Assembly: GCA_964187785.1 (NCBI GenBank)
Contig: OZ076409.1
Coordinates: forward strand, 38,008,001-38,072,000
DNA length: 64,000 bases
Source of the DNA: Amphiscolops sp. MND2022
Lineage: Eukaryota
Direction: 5' to 3'
Shown here: positions 1 to 64,000 of the stretch, in pieces
Layout of the letters: the number at the start of each line of letters is the position of its first letter
How positions within the stretch are numbered: position 1 is the first letter of the stretch
Program-made: the position numbers and the translations under genes
The notes under the pieces: generated by a model
Told to the model about the DNA's origin: nothing
The model's input: the letters and a program-made list of their open reading frames with translations, nothing else
The model's database searches: none

Positions 1-1808
1 CCCTGTAGCATTTGGTGAAAACTTTATATCACCATTCGGTGGACCAGTGGCCCACGTTCACTTTCCAAAAGATGACCCATGTTGCTATCTGTACTGTGTC
101 AGGAGATATACATACCCGAAATGTAGTTACGATGTGACAACATGACTCTCTATAACTCTCGGACTCACCTAAAAATTCTAAATTTTTTCAGAAGCACTCT
201 ACAAGTGTACTAATAAGTTTTTGAGCGTCACCATAGCACACTGACACTTTTTGAACTTATGGTCGAAGACCGTACGGACCGTTGTTGGAGCAGAAATGGG
301 CTTTTTGTAGGTCCGAGTCGTGCAAAAAAATGCTAAATACCTCATCTTGGCCTTTTATTCACGCCATGCAGCACTTATTGAAAACTTTTTATTACCATTC
401 GGTAGACCAGTGGCCCACGTTCATTTTTGAAAAGATGACCCATAATGCTATCTGTACTCTGGCAGGAGATATGCATATCCGAAATGTTATTACGAAGTGA
501 CACCATAACTCTCTATCCCACGTAAAAATTCGAAATTCGTTCAAGAGCTACCTACACTTGTTCTGATGTGTTTTTGGGCGCCACCATGTTACACTGACAA
601 ATTTTGATCTTATGGTACGAGACCGTTCGGACCGTTCCTGAAGAGAAAATCACCATTTTGTGACTCCGAGTCGACATGAAAAATTGAAAAAAACACTTCT
701 GAGAGTTTTTTCTTTGGCAATGGCAACTAGGCTGTGTTTTTTGCATTCAATCGTTAGACCAGTGGCCAATGTTCATTTTCATAAAGATGATCCACAGTGC
801 TAACTGTACTCGGTTATGAGTAACATGATTATGAAATGTTCATACGACGTATTACATCAACTCGGACCGTGACTCAAAAAAATTAAATTTTTTCAGAGGC
901 CCCCCAGAGGTTAACCAATGTCATTTTCGGTAACGCCAAAGCTCACTGACATTGTTTGACCTGGTTGTCGGAGACCGTGCGGACCGTTGCTGGCGAGGAA
1001 TTCATATGTTTGTAAAAATGAGCTGATTTGCAAAAACTCATTCCTCACTATAAGGCATTTTTTGGCACAATCATTGCCCCAGGCCTACTTTGCGATAGTA
1101 CCGTGGGTAGACCCCAGCCCCCTGATATTTTTCATAAATATGACTTCCGCTGCTACTGGTGCTGCGTGGTGAGTAATTGAATGAAAAGTACTGTATAAAA
1201 AATTTCATCATTGCTCATCATGCCATACACCCCAAAAAATCGACTTTTTTATTACGACCACTACAGGTGTCTAAACTATATTTTTGAAACCCTCAATGAA
1301 TGCTAAACATTTTTGACATTATGGTCCGAGACCGTTCGGACCGTTTAACGTACTTAAAATGACCTATAAGTACAGGTGATACTGGTGATACTTTACATTT
1401 TGGCATTTTTTGGCACTTTCAGTGCCACCAGCGGCACTTTTTTGGCACTATCATTTGACGCGCCACATTTCACAACTTTTTGTTAGTATGCATTATTGGG
1501 CTAGCATGCACCGTGTAAAAGTTATTAAAGAAAAACGTTATATCCGAACAAAAATTCGTTATATCCGAACTTTTGTCAAAAACACCATGAAGGACAAGTT
1601 TCTGGGAAAAACGTCAGCAGAAAAAAGTTCTTAGAATTGGGAGAAATGGCCGTATGCAAATTTTCAAGGAATTCTCACGGCTCATTTAAAAAATAACCTT
1701 CCCACGCGTAGGTGTCGGGTAGTATATAGAGATCCTTATATAACGCGCTCGGTCCCGGGTCCCTCCCCGGCCTCGCACATTATTGCAGTGGGACAACACG
1801 TGACCACC
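1..1808. mobile_element. U1: right part of a family-B unit (truncated by window start)
   Basis: Nearly identical to 57622-59430 (end of U18); ends GTGGGACAACACGTGACCACC. Confidence 0.8.
1536..1570. repeat. Subterminal direct repeat CGTTATATCCGAAC x2 (21-bp period) in family-B right ends
   Basis: Also seen at about 17306-17340, 51719-51753 and 59158-59192. Confidence 0.85.
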
Positions 1809-2806
1809 CAGTGGAGGCGAGGTTGTTGCAGTTACACTGCCGAGAAGCGAGGAAAATGTGTATAGAAAGAAAAGAATTTTCAACAATAAAATTTTCGTTT
1901 TACGTTCTGTTGACAAAAGTAGTCTTTGTTGTGTTCAACGTATTTCATATTTGGCATCTCCACGACACGTGGTGCCTTACAATGCTACTTGTCACTTATC
2001 CATCAATCTGCAAGCCAACGCGACGTTCCTGCTGAATAAAAGCGATGTTCTACTTTGACAATTTACACAAAGAAAACTGGAAGAGTTTCAACATTAGAAG
2101 TAATTGTTCATTACAGTGATTAATGCCTTATAATCTCCAATAACACTCCAAATAGTGAACGTAACTGCCTCGTTATGTGGAAATGGGTGGAGAGAATTGT
2201 AAAAAAAGAAAGCTCTGTTGTGACCGAGGTGAGATGCGAAGATGACGGGACTGGCGAATTCCAAATATTGAAATTATTCACAATCGGACAGAAAAATTTT
2301 TGTGGAAGGAATTGACTGCTGGAAATTTTTGAAGTATTTTTGTGTGCCATGTGTTTGCCCAAACAATTTTCAGCTACGATAGATTTATTCCGTAGTTTTG
2401 AACCTTTCCTATCACAAGTGGCTGACTTAAATGCATTAGAAATACATACACTCCAACTCCATTTCCTTTTTTTCGCCCTATGTGACCACTGTGGAAGACA
2501 TCAACGTATGATGTAACGTACTGTCTGGTGGAGGGGTAGAGGATTTCGTGGAACCAATAGGGGTTGCCACTCATTGGTTAGATAAATGTACGTTCCACAT
2601 ACAATTCATATGTTTCAAGTTAGTTTTTATGGTATTTTTAAGCGTCACAAGGAAAGATTTATTTATTGAACACAATGGTGGTCATCGTATAGCGAATAGA
2701 AATGCTCATGTCCTGAAATTATCAATTAATGTGAGAAAGGAAAGTTGAATGAAAGTTTCCCCGCCTATTTTGAGAGTAGAGGAACTCCTGGTTTTTGGTG
2801 TTTAAA

Positions 2807-2853
2807 GTGTTAGCCTTCCAAGTTGGCCGAAGGCCAACTTGGAAGGCTATCAC
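2807..2853. other. Long internal palindrome/hairpin (22-bp stem with one mismatch, GAA loop)
   Basis: GTGTTAGCCTTCCAAGTTGGCC-GAA-GGCCAACTTGGAAGGCTATCAC. Copies or variants at 7704-7750, 13659-13706, 18575-18621, 24521-24567, 29413-29459, 34311-34357, 38596-38643, 48076-48123, 53462-53509 and 60423-60470. Confidence 0.9.
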
Positions 2854-4739
2854 GAAATTTTTATATAAACTCTTTATAAAAATGCAAGATTCAGTTATAA
2901 AGTCTTTATAAAAATGCAAATGAAATCTATATAGTCTGCGAAATCCAAGTACTGAAAAACGTATTGAGAATTTGATTACCTGCTGTGAAGTTGATTCGGT
3001 CTTTGCTAATGTATCTTTTAATGAACATTGCGTTGTAAAACATATGACACTTTTCAGACCTAACAAAGGAGTTTGGAACAACAGAAAGATTGTGCACTTT
3101 GAAAAAGATACACAGTTGATAAACCGTACTAAATTGAACTGCTCATTGATGTTTACACCATCAAATTTTTGAGTTAGAGTGCAAAAAAACCGTGACAAAT
3201 TCTTAGTACTTTGTTAAACTTTGTGTTACACAATGCTTTATGCGCCATATTTTTCCCATACACCCCTGTATGGACCTCATATTCGCAACAATGATACTAT
3301 ATTAATAGTAATTGACGGGAATTAGGTTAGATTGTTATATATTCTGTTTCTATTGTGAAAATGTGTCTTCGAAATTTTCAGTTGAAAGTTGAATTTTTCT
3401 TTGCAAAACGTGTTATCGTGGCTCACATGTCACTAAAGCATTTGATACCAGTCATATATCTCTTTTTCAGTATTTTGGAGGCCACAGGTTACGTCAAACA
3501 CAATAATGTTGTTCAAAACACGAGAAATCAGTTTTCGACCTGACAAAAATTGGGTTATTGGGGAAAAAATTTTTATTGTTACGAACGAATGGGATAAAAA
3601 ATGTGTCCAGACCAAGCATGGTTGTATTATAAACACTTTTAATGACTATAAACGAGTTGTTTGTTGTCAGTGAGGTCGTTGTTGAGCGTTAATACCATAA
3701 CCGACAAGCACCGATTAAAAAACGTGGAATGGAATATGACACATACCATGATTTTTTGAGAAGTTTCTCTTCTTATCAGTACTTTTGACATGTCGAAAGT
3801 CCTTGCATTGATTTTACAAGTCTCATATACATCTTGGTTGAGCCTCGGGTTTAGTTTTAGACCAAAAACAGTGTTGGTAGGACCGCTGATACCAAAAAAG
3901 TGGTGACACAACCGGAAAAATTCCAATGTTTAAGTCATATGTCTATTCAGTATGATATTTTTATGTACCTCAGATTCTGAAAAAGTAGCATGAAACTACT
4001 GTAGACCGTATTTTCCTAAGTAACAGTGCCACTGAGTTGCACTAAAAGCCTATAGTTGCTGCAGAAGCTCCAATTTGTCATTTCGAGTCCACCAAAAATG
4101 TGATGTTGTATCAATTTTCAACAAAATTTGCTATCGATTAGCGAATATTGTGGCACATGACTACTCGAAGTAAGGTCCTTGTGCCTTGTCAATGCCCAGT
4201 TGTATTTTTCACAAGCCACTGGGCCAAGAGAAGTGGATATTTGATGGTTGTCGGCTAAAAATGGCGTTCCTATACTTCAAAAAATGATTTGGAAAGCAAT
4301 TTCATCTTGGAATTTTGTTTGTCAACGAGGCTTTTGTACCTCAAAATTGCACTATAACCATTGTGGAAGGTCAAAATAGGTTCGACGTCAGCAGTACACT
4401 TGGTTGTGAACAAAAAAGAGTCTTGATTGACTGAAAAAGAACTTTAGCTGTTTTTGACTCAACCCATGAATCGATATGTAAGGTACGATTTTCTGTAATG
4501 TAACGTCTAATGGCAGCTGATTTTTTCGACATAACTCCAAATCCACAGTGAGCACTTTTTTCACGTTATTCACACCCCGTGTTATGCAAAAGTACATTTT
4601 AGATGGCTACTGGGCTTTAAAAACAGTTTTTGGGCACTCAAAAACATGATTTTGGAGAGAAAAAAACACGGTTCCCAATGTAATATGTAACATAGTCTGC
4701 ACGAAAACACTAAATTTTTACAGAATCATCCCACAAGTA

Positions 4740-5890
4740 AACTGATGGGTTTTTGAGCGTCACCATAGCCCACAAAAAATTTTCGACCCATTGAGTGGAG
4801 ACCGTAGAGACCGTTGTTGGCGAGCAAATGAGCTTTTTGTAAGTCCGAGTCGCCTGAAAAAATGCTATGTAACCCATGTAAGCACTTTTATCACTCCCTG
4901 TAGCAACTGGTGAAAACTTTTTATCACCATTTGGTAGGCCAGTGGCCGACGTTCACTTTCCAAGAGATGACCCATGTTGGTATCTGTACTCTGTCAGGAG
5001 ATATACATTCCCGAAATGTAGTTTCGATGTGACAACATAACTCTCTATAACTCTCGGACTCACCTAAAAAATCCAAAATTTTTCGGAAGCACTCTACAAG
5101 TGTACTGGTGGGTTTTTGGGCGTCACCATAGCACACTGACACTTTTTGACCTTATGGTCGAAGACCGTACAAACCGTTGGTGCAGCAGAAATAGGCCTTT
5201 TGTAGGTCCGAGTCGTGCAAAAAAATGCTAAATACCCCATATTGGCATATTATTCACGCCGTGCAGCAGTGACTGAAAACTTTTTCTAACCAATCGATAG
5301 ACCAGTGGCCCACGTTCTTTTTCGAAAAGGTGACCCATGATGCTATCTGTACTCTGTGAGGAGATATGCATACCCGAAATGTAGTTACGATGTGACACTA
5401 TAACTCTCGGACCCACGTGAAAATTCGAAAATCGTTCAGACGCTTCCTACCAGTGTTCTGATGTGTTTTTGGGCGCCACCATGTCACACTGACAAATTTT
5501 TATCTTATGGTACCAGACCGTTCGGACCGTTGCTGAAGAGAAAATCACATTTTTGTAACTGCGAGTCGACATGAAAAATTGAAAACAACACTTCTGAAAA
5601 TTTTTTTCTTTCACTATGGCAGCTAAGGTATATTTTTTGCACTCAATCGTTAGACCGCTGCCCAACGTTCATTTTGATAAAGATGACCCACGGTGCTATC
5701 TGTACTCGGTTATGAGTAACATGATTATGAAATGTTGATACAACGTAACAGATCAACTCGCACCGTGACTCAAAAAAATCAAATTTTTCCAGAGGCCTCT
5801 TAGAGGTCAACCGATGTCATTTTGGTCGTCACCATAACTCACTGACACTTTTTCACCTTATGGTCCGAGACCGTGCGGACCGTTCCTCCT
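4740..5890. repeat. Diverged internal ~353-363 bp tandem subrepeat of the 4.9-kb units
   Basis: Motif ATGGTC-N3-GACCGT-N3-GACCGTT (variable) recurs at 4800, 5163, 5516 and 5869, with shared blocks such as CCAGTGGCCCACGTTC and TGCTATCTGTACTC; same in U1 at 268, 621, 973 and 1330, and in all A/B units. Confidence 0.9.
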
Positions 5891-6707
5891 GGTCAAATCA
5901 TCAATTTTGTAATGGTGATACTGTTGGAAAAAATCATTTGGCACTTTTGGCCACTTTGATTGGGCCCGAGGGGAAAATTTTTTTGGACCGTTCGGTAGAC
6001 CGTTGGCCGTTGATGATTTTGCAAAATGTGCACATTGGCGGTATCTGCGTTGCTTCATGCTGAAAATGGACTCTGAATATGTGAGTGATAAATCACGTTG
6101 AATCAAAAAACCCGAAACATTGCAAATATAGGTTGAAGATGCAATTTTTCGGAAAAACGTCAGAAGAAAAAAGTTCTTAAAATTTGTTTTACTACCTGTG
6201 TGCCAAGTTTCAACGCAATCCGCGGACTTTTTGATTTTTGTCATTTTTGAAACAAATGTTGGCCAAATGTGTGCAAATTTTCGTATTCGTTAAATTTTCC
6301 GCCAATATTATCCGCCATATCTCCACTCCTGTTGCGAATTAAGAAATAATTTTTGGCATGTGTAAGCATGACATCATTTATGCCTCGCACGCAAAAAATG
6401 GGCCAAATGCATAGCGTAAAGTGTGGAGCTACTACGTGAAAAATGCGAAAAATGGCCAAAAAACACGATCATTTGCACATAACTTTTCAACAAATGTTTC
6501 AATCATGATACGTCAGGGGAAAAAAGTTCTTAGAATTTGATTTCATGTATGTGTGCAAAGTTTCATGGAAATCTAACGGTTAGATTGGAAAATCGCTTGT
6601 TTTTCTCCCGGTCTACCATGGATGCATTTTGTATATAGCGCTCGGCTCCGGGACCCTCCCCAGGCCTCGCAATGACTATTGTGGGGCAAATTAAGCCCCG
6701 GACCACC

Positions 6708-9700
6708 CAGTGGAGGCGAGGTTGTTGCAGTTACACTGCCGAGAAGCGAGGAAAATGTGTATAGAAAGATAAGAGTTTTCAACAATAAAATTTTCGTTTT
6801 CCGTTCTCTTGACAAAAGTAGTCTTTGTAGTGTTCAACGTATTTCATATTTGGCATCTCCACGACACGTGGTGCCTTACAATGCTACTTGTCACTTATTA
6901 TCCATCAATCTGCAAGCCAACGCGACGTTCCTGCTGAATAAAAGCGATGTTCTACTATAACAATTTACAAAGAAAAGTGGAAGAGTTTCAACATTAGAAG
7001 TAATTGTTCATTACAGTGATTAATGCCTTATAATCTCCAATAACACTCCAAATAGTGAACGTAAGTGCCTCGTTATGTAGAAATGGGTGGAGAGAATTGT
7101 AGAAAAGAAAGCTCAGTTGTGACCGAGCTGAGATGCGAAGATGACGGGACTGGCGAATTCCAAATATTGAAATTATTCACAATCGGACAGAAAAGTTTTT
7201 GTGGAAGGAATTGACTGCTGGAAATTTTTGAAGTATTTTTGTGTGCCATGTGTTTGCCCCAATAATTTTCAGCTACGATAGATTTATTCCGTAGTTTTGA
7301 ACCTTTCCTATCACAAGTGGCTGACTTAAATGCATTAGAAATATATACACTCCAACTCCATTTTTTTTTTTGCCCTATGTCACCACTGTGGAAGGCATCA
7401 ACGTATGATGTAACGAACTGTCTGGTGGAGGGGTAGAGGATTTCGTGGAACCAATAGGGGTAGCAACTCATTGGTTAGATAATTGTACGTTCCACATACA
7501 ATTCATATGTTTCAAGTTAGTTTTTATGGTATTTTTGAGCGTCACAAGGAAAGATTTATTTATTGAACACAATGGTGGTCATCGTATAGCGGATAGAAAA
7601 GCTCATGTCCTGAATTTATCAAGTAAGGTGAGAAAAGAAAGTTCAATGAAAGGTTCCCCGCATATTTTGAGATTAGAGGAACTCCTGGTTTTTGGTGTTT
7701 GTAGTGTTAGCCTTCCAAGTTGGCCGAAGGCCAACTTGGAAGGCTATCACGAATTTTTTTTATAAACTCTTTATAAAAATGCAAGATTCAGTTATAAAGT
7801 CTTTATAAAAATGCAAATGAAATCTATATAGTCTGCGAAATCCAAGTACTGAAAGACGTATTGAGAATTTGATTACCTGCTGTGAAGTTGATTCAGTCTT
7901 TGCTAATGTATCTTTTAATGAACATTGCGTTGTAAAACATATGACACTTTTCAGCCCAAACAAAGGAGTTTGGAACAACAGAAAGATCGTGCACTTTGAA
8001 TAAGATACACAGTTGATGAACCGTACTAAATTGAACTGCTCATTGATGTTTACACCATCAAATTTTTGAGTTAGAGTGCAAAAAAACCGTGACAAATTCT
8101 TAGTACTTTGGTAAATTTTGTGTTACACAATGCTTTATGCGCCATATTTTTCCCATACACACCTGTATGGACCTCATATTCGCAACAATGATACTCTATT
8201 AATAGTAATTGACGGGAATTAGGTTAGATTGTTATATATTCTGTTTCTATTGTGAAAATGTGTCTTCGAAATTTTCAGTTGAAAGTTGAATTTTTCTTTG
8301 CAAAACGTGTTATCGTGGCTCACATGTCACTGAAGCATTTGATACCAGTCATATATCTCCTTTTCAGTATTTTGGAGGCCACAGGTTACGTCAGACACAA
8401 AAATGTTGTTCAAAACACGTGAAATCAGTTTTCGACCTGACAAAAATTGGGTTATTGGGGAAAAAATTTTTATTGTTACAAACGAATGGGATAAAAAATG
8501 TGTCCAGACCAAGCATGGTTGTATTATAAACACTTTTAATGACTATAAACGAGTTGTTTGTTGTCAGTGAGGTCGTTGTTGAGCGTTAATACCATAACCG
8601 ACAAGCACCGATTAAAAAACGTGGAATGGAATATGACACATATCATGATTTTTTGAGAAGTTTCTCTTCTTATCAGTACTTTTGACATGTCGAAAGTCCT
8701 TGCATTGATTTTACAAGTCTGATATACATCTTGGTTGAGCCTCGGGTTTAGTTTTAGACCAAAAACAGTGTTGGTAGGACCGCTGATACCAAAAAAGTGG
8801 TGACACAACCGGAAAAATTCCAATGTTTAAGTCATATGTCTATTCAGTATGATATTTTTATGTACCTCAGATTCTGAAAAAGTAGCATGAAACTACTGTA
8901 GACCGTATTTTCCTAAGTAACAGTGCCACTGAGTTGCACTAAAAGCCTATAGTTGCTGCAGAAGCTCCAATTTGTCATTTCGAGTCCACCAAAAATGTGA
9001 TGTTGTATCAATTTTCAACAAAATTTGCTATCGATTAGCGAATATTGTGGCACATGACTACTCGAAGTAAGGTCCTTGTGCCTTGTCAATGCCCAGTTGT
9101 ATTTTTCACAAGCCACTGGGCCAAGAGAAGTGGATATTTGATGGTTGTCGGCTAAAAATGGCGTTCCTATACTTCAAAAAATGATTTGGAAAGCAATTTC
9201 ATCTTGGAATTTTGTTTGTCAACGAGGCTTTTGTACCTCAAAATTGCACTATAACCATTGTGGAAGGTCAAAATAGGTTCGACGTCAGCAGTACACTTGG
9301 TTGTGAACAAAAAAGAGTCTTGATTGACTGAAAAAGCAGTTTAGCTATTTTTGACTCAACCCATGAACCGATATGTAAGGTACGATTTTCTGTAATGTAA
9401 CGTCTAATGGCAGCTGATTTTTTCGACATAACTCCAAATCCACAGTGAGCACTTTCTTCACGTTACTCACACCCCATGTTATGCAAAAGTACATTTTAGA
9501 TGGCTACTGGGCTTTAAAAACAGTTTTTGGGCACTCAAAAACATGATTTTGGAGAGAAAAAAAACACGGTTCCCAATGTAATATGTAACATAGTCTGCAC
9601 GAAAACACTAAATTTTTACAGAATCATCCCACAAGTAAACTGATGGGTTTTTGAGCGTCACCATAGCCCACAAAAAATTTTCGACCCATTGAGTGGAGAC

Positions 9701-11601
9701 CGTACAGACCGTTGTTCGCGAGCAAATGAGCTTTTTGTAAGTCCGAGTCGCCTGAAAAAATGCTATGTAACCCATGTAAGCATTTTTATCACTCCCTGTA
9801 GCAACTGGTGAAAACTTTTTATCACCATTCGGTAGGCCAGTGGCCCACGTTCACTTTCCAAAAGATAACCCATTTTGGTATCTGTACTGTGTCAGGAGAT
9901 ATACATTCCCGAAATGTAGTTACGATGTGACAACATAACTCTCTATAAGTCTCGGACTCACCTAAAAAATCCAAAATTTTTCGGAAGCACTCTACAAGTG
10001 TACTGGTGGGTTTTTGGGCGTCACCATAGCACACTGACACTTTTTCACCTTATGGTCGAAGACCGTACGGACCGTTGGTGGAGCAGAAATGGGCCTTTTG
10101 TAGGTCCGAGTCGTGCAAAAAAATGCTAAATACCCCATCTTGGCATAATATTCACGCCGTGCAGCAGTAATTGAAAACTTTTTATAACCAATCGATAGAC
10201 CAGTGGCCCACGTTCTTTTTCGAAAATGTGACCCATGATGCTATCTGTACTATGTGAGGAGATATGCATACCCGAAATGTAGTTACGATGTGACACTATA
10301 ACTCTCGGACCCACGCAAAAATTCGAAATTCGTTCAGAAGCCTACTACCAGTGTTCTGATGTGTTTTTGGGCGCCACCATGTCACACTGACAAATTTTGA
10401 TCTTATTGATCGAGACCGTTCGGACCGTTCCTGAAGAGAAAATCACATTTTTGTAACTCCGAGTCGACATGAAAAATTGAAAACAACATTTCTGAAAACT
10501 TTTTTCTTTCACTATGGCAACTAAGGTATATTTTTTGCACTCAATCGTTAGACCGCTGCCCAATGTTCATTTTGATAAAGATGACCGACGGTGCTATCTG
10601 TACTCGGTTATGAGTAACATGATTATGAAATGTTGATACAACGTAACGGATCAACTCGGACCGCGACTCAAAAAAATCAAATTTTTCCAGAGGCATCTTA
10701 GAGGTCAACCAATGTCACTTTGGTCGTCACCATAACTCACTGACACTTTTTCACCTTATGGTCCGAGACCGTGCGGACCGTTCCTCCTGGTCAAATCATC
10801 AATTTTGTAATGGTGATACTGTTGGAAAAAACCTTTTGCCACTTTTGGCCACTTTGATTGGGCCCGAGGGGAAAATTTTTTTGGACCGTTCGGTAGACCG
10901 TTGGCCGTTGATGATTTTGCAATATGTGCACATTGCCGGTATCTGCGTTGCTTCATGCTGAAAATGGACTTTGAATATGTGAGTGATAAATCACCTTGAA
11001 TCAAAAAACCCGAAATATTGCAAATATAGGTTCAAGATGCAATTTTTCGGAAAAACGTCAGGAGAAAAAAGTTCTTAGAATTTGTTGTACTACCTGTGTG
11101 CCAAGTTTCAACGCAATCCGCGGACTTTTTAATTTTTCTCATTTTTCAAACAAATGTTGGCCAAATATGTGCAAATTTTCGTAAATATTGAATTTTCCGC
11201 CAATATTATCCGCCATATCTCCACTCCTGTTGCGAATTGAGAAATAATTTTTGGCATGTGCAAACATGACATCATTTATGCCTCGCACGCAAAAAATGGG
11301 CCAAATGCATAGCGTAAAGTGTGGAGCTGCTGCGTGAAAAATGCGAAAAATGGCCAAAAAACACGATCATTTGCACATAACTTTTCAACAAATGTTTCAA
11401 TCATGATACGTCAGGGGAAAAAAGTTCTTAGAATTTGATTTTATGTATGTGTGCAAAGTTTCATGGAAATCTAACGGTTAGATTGGAAAATCGCTTGTTT
11501 TTCTCCCGGTCTACCATGGATGCATTTTGTATATAGCGCTCGGCTCCGGGACCCTCCCCAGGCCTCGCAATGGTACGTGTGGGGGACCACCCCGGACCAC
11601 C
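6708..11601. mobile_element. U3: family A1 unit, 4,894 bp
   Basis: Near-identical to U2/U6; ends GGGGGACCACCCCGGACCACC. Confidence 0.8.
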
Positions 11602-12672
11602 TAGCGATGGAGCGATTTAGAGCACTGCTAGTAAAAGGCCTAAACTTAACAGCGCAACCTTTGCTAATGGAGTATGAAAAAGAAATATTTAGGCTAGCAA
11701 TTTTTTGTAAGTTATTCTGGGATTGAACGATAAATATCATCACCCTGACGAGTGAATGTCTATGGTGACTGCCGTCAACTTAACTCAAGGGATTTTGTGG
11801 TTTTTTGCTTTCTAAGCAAGCACCGTTGTTCCTGCGAGATGCTGCGCAACTCTCGGAACACCGGTGACAATAAATTTTGCTGATCGATTTGCAATAACCA
11901 AATTCATCACTTTGAGGCATTTTTTGGCACAACTTATGCCCTAGGGCTATTTTGCTCGATACAGAGGGTAAACCCCAGCCCCATAATCAGTTTCAAGTTT
12001 GCTGCAGCTGCTTCCTGTGCTGCATCATATCCAACTGAAAGTGATACAATTATTTCTCATCCAATCACTCATAATGACATATACCCCAAAAAATCAACTT
12101 TTTTCTGATGTCTCCTACAGATGAACGAATTACAAATTTGGAACCCCCATTGGATGCTGACAATTTTTGACCTTATTGTCCGAGACCGTGCGGACCGTTC
12201 CGGCTGCTCAAATCATCAATTTGATCAAAGTGATTCAGTCAAAAAAATAATTTTGGCACTTTTCGGCACTTTGGTTTCCCCCGGGGGGAAATTTTTTCGG
12301 ACCGTTCGAAAGACCGTTGACCGTTGATGATTTTCATAAAAGTGCACTTTGCCGCTACGGGCTTTCCTTCATGGTGAAAATGGCCTTTGATTCGGTCATT
12401 GATTAATCAAAGATGAAAAAAGATGAAAAAAACCAAAAAAACGCAAAAAAACCCTACAAAATGAATTTTCCTGGAAAAACGTCAGCAGAAAAAAATTCTT
12501 AAATTTTTGAGATAAAGCCACATGCAAAGTTTCAGACAAATCCTACGGGTGAATTTCGAGATCGGTTAAAATACTTCGCAATCCTGAAGGTAGGAATTGA
12601 TAGAATGTGCTCGGCTCTCGGGACCCTCCCCGGCCTCGCAATATTTTCTGATGGGCATCCCCCTTGACCACC
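11602..12672. mobile_element. U4: family C short unit, 1,071 bp
   Basis: Starts TAGCGATGGAGCGATTTAGAGCAC, ends GGGCATCCCCCTTGACCACC; near-identical to U14 and U16. Confidence 0.8.
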
Positions 12673-15600
12673 CAGCGGAGGTAATTAGAGCACGACTAGA
12701 GGGGAAAAGGCCTAAACATAAGAAGGGTGAAACGTGTGGTAATGAAGATTGAAATGTTTTGTTGTACTTCCTGCTTCCTTCTTGGTTCAATTTGTCAGGG
12801 AAACATTGATAAACTTCATAGCAACCATGATACAGAATTGACAACAGTGAATGCCGTTGATACTAGATAAGGTATCCTGAAATTTACGAGAAGTACTTTT
12901 CAAGCAGGCACCGTTGAGTCTGCAAGATGCTGCGAACCTCGAAGCACCGCTGATAATGACATCAGTGACAATGAAATTTTGCTACATATAAATTTGTCGC
13001 AATTACTCAACAATGTGTTGAAATCCTTAGTAATATTTAGATAGAAAGTGGCGGTAAATGAGGTGGTTACGATTGGATGCAAACTCTTCAGTGAAACTCA
13101 GATGACATTCCAGAAGACATAAAAATGTTCAATGACCATTTGAAAGTACATTGCAAACGAACAAAAAATTATAAAAAATGTTGCTTTGTAACAACTTTTG
13201 ATGACTTTTTGTGTTATGCGGAACAATTATTTTGGGTAAACAAGTTTTAAAGGAACAAAACGTTTTCCACTATGATTGCTGACTTTAAAAGATTTTAAAT
13301 TCTGACACTCTACTCGGGTTTTTGGCTCTATGTTACGAATAAAGGAAGCTTCCAATGGAAAATGTAAGCTATTGTCAAGTGGAGGAGATAAGAGGTTCCC
13401 GATGCGACTATAAGGAATGAAAATGTCCTTTATCAGGACGTTTCAAGTAAAATTCATTGATTTTCAGTAGTTTGTTTGCGGTATTTTTCGAAAGACAAAG
13501 AAAAAATGTAGTCTTTGTGAAGTTTATGGTGATAATCATATACGGAAAGAACTTGTAAACTAATTAACATTTTTCAACTGAAGACTGGATTAAAGGCTGA
13601 ACAATATGGTCTACAGCCAAAGTGAAAGAACAGAAATTCTTGCTTTTTGTTGTTTGTAGTGATAGCCTTCCCAAGTTGACACAAGGCCAACTTGAAAGGC
13701 TATCACAAGATTCAGTTATCAGCTGATTCCAAAAATACATGGTCCAATATCAAGCGTAATATAAGAAAAACGTCATCAATGTGAGTAGGTTTTCAAATCT
13801 TTACAGTCTGAGAAATTCAAGTCCTGAGAGACCTATCGGCAATTTGGTTAGCTATCATATAGATGAATGAGTATTTGCTAATACATCTATTAATGAATAT
13901 TACGTTTTGAAAATAGTCTGACTATATTCAGCTGTAACAAAGGAGTTTGGAACAACGGAAAGATCGAGCTCATTGACACATATGCAGACTTGACTAATTT
14001 TACTGAATTGAAGTGCTGATTGATGTTTTAAATGTTAACTTTTCGATATAAATGGCAAAAAATTTAGTGAAAATTTTTTAGTAATATGGTAAGTTTTGTG
14101 TTACTCAATGCTTTATGCACCACAGTTTTCATATACACCCCTCTATAGACGTCATATTCGCAAGACTGATGCTATATTAATAGCCTTTGACGGGAAACAA
14201 ATAAGTTTTTCAATTATTCTCCTTTTATTGTGAAAATGAGTCTTCGAAATTTTGACTTCAAAGAAGAATTTTTCTTTGCGAAACGTGTTATCGCGGCTCA
14301 CATGTCACTCAAACATTTGATACCAGTCATACTTTGGTATTTGAGTATTTTGGGGGCCACAGGTTACGTCAGATACAAAAATGTTGTTCAAAAGACAAAA
14401 ATTCAAATTTCGACCTGTCAAAAATTGGGTGTTAGGGGAAAAATTTTTACATGTTAAGAACGAACACTGTGGAAAATGTGTCAAGAACGAGGAAACAGGT
14501 ATTGTAAACACTTTTAATAACGGTAATCAACTTGTTTGCTGTCAGTGAGTTTGTTGTTGGGCGTTAATACCTTAACCGACAAGCACCGAATAAAAATGGT
14601 GGAATGGAATATGACATATAACAAGAGTTTTTGGATAATATCTCCTCTCATCACTACTTTTGACATGTCGAAAGTCCTTGTATTGTTTTTACAAGTCTGG
14701 CATCCACTTTGATTGATCCTTAGGTTTCATGTTTGACCAAAACAAGTGTTAGTAGGACCGCCGATACCGAAAAAAAGGTGACACATCCGGAAAAATGACG
14801 AGTTTGAAGTAATATCTCTATTCAGTATGATATTTTTAGGTACCTCAGAATCTCAAAAAGTACCTTGAAACTACTGTAAGCATCATTTCCCTAAACTAAA
14901 ATGCCCGTGGGTTGCACTAGTAGCCAATAGGTGCTGCTGAGCTCCATTTTGTCAATTCGAGTCCACCAAAAATGTGATGTTGTATCAGTTTTCGACGAAA
15001 TTTGCTATCGATTAGTAAATGTTGTTGCCCATGACTACTCGCATTCAAGTCCATGTGCCTTGTCAACGCCCAGTTGTTTTTTTCACATGCCAATCGACTA
15101 AAAGAAATGGATAGTTGATGTATTTGGGCAAAAATGTGCGGTCCTATACTCCAAATAATGATTTGGAAACAAATATTATCTTGGCATTTTGTTAGGCAAG
15201 GGGGTTTTTGTCACTCAAAATCAGAATATAACCATTGTGAAAGGTCAATATGTGTTCCACGTCAGCTGTACACTTTGTTGTGAACAAAACAGTGTCTTGA
15301 TTGACTGAAAAAGCAGCTTAGCTATTTTTGACTCAATCCATATATGGATATGTAAGGTATCATTTTCTGTAATGTAACGTCTAATGGCAGCTGATTTTTT
15401 TGAAATGACTCCAAACCCACAGTGAGCACTTTCTTTACGTTATTCACATCCCATGTTATGCAAAAGAACATTTTACGTGGCTACTGGGCTTTAAAAACGG
15501 TTTTTGGGCACTCAAAATCATGATTTTGGTGTTATGAAAACACGGTTCCCAATGTAATGTGTAACATAGTGAGCACGAAAAAATTAAATTTTCACAGAAT

Positions 15601-17578
15601 TATCCAACAAGTAAACTGATATGTTTTTGGGCGTCACCATAGCTCACGAAAATTTTTCGACCTCATGGACAGAGACCGTACAGACCGTTGTTCGCGAGCA
15701 AACGACCTTTTTGTAAGTCCGAGTCGCCAGAAAAAATGCTATGTAACCCATGTAAGCACTTTTACCACTACCTGTAGCAACTGGTGAAAACTTTTTATCA
15801 CCATTCGGTAGGCCAGTGGGCCACGTTTACTTTCCAAAAGATGACCCATGTTGCTATCTGTACTCTTTCAGGAGATATACATACCCGAAATGTAGTTACG
15901 ATGTGACAACATAACTCTCAAAACCTCTCGGACTCACCTAAAAATACCAAATTTTTTCAGAAGCACTCTACAAGTGTACTGATGGGTTTTTGGGCGTCAC
16001 CATAGGACACTGTCACTTTTTGAGCTTATGGTTGAAGGCCGTGGGGACCGTTGGTGGAGCACAAATGAGCTTTTTGTAAGTCCGAGTCGTGCAAAAAAAT
16101 GCTAAATACAACATCTTGGTATATTTTTCACGCCATGCTGCTCTTATTGAAAACTTTTTACAACCACTCGATAGACCAGTGGCCCACGTTCATTTTCAAA
16201 AAGGTGACCCATGATGGTATCTGTACTCTGGCAGGAGATATGCATACCCGAAATGTTGTTACGATGTGACACCATAACTCTCTGACCCACGTGAAAATTC
16301 GAAATTTGTTCAGAAGCTACCTACACGTGTTCTGATAGGTTTTTGGACGCCACCATGTTACACTGACGAAATTTGACCTTATGGTCTGAGACCGTGCAGA
16401 CCGTTCCTGTGGAGCAAATCACCATTTTGTGACTCCGAGTCGACATAAAAAATTGAAAATACCACTTCTTGGAATTTTTTTCTTTCACAATGGCAACTAG
16501 GCTATGTTTTTTGCACTCAATCGTTAGACCACTGGCCAATGTTCATTTTCATAAAGTTGACCTACGGTGCTATGTGTACTCGGTTATGAGTAATATGATT
16601 ATGAAATGTTCATACGACGTATACCATCAACTCGGACCGCGACTCAAAAAATTAATTTTTTTTCAGAGGCCCCCCAGAGTTTATTCAATGTCATTTTTCA
16701 TGTCACCTTAGCTCACTGACAATTTTTGGTTATATTGTCGGAGACCGTGCGGACCGTTGTTGACGAGGAATTCACATGTTTCGAAACATGAGCTGATTTT
16801 CAAGAAATCATTCCTCACTATAAGGCATTTTTTGGCACAATCATTGCTCCAGGCATACTTTGCGGTAGTACCGTGGAGAGACCCCAGCCCCCTGATCTTT
16901 TTCATATATATGACTTACGCTGCTACTGGTGCTGCGTGTTGAGCAATTGTATGAAAAGTACTGTATAAAAAATTTCATCATTGCTCATCATGCCATACAC
17001 CCCAAAAAATCGACTTTTTTATTACGACCCCTACAGGTGTGAAAACTATGTTTTTGAAACCCTCATTGAATGCTGACAATTTGTGGTCTTATGGTCCGAG
17101 ACCGTTCGGACCGTTTAACATGCTTAAAATGACCTATAAGTACAGGTGATATTGGTGATACTTCACATTTCGGCATTTTTCGGCACTTTAAGTGCCTCCA
17201 GCGGCACTTTTTTGGCACCATCATTTGCATCGTCGCATTTCACAACTTTAGGTTAGTATGCATCATTGGGCTAGCGTGCACCGTGTAAAAGTTATTAAAG
17301 AAAAACGTTATATCCGAACAAAAATTCGTTATATCCGAACTTTTGTCAAAAACACCATGAAGGACAAGTTTCTGGGAAAAACGTCAGCAGAAAAAAGTTC
17401 TTAGAATTGGGAGAAATGGCCGTATGCAAAGTTTCAAGGAATTCTCACGGCTCATTTCGAAAATAACCTTCCCACGCGTAGTTGTCGGGTAGTATATAGA
17501 GATCCTTATATAACGCGCTCGGTCCCGGGTCCCTCCCCGGCCTCGCACATTATTGCAGTGGGACAACACGTGACCACC
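12673..17578. mobile_element. U5: family B unit, 4,906 bp
   Basis: Starts CAGCGGAGGTAATTAGAGCAC; shares the central core with family A but has a different left ~0.6 kb and the U1-type right end. Confidence 0.8.
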
Positions 17579-20500
17579 CAGTGGAGGCGAGGTTGTTGCA
17601 GTTACACTGCCGAGAAGCGAGGAAAATGTGTATAGAAAGATGAGAATTTTCAACAATAAAATTTTCGTTTTCCGTTCTGTTGACAAAAGTAGTCTTTGTT
17701 GTGTTCAACGTATTTCATACTTGGCATCTCCACGACACGTGGTGCCTTACAATGGTACTTGTCACTTATTATCCATCAATCTGCAAGCCAACGCGACGTT
17801 CCTGCTGCATAAAAGCGATGTTCTACTTTAACAATTTACAAAGAAAAGTGGAAGAGTTTCAACATTAGAAGTAATTGTTCATTACAGTGATTAATGCCTT
17901 ATAATCTCCAATAACACTCCAAATAGTGAACGTAACTGCCTCGTTATGTGGAAATGGGTGGAGAGAATTGTAAAAAAGAAAGCTCTGTTGTGACCGAGCT
18001 GAGATGCGAAGATGACGGGACAGGCGAATTCCAAATATTGAAATTATTCACAATGGGACAGAAAAATTTTTGTGGAAGGAATTGACTGCTGGAAATTTTT
18101 GAAGTATTTTTGTGTGCCATGTGTTTGCCCAAATAATTTTCAGCTAGGATAGATTTATTCCGTAGTTTTGAACCTTTCCTATCACAAGTGGCTGACTTAA
18201 ATGCATTAGAAATACATACACTCCAACTCCATTTCCTTTTTTTGCCCTATGTCACCACTGTGGAAGACATCAACGTATGATGTAACGTACTGTCTGGTGG
18301 AGGGGTAGAGGATTTCGTGGAACCAATAGGAATAGCCACTCATTGGTTAGATAAATGTACGTTCCACTTACAATTCATATGTTTCAAGTTAGTTTTTATG
18401 GTATATTTAAGCGTCACAAGGAAAGATTTTTTTTAGAACACAATGGTGGTCATCGTATAGCGAATAGAAATGCTCAAAACCTGACTTTATCAATTAACGT
18501 AAGAAAAGAAAGTTCAATGAAAGTTTCCCCGCCTATTTTGAGATTAAAGGAACTCCTGGTTTTTGGTGTTTGTAGTGTTAGCCTTCCAAGTTGGCCGAAG
18601 GCCAACTTGGAAGGCTATCACGAAAGTTTTTTATAAACTCTTTATAAAAATGCAAGATTCAGTTATAAAGTCTTTATAAAAATGCAAATGAAATCTATAT
18701 AGTCTGCGAAATCCAAGTACTGAAAGACGTATTGAGAATTTGATTACCTGCTGTGAAGTTGATTCGGTCTTTGCTAATGTATCTTTTAATGAACATTGCG
18801 TTGTAAAACATATGACACTTTTCAGCCCTAACAAAGGAGTTTGGAACAACAGAAAGATCGTGCACTTTGAAAAAGATACACAGTTGATAAACCGTACCTA
18901 ATTGAACTGCTCATTGATGTTTACACCATCAATTTTTTGAGTTAGAGTGCAAAAAAAAACGTGACAAATTCTTAGTACTTTGGTAAACTTTGTGTTACAC
19001 AATGCTTTATGCGCCATATTTTTTCCATACACCCCTGTATGGACCTCATATTCGCAACAATGATACTAGATTAATAGTAATTGACGGGAAATAGGTTAGA
19101 TTGTTATATATTCTGTTTCTATTGTGAAAATGTGTCTTCGAAATTTTCAGTTGAATGTTGAATTTTTCTTTGCAAAACGTGTTATCGTGGCTCACATGTC
19201 ACTGAAGCATTTGATACCAGTCATATATCACTTTTTCAGTAATTTGGAGGCCACAGGTTACGTCAGACACAATAATGTTGTTCAAAACACGAGAAATCAG
19301 TTTTCGACCTGACAAAAATTGGGTTATTGGGGAAAAAATTTTCATTGTTACGAACGAATGGGATAAAAAATGTGTCCAGACCAAACATGGTTGTATTATA
19401 AACACTTTTAATGACTATAAACGAGTTGTTTGTTGTCAGTGAGGTCGTTGTTGAGCGTTAATACCATAACCGACAAGCACCGATTAAAAAACGTGGAATG
19501 GAATATGACACATAACATGATTTTTTGAGAAGTTTCTCTTCTTATCAGTACTTTTGACATGTCGAAAGTCCTTGCATTGATTTTACAAGTCTGATATACA
19601 TTTTGGTTGAGTCTCGGGTTTAGTTTTAGACCAAAAACAGTGTTGGTAGGACCGCTGATACCAAAAAAGTGGTGACACAACCGGAAAAATTCCAATGTTT
19701 AAGTCATATGTCTATTCAGTATGATATTTTTATGTACCTCAGATTCTGAAAAAGTAGCATGAAACTACTGTAGACCGTATTTTCCTAAATAACAGTGCCA
19801 CTGAGTTGCACTAAAAGCCTATAGTTGCTGCAGAAGCTCCAATTTGTCATTTCGAGTCCACCAAAAATGTGATGTTGTATCAATTTTCAACAAAATTTGC
19901 TATCGATTAGCAAATATTGTGGCACATGACTACTCGAAGTAAGGTCCTTGTGCCTTGTCAATGCCCAGTTGTATTTTTCACAAGCCACTGGGCCAAGAGA
20001 AGTGGATATTTGATGGTTGTCGGCTAAAAATGGCGTTCCTATACTTCAAAAAATGATTTGGAAAGCAATTTCATCTTGGAATTTTGTTTGTCAACGAGGC
20101 TTTCGTACCTCAAAATTGCACTATAACCATTGTGGAAGGTCAAAACAGGTTCGACGTCAGCAGTACACTTGGTTGTGAACAAAAAAGAGTTTTGATTGAC
20201 TGAAAAAGAACTTTAGTTGTTTTTGACTCAACCCATGAATCGATATGTAAGGTACGATTTTCTGTAATGTAACGTCTAATGGCAGCTGATTTTTTCGACA
20301 TAACTCCAAATCCACAGTGAGCACTTTCTTCACGTTACTCACACCCCATGTTATGCAAAAGTACATTTTAGATGGCTACTGGGCTTTAAAAACAGTTTTT
20401 GGGCACTCAAAAACATGATTTTGGAGAGAAAAAAACACGGTTCCCAATGTAATATGTAACATAGTCTGCACGAAAACACTAAATTTTTACAGAATCATCC

Positions 20501-22476
20501 CACAAGTAAACCGATGGGTTTTTGAGCGTCACCATAGCCCACAAAAAATTTTCGACCCATTGAGTGGAGACCGTACAGACCGTTGTTCGCGAGCAAATGA
20601 GCTTTTTGTAAGTCCGAGTCGCCTGAAAAAATGCTATGTAACCCATGTAAGCATTTTTATCACTCCCTGTAGCAACTGGTGAAAACTTTTTATCACCATT
20701 CGGTAGGCCAGTGGCCCACGTTCACTTTCCAAAAGATAACCCATTTTGGTATCTGTACTGTGTCAGGAGATATACATTCCCGAAATGTAGTTACGATGTG
20801 ACAACATAACTCTCTATAACTCTCGGACTCACCTAAAAATTCCAAAATTTTTCGGAAGCACTCTACAAGTGTACTGGTGGGTTTTTGGGCGTCACCATAG
20901 CACACTGACACTTTTTCACCTTATGGTCGAAGACCGTACGGACCGTTGGTGGAGCAGAAATGGGCCTTTTGTAGGTCCGAGTCGTGCAAAAAAATGCTAA
21001 ATACCCCATCTTGGCATAATATTCACGCCGTGCAGCAGTAATTGAAAAGTTTTTATAACCAATCGATAGACCAGTGGCCCACGTTCTTTTTCGAAAATGT
21101 GACCCATGATGCTATCTGTACTCTGTGAGGAGATATGCATACCCGAAATGTAGTTACGATGTGACACTATAACTCTCGGACCCACGCAAAAATTCGAAAT
21201 TCGTTCAGAAGCCTACTACCAGTGTTCTGATGTGTTTTTGGGCGCCACCATGTCACACTGACACATTTTTATCTTATTGACCGAGACCGTTCGGACCGTT
21301 CCTGAAGAGAAAATCACATTTTTGTAACTCCGAGTCGACATGAAAAATTGAAAACAACATTTCTGAAAATTTTTTTCTTTCACTATGGCAACTAAGGTAT
21401 ATTTTTTGCACTCAATCGTTAGACCGCTGCCCAATGTTCATTTTGATAAAGATGACCGACGGTGCTATCTGTACTCGGTTATGAGTAACATGATTATGAA
21501 ATGTTGATACAACGTAACGGATCAACTCGGACCGCGACTCAAAAAAATCAAATTTTTCCAGAGGCATCTTAGAGGTCAACCAATGTCATTTTGGTCGTCA
21601 CCATAACTCATTGACACTTTTTCACCTTATGGTCCGAGACCGTGCGGACCGTTCCTCCTGGTCAAATCATCAATTTTGTAATGGTGATACTGTTGGAAAA
21701 AACCTTTTGCCACTTTTGGCCACTTTGATTGGGCCCGAGGGGAAAATTTTTTTGGACCGTTCGGTAGACCGTTGGCCGTTGATGATTTTGCAATATGTGC
21801 ACATTGCCGGTATCTGCGTTGCTTCATGCTGAAAATGGACTTTGAATATATGAGTGATAAATCACCTTGAATCAAAAAACCCGAAATATTGCAAATATAG
21901 GTTCAAGATGCAATTTTTCGGAAAAATGTCAGGAGAAAAAAGTTCTTAAAATTTGTTCTACTACCTGTGTGCCAAGTTTCAACGCAATCCGCGGACTTTT
22001 TAATTTTTCTCATTTTTCAAACAAATGTTGGCCAAATATGTGCAAATTTTCGTAAATATTGAATTTTCCGCCAATATTATCCGCCATATCTCCACTCCTG
22101 TTGCGAATTGAGAAATAATTTTTGGCATGTGCAAACATGACATCATTTATGCCTCGCACGCAAAAAATGGGCCAAATGCATAGCGTAAAGTGTGGAGCTG
22201 CTGCGTGAAAAATGCGAAAAATGGCCAAAAAACACGATCATTTGCACATAACTTTTCAACAAATGTTTCAATCATGATACGTCAGGGAAAAAAAGTTCTT
22301 ATAATTTGATTTTATGTATGTGTGCAAAGTTTCATGGAAATCTAACGGTTAGATTGGAAAATCGCTTGTTTTTCTCCCGGTCTACCATGGATGCATTTTG
22401 TATATAGCGCTCGGCTCCGGGACCCTCCCCAGGCCTCGCAATGACTACTGTGGGGCAAATTAAGCCCCGGACCACC
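17579..22476. mobile_element. U6: family A1 unit, 4,898 bp
   Basis: Colinear and near-identical with U2/U3. Confidence 0.8.
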
Positions 22477-23524
22477 CAGTGGTGGCAAAGGTACCTTTTG
22501 CAAGCACTGGCCGTTATCTATTCACTGGAAATAGAGTTGCGGTGAATTGAAAATTACATTTGTACAACTCTCATTTTGAATTGTTTTGTTTATACATTGT
22601 TTTTCACTATAACCGATTTCATATGTAACTGCAGAGTCACTTTTGCAGAAAAAGGGACTACAAGCGTTCGCTGCGGGTCACCTCTGTTCCTGCGTGCAGC
22701 TCCGCATCACTCGGAACACAGGTGACACTGTGTTTTTAGAGACCAAATTGCGATAAGTTTATATTTGTTTCCCAAAAACTGAAACCTGATTACTTCGTGA
22801 TCCCGGGTAACAAACGAATGATATGATTAATACAATGCAAAATAAACCTGTTTTGAACACAGGGACGGTAAAAACAATGTCATTATTGCATTCCTGAGAA
22901 AAAATTACGCTGGATTTGACAAAAAAATTTTTTTGAAAAAATTCTAAATTTTTAGAATTTTTGTAGAACTTTTGTAGAACTTTTTTATTTTTTATTTTTT
23001 ATCCTGGCCACGTGATGTTGAAAACACATCGACTGTACTGCTACCGCTAAAGAAAACATCATCTGTATAAAAGTTCGGAAATTATGACGCAATGTAAGGA
23101 AAATTCACAATTTTCTGTTACTTCGTTCACTTCTATCTCTCAGCCTAGTATCACCAGCCTAATGATTTTTGACATGCAAACACCTAACATCATTTATGCC
23201 TCGCATGCAAAGTATCAGCCAATTGTATCCACATGCTGCACATATCGCAGCGAAAAAGTACCGAAATGGGGTGAAAAACCCGATCATTTGATCATAACTT
23301 CCCGCCAAGTAATAGGATCATGTTTGACCAGCAGAACATCAGTCATACATCGGCAAGATAAGTACACATGCAAAGTTTCAAGAAGTTTTATCGGTTCAAT
23401 TCGAAAATCGCCGTTTTTTGACTGGTGTGCTAAAGGATATAGTACGACACGCGAAAATTAAGCTCGGCATCGGGACCCTCCCCGGCCTCGCACTAAATAA
23501 TGTGGGGAACTACCCCGGACCACC
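22477..23524. mobile_element. U7: family E short unit (single copy here), 1,048 bp
   Basis: Starts CAGTGGTGGCAAAGGTACC, ends GGGGAACTACCCCGGACCACC; mostly unique, but shares a hairpin with family C (22677-22726) and the last module with family A (about 23188-23400). Confidence 0.75.
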
Positions 23525-26500
23525 CAGTGGAGGCGAGGTTGTTGCAGTTGCACTGCCGAGATGCGAGGAAAATGTGTATTAAAAAACATAAAAATTGTCA
23601 TAATTAAAATTTTCGTTTTCCCTTCTGTTGACAAAAGTAGTCTTTGTTGTGTTCAACTTATTTCATATTTGTCATCCCCACGACACGTGGTGCCTTACAG
23701 GGCGACTTGTCATTTATTTTCCATCATTCTGCAAGCCAAAGCGAGTTCCTGCTGAATAACAGCAATGTTCTACTTTAACAATTTACAAAGAAAAGTGAAA
23801 GAGTTTCAACATTAGAAGTCTATGTTCATTAGAGTGATTAATCCCTTATAAACACTAATAACACTCCAAATAGGGGACGTAGCAGCCTCGTTACGTGAAT
23901 TTGGGTAAAGACAATTTCAAAAAAGAACGCTCTGTTATGACCGAGCTGAGATGCGAAAATGACGTGACTGGCTGATTCCAAATTAGGAAATTATACACCA
24001 TCGGACACAAAAGTTTTTGTGGAAGAAATTGATTGGTGAAAATTATTGAGGTATTTTTGTGTGCCATGTGTTTGCCCCAAATCATTTTCAGTTGGAATAG
24101 ATATTTTTCGTAGTATTGAACCTTTCCTACCACAATTGGCTGACTTAATAACATTAGCAATGCATACACTCCATTTCGTTTTTTTTTGGCCCTATGTCAC
24201 CACTGTGAAATACATCAACGTATGATGTAACGTACTGTCTAGTGGAGGGGTAGAGGATTTGGTGGAGCCAATAAGGGTAGACACTCACTGGTAAATAGAA
24301 TGTACGTTCCACATACAATTCATATGTTTCAAGTTAGTTTTTATGGTATTTTTAAGCGACACAATGAAAGATGTTTTTATGGAACTCAATTATGATCTCC
24401 TTATAGCGAATGGAAATGTTTATGTTCTGAATTTATCAATTAACGTGAGAAAAGAAAGTTGAATGGAACTGTCCACAGCTATTTTGAGAAAAAAGGAACT
24501 CCTGTTTTTTGGTATTTGGAGTGCTAGCCTTCCAAGTTGGCCGAAGGCCAACTTGGAAGGCTATCACGAAATTTTTTTATAAGTTCTTTATAAAAATGCT
24601 ATATTCAGTTATAATGTCTTTATAAAAATGCAAATCAGATCTATATAGTCTGCAAAATCCAAGTACTGAAAGACGTATTGAGAAGTTTGTTAGCTTTTGT
24701 AAAATTGATTCAGTCTTTGCTAATTTATCTTTTAATGAACATTGCGTTGTAAAACATATGAATCTTTTCAGCCGTAACAAAGGATTTTGGAACAACAGAA
24801 AGATCGTGCACTTTGAAACATATGCACAGTTGAATAATCGTACTAAATTGAACTGCTCATTGATGTTTACACTATCAAATTTTTGTCATAGAGTCCAAAA
24901 AGTACAGTGAAAAATGCGCAGTACTTTGGAAAGTTTTGTGTTACACAATGCTTTATGCGCCACATTTTTCCCATACACCACTGTATAGACCTCATATTAG
25001 CAACACTGATAGTATATCAATAGTATTTTACGGGAAATAAGTTACTTTTTATGAATTTTGTTTTTATTATGAAAATGTGTCTTCAAAATTTTAACTTAAA
25101 AGTTGAATTTTTCTTTGCAAAACGTGTTATCGTGGCTCACATGTCAATGAAGCATTTGATACCAGTCATATATCTGTTTTTCAGTATTTTGGAGGCCACA
25201 GGTTACGTCAGACACAATAATGTTGTTCAAAACACGGGAAACCAATTTTCGACCTGACAAAAATTGGGTTTTTGGGGGAAAAAATTTGCTTGTTAACAAC
25301 GAATGGGATGAAAAACCTGTCCAAACCGAGCATGGTTGTATTATAAATACTTTTTATAACTATAAACGAGTTGTTTGTTGTCAGTGAGGTTGTTGTTGAG
25401 CGTTAATACCATAACCGACAAGGACCGATTAAAAAAGGCACAATGGAACGTGACAAATAACTGGAATTTTTGGGAAATATCTCCTGTCATCACTACTTTT
25501 GACATGTCGAAATTCCTTGCAATGATTTTTCAAGTCTGGTATCCACCTTGGTTGATCCTAAGGTTTAGTGTCAGACCAAAAACAGTATTGGTGGGACCGC
25601 CGTTACCAAAAAAGTGCTGACACATCGGGAAAAATACTGAAGTTGATGTCATGCGTCTCTTCAGTATGATATTTTTAGCTACCTCAGACTCTGAAATATA
25701 ACCTTAAAAGTTCGGTAAACACCCTTTTCCTATATTACAGGGCCAGTGGGTTGCTGTGAAAGCCAAAAGTTGCTGATAAACTTTCATTTTGCTAGTTTGA
25801 TTCCAACAAAATTGTGATGTGTTATCAATTTTAGACAAATTTCACTACTGATTTGTAAATATTGTTGCCCATGACTACTCGATTTATAGTGTATGTGGAT
25901 TGTCAATGCCTAGTTGTGTTTTTCACATGCCACTGGACTAAGCGAAGTGGATAATTGATGTGTGTGGGCAGAAATTGGCAGTCGTATACGTCAAAAAATG
26001 ATTTGGAAACAAACTTTATCTTGGAATTTTGTTTGTCAACGGGGCTTTTGTCACTCAAAATCGTAATGTAACCATTGCGGAAGATCAATATGCGTTCAAC
26101 GTCAGCTGTACACGTGGTTGTGAACAAAAAAGGGTCTTGATTGACTGAAAAATCATTTAAGCTATTTTTCACTCAACCCATATATTGATATGTGCGGTAT
26201 GATTTTCTGATGTGTAACGTCCAATGGCAGCTGATTTTTTCAAAATGACCCCAAACCCATAGTGGGCACTTTTTTCATGTTATTCACACCCCATGTTATG
26301 CAAAACAACATTTTATGTGGCTATTGTGCTTTAAAAACTAATTTCGGGCACTCAAAAACATAATTTTGTTGGAAAAATAACACGGTTCGCCATGTAATAT
26401 CTAACATAGTGAACTGGAAAAAAACAAATTTTTTCAGAATCATCCTACAGGTAAACTGATGGGTTCTTGGGCGTCACCATAGCTCACAAAACTTTTTTGA

Positions 26501-28417
26501 CCTTATGGTCGGAGACCGTAGAGACCGTTGTTGGCGAGCAAATAAGCTTTTTGTAAGTCCGAGTCGCCTAAAAAAATGGTAAGTAACACATGTAAGCACT
26601 TTTATCATTCCCTGTAGCAACTAGTGAAAACTTTTTATCACTATTCGGTAGGCCAGTGGGCCACGTTTACTTTCCAAAAGATGACCCATGTTGCTATCTG
26701 TACTCTGTCAGGAGATATACATACCCGAAAAGTAGTTACGATGTGACAACATAACTCTCTATAACACTCGGACTCACCTAAAAATTCCAAAATTTTTCAG
26801 AAGCACTCTACAAGTGTACTGATGGGTTTTTGGGCGTCACCATAGCACACTGACACTTTTTGACCTTATGGTTCAAGACCGTACGGACCGTTGGTGGAGC
26901 AGAAATGGGACTTTTGTAGGTCCGAGTCGTGCAAAAAAATGCTAAATACCCCATATTGGCATATTGTGCACGCCGTGCAGCAGTGACTGAAAACTTTTTA
27001 TGACCAATCGATAGACCAGTGGCCCACGTTCTTTTTCGAAAAGGTGACCCATGATGCTATCTGTACTCTGTCAGGAGATATGCATACCGGAAATGTTGTT
27101 GCGATGTGACAGTATAACTCTCGGACCCACGTAAAAATCCGATATTCTTTCAGAAGCTTCCTACAAGTGTTCTGATGGGTTTTTGGGCGCCACCATGTCA
27201 CACTGACAATTTTTGACCTTATGGTCCTAGACCGTTCGGACCGTTCCTGAAGAGAAAATCACCTTTTTGTAACTGCGAGTCGACATGAAAAATTGAAAAC
27301 AACACTTCTGAAAATTTTTTTCTTTCACTATGGCAACTAAGGTATATTTTTTGCACTCAATCGTTAGACCGCTGCCCAATGTTCATTTTGATAAAGATGA
27401 CCAACGGTGCTATCTGCACCCGGTTATGAGTAACATGATTATGAAATGTTCATACAACGTAACAGATCAACTCGGACCGTGACTCAAAAAAATCAATTTT
27501 TTTCAGAGGCCTCCTAGAGGTCTACCGATGTCATTTTGGTCGTCACCATAAGTCACTGACAATTTTTCACCTTATGGTCCGAGACCGTGCGGACCGTTCC
27601 TCCTGGTCAAATCATCAATTTTGTAATGGTGATACTGTTAGAAAAAACCTTTTGGCACTTTTGGCCACTTTAATAGGGCCCGAGGGCAAAATTTTTTTGG
27701 ACCGTTCGGTAGACCGTTGGCCGTTGATGATTTTGCAAAAAGTGCACATTGCCGCTATATGCGTTGCTTCATGCTGAAAATGGACTTTGAATATGTGAGT
27801 GATAAATCACCTTGAATCAAAAAACCCGAAATATTGCAAATATAGGTTGAAGATGCAATTTTTCGGAAAAACGTCAGAAGAAAAAAGTTCTTAGAATTTG
27901 TTCTACTACCTGTGTGCCAAGTTTCAACGCAATCCGCGGACTTTTTAATTTTTTGTCATTTTTGAAACAAATGTTGGCCAAATATGTGCAAATTTTCGTA
28001 TTCGGTAAATTTTCCGGCCAAATTATCCGCCATATCTCCACTCCTGTTGCGAATTGAGAAATAATTTTTTGCATGTGTGAACATGACATCATAACTGCCT
28101 TGCACGCAAAAAATGGGCCAAATGCATAGCGTAAAGTGTGGAGCTATTGTGTGAAAAATGCGAAAAAGTACCAAAAAACACGATCATTTGCACATAACTT
28201 TTCAACAAATGTTTCAATGATGATACGTCAGGGGAAAAAAGTTCTTATAATTTGATTTTAGGTATGTGTGCAAAGTTTTATTAAAATCGTATGGTTAGAT
28301 TCCAAAATCGCCGAAATCCGACCCGGTGGACTAGTGATGTATTTTGGATAATGCGCTCGGCTCCGGGACCCTCCCCGGCCTCGCAAAAGTTCATGTGGGG
28401 GACCACCCCGGACCACC
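23525..28417. mobile_element. U8: family A2 unit, 4,893 bp
   Basis: Colinear with A1 but clearly diverged throughout; closest to U9. Confidence 0.8.
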
Positions 28418-31400
28418 CAGTGGAGGCGAGGTTGTTGCAGTTGCACTGCCGAGATGCGAGGAAAATGTGTATTAAAAACATAAAAATTTTCATAATTAAA
28501 ATTTTCGTTTTCCCTTCTGTTGACAAAAGTAGTCTTTGTTGTGTTCAACTTATTTCATACTTGTCATCCCCACGACACGTGGTGCCTTACAGGGCGACTT
28601 GTCATTTATTTTCCATCATTCTGCAAGCCAAAGCGAGTTCCTGCTGAGTAACAGCAATGTTCTACTTTAACAATTTACAAAGAAAAGTGAAAGAGTTTCA
28701 ACATTAGAAGTCTATGTTCATTAGAGTGATTAATCCCTTATAAACACTAATAACACTCCAAATAGGGGACGTAGCAGCCTCGTTACGTGAATTTGGGCAG
28801 AGACAATTTCAAAAAAGAACGCTCTGTTATGACCGAGCTGAGATGCGAAAATGACGTGACTGGCTGATTCCAAATTAGGAAATTATACACCATCGGACAC
28901 AAAAGTTTTTGTGGAAGAAATTGATTGGTGAAAATTATTGAGGTATTTTTGTGTGCCATGTGTTTGCCCCAAATCATTTTCAGTTGGAATAGATATTGTT
29001 CGTAGTATTGAACCTTTCCTACCACAATTGGCTGACTTAATAACATTAGCAATGCATACACTCCATTTCGTTTTTTTTTGGCCCTATGTCACCACTGTGA
29101 AATACATCAACGTATGATGTAACGTACTGTCTAGTGGAGGGGTAGAGGATTTGGTGGAGCCAATAAGGGTAGACACTCACTGGTAAATAGAATGTACGTT
29201 CCACATACAATTCATATGTTTCAAGTTAGTTTTTATGGTATTTTTAAGCGACACAATGAAAGATGTTTTTATGGAACTCAATTATGATCTCCTTATAGCG
29301 AATGGAAATGATTATGTTCTGAATTTATCAATTAACGTGAGAAAAGAAAGTTGAATGAAACTGTCCACAGCTATTTTGAGAATAAAGGAACTCCTGTTTT
29401 TTGGTATTTGGAGTGCTAGCCTTCCAAGTTGGCCGAAGGCCAACTTGGAAGGCTATCACGAAATTTTTTTATAAGTTCTTTATAAAAATGCTATATTCAG
29501 TTATAATGTCTTTATAAAAATGCAAATCAGATCTATATAGTCTGCAAAATCCAAGTACTGAAAGACGTATTGAGAAGTTTGTTAGCTTTTGTAAAATTGA
29601 TTCAGTCTTTGCTAATTTATCTTTTAATGAACATTGCGTTGTAAAACATATGAATCTTTTCAGCCGTAACAAAGGATTTTGGAACAACAGAAAGATCGTG
29701 CACTTTGAAACATATGCACAGTTGAATAATCGTACTAAATTGAACTGCTCATTGATGTTTACACTATCAAATTTTTGTCATAGAGTCCAAAAAGTACAGT
29801 GAAAAATGCGCAGTACTTTGGAAAGTTTTGTGTTACACAATGCTTTATGCGCCACATTTTTCCCATACACCGCTGTATAGACCTCATATTAGCAACACTG
29901 ATAGTATATCAATAGTATTTGACGGGAAATAAGTTACTTTTTATGAATTTTGTTTTTATTATGACAATGTGTCTTCAAAATTTTAACTTAAAAGTTGAAT
30001 TTTTCTTTGCAAAACGTGTTATCGTGGCTCACATGTCAATGAAGCATTTGATACCAGTCATATATCTGTTTTTCAGTATTTTGGAGGCCACAGGTTACGT
30101 CAGACACAATAATGTTGTTCAAAACACGGGAAATCAATTTTCGACCTGACAAAAATTGGGTTTTTGGGGAAAAAATTTGCTTGTTAACAACGAATGGGAT
30201 GAAAAACCTGTCCAGACCGAGCATGGTTGTATTATAAAAACTTTTTATAACTATAAACGAGTTGTTTGTTGTCAGTGAGGTTGTTGTTGAGCGTTAATAC
30301 CATAACCGACAAGGACCGATTAAAAAAGGCACAATGGAACGTGACAAATAACTGGAATTTTTGGGAAATATCTCCTGTCATCACTACTTTTGACATGTCG
30401 AAATTCCTTGCAATGATTTTTCAAGTCTGGTATCCACCTTGGTTGATCCTAAGGTTTAGTGGCAGACCAAAAACAGTATTGGTGGGACCGCCGATACCAA
30501 AAAAATGCTGACACATCGGGAAAAATACTGAAGTTGAAGTCATGCGTCTCTTCAGTATGATATTTTTAGCTACCTCAGACCCTGAAATATAACCTTAAAA
30601 GTTCGGTAAACACCCTTTTCCTATATTACAGGGCCAGTGGTTTGCTGTGAAAGCCAAAAGTTGCTGATAAACCTCCATTTTGCTAGTTTGATTCCAACAA
30701 TATTGTGATGTGTTATCAATTTTAGACAAATTTCACTACTGATTTGTAAATATTGTTGCCCATGACTGCTCGATTTATAGTGTATGTGGATTGTCAATGC
30801 CTAGTTGTGTTTTTCACATGCCACTGGACTTAGAGAAGTGGATAATTGATGTGTGTGGGCAGAAATTGGCGGTCGTATACGTCAAAAAATGATTTGGAAA
30901 CAAACTTTATCTTGGAATTTTGTTTGTCAACGGGGCTTTTGTCACTCAAAATCGTAATGTAACCATTGCAGAAGATCAATATGCGTTCAACGTCAGCTGT
31001 ACACGTGGTTGTGAACAAAAAAGGGTCTTGATTGACTGAAAAATCATTTAAGCTATTTTTCACTCAACCCATATATTGATATGTGCGGTATGATTTTCTG
31101 ATGTGTAACGTCCAATGGCAGCTGATTTTTTCAAAATGACCCCAAACCCACAGTGGGCACTTTTTTCATGTTATTCACATCCCATGTTATGCAAAACAAC
31201 ATTTTATGTGGCTATTGTGCTTTAAAAACTAATTTCGGGCACTCAAAAACATAATTTTGTTGGAAAAATAACACGGTTCGCCATGTAATATCTAACATAG
31301 TGAACTGGAAAAAAACAAATTTTTTCAGAAACATCCTACAGGTAAACTGATGGGTTCCTGGGCGTCACCATAGCTCACAAAACTTTTTTGACCTTATGGT

Positions 31401-33313
31401 CGGAGACCGTAGAGACCGTTGTTGGCGAGCAAATGAGCATTTTGTAAGTCCGAGTCGCCCGAAAAAATGCTAAGTAACCCATGTAAGCACTTTGATCATT
31501 CCATGCAGCAACTAGTGAAAACTTTTTATCACCATAGGGTAAGCCAGTGGCCCACGTTTATTTTCCAAAAGGTGACCCATGTTGTTATCTGTACTCTGTC
31601 AGGAGATATACATACCCGAAATGTAGTTACGATGTGACATCATAACTCTCTATAACTCGTGGACTCACCTGAAATTACCAAATTTTTTCAGAAGCACTCT
31701 ACAAGTGTACTGATGGGTTTTTGGGCGTCATCATAGCACACTGACATTTTTAGACCTTATTGTTGAAGACCGTGCGGACCGTTGTTGGAGCAGAAGTAGG
31801 CTTTTTGTAGGTCCGAGTCGTGCAAAAAAATGCTAAATACCACATCTTGGCATATTATTCACGCCATGCAGCACCTATAGGAAACTTTTGATACCCATTC
31901 GATAGACCAGTGGCCCACGTTCATTTTGGAAAAGATGACCCATGATGCTATCTGTACTCTGTCAGGAGATATGCATACCCGAAATGTTGTTACGATGTGT
32001 CGGTATAACTCTCGGACCCACGTAAAAATCCGATATTCTTTCAGAAGCATCCTACAAGTGTTGTGATGGGTTTTTGGGCGCCACCATGTCACACTGACAA
32101 TTTTTGACCTTATGGTCCTAGACCGTTCGGACCGTTCCTGAAGAGAAAATCACCTTTTTGTAACTGCGAGTCGACATGAAAAATCGAAAACAACACTTCT
32201 GAGAATTTTTTTCTTTCACAATAGCAACTAAGGTATATTTTTGGCACTCAATCGTTAGACCGCTGCCCAATGTTCATTTTGATAAAGATGACCCACGGTG
32301 CTATCTGTACTCGGTTATGAGTAACATGATTATGAAATGTTCATACAACGTAACAGATCAACTCGGACCGTGACTCAAAAGAATCAAATTTTTCCAGAGG
32401 CCTCTTAGAGGTCAACCAATGTCATTTTGGTCGTCACCATAACTCACTGACACTTTTTTACCTTATGGTCCGAGACCGTGCGGACCGTTCCTCCTGATCA
32501 AATCATCAATTTTGTAATGGTGATACTGTTGGAAAAAAGCTTTTGGCACTTTTGACCACTTTCATTGGGCCCGAGGGCAAAATTTTTTTGGACCGTTCGG
32601 TAGACCATTGGCCGTTGATGATTTTGCAATATGTGCACATTGCCGGTATCTGCGTTGCTTCATGCTGAAAATGGACTTTGAATATGTGAGTGATAAATCA
32701 TCTTAAATCAATAAATCCGAAATATTGCAAATATAGGTTGAAGATGCAATTTTTCGGAAAAACGTCAGAGAGAAAAAGTTCTTAGAATTTGTTCAACTAC
32801 CTGTGTGCCAAGTTTCAACGCAATCCGCGGACTTTTTAATTTTTCTCATTTTTCAAACAAATGTTGGGCAAATATGTGCAAATTTTCGTAATCATGAAAT
32901 TTTCCGCCACTATTATCCGCCATATCTCCACTCCTGTTGCGAATTGAGAAACAATTTTTGGCATGTGTAAACATGACATCATTTATGCCGCGCACGCAAA
33001 AAAAGGGCCAAATGCATAGCGTAAAGTGTGGAGCTACTGTGTGAAAAATGCGAAAAATGACCAAAAAACACGATCATTTGCACATAACTTTTCAACAAAT
33101 GTTTCAATCATGATACGTCAGGGGAAAAAAGTTCTTATAATTTGATTTTAGGTATGTGTGCAAAGTTTTATTAAAATCGTATGGTTAGTTTCCAAAATCG
33201 ACCAAAAGTGACCCCGGTGGACTAGTGATGTATTTTGGATAATGCGCTCGGCAAACGGGACCCTCCCCGGCCTCGCAAAGTTTCTTGTGGGGCAAAAACA
33301 GCCCCGGACCACC
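28418..33313. mobile_element. U9: family A2 unit, 4,896 bp
   Basis: Near-identical to U8 over the first ~3 kb and more divergent on the right; ends GGGGCAAAAACAGCCCCGGACCACC. Confidence 0.8.
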
Positions 33314-36300
33314 CAGTGGAGGCGAGGTTGTTGCAGTTACACTGCCGAGATGCGAGGAAAATGTGTATAGAAAGATAAGAATTTTCAACAATAAAATTTT
33401 CGTTTTCCGTTCTGCTGACAAAAGTAGTCTTTGTTGTGTTCAACGTATTTCATATTTGGCATCTCCACGACACGTGGTGCCTTACAATGCTACTTGTCAC
33501 TTATTATCCATCAATCTGCAAGCCAACGCGACGTTTCTGCTGAATAAAAGCGATGTTCTACTCTAACAATTTACAAAGAAAAGTGGAAGAGTTTCAACAT
33601 TAGAAGTAATTGTTCATTACAGTGATTAATGCCTTATAATCTCCAATAACACTCCAAATAGTGAACGTAACTGCCTCGTTATGTGGAAATGGGTGAAGAG
33701 AATTGTAAAAAAGAAAGCTCTGTTGTGACCGAGCTGAGATGCGAAGATGACGGGACTGGCGAATTCCAAATATTGAAATTATTCACTATCGTACAGAAAA
33801 ATTTTTGTGGAAGGAATTGACTGCTGGAAATTTTTGAAGTATTTTTGTGTGCCATGTGTTTGCCCAAATAATTTTCAGCTAGGATAGATTTATTCCGTAG
33901 TTTTGAACCTTTCCTATCACAAGTGGCTGACTTAAATGCATTAGAAATAAATACACTCCAACTCCATTTCCTTTTTTTGCCCTATGTCCCCACTGTGGAA
34001 GACATCAACGTATGATGTAACGTACTGTCTGGTGGAGGGGTAGAGGATTTCGTGGAACCAATAGGGGCAGCCACTCATTGGTTAGATAAATGTACGTTCC
34101 ACATACAATTCATATGTTTCAAGTTAGTTTTTATGGTATTTTTAAGCGTCACAAGGAAAGATTCATTTTTTGAACACAATGGTGGTCATCGTATAGCGAA
34201 TAGAAATGCTCATGTCCTGAATTTATCAATTAACGTGAGAAAAGAAAGTTCAATGAAAGTTTCCGCGCCTATTTTGAGATTAAAGGAACTCCTGGTTTTT
34301 GGTGTTTGTAGTGTTAGCCTTCCAAGTTGGCCGAAGGCCAACTTGGAAGGCTATCACGAAAATTTTTTATAAACTCTTTATAAAAATGCAAGATTCAGTT
34401 ATAAAGTCTTTATAAAAATGCAAATCAAATCTATATATTCTGCGAAATCAAAGTACTGAAAGACGTATTGAGAATTTGATTACCTGCTGTGAAGTTGATT
34501 CGGTCTTTGCTAATGTATCTTTTAATGAACATTGCGTTGTAAAACATATGACACTTTTCAGCCCTAACAAAGGAGTTTGGAACAACAGAAAGATCGTGCA
34601 CTTTGAAAAAGATACACAGTTGATAAACCGTACCTAATTGAACTGCTCATTGATGTTTACACCATCAAATTTTTGAGTTAGAGCGCAAAAAAACCGTGAC
34701 AAATTCTCAGTACTTTGGTAAACTTTGTGTTACACAATGCTTTATGCGCCATATTTTTCCCATACACCCCTGTATGGACCTCATATTCGCAACAATGATA
34801 CTATAATAATAGTAATTGACGGGAATTTGGTTAGATTGTTATATATTCTGTTTCTATTGTGAAAATGTGTCTTCGAAATTTCCAGTTGAAAGTTGAATTT
34901 TTCTTTGCAAAACGTGTTATCGTGGCTCACATGTCACTGAAGCATTTGATACCAGTCATATATCTCTTTTTCAATATTTTGGAGGCCACAGGTTACGCCA
35001 GACACAATAATGTTGTTCAAAACACGAGAAATCAGTTTTCGACCTGACAAAAATTGGGTTATTGGGGAAAAAATTTTCATTGTTACGAACGAATGGGATA
35101 AAAAATGTGTCCAGACCAAGCATGGTTGTATTATAAACACTTTTAATGACTATAAACGAGTTGTTTGTTGTCAGTGAGGTCGTTGTTGAGCGTTAATACC
35201 ATAACCGACAAGCACCGATTAAAAAACGTGGAATGGAATATGACACATACCATGATTTTTTGAGAAGTTTCTCTTCTTATCAGTACTTTTGACATGACGA
35301 AAGTCCTTGCATTGATTATACAAGTCTCATATACATCTTGGTTGAGCCTCGGGTTTAGTTTTAGACCAAAAACAGTGTTGGTAGGACCGCTGATACCAAA
35401 AAAGTGGTGACACAACCGGAAAAATTCCGATGTTTAAGTCATATGTCTATTCAGTATGATATTTTTATGTACCTCAGATTCTGAAAAAGTAGCATGAAAC
35501 TACTGTAGACCGTATTTTCCTAAGTAACAGTGCCACTGAGTTGCACTAAAAGCCTATAGTTGCTGCAGAAGCTCCAATTTGTCATTTCGAGTCCACCAAA
35601 AATGTGATGTTGTATCAATTTTCAACAAAATTTGCTATCGATTAGCGAATATTGTGGCACATGACTACTCGAAGTAAGGTCCTTGTGCCTTGTCAATGCC
35701 CAGTTGTATTTTTCACAAGCCACTGGGCCAAGAGAAGTGGATATTTGATGGTTGTCGGCTAAAAATGGCGTTCCTATACTTCAAAAAATGATTTGGAAAG
35801 CAATTTCATCTTGGAATTTTGTTTGTCAACGAGGCTTTTGTACCTCAAAATTGCAGTATAACCATTGTGGAAGGTCAAAATAGGTTCGACGTCAGCAGTA
35901 CACTTGGTTGTGAACAAAAAAGAGTCTTGATTGACTGAAAAAGAACTTTAGCTGTTTTTGACTCAACCCATGAATCGATATGTAAGGTACGATTTTCTGT
36001 AATGTAACGTCTAATGGCAGCTGATTTTTTCGACATAACTCCAAATCCACAGTGAGCACTTTCTTCACGTTACTCACACCCCATGTTATGCAAAAGTACA
36101 TTTTAGATGGCTACTGGGCTTTACAAACAGTTTTTGGGCACTCAAAAACATCATTTTGGAGAGAAAAAAACACGGTTCCCAATGTAATATGTAACATAGT
36201 CTGCACGAAAACACTAAATTTTTACAGAATCATCCCACAAGTAAACTGATGGGTTTTTGAGCGTCACCATAGCCCACAAAAAATTTTCGACCCATTGAGT

Positions 36301-38207
36301 GGAGACCGTAGAGACCGTTGTTGGCGAGCAAATGAGCTTTTTGTAAGTCCGAGTCGCCTGAAAAAATGCTATGTAACCCATGTAAGCACTTTTATCACTC
36401 CCTGTAGCAACTGGTGAAAACTTTTTATCACCATTTGGTAGGCCAGTGGCCGACGTTCACTTTCCAAGAGTTGACCCATGTTGGTATCTGTACTCTGTCA
36501 GGAGATATACATTCCCGAAATGTAGTTTCGATGTGACAACATAACTCTCCATAACTCTCGGACTCACCTAAAAAATCCAAAGTTTTTCAGAAGCACTCTA
36601 CAAGTGTACTGATAGGTTTTTGGGCGTCACCATAGCACAATGACACTTTTTGACCTTATGGTCGAAGACCGTACGGACCGTTGGTGGAGCAGAAATGGGC
36701 CTTTGGTAGGTCCGAGTCGTGCAAAAAAATGCTAAATACCGCATATAGGCATATTATTCACGCCGTGCAGCACTGACTGAAAACTTTTCATGACCAATCG
36801 ATAGACCAGTGGCCCACGTTCTTTTTCGAAAAGGTGACCCATGATGCTATCTGTACTCTGTGAGGAGATATGCATACCCGAAATGTACTTACGATGTGAC
36901 ACTATAACTCTCGGACCCACGTGAAAATTCGAAAATCGTTCAGACGCTTCCTACCAGTGTTCTGATGTGTTTTTGGGCGCCACCATGTTACACTGACAAA
37001 TTTTTATCTTATGGTACCAGACCGTTCGGACCGTTGCTGAAGAGAAAATCACATTTTTGTAACTGCGAGTCGACATGAAAAATTGAAAACAACACTTCCG
37101 AAAATTTTTTTCTTTCACTATGGCAGCTATAGTATATTTTTTGCACTCAATCGTTAGACCGCTGCCCAACGTTCATTTTGATAAAGATGACCCACGGTGC
37201 TATCTGTACTCGGTTATGAGTAACATGATTATGAAATGTTGATACAACGTAACAGATCAACTCGGACCGTGACTCAAAAAAATCAAATTTTTCCAGAGGC
37301 CTCTTAGAGGTCAACCGATGTCATTTTAGTTGTCACCATAACTCACTGACACTTTTTTACCTTATGGTCCGAGACCGTGCGGACCGTTCCTCCTGGTCAA
37401 ATCATCAATTTTGTAATGGTGATACTATTGGAAAAAACCTTTTGCCACTTTTGACCACTTTGATTGGGCCCGAGGGGAAAATTTTTTCGGACCGTTCGGT
37501 AGACCGTTGGCCGTTGATGATTTTGCAATATGTGCACATTGGCGGTATCTGCATTGCTTCATGCTGATAATGGACTTTGAATATGTGAGTGATAAATCAC
37601 CTTGAATCACAAAACCCGAAATATTGCAAATATAGGTTGAAGATGCAATTTTTCGGAAAAACGTCAGGAGAAAAAAGTTCTTAAAATTTGTTCTACTACC
37701 TGTGTGCCAAGTTTCAACGCAATCCGCGGACCTTTTGATTTTTCTCATTTTTGAAACAAATGTTGGCCAAATATGTGCAAATTTTCGTATTCGTTAAATT
37801 TTCCGCCACTATTATCCGCCATATCTCCACTCCTGTTGCGAATTGAGAAACAATTTTTGGCATGTGTAAACGTGACATCATTTATGCCTCGCACGCAAAA
37901 ATTGGGCCAAATGCATAGCGTAAAGTGTGGAGCTGCTGCGTGAAAAATGCGAAAAATGGCCAAAAAACACGATCATTTGCACATAACTTTCCAACAAATG
38001 TTTCAATCATGATACGTCAGGGGGAAAAAGTTCTTAGAATTTAATTCTATGTCTGTGTGCAAAGTTTCATGGAAATCTAACGGTTAGATTGGAAAATCGC
38101 TTGTTTTTCTCCCGGTCTACCATGGATGCATTTTGTATATAGCGCTCGGCTCCGGGACCCTCCCCAGGCCTCGCAATAGTTCTTGTGGGGGACCACCCCG
38201 GACCACC
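33314..38207. mobile_element. U10: family A1 unit, 4,894 bp
   Basis: Colinear and near-identical with U2. Confidence 0.8.
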
Positions 38208-40185
38208 TAGCTGCTACCGCGCTAACGCGTATATTTGGCATACGTCGTCGAAGGGCATGCCTCGGCATGCCCACGGACGGTGGACGTCGCAACACTATGT
38301 GGCGTTGTACTAATGACAGACAGCGTGGCTGTAAGATGTTCATGGGCCTAAAAACAGTAGAAAAACAAAAAATACAAACGTTAAAGACTCAATTTCAAAT
38401 AATTTCGATGTTTTTGATGACTTGTTATAGCGAAAAATATCTAAATGTGCTTGGAGTTCATAGGTTTTTATCAAAGACTGAATGCTATCATTAGCTGACA
38501 TCATGGAAGGTACCAACGTTGGACAGAATCACAAAAATAACTATCGAAAGCTATACCCTGTAAACAAAACGTACTTTTGTTTATAGTTTTTTGATGTGAT
38601 AGCCTTCACAAGTTGACACAAGGCCAACTTAAAAGGCTATCACAAGATACAGTTAACAGCTACATGTGAACTAAGCAAAAAATGAGCAGCCTAGATCGCA
38701 GAAAGAGCACATGTGATCCTTGTGAACAGTATTTTCAATCATCTTGGGTCCGTAAGGTGGCGTTAGAAGTATTTAAAGATATATTGGTTACAATACTTTT
38801 AATTCTATCTTAGCAAAATAGCGTATTTTTTAGCTTCAGGTTTTTTTAATGATACAAATGGGACACATGCGAAGGGATATTTATTGAAAAACATAAGAGT
38901 TGAGAGTTTCTGATCAACCACAATGTTCAATTATATTCTAAGAAGTGAATTAAGTATCGGAAAGTATTTTTTAAGTTTGCTTTGTGAGATATTGGGCGAA
39001 AAGTTATTCAAAAAAGCAGTAGTATATGAGACAAAAGTGTCTCATACCATGCCTTGAGCAATCCGATTCCTTCAAAATCCCCATAGTAGTGCTGAAACTC
39101 ACCGTACGCATTCTGTGTACATAGTGATTGACAAAAAAGAATAAATTTTTGTTCAAATCAACATTCACTGTGATTCAAGGGTTCCGAGATGTTTACTTCA
39201 TATGAACAGTTTTGTTAAAAATAACGTCTTATCGCGGCTCATATGTTATTGGAGTCACTGATACCAGTCTCAATGGTGTTGTTGAGTATCATTGGCCCCA
39301 CTGGTTACGTCAGAGTGCATATTTGTGCTTCAAAAGCTGAATTTCAAATTTCGACCTGACGAAAAATGGGTTTTTGAGACGAAATTTTTCTAAGTTAAGT
39401 TCCGAATGACTGAAAAATGACTGAAGACCGGGTGAAAATATTTTTTTAAAACTTTCTATTACTATAAATGGTTCCTACGTTGCCAGTGGGACCGTTCTAG
39501 AACATTAAGGCTATAGCCGACAAGCCTCGATGAAAATCTTGTGTTCAAAATGACCATTTTGTAAATTAATACTAAGTTGAGAAATCCTTGTGAAACGCTT
39601 ATGACCCAGAAAAAATTTTTATTTTAACATTGGATGCAAACTGTTGGGTGTTTGGCTGCGAGTAGGTTCCGACAGAAACCATGGATACCAAGGTTTCCAA
39701 GTTAAAGCAAATAAAAATTATTTTCTGAGGTGTTTTTGACATATATGGTACTGATAGTAGTGAAAAAAATTTCAAAAATCTCAAATTTTCAAAAAATGTA
39801 AAAACTTTACATCTTTTGTGTTCAGTGCAATGCCACAGCCACGAAATGAAGGTTCCAAGCTTGTTTCACAGTCAATTTCCAAAAATTATTGCGTTTTGAG
39901 ATATTTGCCCTTTTATGAAAAATTTCATCATTTTTACATCTAATGGGGACCAAAAATTGGCCATAACTTTTTTTATAATGTTTTTAGGGCTTAACGTCAG
40001 CAGGAACTTCGTCTCGTATGGGCAAATTAGGGCCGCATGCAAAAAATGAGAAGAATCGTACGGTTAGATTTTAAAATCGGCTGTTGAGGGTGTGCTTTTT
40101 CTTATAAGCGTTAGCTGTTTTGGGAGTTCGCGGCAGGACCCTACCCGCCGCTCTAGTTTTTTTTGGGGTGAAATCCCCGCCCACC
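38208..40185. mobile_element. U11: family D unit, 1,978 bp
   Basis: Starts TAGCTGCTACCGCG, ends GGGGTGAAATCCCCGCCCACC; colinear with U17; retains the long internal hairpin and a diverged copy of the A/B core. Confidence 0.8.
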
Positions 40186-41116
40186 TAGCCGCTACCGCCG
40201 TAAAGACGGCGGGCATGGCTCCATTTGCCATACGTCGTCGAAGGGCATGCCTCGGCATGCCCACAGACTGTGGGCGTCGGAACGCTATGTGGCGTTGTAC
40301 TAATGGAGACATGTGATATGGTAACGGATATGTGTATTGGTTGAAATAGTAGTGAGAAGAACAAAAGACTTCATCAAACTCAATGAAATATAAAAATCTT
40401 ATACGGTTGTTTATTCAAAATTCTAAACACGTGTTAAGATAGTTAATTTCGTCGGGAGTGTGATCTTTCGATGACATTTATTTAGCAAACGTAACTTCAC
40501 GTCATCTCTGAGAAGGGGATAGAATGCAGGTACTCAACGACATTTTAAAAAAACCAAAAAACAAAAGACTTGTGTGTAAATTCTATCATAACAACTCGAA
40601 TACCCCTCGACATATACACTAAGCGAACGCCACCAAGGGACACCACACATACATGTTCCAAACAAGCCTACTGTCCTTTCTGAACGCTTTCCACGGCGTT
40701 ATTCATATAAAATGTACTTGTTTTGTACTATTGTATTCACATATCAAACTATTCTCAAATGATCATTACTCAACCTCATGTTAGGATAAAGGAGAGTTTT
40801 ACACGTTATTTACCTCATCTAATAAGGTGCATTTCGCAGTCATTCACTTGCTATCTTAGTTATGTGGACGTTTCATCATTTCGGAAGGCCGGAAAATTAT
40901 GAACAAAGTAGTAAACGTTTTCAGTCATGCCTTTGATCACTGGGTAAAACAATCGATCTTAACTCCGGTAAAAGAGTCGAATGGTTTTGTTCAGCAGAAA
41001 TAGAAGCTGAAGTAAAGACTCATGTATGTACCAGAAACAATTTTATTCCTTCTTCGTTTCAGGAGTTACATACAAAGTTACAAAAGTTTGAATGTTGGAC
41101 GTATTTGGCTTCTCGA

Positions 41117-41159
41117 AAGTACATTCTCATCTCCCCCGATGGGGAGATGGAATGTACTT
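41117..41159. other. Long palindrome in U12 (19-bp stem, one bulged T)
   Basis: AAGTACATTC-T-CATCTCCCC-CGAT-GGGGAGATG-GAATGTACTT. Confidence 0.85.
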
Positions 41160-41447
41160 AAGTGTTTCTTGTTATCTGATGGTTAAGATTGGACATATTC
41201 AATTGAGATTTCGATGAAACTAAGGTTCTATTTACGTATCATCACACCTGAACCTTTTAGGAAGCTCACATTCAAAACATCTATTAAATTAATAATCGGT
41301 AATATTAAAAAAATGAACAGGGTATATATCTGAAATGATTCGCTTCTTATATGGAACATGATTATTATTTATGGTATGGAATTCTTGCCAAAAAAGACGT
41401 TTTTTATTATAACCCAAACGATTGGCAGTACCTGGTTTGGTATCATA

Positions 41448-42715
41448 TGGAGTTGATAGAACGCCAAGAAACTGTGGTTTTGATGATTTTTTGACATTTT
41501 GATATTTTAATGTCAATTTTTTCGTGTAATTTTGGCCCATTTTTGATGGATTCAATTTTTTTTATTATCCATCAAAATTTATTCTAAACAAACTTCTGAT
41601 AATCTACAATGGAAGTAGAGTTGATCGGTATGTGACAGCTTTCTGTGTTATTCTCATACAGCAAATGGCATGCATTTGAAATTTAATAGAAAATGGCATG
41701 TTTTTCTTTTCCAAAAATGTCGGTATTTTCACATTTTGCTCAAAGATGGGTAAAACCGGGTTAGGCATACTCTGTGGACCACGTGGAGTTGATAGAACCC
41801 CAAGAAGCCGTGGTTCTGATGATTTTTTGACATTTTAAAATTTTAAGGTCCATTTTTTCGTGTAATTTTGGCCCATTTTAGAAGGAATCAAATTTTTTTA
41901 TTATCCGGTAAAATTAATTCTATACAAAATTCTGTTCATCTGCAATGAAAGTAGAGTTGATTGGTATGTGATAGTTTTCTGTGCTATTTTCATACGGCAA
42001 ATGGCGTGCATTTGAATTTTTTTAGGAAATGGTATGTTTTTCTTTCCCAAAAATGTCGGCTTTTTCACATATTGCTCAAAAACGGGTAAAACCTGTTTTA
42101 GCATACTCTGTGGACCTCGTGGAGTTGATAGAACCCCAAGAAGCTGTTGTTTTGATGATTTTTTGACATTTTAAATTTTTAAGGTCCATTTTTCGTGTAA
42201 TTTTGGCCCATTTTTGAAGGATTCAAATTTTTTTTATTATCCGGTAAAATTTATTCTAAACAAAATTCTGTTCATCTGCAATGAAAGTAGAGTTGATTGG
42301 TATGTGATAGTTTTCTGTGCTATTCTAATACGGCAAATGACGTGCATTTGAATTTTTTTAGGAAATGGTATGTTTTTCTTTCCCAAAAATGTCGGCTTTT
42401 TCACATATTGCTCAAAAACGGGTAAAACCTGTTTTAGCATACTCTGTGGACCACGCGGAGTTGATAGAACCCCAAGAAGCCGTGGTTTTGATGATTTTTT
42501 GACATTTTGGTATTTTAAGGTCAATTTTTTCGTGTAATTTTGGCCCATTTTGGAGGGTTCAAAGTTTTTTTAATATCCATCAAAATTCATTCTAAACAAA
42601 ATTCTAATAATCTACAATGGGAGTAGAGTTGATCGGTAAATGATAGTTTTCTGTGCTTATCTTATACGTCAAATGGGGTGCATTTGAAAATTTTTAGGAA
42701 ATGGTATGATTTTTA
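41448..42715. repeat. 336-bp tandem repeat, about 3.7 copies, inside U12
   Basis: GGAGTTGATAGAAC at 41449, 41785, 42121 and 42457 (exact 336 spacing); copies are alignable throughout. Confidence 0.95.
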
Positions 42716-44945
42716 GGATTTTGGTCAAAATAGTTGGCTTTTTAAATATATTTAAATTGAAAAGATACGGGGTTATTACACAGGTCATATAACCAACTTT
42801 TTGAGAGGAATCCAATGGTGCCATCGAAAAAATTATTTATCAGCTAACATTTTTAGTACTGCCAAAATAACCAAAAAAGGGAACAATTTTTTGATGATTT
42901 TGTGATTTGTTCATCCGGACATGGTTCAAACACCAGTACTAGCATTCTTCGATCATAGTTATTGTTCTTAGACTTCACCCCAACATAAAGATACATTTCA
43001 AAGAGATTTTGAATATTAACTTATTGTGAGAAAGGGTTGAAATATTTGAAGAAGCTAGTAGAAAAGAGGAAGTTTTTGTCTTATATAACACCTTGAGCAA
43101 CCCATATTACGGTAAAGCCTCATTTCATGACTCAAACTAACTTTACAAATTCTGTGTGAATAGTGATTGACAAAAAAGAGTTATTTTTTGATGAAATCAC
43201 TTCTCACGGTGATTAAAAGCTTTCAACATATTTACTTCGGATGAGAGTTTTTTGTGTGAAAAACGTACTATCGTGGTCCATATGTTATTAGGACATATTG
43301 TAGCAGTCTCTTTCTTGTTTTTGAGTAACTTGGGCCCCACTGTTTACTTCAGCGTGGAGGGTATTGCTCCCCAGGCAAAATTTAAAATTTCGACCTGACA
43401 AAAATTGGTTTTCAAGCATAACAATGAAATCTAAATGTTTGTAAATTGACCGCGATCGTATATATAGCGAATGACAGCATTGCGAATGATATTTTCGAAC
43501 TTCTTGGGTAAAATAATGACGTCGGAAGTTGTAAAAACGTTTTTGCTTTGCATCGTTGCATGTCTGTTCGTGCTAAATTTCGTTTTTTTTTGGAGCTACT
43601 GATAACCTTCCTTCCACAAATGTAACGAATGCGAAGGAATTTTTTTAAAAACCAAAAGAATTGAGCATTTCTGATCAACCACAGTGTTCAACTTTATTCT
43701 AATAACTGAATAGAGTAGAAAAATTGTTTTTGTGAAGTTATCTTTCCAAGACAATGGACTGCAAATTTATGGAAATGTAGTAGTATATGGGAAAAAATAG
43801 TCTCATACCACCCCTTGAGCAGCGCGATTACTTCAAAAACCTCATTATAGTCCTGAAACTCACCCTACGCACTCTGTGTACATAGTGATTGACAAAAAAT
43901 AGTAAACTTTTGGTGATATCACATTTCACTGTGATCCCAGGCTTCAGAGATGTTTACTTCGATTTAGAGCGTTTGCTCTGAATAACGTCTTATCGCGGCT
44001 CATATGTTATTGGAGCCACTGATACCAGTCCCAATCGTGTTTTTGAGTATCATGGGCTCCACTGGTTACGCCAGAGTTAATAATTTTGCATTAAAAACTG
44101 AATTTCAAAATTCGACCCTACCAAATATGGGTTTTTGATGCGAAATTTTTCTAAGTTAAGTACCGAATGTCTGAAAAATGACTGAAGACCGGGTGAAAAT
44201 ATTTTTTTAATACTTTCTAATACTAAAAATGGTTCCAACGTTGCCAGTAGGCCCATTCGTGAGCATTAGGGTGGTATCTGACACGCTTCGATGAAAATAA
44301 TGTGTTCAAAATGACCAATTTGTAAATAGATACTAAGTTGAGAAATCCTTGTGAAACACCTATGACCTCGAAAAAAATTATATTTTCACATTGGATGCAA
44401 ACTGTTGAGCGTTTGGCAGCGAGTAGGTACTGACGGAAACCATGGATACCAAGGTTTCTATTTTTAAGCAAATAAAAATTTTTTTCAGAGGCGTTTTTGA
44501 CATATAGTGTACTGATAGTAGTGAAAAAAAATTCAAAAATGTCGAATTTTCAAAAAATGTGAAAACTTTACATCTTTTGTGTTCAGTGCAATGCCACAGC
44601 CACGAAATGACAGTTCCAAGCTTGTTTCACTGTCAAAGTCCAAAAATTATTACATTTTGAGTTATCAGCGACTTTGTTAAAATTTTCCTCATTTTGCCCT
44701 TCTAGGTGAATGACAAATTGGCCATAACTTTTTATAAAGTGTTTCAATCGCAAAACGTCAGCAGGAACTTCGATTCGTATGGCCATTTCATGGCCGCATG
44801 CAATCTAAACCCAAATTCTAACGGTTAAATAAAAAAATAGCTCGTTTGACCGGCCGTTTTCTACTAGGAGGATTTTGATTTTGGACGGCCGGCAGGACCC
44901 AACCCGCCGGCCGTAATTTTTGTTGGGGAATTACCCCCGCCCACC

Positions 44946-46015
44946 TAGCGATGGAGCGATTTAGAGCACTGCTAGGTAGAGGCCTAAACAAAACGGTTGA
45001 AAGTTTGTTACTGAAGTATGACACAAACAAATATCCCACGCTAAATCTTTTGTGTATGTTGTTCACAATTCAACAATAAAAATATCATCACACTGCCGAA
45101 AAAGGACAATGGTGACCTCCGTCACGTCACCAAAGAGGTATGTTGGGTTTTGCGTTCGAAAAAAGCACCGTTGTTCCCGCGAGATGCTGCGCAACTCACG
45201 GAACACCGGTGACAATGAATTTTGCTAGCCGATTTGCAACAACTTAATTAACACTTTGAGGCACTTTTTGGCATACCTTTTGCCCAAGGGATATTTTGCT
45301 TGTTACAGATAGTAAACCCCAGCCCCCTAAGCAGTTTCAAGTTCGCTGCAGCTGCTTCGTGTGCTGCATCAAATGCAACTCAACGTGATGCAATGATTTA
45401 TCATCCGATCAGTCATAATGCCAAAACTCCAAAAAATCAACTTTTTTCTGATGTCTCCTACAGGTGAACGAATTACATTTTTGGAACCTCCATTGGATGC
45501 TGACAATTTTTGAACTTATTGTCCGAGACCGTGCGGACCGTTCCGGCTGCTCAAATCATCAATTTGATCAAAGTGATTCAGTCAAAAAAATATATTTGGC
45601 ACTTTTTGGCACTTTGGTTTCCCCCGGGGGGAAAATTTTTTGGACCGTTCGAAAGACCGTTGACCCTTGATGATTTTCATAAAAGTGCACTTTGCCGCTA
45701 CGGGCTTTCCTTCATGGTGAAAATGGCCTTTGATTCGGTCATTGATTAATCAAAGATGAAAAAAGATGAAAAAAACCAAAAAAACGCAAAAAAACCCTAC
45801 AAAATGAATTTTCCTGGAAAAACGTCAGCAGAAAAAAGTTCTTAAATTTTTGAGATAAAGCCACATGCAAAGTTTCAGACAAATCCTACGGGTGAATTTC
45901 GAGATCGGTTAAAATACTTCGCAATCCTGAAGGTAGGAATTGATAGAATGTGCTCGGCTCTCGGGACCCTCCCCGGCCTCGCAATATTTTCTGATGGGCA
46001 TCCCCCTTGACCACC
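44946..46015. mobile_element. U13: family C unit (diverged left half), 1,070 bp
   Basis: Same termini as U4; left ~480 bp diverged, right half near-identical to U4. Confidence 0.8.
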
Positions 46016-47095
46016 TAGCGATGGAGCGATTTAGAGCACTGCTAGTAAAAGGCCTAAACTTAACAGCGCAACCTTTGCTAATGGAGTATGAAAAAGAAAT
46101 ATTGAGGCTAGCAATTTTTTGTAAGTTATTCTGGGATTGAACGATAATTATCATCACCCTGACGAGTGAATGTCTATGGTGACTGCCGTCAACTTAACTC
46201 AAGGGATTTTGTGGTTTTTTGCTTTCTAAGCAAGCACCGTTGTTCCTGTGAGATGCTGCGCAACTCTCGGAACACCGGTGACAATAAATTTTGCTGAACG
46301 ATTTGCAATAACCTAATCATCACTTTGAGGCATTTTTTGGCACAACTTATGCCCTAGGGCTGTTTTGCTCGATACAGAGGGTAAACCCCAGCCCCATAAT
46401 CAGTTTCAAGTTTGCTGCAGCTGCTTCCTGTGCTGCATCATATCCAACTGAAAGTGATACAATTATTTCTCATCCAATCACTCATAATGACATATACCCC
46501 AAAAAATCAACTTTTTTCTGATGTCTCCTACAGGTGAACGAATTACATTTTTGGAACCCCCATTGGATGCTGACAATTTTTGACCTTATTGTCCGAGACC
46601 GTGCGGACCGTTCCGGCTGCTCAAATCATCAATTTGATCAAAGTGATTCAGTCAAAAAAATAATTTTGGCACTTTTCGGCACTTTGGTTTCCCCCCGGGG
46701 GGGGGGGGGGGAATTTTTTCGGACCGTTCGAAAGACCGTTGACCGTTGATGATTTTTGTAAATGTGCACTTTGCTGCTACGGGCATTCATTCATGCTGAA
46801 AATGGCCTTTGATTCGGTGATTGATTAATCAAAGATGAGAAAGATGAGAAAAAAACCAAAAAAACCCAAAAAAACCCTACAAAATGAATTTTCCTGGAAA
46901 AACGTCAGCAGAAAAAAATTCTTAAATTTTTGAGATAAAGCCACATGCAAAGTTTCAGACAAATCCTACGGGTGAATTTCGAGATCGGTTAAAATACTTC
47001 GCAATCCTGAAGGTAGGAATTGATAGAATGTGCTCGGCTCTCGGGACCCTCCCCGGCCTCGCAATATTTTCTGATGGGCATCCCCCTTGACCACC
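46016..47095. mobile_element. U14: family C unit, 1,080 bp
   Basis: Near-identical to U4; extra length mostly from a G15 run at 46697-46711. Confidence 0.8.
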
Positions 47096-50000
47096 CAGTG
47101 GAGGTAATTAGAGCACGACTAGAGGGGGGGAGGAGGCCTGAACAAATGGAAGAAGGACGTTTGTTAGTAAAGTTTGAAATATTTTGTTGTACTTCCTGCT
47201 ACCTGTTTTGGTTTAAACTGCCATGGAAACAAAGATAAACTTCATCAACACTATGATACAGAAATGACAACCCTGAATGCCGTTAAAACAAAAACAGGGT
47301 ATCCCGAGAATTCCCTTTCAACCAGGCACCGTTCATCTTGATAGATGCTGCGGAACTCGAGGCACTGCTGATAGTGTCTTAAGTGACAATAAAATTTTTC
47401 TACAAATGAATTTGTCACAATTACTGAAGGATTTGCTGAAATGCTTTGTAATATTAGGATAGAATGTGTTGGAAATCAGCTTAGTTTTGTTTCAAAAGAC
47501 TCTATTCAAATCCAGATGATATGTGAGAAGACGTGAGATGTTGACTAAATTTTTGAGTTTAGATTGTAATGGAGAAAAAAATTAAAAAACAAAATTTTGC
47601 CTTGTAACAATTTTTGAAAACTTTTTGTGTTATACGGAACTAATTTTTTGGTGGAACAATTTGCAAACGTACAAAACGTTTACCACGATAATTCACTGCC
47701 TGCAAACGATTTTTAATTGACACTCCTTTCCAGTTTTTTTAGCGCTACCATCCCACGAAAGAAAGCTTTCAACACAAGATGTAACAAATTGTCATTTGGA
47801 GGAGATACGGGGTTTCCTCAAGCTGACAAAGAAGCCAAATGTTAAATTGAGTGGACATTCAATGTACAATTAAGAAATTTAGACTAAATTGTTTCAGGTC
47901 TTTTTTGAAAGACACAAAGAAAAAACGTTGTCTCTGAACTGTATAGTGATAAATATATACGAAAAGATCATCTCAGCTAAATACATATTATCAACTACAA
48001 AGACCATGGATGGTTAGACAATATTCTTTACAGCTACAACGGAAGACGAGGCAGTCTTGTTTTTTGTTTTTTGTAGTGATAGCCTTGCCAAGTTGACACA
48101 AGGCCAACTTGAAAGGCTATCACAAGATTCATGTATCAGCTGTTTCCTAAAAAACATGGTTCAATCTGAATCTTTAAATACGCAAACGTCATCAATGTGG
48201 GAAGGTTTTCAACTCTATAGAGTCTGCAAAGTGCAAGTAGTGAGAGACGTTTCCGGAATTTGGTTTAGCTACTATAAAAATGATTCAGACTTTGCTAATT
48301 TATCTTTTAAAGAACATTGCTTGTAAAACATATGGCTCTATTCAGCAGTAACAAAGGAGTTTGGAACAACGGGAAGAGGGTACCCTTTGAAACATGTCCT
48401 AAGTTGCATACCCCTCCTGAACTGAACTGCTGATTGATGTTTACAGTGTCAACTTTTTGATAAAAAGTGCAAAAAATCTAGTGAAAAATTTTTTGTACTA
48501 TGGTAAGTTTTGTGTTACACAATGCTTTATGTACCACGGTTTTCATATAGACACCTCTATACACCTCATATTCGCTACACTGATACTATGTTCATCGTAA
48601 ATGACGAGAAAAAGGTTAGTTTTTCTTGTATTCTGTTTTTATTGTTAAAATGTGTCTTCGAAATTTTCACTTGAAAATAGAATTTTTCTTTGCAAAACGT
48701 GTTATCGTAGCTCACAAGTCACTGAAGCGTTTGACACCAGTCATATACCTAATTTTTAGCTTTTTGGAGGCCACCGATTACGTCAGACACAATAGTGTTG
48801 TTCAAAACACGAAAATTCAATTTTCGACCTGACAAAAATTGAGTTTTTCGGAAATTTTTTTTTAATCTTGAGAACGAATGGGAGAAAAAATCTGTCGGGA
48901 CCAAGCGTGGTAGTATTAATTATACTTTTTGTAACTGTAAACAAGTTTTCTGCTGCCCGTGAGCTCGTTGTTGAGCGTTAATACCATAACCAACAAACAC
49001 CGAATAAAAAAGGTCCAAGGGAATGTGGCAAAAAACGGAACTTTTTGGGAAATATCTCCTCTAGTGACTACTATTGACATGTCGAACATCTTTGGATTGT
49101 TGTTACAAGTCTGGTTTCTACCTTGGTTGATCCTCGGGTATAGTGTTAGACAAAAAACAGTCTTAGTGAGACCGCCGACACCAAAAAACTGGTGACACAT
49201 CGCTAAAAATGCTGAAATTGGAGTCATGCATCTGTAGAGTATGATACTTTTAGGTACCCCACACTCTGAAAAATGACCTTTTTACTTCTGTAAACATTGT
49301 TTTCCTAAATTACAGTGTCAGTGGGTTGGTGTAAAATTCAATAGTTGCTAAAAGAGCCCATTTTGTCAATTCGACCCCACCAAAAATGTGATGTTGTTTC
49401 AATTTTTGACGAATTTCATTGTTGAAAAGTAAATATTGTTGCCCATGACTACTCGAATTATACTGTATGTGCCTTGTCAAGGCCCAGTTGTATTTTTCAG
49501 ATGCCAATGAACTAAGAGAAGTGGATAGTTGATGTTTGTGGGCAAAAATTTGCGGTACTAAACTCCAAAAAATGATTTGGAAACAAATTTTATCTTGGAA
49601 TTTTGTTTATCAACGGGGTTTTTGTCACTCAAAATCACAGTATAACCATTGTGAAAGGTCAATATGTGTTCCAAGTCAGCTGTACACTTTCTTGTGAACA
49701 AAACAGACACTAGATTGACTGAAAAAACACTTGAAGTTATTTTTGACTCAACCCATCTAACGATATGTAGTTATCATTTTCTGTAATGTAACGTCTAATG
49801 GCAGCTGATTTTTTTGAAAACACTCCAAATCCACAGTGAGCACTTTCTTTACGTTATTCACATCCAATGTTATGCAAAAGAACATTTTAGGTGGCTACTG
49901 GGCTTTAAAAAGGGTTTTTGGCCACTCGAAATCTTGATTTCGTTGATATAAAAACACGGTTCCCAATGTAATATGTAACATAGTGAGCACGAAAAAATTA

Positions 50001-51992
50001 AATTTTTACAGAATCAACCCACAAGTAAAGTGATACGTTTTTGGGCGTCACCATAGCTCACGAATAATTTTCGACCTTATGGACGGAGACCGTACAGACC
50101 GTTGTTCGCGAGCAAATAACCTTTTTGTAAGTCCGAGTCGCCTGAAAAAATGATATGTAACCCATCTAAGCACTTTTATCACTCCCTGTAGCAACTGGTG
50201 AAAACTTTATATCACCATTCAGTGGGTCAGTGGCTCACGTTCACTTTCCAAAAGATGACCCATGTTGCTATCTGTACTGTGTCAGGAGATATACATACCC
50301 GAAAAGTAGTTACGATGTGACAACATAACTCTCTATAACTCTCGGACTCACCTAAAAATCCAAATTTTTTCAGATGCACTCTACAAGTGTACTGATGGGT
50401 TTTTGGGCGTCACCATAGCACACTGACACTTTTTGAACTTATGGTCGAAAACCGTACGGACCGTTGTTGGAGCAGAAATGGGCTTTTTGTAGGTCCGAGT
50501 CGTGCAAAACAATGCTAAATACCGCATCTTGGCATATTATTAACGCCATGAACCACCTATTAAAAACTTTTCATTACCATTCGATAGACCAGTGGCCCAC
50601 GTTCAATTTCGATAAGATGACCCATTATGCTATCTCTGCTCTGGCAGGAGATATGCATACCCGAAATGTTGTTACGATGTGACACCATAACTCTCGGACC
50701 CACATAAAATTTCGAAATTCGTTCAGAAGCTTCCTACAGTTGTTCTGATGGGTTTTTGGGCGCCACCATGTTACACTGACAATTTTTGATCTTTTCGTTC
50801 GAGACCGTTAAGACCGTTCCTGTGGAGCAAATCACCATTTTGTAACTCCGAGTCGACTTAAAAAATTGAAAATACCACTTCTTGGAATTTTTTTCTCACA
50901 CAATGGCAACTAGGCTATGTTTTTTGCTTTCAATCGTTAGACCGCTGCCCAATGTTCATTTTGATAAAGATGACCCACGCTGCTATCTGTACTCGGTCAT
51001 GAGAAACATCATCATGAAATGTTCATACAACGTATGAGATCAACTCGGACCGTGACTCAAAAAAATTAATTTTTTTCAGAGGCCCCCCAGAGGTTCACCA
51101 ATGTCATTTTCAATGTCGCTATAGCTCACTGACATTTTTTGACCTTATTGTCGGAGACCGTGCGGACCGTTGATGGCGAGGAATTCACATGTTTGTAAAA
51201 ATGAGCTGATTTGCAAAAACTCATTCCTCACTATAAGGCATTTTTTGGCACCACCATTGCCCCAGGCCTACTTTGCGATAGTACCGTGGGTAGACCGCAA
51301 CTCCCTGATAATTTTCATAAATATGACCTCCGCTGCTATTGGTGCTGCGTGGTGAGTATTTGAACGAAGTGTACATAATAAAAAATTTCATCTCAGCTCA
51401 TCATGCCATACACCCCAAAAAATCGACTTTTTTATTATGATCCCCCCAGCTGTAAAAATTATATTTTTGAATCCCTCAAATAGAGCTGACAATTTTTGAC
51501 CTTATGCTCCGAGACCGTTCAGACCGTTTAACGTGCTCAAAATGGCCTATAAGCCCGGGTGATACTGGTGATATATCACATTTTGGCATTTTTTGGCATT
51601 TTGAGTGCCCTGAGGGGCACTTTTTTGGCACTATCAATTGACGCGCCACATTTCACAACTTTTTGTTAGTATGCACCATTGGGCTAGCGTGCACCGTGTA
51701 AAAGTTATTAAAGAAAAACGTTATATCCGAACAAAAATTCGTTATATCCGAACTTTTGTCAAAAAAACCATGAAGATGAATTTTCCGGGAAAAGTGTCAG
51801 CAGGAAAAAGTTCTTAGATTTGCTCGAGGATGTTGTGTGCAAATTTTCAGCGAAATCTCACGGCTCATTTAAAAGATAGCTTTCCCAGTGGCAAATCCCG
51901 GGTTGTTGAAAAAGATATCTTATATACTGAGCTCGCTTACGGGTCCCTCCCCGAGCTCGCACAATATTGCGGGCTAAACAGCCGTGACCACC
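47096..51992. mobile_element. U15: family B unit, 4,897 bp
   Basis: Starts CAGTGGAGGTAATTAGAGCAC; diverged from U5, similar to U19; has its own terminal ~200 bp ending GGGCTAAACAGCCGTGACCACC. Confidence 0.8.
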
Positions 51993-53061
51993 TAGCGATG
52001 GAGCGATTTAGAGCACTGCTAGTAAAAGGCCTAAACTTAACAGCGCAACCTTTGCTAATGGAGTATGAAAAAGAAATATTGAGGCTAGCAATTTTTTGTA
52101 AGTTATTCTGGGATTGAACGATAAATATCATCACCCTGACGAGTGAATGTCCATGGTGACTGCCGTCAACTTAACTCAAGGGATTTTGTGGTTTTTGCTT
52201 TCTAAGCAAGCACCGTTGTTCCTGCGAGATGCTGCGCAACTCTCGGAACACCGGTGACAATAAATTTTGCTGATCGATTTGCAATAACCTAATCATCACT
52301 TTGAGGCATTTTTTGGCACAACTTATGCCCTAGGGCTGTTTTGCTCGATACAGAGGGTAAACCCCAGCCCCATAATCAGTTTCAAGTTTGCTGCAGCTGC
52401 TTCCTGTGCTGCATCATATCCAACTGAAAGTGATACAATTATTTCTCATCCAATCACTCATAATGACATATACCCCAAAAAATCAACTTTTTTCTGATGT
52501 CTCCCACAGGTGAACGAATTACATTTTTGGAACCCCCATTGGATGCTGACAATTTTTGACCTTATTGTCCGAGACCGTGCGGACCGTTCCGGCTGCTCAA
52601 ATCATCAATTTGATCAAAGTGATTCAGTCAAAAAAAATATTTTGGCACTTTTCGGCACTTTGGTTTCCCCCGGGGGAAATTTTTTCGGACCGTTCGAAAG
52701 ACCGTTGACCGTTGATGAATTTCACAAAAGTGCACTTTGCCGCTACGGGCTTTCCTTCATGGTGAAAATGGCCTTTGATTCGGTCATTGATTAATCAAAG
52801 ATGAAAAAAGATGAAAAAAAACCAAAAAAACGCAAAAAAACCCTACAAAATGAATTTTCCTGGAAAAACGTCAGCGGAAAAAAATTCTTAAATTTTTGAG
52901 ATAAAGCCACATGCAAAGTTTCAGACAAATCCTACGGGTGAATTTCGAGATCGGTTAAAATACTTCGCAATCCTGAAGGTAGGAATTGATAGAATGTGCT
53001 CGGCTCTCGGGACCCTCCCCGGCCTCGCAATATTTTCTGATGGGCATCCCCCTTGACCACC
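51993..53061. mobile_element. U16: family C unit, 1,069 bp
   Basis: Near-identical to U4/U14. Confidence 0.8.
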
Positions 53062-55050
53062 TAGCTGCTACCGCGGTAGTGACCGCGGAGGGCGCTATTT
53101 TTGGCATACGTCGTCGAAGGGCATGCCTCGGCATGCCCACAGACGGTGGACGTCGCAACACTTTGTGGCGTTGTACTAATGTCTGGATGTGGCAGTAGGA
53201 AGTTGATGAGCCTAATAACACTGGAAAATTGGAAAATAAAAAAGTTAAAGACTCAATTGTTTATAATATAAATTTTTTTGATAATTTTTTTGAACATAAA
53301 ACATATGAAAAAGACTTCGAGTTCATAAGTTTTTATCAAATACTGAATACAATCGTCTGGTGACCTGATGGAATATACTAACGGTAGTATAGAATCACAA
53401 AACAAGGTATCGACAGCAATATCCAATAAACAAAAAGTCTTTTTGTTGAAAGTTTTTTGATGTGATAGCCTTCCCAAGTTGACACAAGGCCAACTTAAAA
53501 GGCTATCACAAAATTCAGTTAACAGGTACTTGAAAAATTTGCAAAACTTGTCCAGCCAGGATCGTCGAAAGAGCACATGTCAGCATTGTGAGTGGCATTT
53601 TTAATCCTTTTGGGTCCGTAAGGTCGCGTTAGAAGTATTTAAAGAGTATTTAGACACAATTATCCCGGTTCTATCTCAGCAAAATCGCCTATTTTTTAGT
53701 TTCGGTTTTTTTTCCGGCTACAAATGTAACACATTCGAAGGGAATTATTTCGGAAAACGAAAGAGATGAAAGTTTCTGATCAACCACAGTGCTCATCTAT
53801 ATTGTAAACTTTGAATAAAGTAGTTGAAAGTATTTTGTCAAATTATTTTTTCCTGATAATGGGCTAAAAGTTTTGGAAAACACAGTAGTATATAGGAAAA
53901 AAATGTCTCATACCACCCCTTGAGCAACCCGATGCATTCAAAAACCTCATTATAGTGCTGAAACGCACCCTACGCATTCTGTGCCATTAATGACTGACAA
54001 AAATGAGTAAATTTTTGGTGAAATCACATTTCACAGTGATCGCTGGCTTGCGAGATCTTTACCTCAATTGAGACGTATTGCTCAAAATAACGTCTTATCG
54101 CGACTCATATGTTATTGGAGCCATTGGTACCAGTGCCAATGGTGTTTTTGAGTATCATGGGCCCCACTGGTTACGTCAGAGTAAATAATTTTGCTTTAAT
54201 AGCTGAATTTTAATTTTCGACCTGACAAAAAATGGGTATTTGGGTCGAAAATTTTCTAAGTTATGTTCCGAATGTCTGAAAAATGACTGAAGACCGGGTG
54301 AAAAAAATTTTTTAACCTTTTATATTACTATAAATGGTTGCTACGTTGCCAGTGGGACCGTTCTAGAACATTAAGGCTATAGCCGACAAGCCTCGATGAA
54401 AATATTATGTTCAAAATGACCATTTTGTAAATTAATACTAAGTTGAGAAATCCTTGTGAAACGCTTATGACCCCGAAAAAATTTTTATTTTCACATTGGA
54501 TGCAAACTGTTGGGTGTTTGGCTGCGAGTAGGTTCCGACAGAAACCATGGATACCAAGGTTTCCAATTTAAAGCAAATAAAAATTTTTTTCTGAGGTGTT
54601 TTTGACATATGGGGTACTGATAGTAGTGAAAAAAATTTCAAAAATGTCGAATTTTCAAAAAACGTAAAATTTTTACATCTTTTGTGTTCAGTCCAATGCC
54701 CCAGCCACGAAATGAAGGTTCCAAGCTTGTTTCACAGTCAAAGTCCAAAAATTAACACATTTTGAGTTATCAGCGACTTTGTTAAAATTTTCCTCATTTT
54801 ACCCTTCTAGGTGAATGACAAATCGGCCATAACTTTTTATAAAACATTTACATCGCAAAACGTCAGCAGGAACTTCGTCTCGTATGGCCATTTCAGGGCC
54901 GCATGCAAAAAATGGTGAAATTCGTATGGTTAAATAAAAAAATAGCTCGTTTGACATGCCGTTTTCTACTAGGAGGATTTTGATTTTGGACGGCCGGCAG
55001 GACCCGACCCGCCGGCCGATTTTTTTGTTGGGGAATTACCCCCGCCCACC
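53062..55050. mobile_element. U17: family D unit, 1,989 bp
   Basis: Colinear with U11; last ~300 bp match U12's right end (GGGGAATTACCCCCGCCCACC). Confidence 0.8.
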
Positions 55051-58000
55051 CAGCGGAGGTAATTAGAGCACTACTAGAGGGCGGCCTAAAGCAAAGGATG
55101 AGACGTTTGTTTATAAAGATTGCAAATCTTTCTTGTACATTCCGCTACCTGTTTTGGTTCAATTTTTCATGGAATCAACTATAAAATTCATCACCAGCAT
55201 GCCACAGAATTGACAACAATGAAGGCAGTTGAAACAAAGACAAGGTATTTTGAGCTTTTCCTTGAAGCAGACTCCGTTGATCATGCAAGATGATGCAAAC
55301 CTCGAAACACCATTGCTATAACATCAGTGACAATGAAACTTTTCTACAAATGAAATTGTCACTAATGCAGAGCGATTTCTTCAAATCCTTGGTAATGTTA
55401 GGATACAAAGTAATGGCCATTGAGGTGGTTAGTATTGGATCAAAACACCGCATTCCACCCCCATTCGAATGCGATGACATAGGAGAAGAGGTGAAACTTT
55501 GACTCACCCTTCAGAAATTAAACAACAAACGAGAAGAATTTTTAAAAAAGATTTCATTTACAAGATTCATTTATTAGTTATAAGCTCGTTCCAAAAATGC
55601 ATGGTTCAATGTGAATCGTATAATAAGCAAACGTAATCAATGTGAGTAGGTTGTCAAGTCAATAGAGTGTGCAAAGTGAAAGTAGTGAGAATGGAATTTT
55701 ATTTAGTTACTATAAAGTTGCTTCAGTCTTTGCTAATTCAACATTTAAGGAACATTGCTTGTAAAACAAATGACTCTTTTCAGCAGTAACAGAGGAGTTT
55801 GGAACAACGGGAAGATCAAAGACTTTGAAACAGATCCACAGTTGTATAACCCTACTAATTCAACTGCTGATTAATGTTTACATTATCAAGTTTTAGAGGG
55901 AAACTGCTAAAATTCTGATGATAATATTTTAGTACTATGGTAAGTTTTGTGTTACACAATGCTTTATTCACCACAGTTTGCATATTCAACCCTCTGGAGA
56001 CCCCATATTCGCAACACTGATGCTATATTATTAGTCATTGACGGGAAGTACGTAAGTTTTTATTTTATTCTGTTTTTATTGTGAAAATGTGTCATCGAAA
56101 TTTTTACTTGAAAGTTGAATTTTTCTTTGCGAAACGTGTTTTTGTGGCTCACATGTCACTGAAGCCTTTGATACCAGTAATACATCTGTTTTTCAGTATT
56201 TTGGAGGCCACAGGTTACGTCAGACACAATAATGTTGTTCAAAACACCGGAAATCAATTTTTGACCTGACAAAAATTGGGTTTTTGTGGAAAAAATTTTT
56301 CTTGTTAAGAACGAATGGGATGAAAAATCTGTCCAGACCGAGCATGGTTGTATTATAAAAACTATTTATAACACTAAACAAGTTGTTTGGTGTCTGTGAG
56401 GTCGTTGTTGAGCGTTAATACCATAACCGACAAGGACCGATGAAAAAAAGCATAATGGAACGTGACAATTAACAGAAATTTTTGGGAAATATCTCCTCTC
56501 ATCACTACTTTTGACATGTCGAAATTCCTTCCATTGATTTGTGAAGTCTGGTATCTACCTTGGTTGATCCTCCGGTTTAGTGTTAGACCAAAAACAGCCC
56601 TAGTAAGGCAGCCGATACCAAAAAAAGTGGTAACACATCCGGAAAAAAGCTGAAGTTGTAAACATGCGTCTACTCAGTTTGATATTTTTAGGCACCTCAG
56701 ATTCTGAAAAACTACCTTGAAAGTTCTGTAAACATCATTTTCATAAATTAGAGTGCTCGTGGGTTGTATTAGAAGCCAATAGTTGGTGATAAAGCTGCAT
56801 TTTGTCAATTCGACTCCGCCAAAAATGTGATATTGTATGAATTTTCGACAAATTATCCTATCGATTAGTAAATATTGTTGCCCATGACTACTCGAATGAT
56901 AGTGTCAGTGTCATGTCAATGCCCAGTTGCGTTCTTTCTATGCCACTGGACGAAGAAAACAGGTTAGTTGATGTTTGTGGGCAAAAATTGGCGGTCCTAT
57001 ACTTCAAAAACTGAATTGGAAACAAACTTTTGGTTGGATTTTTGTTTGTCAACGGGGCTTTTGGCAATAAAAATCACAATATAACCTCTCTGGAAGGTCA
57101 ATATGTGTTTCACGTCAGCTGTACACTTGGTTGTGAACAAAAAAGAGTCTTGATTCACTGAAAAAGCACTTTAGCTATTTTCCAATCAACCAAAGTATCG
57201 ATATGTACAGTATCATTATCTCTTGTGTAACGTCTAATGGCAGTTGATTTTTTAAAAATGACTCCAAAATCACAGTGGCCACTTTGCTTATGCTATCCAC
57301 GTGCCATGTTATGCAAAACAACATTTTATGTGGCTATTGTAATTTAAAAATTGATTTTGGGCACTGAAAAACATGTTTTTTGGGTGAAAAATTGTTTTTC
57401 GAAACCCAAAATCTCACTTTGTGAGCACGAAAAATCCAAATTTTTACAGAAGCATGCTACAGTTAAACTGATGGGTTTTTGGGCGTCACCATAGCTCAAG
57501 AAAAATTTTCTACCTTATGGACGGAGACCGTACAGACCGTTGTTCGCGAGCAAATGACCTTTTTGTAAGTCCGAGTCGCCTGAAAAAATGCTATGTAAAG
57601 CATGTAAGCACATTTATTACTCCCTGTAGCATTTGGTGAAAACTTTTTATCACCATTCGGTGGACCAGTGGCCCACGTTCACTTTCCAAAAGATGACCCA
57701 TGTTGCTATCTGTACTGTGTCAGGAGATATACATACCCGAAATGTAGTTACGATGTGACAACATGACTCTCTATAACTCTCGGACTCACCTAAAAATTCT
57801 AAATTTTTTCAGAAGCACTCTACAAGTGTACTAATAAGTTTTTGAGCGTCACCATAGCACACTGACACTTTTTGAACTTATGGTCGAAGACCGTACGGAC
57901 CGTTGTTTGAGCAGAAATGGGCTTTTTGTAGGTCCGAGTCGTGCAAAAAAATGCTAAATACCTCATCTTGGCCTTTTATTCACGCCATGTAGCACTTATT

Positions 58001-59430
58001 GAAAACTTTTTATTACCATTCGGTAGACCAGTGGCCCACGTTCATTTTTGAAAAGATGACCCATAATGCTATCTGTACTCTGGCAGGAGATATGCATATC
58101 CGAAATGTTATTACGAAGTGACACCATAACTCTCTATCCCATGTAAAAATTCGAAATTCGTTCAGGAGCTACCTACACTTGTTCTGATGTGTTTTTGGGC
58201 GCTACCATGTTACACTGACAAATTTTGATCTTATGGTACGAGACCGTTCGGACCGTTCCTGAAGAGAAAATCACCATTTTGTGACTCCGAGTCGACATGA
58301 AAAATTGAAAAAAACACTTCTGAGAGTTTTTTTCTTTGACAATGGCAACTAGGCTGTGTTTTTTACACTCAATCGTTAGACCAGTGGCCAATGTTCATTT
58401 TCATAAAGATGACCCACAGTGCTAACTGTACTCGGTTATGAGTAACATGATTATGAAATGTTCATACGACGTATTACATCAACTCGGACCGTGACTCAAA
58501 AAAATTAAATTTTTTCAGAGGCCCCCCAGAGGTTAACCAATGTCATTTTCGGTAACGCCAAAGCTCACTGACATTGTTTGACCTGGTTGTCGGACACCGT
58601 GCGGACCGTTGCTGGCGAGGAATTCACATGTTTGTAAAAATGAGCTGATTTGCAAAAACTCATTCCTCACTATAAGGCATTTTTTGGCACAATCATTGCC
58701 CCAGGCCTACTTTGCGATAGTACCGTGGGTAGACCCCAGCCCCCTGATACTTTTCATAAATATGACTTCCCCTGCTACTGGTGCTGCGTGGTGAGTAATT
58801 GAATGAAAAGTACTGTATAAAAAATTTCATCATTGCTCATCATGCCATACACCCCAAAAAATCGACTTTTTTATTACGACCACTACAGGTGTCTAAATTA
58901 TATTTTTGAAACCCTCAATGAATGCTAAAAATTTTTGACTTTATGGTCCGAGACCGTTCGGACCGTTTAACGTGCTTAAAATGACCTATAAGTACAGGTG
59001 ATACTGGTGATACTTTACATTTTGGCATTTTTTGGCACTTTTAGTGCCACCAGCGGCACTTTTTTGGCACTATCATTTGACGCGCCACATTTCACAATTT
59101 TTTGTTAGTATGCCCATTTGGGCTACCGTGCACCGTGTAAAAGTTATTAAAGAAAAACGTTATATCCGAACAAAAATTCGTTATATCCGAACTTTTGTCA
59201 AAAACACCATGAAGGACAAGTTTCTGGGAAAAACGTCAGCAGAAAAAAGTTCTTAGAATTGGGAGAAATGGCCGTATGCAAATTTTCAAGGAATTCTCAC
59301 GGCTCATTTCGAAAATAACCTTCCCACGCGTAGGTGTCGGGTAGTATATAGAGATCCTTATATAACGCGCTCGGTCCCGGGTCCCTCCCCGGCCTCGCAC
59401 ATTATTGCAGTGGGACAACACGTGACCACC
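55051..59430. mobile_element. U18: family B unit with ~0.5 kb internal deletion, 4,380 bp
   Basis: Colinear with U5 except that the segment equivalent to about 13175-13706, including the long hairpin, is missing near 55550-55561. Confidence 0.8.
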
Positions 59431-62400
59431 CAGTGGAGGTAATTAGAGCACGACTAGAGGGGCGGGGGAAGCCTAAGCAAATGGAAGAAGGACGTTTGAT
59501 ACTAAAGATTGAAATACTTTGTTGTACTTCCTGCTACCTGTTTTAGTATGCCATGGGAACAAAGATAAACTTCATCATCACTATGATACAGAATTGACAA
59601 TGGTGAAGGCCGTTAAAACAAAAATAGGGTATCCCGAGAAGTCCCTTACAACCAGGCACCGTTCATCCTGAGAGATGCTGCGAACCTCGATCCACCTCTG
59701 ACAATGACATAAGTGACAATGAAAATTTTCTACAAATGAATTTGTCGCAATTACTGAAGGATTTGCTGAAATCCTTAGTAATATTAGAATAGAATGTGGT
59801 GGTGGTGGTGGTGGTGGTGGTGGTGGTGAATGAGGTTACTATTGTTTTAAAAGACTCTACTCAAATCCGGATCATATGCGAGAAGACGTGAGATGTTGAC
59901 TCACCATTTGAGTTTACATTGCAATCGGGAAAAAATGAAAAATTTTTACATTGTAACAATTTTTGAAAACGGTTTGTGTTATGCGGAGCTACTTTTTGAT
60001 GGAACTATTATTAAACGTGAAAACTTTTTACCACGATACTTCGCTGACTTTAAATGAATTTTAATGAACACTCCATTCGAGTTTTATAGCGCTTTCAACC
60101 CACGAAAGAAAGCTTTCAATACAAGATGTAACAAATTGACAAATCGAGGAGATACGGGCTTCCCTGAAGCTGATGAAGAAGACAAATGTTAAATTGAGTG
60201 GACATTCTACATACAATTCACAAATTTTGCCCAAATTGTTTCAGGTATTTTTCGAAAGACACAAAGAAAAAATGTGGTCTCTGAATTCTAAGGTGATGAA
60301 CATATACGAAAAGAACATGTCAGCTAATTACATGTTATCAACTCCAGAAATCATGGATGGTTGGACAATATTGTCTACAGCTAAATTAGAAGACAAGGGT
60401 GTCTTGTTTTTTGTTTTTTGTAGTGATAGCCTTGCCAAGTTGACACAAGGCCAACTTGGAAGGCTATCACAAGTTTCAGGTAAAAGCTGTTTCCTGAATT
60501 GGTTTAATGTGAATCGTATAATAAGCAAACGCGATAAATGTGAGTAGGTTGTCAAATCTATAGAGTCCGTAAAGTGCAAGTAGTGAGAGACGTATTGGGA
60601 ATTTGGTTAGCTACTATAAAATTGATTCAGTCTTTGCTAATTTATCTTTTAATGAACATTGCTTGTTAAACATATAACTCTTTTCAGCCGTAACAAAGAA
60701 GTTTGGAACAACGGGAAGATAAGAGACTTTGAAACATGTCCACAGTTGTATAACCCTAGTGAATGAACTGCTGATTGATGTTTACAGTATCAACGTTTTA
60801 ATAAAAAGTGCAAAAAATCTAGTGAAAAATTTTCAGTACTCTAGAAAGTTTGGTGTTACACAATGCTTTATGCACCGCAGTTTTCACATAGACCACTCTA
60901 TAGACCTCATCTTCACAACACTGATACTATGTTATTAGTAAGTGGCGGAAAATAGGTTAGTTTTTATGTATTCTGTTTTTATTGTTAAAATGTGTCTTCG
61001 AAATTTTCACCGGAAAGTTGAATTTTTCTTTGCAAAACGTGTTATCGTAGCTCACAAGCCACTGAAGCATTTGACACCAGTCATATACCTATTTTTGATT
61101 ATTTTGGAGGCCACAGGTTACGGCAGACACAATAATGTTGTTCAAAACACGAAAATTCAATTTTCGACCTGACAAAAATTGGGTTTTTGGGGTAAAAAAA
61201 ATTTCATTTTGAGAACGAATGGGATAAAAAATGTGTCAAGACCAAGCGTGGTAGTGTTTTTTATACTTTTTATAAGTGTAAACAAGTCGTCTGCTGCCGG
61301 TGAGCTTGTGTTGAGCGTTAATACCATAACCAACAAACACCGATTAAAAAAGGTCCCATGGAATGTTGCAAATAACCGGAACTTTCGGGCATAATCTCCT
61401 CTAGTGACTACTATTGACATGTCGAAATTCCTTGCATTGTTGTTACAAGTCTGGTATGCACTTTAGTTGATCCTCGGGTATAGTGTTAGACAAAAAACAG
61501 TCTTAGTGTGACCGCCGATACCAAGAAACTGGTGATACATCCGGAAAAATGCTGAAGTTGAAGTCATGCGTCTGTACAGTATGATATTTTTAGGTATCCC
61601 AGACTCTGAAAAATGACCTTGAAACTTCTATAAACATCGTTTTCCTAAATTACAGTGCCTGTTGGTTGCTCTAGAATTCAATAGTTGCTGATAAAGCTCC
61701 ATTTTGTCAATTCGACTCCACCAAAAATATGATGTTGTATCAATTTTTGACGAATTTCATTGTTGAAAAGGAAATATTGTTGCCCATGACTACTCGACTT
61801 ATAGTGTATGTGCCTTGTCAAAGCCCAGTTGTGTTTTTAACATGCCAATGGACTAACAGAGGTGGATAGTTGATGTTTGTGGGCAAAAATTGGTAGTCCT
61901 ATACGTCAAAAAATACTTTGGAAACAAATTTTATCTTGAAATTTTGTTCCTCAACGGGGCTTTTGCCACTCAAAATTGCAATATAACCAATCTGGAAGGT
62001 CAAATTGTGTTCCACGTCAGCTGTACACTTGGTTGTGACCAAAACAGTGTCTTGATTGAGTAAAAAAGCACATTAGCTAATTTTCATTCAACCCATATAT
62101 CGATATGTGAGGTATCATTTTCTGATGTGTAACGTCTAACGGCAACTGATTTTTTAAAAATGAATCCAAAATCACTGTGGGCACTTTCCTCATGCTACTC
62201 ACGTGCCATATTATGCAAAACAACATTTTATGTGACTATTGTGATTTAAAAATTGAATTTGGGCACTGAAAAACATGTTTTTTGGGTGAAAAATTGTTTT
62301 TCAAAACCCAAAATCTCACGTTGTGAGCACGAAAATTCCAAATTTTTACAGAAGCATGCTAAAGCTAAACTGATGGGTTTTTAGGCGTCACCATAGCTCA

Positions 62401-64000
62401 CAAAAATTTTTTGACCTTATGGACGGAGACCGTACAGACCGTTGTTCGCGAGCAAATGACCTTTTTGTAAGTCCGAGTCGCCTAAAAAAATGCTATGTAA
62501 CCCATGTAAGCACTTTTATCACTCCCTGTAGCAACTGGTGAAAACTTTTTATCACCATTCGGTAGGCCAGTGGCCCACGTTTACTTTCCAAAAGATGACC
62601 CATGTTGCTATCTGTACTCTGTCAGGAGATATACATACCCGAAATGTAGTTACGATGTGACAACATAACTCTCTATAACTCTCGGACTCAACTAAAAAAT
62701 CGAAATTTTTTCAGACGCACTCTACAAGTCTACTGTTAGGTTTTTGGGCGTCACCATAGCACACTGACACTTTTTGACCGTATGGTCGAAGACCGTACGG
62801 ACCGTTGGTGGAGCAGAAATGGTCTTTTTGTGGGTCCGAGTCGTGCAAAAAAATGCTAAATAACCTATCTTGGCATATTATTCACGCCATGCGGCACTTA
62901 TTGAAAACTTTTTGTAACCATTCGATAGACCAGTGGCCCACGTTCATTTTCGAAAAGATGACCCATTATGCTATCTATACTCTGGCAGGAGATATGCATA
63001 CCCGAAATGTTGTTACGATGTGACACCATAACTCTCGGACCCACGTAAAAATTCGAAATTTGTTCAGAAGCTTCCTACAAGTGTTCTGATAGGTTTTTGA
63101 GTGCCACCATGTTACACTGACATTTTTTGACCTTATGGTCCGAGACCGTGCAGACCGTTCCTGTGGAGCAAATCACCATTTTGTAACTCCGAGTCAACTT
63201 AAAAAATTCAAAATACCACTTCTGAGAATTTTTTTCTTTCGCAACGGCAACTAGGCTATGTTTTTTGCACTCAATCGTTAGACCGCTGCCCAATGTTCAT
63301 TTTGATAAAGATGACCCACGGTGCTATCTGCGCTCGGTCATGAGAAACATCATCATGAAAAGTTCATACAACGTATGAGATTAACTCGGACCGTCACTCA
63401 AAAAAATTAATTTTTTTCAGAGGTCCCCCAGAGGTTCACCAATGTCATTTTCGGTGTCGCCATAGCTCACTGACATTTTTTGATCCTTATGTCGGAGACC
63501 GTGCGGACCGTTGTTGGCGAGGAATTCACATGTTTGCAAAAATGAGCTGATTTTCAAAAACTCATTCCTCACTATAAGGCATTTTTTGGCACCACCATTG
63601 CCCCAGGCCTACTTTTCGATAGTACCGTGGGTAGACCCCAGCCCGCTGATCTTTTTCATATATATGACCTCCGCTGCTACTGGTGCTGCGTGGTGAGTAA
63701 TTGAACGAATAGTACATAATAAAAAATTTCATCCTAGCTCATCATGCCATACACCCCAAAAAATCGACTTTTTTATTATGTTCCCCCCAGGTGTAAAAAT
63801 TATATTTTTGAATCCCTCATATAAAGCTGACAACTTTTGACTCTATGGTCCGAGACCGTTCGGACCGTTTAACGTGCTCAAATCGACTTATAAGTAAAGG
63901 TGATACTGGTGATACTTCACATTTTGGCATTTTTTGGCACTTTGAGTGCCCCGATTGGCACTTTTTTGGCACCATCATTTGACGCGCCACAATTAACAAC
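59431..64000. mobile_element. U19: family B unit, truncated by window end
   Basis: Starts CAGTGGAGGTAATTAGAGCAC; colinear with U15 up to the equivalent of about 51655, predicting an end about 330 bp beyond the window. Confidence 0.8.
59796..59828. repeat. (GTG)11 microsatellite
   Basis: Direct reading; absent at the homologous site in U5, U15 and U18. Confidence 0.95.

Follow-up and report, generated by a model that had tools for sequence, protein, structure and literature searches.

How could 64 kb of DNA come to consist of several repeat families joined end to end, always in the same orientation and always at the same short motif, and what kind of element would join them in this way? Using the 64-kb stretch of Amphiscolops sp. 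DNA analyzed here in full (the window), a preliminary description had proposed a cassette-like array of several element families. Helitrons, the eukaryotic transposons that our analysis brings into play, are divided into two groups, which insert between A and T (A^T) or between two T residues (T^T) with little other specificity; the way in which they select a target and become joined to it is an open question. We consider it likely, with a probability of roughly 0.7, that the units in the window belong, as non-autonomous members, to a divergent Helitron-like lineage that preferentially targets its own end-to-end junction, a logic similar to that of IS91.

The window is an array of related, non-coding units

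All-against-all BLAST of the window recovered 19 units with 18 exact joins, in the order B,A1,A1,C,B,A1,E,A2,A2,A1,D,D-long,C,C,B,C,D,B,B. A motif count found CCACC(C/T)AG at 18 sites on the plus strand (1804 to 59426) and at none on the minus strand, where 0.72 per strand are expected, and all 18 sites are unit junctions. Units abut directly, without spacer and without nesting, and we reproduce the order and the single orientation set out in the preliminary description. Furthermore, 14 of the 25 possible family pairs occur at these 18 junctions, which bears out the combinatorial pairing of ends that it had proposed.

All units lie on the minus strand. Family A1 is represented by unit 2 (1808 to 6706, 4899 bp, with internal repeats of approximately 363 bp), unit 3 (6707 to 11600, 4894 bp), unit 6 (17578 to 22475, 4898 bp) and unit 10 (33313 to 38206, 4894 bp), and family A2 by unit 8 (23524 to 28416, 4893 bp) and unit 9 (28417 to 33312, 4896 bp). 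Family B comprises unit 1, which is partial and non-autonomous (1 to 1807, with its coding-strand 5′ GTGG end at 1807), unit 5 (12672 to 17577, 4906 bp), unit 15 (47095 to 51991, 4897 bp), unit 18 (55050 to 59429, 4380 bp), which is shortened near its CTRG end and falls short of the remaining B units by about 0.5 kb, and the partial unit 19 (59430 to 64000), which ends about 330 bp past the window. Family C comprises unit 4 (11601 to 12671, 1071 bp), unit 14 (46015 to 47094, 1080 bp), unit 16 (51992 to 53060, 1069 bp) and a subfamily member, unit 13 (44945 to 46014, 1070 bp), with 87–89% identity to the other C units. Units 11 (38207 to 40184, 1978 bp) and 17 (53061 to 55049, 1989 bp) belong to family D, unit 12 (40185 to 44944, 4760 bp) is the D-long type with a 336-bp tandem repeat at 41448–42714, and unit 7 (22476 to 23523, 1048 bp) is the single member of family E.

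The existence of distinct unit types was confirmed, but these families are not independent of each other: A and B share 82% identity across 3.1 kb, C and A share 75% across 0.42 kb, and all window families have a common end architecture. Between the two ends of the 17 complete units the longest exact inverted repeat is 5–8 nt, with 8 nt in one unit only, in agreement with the reported lack of terminal inverted repeats. The array was also said to be gene-free, and we found no ORF longer than 163 aa in the window, no match to it in Rfam, and neither a match nor coding remnants by tblastn with the transposase and accessory proteins described below. The window units are non-coding, non-autonomous members of a Helitron-like lineage.

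An ordered array could also be an artefact of assembly or a satellite with a fixed higher-order structure, and the unit order is that of the assembly, in which one orientation flip elsewhere (L022) coincides with a 200-N gap. However, every copy in the window is distinct (the A1 copies are 96–98% identical to each other), the order is aperiodic, and both the precise host boundaries within a collinear gene and the intact ORFs in many distinct copies, detailed below, make this explanation very improbable.

Element ends and the position of the break

The junction motif had been described as invariant. This holds at all 18 joins in the window, but GCACCTAG is common elsewhere, i.e., the motif is not strictly invariant, and its C/T position is set by the right-hand unit, which it tracks in 18 of 18 cases versus 12 of 18 for the left-hand unit (permutation p = 9e-5). 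In family A genome-wide, we counted 68 CCAG versus 0 CTAG. As the identity of this base follows the right-hand unit, the break is placed inside the junction motif. The coding strand of every element reads 5′-GTGG/GTGC...CTRG-3′, with a further CTRG directly 5′ of the element, and all 18 window junctions show CTAG or CTGG as the coding-strand 3′ end, which fits CTRR. For example, at the junction at 6703 to 6710 (minus strand) the coding strand reads CTRG and then GTGG, and the nick would fall between the two, or one base earlier; all 18 sites are alike in this respect. We initially considered that the ORF might run opposite to the element, as in IS91, but abandoned this idea because the C/T rule locates CTRG at the coding-strand 3′ end.

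The GTGG end (for example, 6632 to 6706, minus strand) contains two hairpins, the inner of which has a conserved AGGG loop and family-specific, covarying arms, and is a putative origin, with the CTRG end (6707 to 6751, minus strand) containing a short hairpin 5′ of CTRG as a putative terminator. The arms of the outer hairpin pair better with their own partner (−7.68 kcal/mol) than with swapped ones (−5.64 ± 0.29 kcal/mol; 0 of 2000; 18 non-redundant of 45). Folding of whole ends is mildly better than that of shuffled sequences, with a mean z of −0.86 for 35 GTGG ends and −0.68 for 34 CTRG ends. The CTRG-end hairpin reaches z < −2 in 10 of 34 non-redundant ends; it is strong in D types, and in C and B types either weak or missing, with none in B types.

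These ends could be read with the opposite polarity, whereby the non-coding strand is nicked and moved, the break is CCAC^CYAG, the origin lies at the CYAG end and the terminator at the end with two hairpins; self-targeting would still be compatible with this variant. The two strands are indistinguishable from sequence, IS91 moves the strand opposite to its transposase gene, and two reports describe a reversed ORF orientation in some HLE2 elements (PMC3627910, PMC5148889). On the other hand, the coding-strand 3′ CTRG fits the CTRR end of HLE1, in which Helraiser moves the coding strand (PMC5876387), the two-hairpin end adjoins a host tetranucleotide, like the oriIS described in PMC13181058, and this end is more conserved between families than the CTRG end. 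We consider the opposite polarity rather unlikely, and describe the elements below with the GTGG end as the putative origin.

Autonomous elements encode a Rep-helicase transposase

A longer copy with the same ends, encoding an HUH/Rep-helicase, had been suggested as a check on the nature of the array, and such copies were found: units of 13–19 kb with these ends lie within comparable arrays in the 1.07-Gb eukaryotic genome from which the window comes. Three of these long units, bounded by the same junctions, contain ORFs of 2816, 2853 and 2377 aa with the Pfam domains Helitron_like_N, PIF1 and GIY-YIG, and encode an HUH Rep with two tyrosines joined to a Pif1 helicase (RepHel) and a C-terminal GIY-YIG nuclease, which was present in place of an AP endonuclease in both transposases scanned with Pfam. 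The HUH and YxxKY motifs align with those of other Helitrons, and Helitron_like_N scores 29–46 bits here versus approximately 205 for canonical copies. An N-terminal OTU domain is present in some copies, and 62 of the 80 scored genomic transposase copies have open frames of at least 2200 aa. Alongside the transposase, the accessory genes comprise one for an RPA-like protein with an OB fold and a third ORF that is small (about 200 aa). ORF2 had no match in Pfam, PHROGs or PDB, the sole lead being to GDSL/SGNH hydrolases in the Atlas (score 0.90, family on 41% of members), and ORF3 had no Atlas match; structure prediction for ORF3 gave a pLDDT of 31 from 3 sequences and succeeded from 11 sequences.

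These proteins bear directly on the suggested resemblance to integron cassettes or to accretion at an att site by a tyrosine or serine recombinase. Exact joins without duplication and in one orientation would suit such a system, but the three long units encode RepHel, no recombinase domain was found by Pfam among the 9 of their ORFs that were scanned, and the junction motif is split asymmetrically between neighbors. The chemistry is therefore that of a single-strand nick-and-join, and we regard the recombinase analogy, which is not supported, as highly improbable.

Unit 7 (family E) shares about 600 bp of its GTGG end, at 87–89% identity, with two autonomous RepHel elements at G000 C1:3.59–3.63 Mb, and an autonomous element on C2 is 94% identical over 759 bp to a 1.04-kb unit in the array containing the window. 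In both of these families, termini are common to autonomous and non-autonomous copies. For window families A, B, C and D we identified no autonomous partner, with end similarity that is short, and comparison by eye of the A-family ends with the 80 listed transposase positions gave no A-type autonomous copy.

Relatives of the transposase fill 171 protein clusters. A branch with SH-aLRT 100 separates it from HLE1 in Rep+Hel, Rep and Hel trees, which are unrooted and include 21 HLE1 sequences chosen by similarity to one seed. HLE2 is represented in these trees by 7 HLE2-like sequences, all from this assembly and labeled by us, instead of by its published subgroups, HelenSM92 or clusters left unclassified by HELIANO, and the transposase falls outside these 7; IMG/VR yielded no HLE2 reference sequences. 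Relatives of the transposase were not confirmed in IMG/VR, and none were found in PLSDB plasmids or, using single-protein patterns that detect close relatives only, in GTDB genomes. None of the 21 metagenome loci yielded boundaries shared by several copies, so that termini and arrays are defined here for this organism only. The family had gone unrecognized in the preliminary description; the superfamily is a known one, i.e., Helitron-like elements (RepHel, no duplication), but in the literature searched we found no published work on this lineage, these termini or self-targeting Helitrons, and the elements are apparently an undescribed branch of Helitron-like transposons.

Host boundaries and genome-wide arrays

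A solo copy (L020) and a 16-kb array in an intron of CFAP69 (L025/L026, C1:29.53 Mb) have precise ends and a host-side CTRG, with no target-site duplication at their flanks, and CFAP69 is collinear around the array. The 5′ neighbor of the element is CTRG at junctions and host boundaries alike, which is neither A^T nor T^T insertion. The boundaries at L016, L021 (right) and L072 (left), possibly host DNA or diverged units, were excluded from this clean set, and what looked like an 86-bp mini-element at L015 was set aside, being the ordinary terminus of a longer unit that is degenerate.

Genome-wide, arrays reach approximately 6 Mb, and D-type ends abut another element in 1732 cases versus 3 counted exceptions, these being counted with a pattern for non-junction context that misses ends with A at the tested place (L026 is one such). 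The 3 non-junction ends still carry CTAG or CTAA. GTGG ends without a preceding G numbered 2, and the control gave 1. At A junctions, the relatedness of left-hand units is not correlated with that of right-hand units (rho −0.006, for 56 non-independent pairs with 1.3 kb compared per side), and left and right neighbors had the same nearest relative in 5 of 15 cases. One autonomous family occurs on C1, C6 and C8 with identical termini and different neighbors on both sides. In addition, families form local runs along arrays, a trio of 1.26-, 2.0- and 4.8-kb units is repeated at C1:3.495–3.511 Mb, and two locus pairs (L002/L003 and L007/L009) share relatives on both junction sides. Some multi-unit blocks have thus been duplicated, i.e., unit-wise insertion is not the sole process, and this copying inflates the 1732:3 ratio. 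The earlier proposal of independently mobile units that join and regenerate a junction has indirect support from the C/T rule, the uncoupled neighbors, the 1732:3 ratio and the differing neighbors of one autonomous family, but blocks are also duplicated.

The local runs of single families, the repeated trio and the shared-relative locus pairs would also suit a process in which the same transposons target only the 4-mer CTRG, or chromatin, from few seeds, with growth through concatemers made by rolling circle, through read-through at the terminator and through unequal crossover, and with later junction exchange mixing the families; rolling-circle tandem Helitron arrays are described in three reports (PMC5148889, PMC5876387, PMC11934779). 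However, concatemers predict homogeneous runs, and this is at odds with the variety of family pairs in the window, with the uncoupled relatedness at A junctions, and with the different neighbors of one autonomous family on three contigs. A 4-mer found at approximately 9.5/kb in five flanks also predicts that dispersed copies should be common, and few were counted. We consider this process unlikely as the explanation of the arrays.

Proposed mechanism and significance

Under the preferred reading, insertion at existing junctions, the transposase would bind the double-hairpin GTGG end and nick just 3′ of CTRG, and one strand would be peeled off until the element's own CTRG is reached, giving a circle with a junction identical to that of the array. 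This circle would insert 3′ of CTRG, strongly favoring a CTRG followed by a GTGG end, i.e., an existing junction. Since every insertion would yield two junctions from one, all families served by these transposases would pile up head to tail, oriented alike; rare landings at a bare host CTRG would seed new arrays, and read-through or host recombination would additionally copy multi-unit blocks. As a guess, the SLX1-like GIY-YIG domain might serve to open the target or to resolve it. Both self-targeting and the identity of the nicked strand are what we infer from sequence. Taken jointly, we give roughly even odds to a third major Helitron-like lineage, widespread but unclassified, with GIY-YIG and its own RPA-like gene, that uses its end-to-end junction as a sequence-specific landing site, with dozens of families sharing this site in single-orientation arrays and with many intact transposases.

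A defined, regenerating target with thousands of natural junctions would make the target step of Helitrons directly testable, and suggests a route to megabase heterochromatin-like arrays besides satellite turnover. Repeat annotation may miss this group, given its low Helitron_like_N scores. If our reading is true, the junction would be a self-made safe harbor, a eukaryotic counterpart of IS91 targeting, and the elements a natural site-specific, repeatable integrator for 1–19 kb cargo; if targeting holds in cells, they would be candidate tools with which to stack DNA cargo at a single chosen site.

Comparison with known systems

With HLE1, the canonical Helitrons such as Helraiser, these elements share RepHel, YxxKY, the absence of target duplication, non-autonomous derivatives, a coding-strand 3′ CTRR and an RPA-like gene downstream of RepHel. 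In HLE1 the CTRR often follows a hairpin, and here a hairpin at this position scores z < −2 in 10 of 34 ends; a circle junction that joins the 3′ end to the 5′ end, as in HLE1, would also be shared. In contrast to HLE1, whose 5′ end is TC, which inserts between A and T and whose copies are dispersed, they begin with GTGG/GTGC and two hairpins, sit 3′ of CTRG, encode a C-terminal GIY-YIG in a transposase that three trees place outside HLE1, and form mixed-family arrays. With HLE2 (Helitron2, Helentron and proto-Helentron) they share a large RepHel, OTU in some copies, a C-terminal nuclease and hairpins at the GTGG end and, in some types, at the CTRG end as well (HLE2 has them at both ends), and proto-Helentrons also end in CTAG. 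Unlike HLE2, they generally have no asymmetric inverted repeats of 8–15 bp, no T^T insertion and no AP endonuclease, and Rep motif III differs. The moss HLE2 family HelenSM92 also carries a GIY-YIG domain (PMC11417382), but has inverted repeats and TT sites, and is set apart here by description rather than by protein comparison.

The Replitrons are also eukaryotic HUH transposons, described in PMC10288648 as inserting 3′ of a short target with their orientation fixed, but they have direct terminal repeats and a Y1 Rep that lacks a helicase, where the present elements have a Y2 Rep fused to Pif1. Helitron arrays in plant centromeres and cnidarian subtelomeres likewise accumulate head to tail in large blocks (PMC11934779; Xiong et al. 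2016, as cited in later work); they are described as one family amplified locally or as truncated concatemers, whereas the arrays here alternate among many families, intact autonomous elements included, and the joins are exact. The IS91 family (IS91, IS801 and IS1294) is prokaryotic, with a small, helicase-less transposase, and the portions of its literature available to us do not describe multi-family megabase arrays. It shares HUH rolling-circle transposition and a tetranucleotide target adjoining a two-palindrome ori end, and for IS801 and IS1294 PMC13181058 gives a target identical to the tetranucleotide cleaved at ter. By analogy, the CTRG found on both sides of the present elements corresponds to an ori-adjacent target matching the site cleaved at ter.

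Organization of the array and its units

We observed 18 CCACC(C/T)AG sites on the + strand of the window and none on the − strand, where 0.72 per strand would be expected. With these 18 junctions we recovered the 19 units in the order given in the preliminary description, joined with zero spacer and, as also claimed there, without terminal inverted repeats (nothing longer than 5-8 nt). The families are kin: A and B are 82% identical across 3.1 kb, C has 0.42 kb in common with A, and a single end architecture is common to all window families. The array is real, and we reject the reading of it as an artefact. No ORF longer than 163 aa, Rfam match or transposase trace was found in the 64-kb window. 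A near-palindrome of ~47 bp (window 2801-2849, with equivalents in A and B units) lies ~1 kb from one unit end, CTRG on the coding strand, and has a partial match in D. Unit lengths in the window and five further loci (L017, L019, L024, L027, L028) cluster at ~1.05, 1.29, 1.98, 4.76 and 4.9 kb, even where families share ends only (C and E, both ~1.05 kb), and repeats measure 336 and 363 bp inside units and ~170 bp in flanking fragments; a size or nucleosome-spacing constraint could possibly explain both the clustering and these periods.

Autonomous elements

The preliminary description proposed looking for a longer copy with the same ends encoding an HUH/Rep-helicase, and such copies exist: where junctions lie 13-20 kb apart, the interval is a long unit with these ends, and the three that we read each encode an ORF of 2377-2853 aa followed by ORFs of ~200 and ~330 aa, on the strand opposite CCACCYAG. 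Both large proteins scanned with Pfam contain Helitron_like_N, PIF1 and a C-terminal GIY-YIG domain, with OTU below threshold in one of the two; PDB matches are to Pif1 helicases and SLX1, and the HUH and two-tyrosine motifs can be aligned with those of other Helitrons. We regard the Helitron-like identity of the elements as almost certain. Among the transposase copies scored (80 of 566 candidates), none has a stop within the match and 62 have a frame of at least 2200 aa. The predicted fold of the 330-aa ORF (pLDDT 77) matches RPA/CST OB folds in Foldseek (best E 2.7e-4, the sole match below 0.001), with a VIA Z of 7-7.9, a middling score, for residues 1-132; its product therefore probably binds single-stranded DNA. 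Over ~600 bp, window unit E matches two autonomous copies (87-89% identity), and an autonomous element on contig C2 matches a 1.04-kb unit just outside the window over 759 bp (94% identity); among the autonomous copies compared in this assembly, no partner of A, B, C or D was found. One autonomous unit, at locus L011, holds ~4 kb of extra sequence with a second, partial OTU-like transposase start (L011:7321-8169, − strand) between the Rep-helicase gene and ORF2.

Element ends and insertion sites

At all 18 junctions the C/T letter tracks the unit on the right; it tracks the unit on the left at 12 of them (p 9e-5). A survey of 81 junction-like sites (one probably false, nine chosen by similarity to an A junction) gave a single variant for each of A (15), B (6), C (6), D (20) and D2 (4) ends, and one variant in 8 of 9 E ends. 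Genome-wide, A ends read CCAG in 68 cases and CTAG in 0, and of the 1732 D-type junctions all 100 that were listed read CTAG. On the coding strand an element therefore reads 5'-GTGG/GTGC...CTRG-3', its final G assignable to either side. At host boundaries, CTRG still directly precedes the GTGG end (L020, L025), and the host letters past the CTRG end vary (TTGG, GACT, GTCA, ACCA, TACT, AATC); a genome pattern count gave 2 GTGG ends with a non-G preceding letter, against 1 for the control. An array of ~16 kb (C1:29.528-29.544 Mb; L025, L026) lies in a CFAP69 intron between collinear exons with no duplication; we take it to be a founder insertion that was tolerated. The ends of a 1.4-kb solo copy are precise, also with no duplication.

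Two hairpins lie in the GTGG end. In the inner hairpin the arms are family-specific and pair better with their own partner than when swapped (0/2000). Folding of whole ends exceeds that of shuffles only mildly, and folding of B-type CTRG ends gave no hairpin. The outer hairpin differs among 97%-identical A1 copies (window 6670-6702, 11568-11596, 33276-33308, 38174-38202) in variants common to A1 and A2, which suggests that the last ~35 bp are exchanged between these subfamilies.

Extent of arrays in the genome

A sequence pattern for one end type gave 2056 matches in the 1.07-Gb assembly, against 3 for a control pattern. The array containing the window (C1:38.008-38.072 Mb) starts near C1:37.908 Mb, with junctions extending at least as far as 38.159 Mb. 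The region C1:70.5-76.5 Mb holds 32 of the 80 transposase copies scored, every one on a single strand, and 6 of 6 two-kb samples there contain junctions in the same orientation as these copies; as sampled at these points, the array domain spans about 6 Mb. Further transposase clusters occur at C2:102-103.9 Mb and C3:2.4-3.9 Mb, both with the two orientations in blocks, and on C4-C10. These C1, C2 and C3 regions hold the largest arrays, that on C2 reaching the contig end (103.9 Mb) and that on C3 lying close to the contig start. A 200-N gap (L022:3473-3672) separates array parts of opposite orientation, and this flip may be a scaffolding effect. BEL/Pao LTR elements (LTRs 98% identical) lie ~0.1-0.4 kb from the edges of two arrays (L021:424-9433, L023:2228-8676), and one of these edges is where the window's array begins. 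In the L023 element there is an additional 199-aa ORF with no Pfam match and a seemingly SGNH-like motif.

Formation of arrays

CTRG occurs at ~9.5 per kb in five flanks, so a 4-mer target alone would scatter copies. D-type ends adjoin another element in 1732 cases and lie outside a junction context in 3, by a pattern that overlooks roughly a quarter of such outside cases. Family mixing appears to proceed unit by unit, because 14 of 25 possible family pairs are present among the 18 window junctions, at A junctions the relatedness of left-hand units is uncorrelated with that of right-hand units (rho −0.006, 56 non-independent pairs), and copies of an autonomous family found on C1, C6 and C8 share their termini but have neighbours that differ on both sides. 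Counter to a pure insertion model, local runs of families, a recurring three-unit block and two locus pairs with relatives on both sides of the junction indicate that block copying contributes too. Insertion at existing element-element junctions is probably a main builder of the arrays (probability roughly 0.7).

Lineage of the transposase

Searches with the Rep region returned 171 clusters (formed at 50% identity) at E 1e-30, 426 at 1e-10 and 792 at 1e-3. Among hits of at least 1500 aa, 101 of 116 contain the helicase and 78 of 116 GIY-YIG, with several of those lacking either ending prematurely. Among 21 metagenome loci, 3 have the OB-fold gene next to the transposase; the others are mostly short contigs. 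An unrooted tree of Rep+Hel was built from 59 rows chosen by seed similarity (31 of this group, 21 of the canonical Helitron group HLE1, and 7 resembling HLE2, the Helitron2/Helentron group, all from the Amphiscolops assembly itself; six rows were left out where motif extraction failed or the helicase was missing). In it, a branch with SH-aLRT 100 separates this group from the other rows, the search being a "quick" one and the program warning of long branches. Rep-only and Hel-only trees, with two long rows omitted, show the same split. The HLE1 and HLE2 labels are our own, assigned from motifs. On balance, we favor a separate and so far undescribed lineage. The assembly also carries canonical HLE1 and several HLE2-like families (L031-L036, L058-L063); two Rep-helicase proteins on small contigs (L062, L063) diverge strongly and may come from another organism.

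Comparison with known systems

The HELIANO paper (PMC11417382) describes HLE1 with TC...CTRR ends and A^T insertion and HLE2 with inverted repeats and T^T insertion. It also notes a GIY-YIG domain in one moss HLE2 family and leaves at least four clusters without classification; its sequences may include the present group. The papers searched, including passages of reports on Helitron variants (PMC3627910, PMC5148889, PMC8788227, PMC6431247), Helraiser (PMC5876387), IS91 targets (PMC13181058), Replitrons (PMC10288648) and Helitron arrays (PMC11934779, PMC12692304, bioRxiv 10.64898/2026.09.17.752431), yielded no description of this lineage or of junction-targeting Helitrons. The element lacks defining features of HLE1, HLE2, IS91 and the Replitrons, but it resembles IS91/IS1294 in its target logic and HLE1 in its 3' end.

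Follow-up and report, generated by a model that had tools for sequence, protein, structure and literature searches.

One-way arrays of a divergent Helitron-like family in Amphiscolops sp., with conserved hairpins at the probable 5' end of the units

The 64,000-nt stretch of DNA analysed here (the window; C1:38,008,001-38,072,000) is a head-to-tail array with 18 junctions of the form CCACC|YAG, between which lie 17 complete units of 1.05-4.9 kb from six families (Table 1). No RepHel remnant was found in these 17 units, and an Rfam scan of the 64-kb window gave zero matches. The array to which the window belongs spans ~37.909-38.173 Mb if continuous. The hairpins that a sequence-only reading had quoted next to the junctions are all present as written, with GGGGC-AAATTAA-GCCCC at 6683-6699, the box GGGACCCTCCCC at 6650-6661 and CCACC at 6703-6707; its second stem, ACGGCCGGC..GCCGGCCGT, is confirmed at 44885-44914 as the 9-bp inner stem of unit 12 (folding z -2.8/-3.1). 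The box is found at 18/18 window junctions and in a distant relative. The final 600 bp of unit 7 have 87-89% identity to the hairpin end of two autonomous elements. Internal tandem repeats of 363 bp and 336 bp occur in non-autonomous units (window positions 16-673, 26425-27416, 31309-32312, 41448-42714, 57430-58294 and 62332-63329). One lineage keeps CGTCGTCGAA followed by a perfect hairpin, GGGCATGCC-TC-GGCATGCCC, ~35-65 nt from the 3' end (38234-38275, 40228-40270 and 53100-53140).

Table 1. Units of the array and parts of the hairpin end of unit 2, in window positions.
Feature	Positions	Strand	Family	Description
Unit 1 (partial)	1..1808	-	A	non-autonomous
Unit 2	1809..6707	-	B	4,899 bp, non-autonomous, internal 363-bp repeats
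Conserved 5' end of unit 2	6640..6707	-		GTG start, terminal hairpin, spacer, inner stem around box
Inner stem	6640..6670	-		arms 6640-6646 and 6664-6670, five Watson-Crick pairs around tandem GA/GA (TC/TC on +)
Conserved box	6650..6661	-		GGG-KA-GGG-H-CC on coding strand
Terminal hairpin	6683..6699	-		5 bp, 7-nt loop, 7 nt from end
CTGG	6707..6710	-		3' terminal CTNG of neighbouring unit, same form as target site
Unit 3	6708..11601	-	B	4,894 bp
Unit 4	11602..12672	-	C	1,071 bp
Unit 5	12673..17578	-	A	4,906 bp
Unit 6	17579..22476	-	B	4,898 bp
Unit 7	22477..23524	-	D	1,048 bp
Unit 8	23525..28417	-	B, subfamily 2	4,893 bp
Unit 9	28418..33313	-	B, subfamily 2	4,896 bp
Unit 10	33314..38207	-	B	4,894 bp
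Unit 11	38208..40185	-	F	1,978 bp
Unit 12	40186..44945	-	G	4,760 bp, internal 336-bp tandem repeat
Unit 13	44946..46015	-	C	1,070 bp
Unit 14	46016..47095	-	C	1,080 bp
Unit 15	47096..51992	-	A	4,897 bp
Unit 16	51993..53061	-	C	1,069 bp
Unit 17	53062..55050	-	F	1,989 bp
Unit 18	55051..59430	-	A (shorter)	4,380 bp
Unit 19 (partial)	59431..64000	-	A	

Read on the coding strand, units have the form GTG...CTNG. The 5' GTG is found in 272/272 distinct units and the 3' terminus is CTAG in 243, CTGG in 24 and CTTG in 5, counts in which the first letter alone of the N-A-G demanded by the junction finder was free. Elements insert after CTNG, without target-site duplication. The base that follows CCACC tracks the downstream unit and not the upstream one (family C precedes both CAG and TAG), so the boundary lies at or just before that base; the nick may fall after CTNG or one base earlier, the sequence being compatible with both. 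Where a purine comes next, 24/26 family ends continue with AG, which the pattern did not demand; these 26 are what is left of 89 rows after exclusion of 32 internal matches of one family, 27 related-family rows with constant following bases, 3 unrelated rows and 1 mutated end. G follows CTA in 9/10 edge copies, scored by eye among 100 of the 190 matches, a noisy set. In twelve solo copies with unrelated flanks at CTNG, both ends are present and no duplication is seen; the script took the nearest CNAG, hence these copies do not bear on the C. No true empty allele was seen; the satellite register runs on across the C1:3.48-3.64 Mb array. This array (C1:3.484-3.637 Mb; L032:4120-4130, L037:882) appears embedded in a short satellite-like repeat at the CATCC|CAG position, and its first unit seems to contain copies of the surrounding repeat. 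tRNA genes were considered as target and rejected, there being no tRNA in 20 loci. No telomere repeat occurs at any junction shown, and a CCAA end is absent from the ends and flanks examined. Just right of the window (C1:38,074,440; L049:2440-2517), a unique 79-nt spacer separates two units, with the CTNG rule at both borders. Two origins come into question, host DNA lying between neighbouring insertions or capture of a flank; a search for the source matched only the spacer itself, which leaves transduction without support.

A broad pattern of the hairpin end has 5,439 matches in the 1.07-Gb genome (4 for the reversed-pattern control) and a further pattern has 1,998 (control 0). Clusters contain 97 of the first 100 of the 5,439 ends. 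Junctions are present in 15/15 10-kb samples over C1:70.50-76.41 Mb, 74 in total and in one orientation, and in 0/5 samples outside; the edges of this array of ~6 Mb lie near 70.455 and 76.47 Mb. Arrays were also met in 5/5 samples at C2:102.7-103.9 Mb and 3/3 samples at C3:2.9-3.7 Mb, with no junction in samples at C2:101.8, 102.0 and 102.3 Mb and C3:2.2 and 2.5 Mb. In a 195-kb part of the C1 array, 104 units, all on one strand, group into 29 families at 80%. Elsewhere on C1, an array flips strand around a 200-N gap (23.975-23.985 Mb; L042), perhaps because of an inversion or an error of assembly. Long ORFs adjoining two array edges resemble Bel/Pao retrotransposons by eye (L040:2-6382, L048:3067-8167). 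A related family at C6:14.33-14.37 Mb (L246, L247), which is also dispersed, has CTTG|GTG joints, a longer end and homogeneous tandem copies spaced 1,252 or 2,577 bp.

Autonomous units of 12-19 kb sit in the same arrays and are bounded by the same junctions, where they fill intervals of 13.7-18.8 kb from one junction to the next. Their ORFs have 2,377-2,853 codons, and three of the units encode Helitron_like_N (HUH Rep) and PIF1 domains with a C-terminal GIY-YIG (Pfam). PF14214 and PF05970 score over the cut-off in the proteins P0001 and P0002, with HUH Rep upstream of PIF1 in one protein, and HUH and YxxKY-type motifs are present in the transposase. A low-confidence model of the Rep region (pLDDT 40) has Helraiser 7LCC as its best fold match (Z 9.4, rmsd 3.1, 161 residues; next Z 5.8, among 48,161 chains). 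Sequence similarity to Helraiser is limited to the helicase (E 7e-7), and the best match of the C-terminal 150 residues is SLX1 (E 1.3e-11). The earlier proposal that the hairpins mark an HUH-type element is thus borne out: autonomous units carrying these ends encode HUH Rep and PIF1. Since units encode these domains and different families, as well as a distant relative, maintain the pairing, the data support the reading that the end is recognised as a folded single strand by the HUH enzyme, as far as sequence can tell. Of 150 scored RepHel matches, 48 fall in frames that stay open over >=2,200 aa, 25 of the 48 in the C1 array. Intact RepHel genes concentrate in arrays, and 14 stretches beside seven dispersed broken copies (L232-L245) have no family junction. 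One RepHel subfamily opens with the word GIESNPGP, which we take to be a 2A-like peptide, and has a weak OTU protease match (L034:342-8789 (-), P0001 residues ~70-360). Two or three extra ORFs lie behind RepHel (L033:2257-3261, 5467-6201, 7321-8169; L035:1219-2235; L043:6223-7389, 8362-9027; all on the - strand). They gave neither a Pfam match nor a usable Atlas match (model pLDDT 33.6), and one of them has a V(I/V)GAS motif common to several lineages.

We favour, as probable, the reading that a divergent family of Helitron-like elements, whose RepHel has an SLX1-like GIY-YIG, carries the hairpins as its conserved 5' end, where they likely serve as a single-stranded origin bound by the transposase, and that the arrays likely grow by insertion at resident junctions. 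We infer homing of units to their own end-to-start junctions as the best account of the mixed megabase arrays. By analogy with Helitron and IS91 biochemistry, the HUH domain would nick the coding strand after CTNG, and the helicase would peel off one strand in which both hairpins could fold, with sheared G.A pairs. A second cut, at the 3' CTNG of the unit, would let this strand circularise, and the circle would then integrate behind a further CTNG. The joint of such a circle has the same form as a resident junction, in which a hairpin end comes after CTNG; the junction could recruit the transposase and be preferred over plain CTNG sites, of which base composition predicts ~2x10^7. The SLX1-like domain would open or resolve a branched intermediate.

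In static sequence, which does not record the order of events, the array pattern fits insertion of single units at junctions rather than rolling-circle multimers or block duplication. Units move singly, because near-identical copies have different neighbours: none of the 26 pairs at >=98% identity among the 104 units is adjacent, and a common pair of neighbours is seen in only 2 of them, a duplicated dimer (units 49-50/68-69). Terminal 30-mers of nearest relatives differ by <1 base on average, so ends travel with unit bodies. The same element and origin end could also build arrays without homing, if read-through or rolling-circle multimers integrated and unequal exchange and gene conversion then shuffled the units. 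We regard this as unlikely, although related families do cluster locally, with 30 same-family neighbours vs 8.2±2.6 expected and 10 repeated family trigrams vs 2.4±1.5; the duplicated dimer and the homogeneous tandem copies on C6 point the same way, as do plant tandem Helitron arrays attributed to rolling-circle amplification (PMC12628747). The plant arrays, however, are described as consisting of truncated copies in which a single 3' end is combined with many 5' ends, whereas units here keep both ends; and the switch between families takes place within a shared word of 4-8 nt, too short for homologous recombination, while 24/26 near-identical pairs have different neighbours. Insertion at junctions nevertheless needs an addition: plain random homing would not yield the same-family clustering, a pattern that could stem from local duplication or from waves of activity, so local hopping, lineage-specific preference or activity waves must be added. 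Duplication contributes in places, as in the homogeneous copies at C6:14.34 Mb. Some 10 pairs of units 96-99.6% identical (L181-L200 and other loci) have the 10-30 nt that adjoin the 3' CTAG swapped for the version of another family, a hint of strand exchange near the target end.

The hairpin end had been read as the right end of the unit. It lies upstream of the RepHel gene, which is on the strand opposite to the one then read, and is therefore the 5' end on the coding strand, an assignment that rests on gene orientation and mismatch asymmetry. On the strand that codes for the transposase, unit 2 thus likely has its origin at 6640-6707. Mismatches were counted in 48 ends at <80% identity drawn from 280 junction ends. 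When one tandem TC/TC is allowed, stems of at least 5 steps rise from 25/48 to 41/48; TC/TC is used in 24/48 inner stems vs 0-2 for seven other dinucleotides. GA/GA, its coding-strand form, can make sheared pairs in DNA. Single mismatches in helices on the + strand are A/C in 15 cases and G/T in 4, many at the same box position, and with the TC/TC counts they would favour the coding strand as the folding strand. The hairpin end might instead be a terminator (a Helitron right end) on the non-coding strand, with the gene reversed and insertion before CNAG, which we judge a little less probable still than integration of multimers. The canonical Helitron hairpin sits near the 3' end (PMC5876387), reversed ORFs are described in Helitron2 and Paramecium elements (PMC3627910, PMC13085455), and the opposite end folds poorly in most families here: 14/40 3' ends have z below -1 in their last 45 nt. 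With a terminator, however, half of the stems would carry TC/TC and A/C mismatches where the coding strand has GA/GA and G/T. The coding strand also folds lower in 38/48 ends, though z-scores are alike (p=0.11), and its 3' CTAG/CTGG fits CTRR. Comparison of end variability between origin and terminator gave p=0.16.

The pairing said to be kept by compensatory change is clearest in the inner stem, where arms of the same end pair over 4.5 bp vs 3.45±0.12 for swapped arms, with 3.94 as the best of 5,000 permutations; before two box assignments were corrected the values were 4.44 and 3.37±0.12, a difference reached by 0/20,000 permutations. As related ends are not independent, the permutation p-values, here and below, are too small. 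One family displays a clean two-sided change, GGATTC/GAATCC to GGAATC/GATTCC. For the terminal hairpin the claim stands in part: in a loose register its pairing exceeds shuffles (3.58 bp vs 3.01±0.13, 48 ends) but is weaker than that of the inner stem, with p=0.052 vs swapped halves. With the register fixed after seeing the data it reaches 3.42 vs 2.67±0.15 (0/20,000 permutations), and it has at least 4 bp in 23-24/48 ends, many of them the invariant GGGG/CCCC. The inner stem at 6640-6670 itself has just 3+2 Watson-Crick pairs flanking the TC/TC mismatch, and from 46 ends aligned with MAFFT, RNAalifold recovers only a 4-bp stem in the box. It is very improbable that the arms are instead double-stranded protein-binding repeats around the box, with no fold and with pairing that comes from palindromic sites. 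Such repeats would suit the six best stems, which are self-complementary words, the direct-repeat matching of arms, raised to 4.44 vs 3.56 because several arms are palindromes, and a whole-end folding energy close to shuffles (z -0.41 for 6640-6707; mean z -0.7/-0.9 for the 48 ends). Complementary arms that are not palindromic argue against them: GGATTC/GAATCC and its variant, GCCAT/ATGGC, GCCGCC/GGCGGC, GCGGGC/GCCCGC and GGGCCAAC/GTTGGCCC. The last pair is a perfect 8-bp stem, different from those above, that encloses the same box in the metagenome contig L224 (z -3.07), whose protein is 33% identical; the contig begins 1.3 kb before its ORF with this stem and provides independent support for kept pairing. 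Viral contigs were also considered as carriers of the element, but they gave three Walker A matches of 26-28 residues and nine pattern matches that by eye are without family stems, all treated as chance.

We give almost no credence to an integron-like cassette array built by a tyrosine recombinase on folded attC-like sites (the sequence-only reading had compared the hairpins with attC): one-way mixed units do meet at a short common word and have folded ends, but the enzyme in the units is an HUH-helicase, no tyrosine recombinase domain is found among 12 ORFs scanned (three autonomous units and flanks), and solo copies lie in unrelated flanks at CTNG.

Among 1.84 billion representatives, 333 proteins match at E <=1e-30, the best 150 of the 333 being mostly 25-38% identical. 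GIY-YIG gives a Pfam match in 11/18 relatives scanned and none in 7/18, and PIF1 + GIY-YIG clusters rank first in the Atlas, where taxa rest on few members. A quick search gave an unrooted Rep+Hel tree with 2 HLE1-type and 5 HLE2-type rows from the genome analysed here, labelled by Pfam only, in which a long branch (SH-aLRT 100) sets apart the 20 family rows, themselves selected for resemblance to the query. HELIANO defines HLE1 and HLE2 and mentions unclassified clusters (PMC11417382). DUF6570 is absent from P0001, P0002, the 18 relatives, L172, L173 and L180, and present in 8/8 in-genome HLE2-type elements scanned; in the HLE1-clade test PF14214 scores 29-40 bits vs 199. The HUH-PIF1 protein and the lack of target duplication place the element in the Helitron-like superfamily. 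By the tests run it would lie outside both HLE1 and HLE2 and probably works like a Helitron with IS91-like site rules.

Canonical Helitrons (HLE1; Helraiser, 7LCC, whose mechanism is described in PMC5876387) share with it the HUH Rep-PIF1 fusion, a 3' CTAG/CTGG that agrees with the CTRR of HLE1, the lack of target duplication and non-autonomous derivatives. Unlike them, it has 5' GTG instead of TC, a CTNG target instead of A|T, conserved hairpins at the 5' end and an SLX1-like domain, and its copies are arrayed in thousands, whereas maize is described as having pairs of different Helitrons head-to-tail (PMC2267711). Likeness to HLE2 (Helitron2, with ends defined by Bao and Jurka, PMC3627910, and Helentron) lies in structured ends with compensatory changes, the OTU-like domain of one subfamily and tandem repeats inside non-autonomous copies; a GIY-YIG has also been captured by one HLE2 family, in Sphagnum (PMC11417382). 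Unlike HLE2, the element has no asymmetric terminal inverted repeats, T|T target, DUF6570 or AP endonuclease, and it is on a separate tree branch. In a search for HLE2-type inverted repeats of 8-15 bp, the longest match averaged 5.8 vs 5.5 in swapped controls (p=0.03), with 8 nt in 4/40 and none longer. Paramecium third-clade Helitrons, as described in PMC13085455, resemble it in their position outside HLE1/HLE2, absolute orientation bias, a terminal word equal to the target and stem-loops with compensatory changes, a likeness based on description, with Paramecium sequences outside the tree. Unlike it, they end in CCAA, insert in telomere repeats and have 9-10-kb ORFs, and 'GIY' is absent from the main text of that paper. 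IS91 has an HUH transposase, no duplication and two subterminal palindromes at the origin, with a CTTG target beside the origin and a CTCG terminus (PMC13181058); given the origin assignment, CTNG is at both target and 3' end here. Unlike the present element, IS91 is a small bacterial element without helicase; the likeness is one of behaviour, and the available text of PMC13181058 describes no IS91 arrays. Self-insertion is known for Fusarium Helitrons (PMC5148889), and Helitrons are among the centromeric repeats of Meloidogyne (PMC13404089); PMC6431247 and the centromere atlas preprint contributed no specific point. In the full-text literature available no description was found of a RepHel-SLX1 lineage or of such arrays; an earlier description is possible.

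Target choice by Helitrons is an open question, and their specificity is held to be little beyond a dinucleotide. This lineage offers a natural, testable case of strong target choice, in which hundreds of natural end variants define the structure of the origin and dozens of transposase genes are intact. It links eukaryotic Helitron ends to the tetranucleotide rules of IS91-type elements and suggests a way for non-satellite repeat domains of megabase size to arise from transposons alone, as well as a possible site-directed single-strand integrase. Finders keyed to TC...CTRR or to inverted repeats would miss such elements. We put forward tentatively, with doubts that slightly outweigh our confidence, that the family represents an undescribed and widespread third Helitron lineage, with an SLX1-like nuclease, a folded origin with sheared G.A pairs and site-specific integration at its own junctions, whose dozens of families share multi-megabase arrays that shelter intact copies and possibly form chromosomal domains (centromere-like or silencing loci). 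The distant relatives P0038, P0040, P0043, P0050, P0058, P0066, P0079 and P0145 are found on contigs whose 9-19 kb is roughly the length of a single element, which is what assemblies broken at array joints would give.

Follow-up and report, generated by a model that had tools for sequence, protein, structure and literature searches.

The 64,000-nt stretch of DNA analysed here (the window) is one array of 19 non-autonomous units, all on the same (minus) strand. We consider it well supported that these are units of a divergent Helitron-like lineage, likely driven by a RepHel transposase that would insert them preferentially right behind the CTRG end of copies already in place. We observed the ends, the target, the coding partners and the position of unit starts, which lie at junctions and not within units. 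Read on the minus strand, each unit runs 5'-GTG[GC]...CTRG-3', and genome-wide a single terminal pattern retrieved 3,424 matching ends, compared with 2 for the control. An earlier note on this DNA had suggested a non-canonical rolling-circle group, and this is supported by partners that share these termini and encode an HUH Rep with a Pif1 helicase. The group apparently represents an undescribed branch of rolling-circle (Helitron-like) transposons.

The mixed, same-strand array around the window extends from about position 37,907,589 to beyond position 38,122,000 of the contig (G000:C1). The whole window (1..64000, minus strand) is part of this array, and tblastn of RepHel against it was empty, indicating no RepHel coding sequence there; ORFs and an Rfam search within the window were uninformative. 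Family A comprises U3 (6707..11600, 4,894 bp), U6 (17578..22475, 4,898 bp), U8 (23524..28416, 4,893 bp), U9 (28417..33312, 4,896 bp) and U10 (33313..38206, 4,894 bp), and U2 (1808..6706, 4,899 bp) carries a family-A 3' end. Units U5 (12672..17577, 4,906 bp), U15 (47095..51991, 4,897 bp) and U18 (55050..59429, 4,380 bp) belong to family B, while U4 (11601..12671, 1,071 bp), U13 (44945..46014, 1,070 bp), U14 (46015..47094, 1,080 bp) and U16 (51992..53060, 1,069 bp) belong to family C. Family D is represented by U11 (38207..40184, 1,978 bp, non-autonomous) and U17 (53061..55049, 1,989 bp), and family E by U7 (22476..23523, 1,048 bp). U12 (40185..44944, 4,760 bp) has a family-D 3' end and an internal tandem repeat of 336 bp. 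U1 (1..1807) and U19 (59430..64000, with a family-B 3' end) are truncated at the window edges. The junction motif CCAC/C[TC]AG was found 18 times on the plus strand and never on the minus strand (expected 0.72 per strand). The previously noted succession of CTGG or CTAG followed by GTGG holds within the window; elsewhere units start with GTGG or GTGC.

The ends were defined on solo insertions. U11 has four solo copies that are 98.0-98.7% identical over the full length and have identical ends, which places its 5' end at GTGG (40184-40181, minus strand) and its 3' end at CTAG (38210-38207). At the junction CTAG/GTGG (38203..38210, minus strand) this 3' end abuts the 5' end of U10. Solo copies begin GTGG or GTGC, in agreement with the earlier statement that the other end is not TC, and the true ends are GTG[GC] and CTRG as defined in this genome; at 11 metagenome loci, insufficient length or excessive divergence left no termini to be read.

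The flanks of solo copies read CTAG and AT, CTTG and AT, GTCC and TT, or CTAG and GT. The host 5' flank was CTNG in 11 of 14 readable cases (background 0.013), with flanks chosen blind to the sequence at that position, and T occupied position +2 in 41/45 host 3' flanks. Insertions are thus found mostly at CTNG^NT, with GTCC and YTNA as minor targets, and not at an A/T target. The target is not strict: 20 viewed starts were preceded by a base other than G, and of the 16 that lie in host DNA, 11 follow YTNA. Since no 5' end was detected at 21/40 fetched loci, this tally is biased toward young copies. Empty paralogues were available for 4/18 solos and showed no duplication, as is established for Helitrons; insertion occurs without duplication or loss at the target.

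Several other placements of the boundaries were rejected. CTRG cannot be the 5' end, because the R base follows the upstream body (on the plus strand, the T/C base of the junction varies with the unit to its right) and because solos carry CTTG, CTCG or GTCC at that spot. A start at T, with the G assigned to the 3' end, fails as A and T also come after CTRG. Empty sites contradict a 4-bp target duplication, and tail-to-tail insertion at a palindromic CTAG was rejected at the single inversion seen, in which the break lies inside unit bodies.

The left ends had been described as folding into a Helitron-like hairpin before CTRR. The CTAG/CTGG terminus was confirmed; the hairpin proved weaker and is strong only in some families. 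All quoted motifs are present, including the terminal stems of A, C and E, the tetraloop stems of U12 and U17 exactly as given, and the family-D palindrome GGGCATGCC-TC-GGCATGCCC at 38253-38272 (minus strand), roughly 45-65 nt inside the 3' end. Compared with shuffled sequences, the 3'-terminal stems gave z values of -4.8 (U17), -2.5 (U12) and -0.9 (U11, a weak subterminal CGCG-CTAA-CGCG stem-loop at 38218..38229, minus strand), and of -0.7, -1.2 and +0.5 for families A, E and C. Across 86 distinct 45-mers upstream of junctions, a few of which are host flanks, the mean z was -0.34; values below -2 occurred in 9/86, compared with 1/65 mid-unit controls, and strong stems were confined to some D ends. 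The palindrome, which had been called invariant, varies genome-wide: in 188 distinct contexts the outer pair was G-C in 150, A-T in 37 and mismatched in 1, and this covariation supports the stem.

The most consistent structure common to the units is a hairpin at the 5' end rather than at the 3' end. In U11, a first small hairpin (GGGG/CCCC, 40165..40178, minus strand) is accompanied by a 5'-subterminal hairpin with a conserved G[GT]AGGG.C loop (40130..40151, minus strand). This loop was found in 57/65 representative 5' ends, and its outer arms covary (0/1000 shuffles matched the score). The hairpin is a putative origin or transposase-binding signal. It was absent from the earlier note on these left ends, which also did not extend to the CTNG^NT rule, the distinct RepHel clade or junction targeting.

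A RepHel or other HUH ORF bounded by these termini had been proposed as a check, and autonomous partners were indeed found. They are 12-20 kb long, have the same ends, and encode RepHel, often with GIY-YIG, together with an RPA-like protein; both RepHel and this second, OB-fold-like ORF are oriented from the GTG end to the CTRG end. The fold assignment of the second ORF comes from Foldseek and a language-model atlas, with a TM of about 0.25. RepHel consists of Helitron_like_N and PIF1 domains. The Rep motifs TxT, HxH and YxxxY are invariant; some partners carry an altered second catalytic Tyr motif (YLxSY). The only significant match of the predicted Rep fold was Helraiser (PDB 7LCC, E 1e-7); at the sequence level there was no match to Helraiser (15% identity). 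Motif II is longer and lacks RG, with a spacer of 6-10 residues in all 88 readable proteins out of 167, compared with 4 in the references. About 65 of 111 matches had open frames of more than 2,000 aa (counted by eye). Among 13 RepHel loci viewed, seven had junctions on both sides, three on the 3' side only, and three had none within the 20 kb fetched. Relatives include hagfish proteins and protist-like ones; viral contigs yielded none, and among 185,579 prokaryote genomes a relative of this Rep turned up only on one 2.5-kb MAG contig. Over its first 600 nt, U7 is 87-89% similar to two autonomous elements at their 5' ends, and family D shares with the autonomous elements checked only short end segments (47-86 nt near the 3' end). 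The units as a whole are likely mobilised by the RepHel of the 12-20-kb partners in the same arrays.

In array stretches, 182/186 starts lie directly behind the 3' end of another unit and none lies within a unit body. The remaining four are three array starts in host DNA and one start behind an 80-bp spacer. Internal CTNG.T sites number 757 on the same strand and 1,052 on the opposite strand across the 233 units. End families are also linked much more closely within a unit (1.85 bits over the null) than over a junction (0.49 bits). From these positions we infer junction-targeted insertion: copies sit nearly always behind the last four letters of their kin, likely because the enzyme targets that spot. 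Insertion would occur just after a CTNG tetranucleotide, with a strong preference for the position behind a resident copy's CTRG end. By analogy with the biochemistry of Helraiser and IS91, Rep would nick at CTNG^GTG, the helicase would unwind one strand, a second nick behind CTRG would release a circle with a CTRG/GTG joint, and this circle would be strand-transferred into CTNG^NT. Resident 3' ends may be favoured as terminators bound or nicked by the transposase, and not through the four letters alone. Tandem junctions in the genome would look like circle joints. Each junction insertion would yield two junctions, so that arrays grow and keep their units on one strand, and end-to-end stacking leaves thousands of copies in long mixed arrays rather than scattered through host genes.

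The same elements could also have formed arrays without targeting, by rolling-circle read-through into concatemers followed by homologous recombination or unequal crossing-over that mixed and amplified them. Single-family runs and recurring C-B pairs exist, some ends were apparently exchanged between bodies, and the available part of PMC5148889 ascribes known tandem Helitrons to rolling-circle amplification. The association between end families across junctions, 0.49 bits, is also above the null, three 20-kb copies share the same upstream neighbour, and multi-unit duplications are present. Neighbour identity is therefore non-random, which means that duplicated blocks or read-through contribute to the arrays as well and that junction counts are inflated. 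As the origin of the arrays, however, we consider untargeted assembly improbable. Homology-driven integration would pair like with like, yet adjoining units are mostly of differing families: the nine commonest 3' ends were each followed by 6-13 families, and the remaining one listed by 5. Copies of a 20,207-bp element, one of them at G000:C1:70,548,465-70,568,671, are more than 99% alike, yet had five kinds of upstream neighbour among eight read and five different downstream neighbours among five read; on either side the neighbour changes precisely at the terminal base. In addition, an 8-unit array of several families is flanked by one host CTAG and TT. We also find it very unlikely that another activity chooses the junction, be it GIY-YIG homing-like cutting or an integron-like recombinase, with RepHel only circularising the element. 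The arrays do resemble cassette arrays with a constant core, and GIY-YIG is fused C-terminally in 8/12 clade proteins scanned; the other 4/12 gave no match, among them the 2,207-aa element, which has multiplied recently. Recombinase, DDE transposase and reverse transcriptase domains, any of which would have spoken against a rolling-circle group, were not found in the scanned partner ORFs, and solo targets and junctions have only CTNG^NT in common, which fits HUH strand transfer.

It is unlikely, though less so than either of these two alternatives, that the elements are atypical members of a catalogued group (HLE1, HLE2, the Paramecium clade, a HELIANO unclassified cluster or a Repbase family) in which only the arrays are unusual. 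CTRG at the 3' end fits CTRR, and the available part of PMC11417382 reports OTU, RPA-like and GIY-YIG domains each in known HLEs; from what could be consulted, HELIANO has at least four unclassified clusters, with matches in polychaetes and sponges. Our tree separates the Rep from HLE1 and HLE2 of the same genome, but it has no root, comes with a long-branch warning and was built by a quick method with references from a single genome, HLE2 subgroups a-d being incompletely represented and Repbase, the HELIANO unclassified set and Paramecium proteins lying outside it. On the other hand, the elements lack 5' TC, an A^T or T^T target and terminal inverted repeats (69 units, mean longest match 5.6 compared with 5.7 in the control). 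DUF6570 was found in 0/12 clade proteins and in 4/4 HLE2-type controls, and the motif II spacer of four residues extends to Paramecium Hel01 (by eye).

The following comparisons draw on the available parts of the cited papers. Like HLE1 (Helraiser, PMC4778049, PMC11417382), the elements combine a Y2 HUH Rep-Pif1 fusion with a 3' CTRR, no target duplication, ORFs directed toward the 3' end, an RPA-like partner, non-autonomous derivatives and a matching Rep fold. They differ in the 5' end, which is GTG[GC] followed by two hairpins where HLE1 has TC, in the target, CTNG^NT where HLE1 uses A^T, in the divergent motif II and in the mixed junction arrays. The 3' hairpin, which in HLE1 is short and lies some 10-12 nt ahead of the end, is inconsistent here. 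With HLE2 (Helitron2, Helentron, FoHeli) they share 5'-end hairpins, OTU in some copies and internal satellites in non-autonomous copies, and FoHeli1/2 is described with a multi-base target, TNAT^A (PMC11417382, PMC5148889); they lack the asymmetric terminal inverted repeats, an AP endonuclease match and the T^T (or T^C) target. The 'third clade' Helitrons of Paramecium (PMC13085455) also have a RepHel beyond HLE1 and HLE2, strict orientation and carried satellites, and their end tetranucleotide CCAA recurs within the repeat proposed as target. That telomeric-repeat target and CCAA end are not found here, and their motif II has the 4-residue ERGS spacer (by eye, one copy). IS91 is reported to insert beside CTTG, GTTC, GTCC and CTCG, resembling its terminal cleavage tetranucleotide (bioRxiv 10.1101/2025.01.24.634351); the present elements likewise have a Y2 HUH, no duplication and a tetranucleotide target (CTTG, CTCG, CTAG, CTGG, GTCC). 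IS91 is, however, prokaryotic and without a helicase, whereas these reside in a eukaryotic 1.07-Gb genome with a fused PIF1 helicase; no IS91-type Pfam match appeared in scanned partner proteins, and the likeness of target rules may be an analogy and need not reflect descent. Replitrons (PMC10288648) are eukaryotic HUH transposons whose ends resemble short direct repeats and which insert orientation-specifically 3' of a short target, but they have a Y1 Rep without helicase and an RG target, while the apparent repeat here is the target plus the element's own end.

A full-text search, with subscription journals, Repbase and bioRxiv supplements outside its reach, found no published account of these ends or arrays. 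Descriptions of Helitron target choice speak of a preference for a dinucleotide, and Helitrons in tandem are mostly attributed to rolling-circle copying that runs out of control. In the present arrays, a large number of divergent families use one terminal code and land at the same base of each other's ends. In a broader reading, on which our judgement is evenly balanced, they would form a fourth deep RepHel lineage, eukaryote-wide, with IS91-style tetranucleotide targeting and homing on the 3' termini of related copies; active families, unrelated to each other and numbering in the dozens, would share and extend megabase integron-like arrays as a self-made safe harbour, the HUH enzyme alone placing up to 20 kb of cargo at one defined base. 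Tools that rely on terminal signals such as TC or inverted repeats would overlook these elements or place their borders wrongly, and would take several megabases of such arrays for satellite. How RepHel recognises its target, how Helitron arrays arise and how far the old analogy between IS91 and Helitrons holds become directly testable, as many intact, near-identical autonomous copies can be cloned. Should the elements truly home on resident ends, the lineage would offer a naturally occurring means of integrating large cargo site-specifically.

Across the window, units follow one another head to tail on a single strand. The junction 8-mer CCAC/C[TC]AG occurs 18 times on the plus strand and never on the minus strand (expectation 0.72 per strand); cutting at it gives 17 complete units, 1.0-4.9 kb long, with about five end families (A-E). 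The T/C base of the junction goes with the unit on its right, so that a minus-strand unit reads GTGG...CTRG. This supports the minus-strand junction reading of the earlier note, whose quoted motifs are all present in the window. Tandem repeats lie inside the 4.9-kb units (repeat length 363 bp) and inside unit U12 (336 bp), e.g., at window positions 26425-27416 and 41448-42714; they resemble satellites carried by other Helitron-derived elements.

In the 1.07-Gb host genome, the pattern of CTRG, GTG[GC] and loop was found at 3,424 places, compared with 2 for the reversed control. Arrays range from 8 units (contig G000:C1, 29.53 Mb) to several megabases (C1:70-76 Mb), the latter extent being judged from scattered matches; the array holding the window (C1:38,008,001-38,072,000) runs from approximately 37,907,589 to beyond 38,122,000. 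The 233 complete units of the fetched arrays fall into narrow length classes (~1.03-1.08, 1.26-1.31, 1.39, 1.96-2.02, 3.07 and 4.76-4.94 kb), even across families only ~80% alike, which may reflect shared descent or a size constraint. A single strand switch was seen, at C1:23,977,277-23,979,644, where array orientation flips within unit bodies in a fold-back type join. Foreign spacers between units, one of 80 bp ending in CTTG (C1:38,074,436-38,074,517) and one of 16 bp ending in CTGG (locus L071, ~1,975-1,990, minus strand), are as expected for 3' read-through capture or insertion just beyond a 3' end.

A RepHel or other HUH ORF bounded by these termini had been named as a check in the earlier note, and long units between the same junctions indeed contain ORFs, 2,207-2,853 aa long, that read from the GTG end towards the CTRG end. 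These carry Helitron_like_N and PIF1 domains, often a C-terminal GIY-YIG and sometimes an OTU domain. With Rep as query, 111 genome matches of 30-100% identity were obtained, mostly within arrays, and open frames >2,000 aa were counted by eye in ~65 of them. Thirteen RepHel loci were viewed: seven have junctions on both sides (the inner 5' boundary of one being uncertain), three on the 3' side only, and in three no junction appears in the DNA fetched. For the predicted Rep domain (pLDDT 80) there was one significant structural match, the canonical Helitron Helraiser (PDB 7LCC; E 1e-7, 15% identity), which was missed in sequence searches of the PDB. Downstream of RepHel lies a second ORF of ~300-460 aa (11 align). 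Matches in a language-model atlas and a structure prediction with pLDDT 77 point to an RPA/POT1-type OB fold for it (best E 3e-5, TM just ~0.25). The unit under study, U11 (38207-40184), has only short terminal segments in common with the autonomous elements checked. Two RepHel ORFs (L022:934-9492 and L021:842-9289, both minus strand) and a 283-aa OTU-like ORF (L023:7321-8169, minus strand) have, close to the N-terminus, a 2A-like stretch, xG[IL]ESNPGP, with Gly in place of the usual Asp; none of the other RepHels checked has it.

The array elements belong to the RepHel superfamily and differ from the Helitron-like groups HLE1 and HLE2 in defining features, in keeping with the non-canonical rolling-circle element group suspected earlier. 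Among 167 proteins, the pattern read motif II in 88; their spacer (EFQ to PHxH) is 6-10 residues long, typically ends in GN[LP] and is never 4. The HLE1-type and HLE2-type Helitrons of this genome have 4. DUF6570, an HLE2 marker in PMC11417382, was present in 4/4 controls and 0/12 proteins of the clade. No terminal inverted repeats were found in the units. In Rep+Hel trees (46 rows, LG+G4; 22 rows, mixture model, a quick tree) a long branch with SH-aLRT 100 parts the clade from all references; neither tree is rooted, both come with a long-branch warning, all references are from one genome, and the homologues were chosen by the clade's own profile. Protein clusters matching that profile numbered 323 at E<1e-30 and rose to 1,560 at E<0.001, where ordinary Helitrons may be among the weaker matches. 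Hagfish is the named source of one cluster, and others come from GC-rich metagenome contigs. A relative at 32% identity (L269) lies on a contig of a bacterial MAG; at only 2.5 kb, this contig may be host DNA that was binned together with the bacterial sequences. The genome also has dispersed Helitrons of ordinary HLE1 and HLE2 type (L238-L257), among them L245 with a weak N-terminal JAB match and the unplaced, long-branched L249.

Solo copies, suggested earlier as a way of defining the ends, share the ends of U11: four were found, 98.0-98.7% identical end to end, with flanks CTAG/AT, CTTG/AT, GTCC/TT and CTAG/GT. One of them (flanks, L123; L270-L281) lies within a high-copy tRNA-like short repeat with 676 first-look candidates. 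D-type 3' ends with any base but G next to them were then sampled (52 matches, control 0), so that the 5' flank played no part in the choice. Of 49 distinct 3' flanks recovered, 45 were host DNA, with T at +2 in 41/45; G at +1, excluded by this pattern, occurs in other solos. Of 40 loci fetched, 19 had a detectable 5' end; five of these were set aside (two arrays that continue, an old junction, a duplicate and a mutated start), leaving 14 host 5' flanks (CTTG 5, CTAG 3, CTCG 3, GTCC 2, ACAA 1; CTNG background 0.013). Starts with a non-G base before them were searched for separately (22 matches, control 6), and the 20 viewed comprised 16 host flanks, three junctions with an altered last base and one internal duplication. 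YTNA ends 11 of these 16 flanks, and the target rule is therefore relaxed. Empty paralogous sites, available for 4/18 solos, show the flanks joined with no duplication and no loss of bases. The site before insertion is CTNG^NT, as a relaxed rule, and the CTRG/GT junction is itself a site of this type. A diverged subfamily (L049, L052, L054, L058, L060), in which similar sequence with YTCA at its end precedes the starts, may be an older family that has another 3' end or target.

The folding ends described in the earlier note hold in part: 3'-terminal stems are significant in U17 (z -4.8) and U12 (z -2.5), and not in U11 or families A, C and E; z<-2 was reached by only 9/86 distinct 3'-side 45-mers. 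The outer pair of the D palindrome covaries (150 G-C, 37 A-T, 1 mismatch). The most widely shared feature is a hairpin at the 5' end, its loop reading G[GT]AGGG.C, which is present in 57/65 representative ends. The outer arms of this hairpin covary (4.46 pairs vs 3.53 +/- 0.10; 0/1000 shuffles as high), a test that overstates independence because the representatives are related.

Of 186 starts in fetched array stretches, 182 come immediately after the 3' end of another unit (179 found by script, 3 by inspection), three open an array in host DNA and one follows an 80-bp spacer ending in CTTG. None lies inside a unit body, despite 757 same-strand and 1,052 opposite-strand CTNG.T sites in the 233 complete units. 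A 20,207-bp autonomous element has eight further copies >99% alike; with the reference, upstream neighbours are of 5 kinds in 8 read and downstream neighbours 5 different in 5 read, and they change exactly at the terminal base. That concatemers and recombination build the arrays seems improbable to us. End linkage over the null is 1.85 bits within units vs 0.49 bits across junctions, and the residual cross-junction link, together with multi-unit duplications, indicates a further contribution from block duplication or read-through. Homing driven by the frequent GIY-YIG domain or by a recombinase appears more improbable still.

Somewhat less unlikely, though still doubtful, is that these elements belong to an HLE group already known or so far unclassified; this would be a matter of naming, and in part it agrees with the mechanism favoured here. 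In the comparison literature (PMC11417382, PMC13085455, PMC4778049, PMC5148889, PMC10288648, PMC13286980, PMC6431247, bioRxiv 2025.01.24.634351), the Paramecium clade (PMC13085455) differs in its ends and motif II (spacer 4 by eye in Hel01, unlike 6-10), and IS91 has a target rule that works alike, but the array elements are not IS91. No description of such elements was found in full-text searches of the literature; members could be among HELIANO's unclassified elements (polychaetes, sponges) or in Repbase.

By analogy with Helraiser (PMC4778049) and IS91 (bioRxiv 2025.01.24.634351), these elements probably move by nicking, peel-off, circle formation and strand transfer. A first nick would fall at CTNG^GTG, the helicase would peel the strand off with the OB protein assisting, a second nick after CTRG would yield a circle, and this would be transferred into CTNG^NT. 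With a resident 3' end as target, two junctions would be regenerated and the strand kept. Our best guess is that the preference for resident 3' ends comes from putative binding of RepHel to resident terminators.
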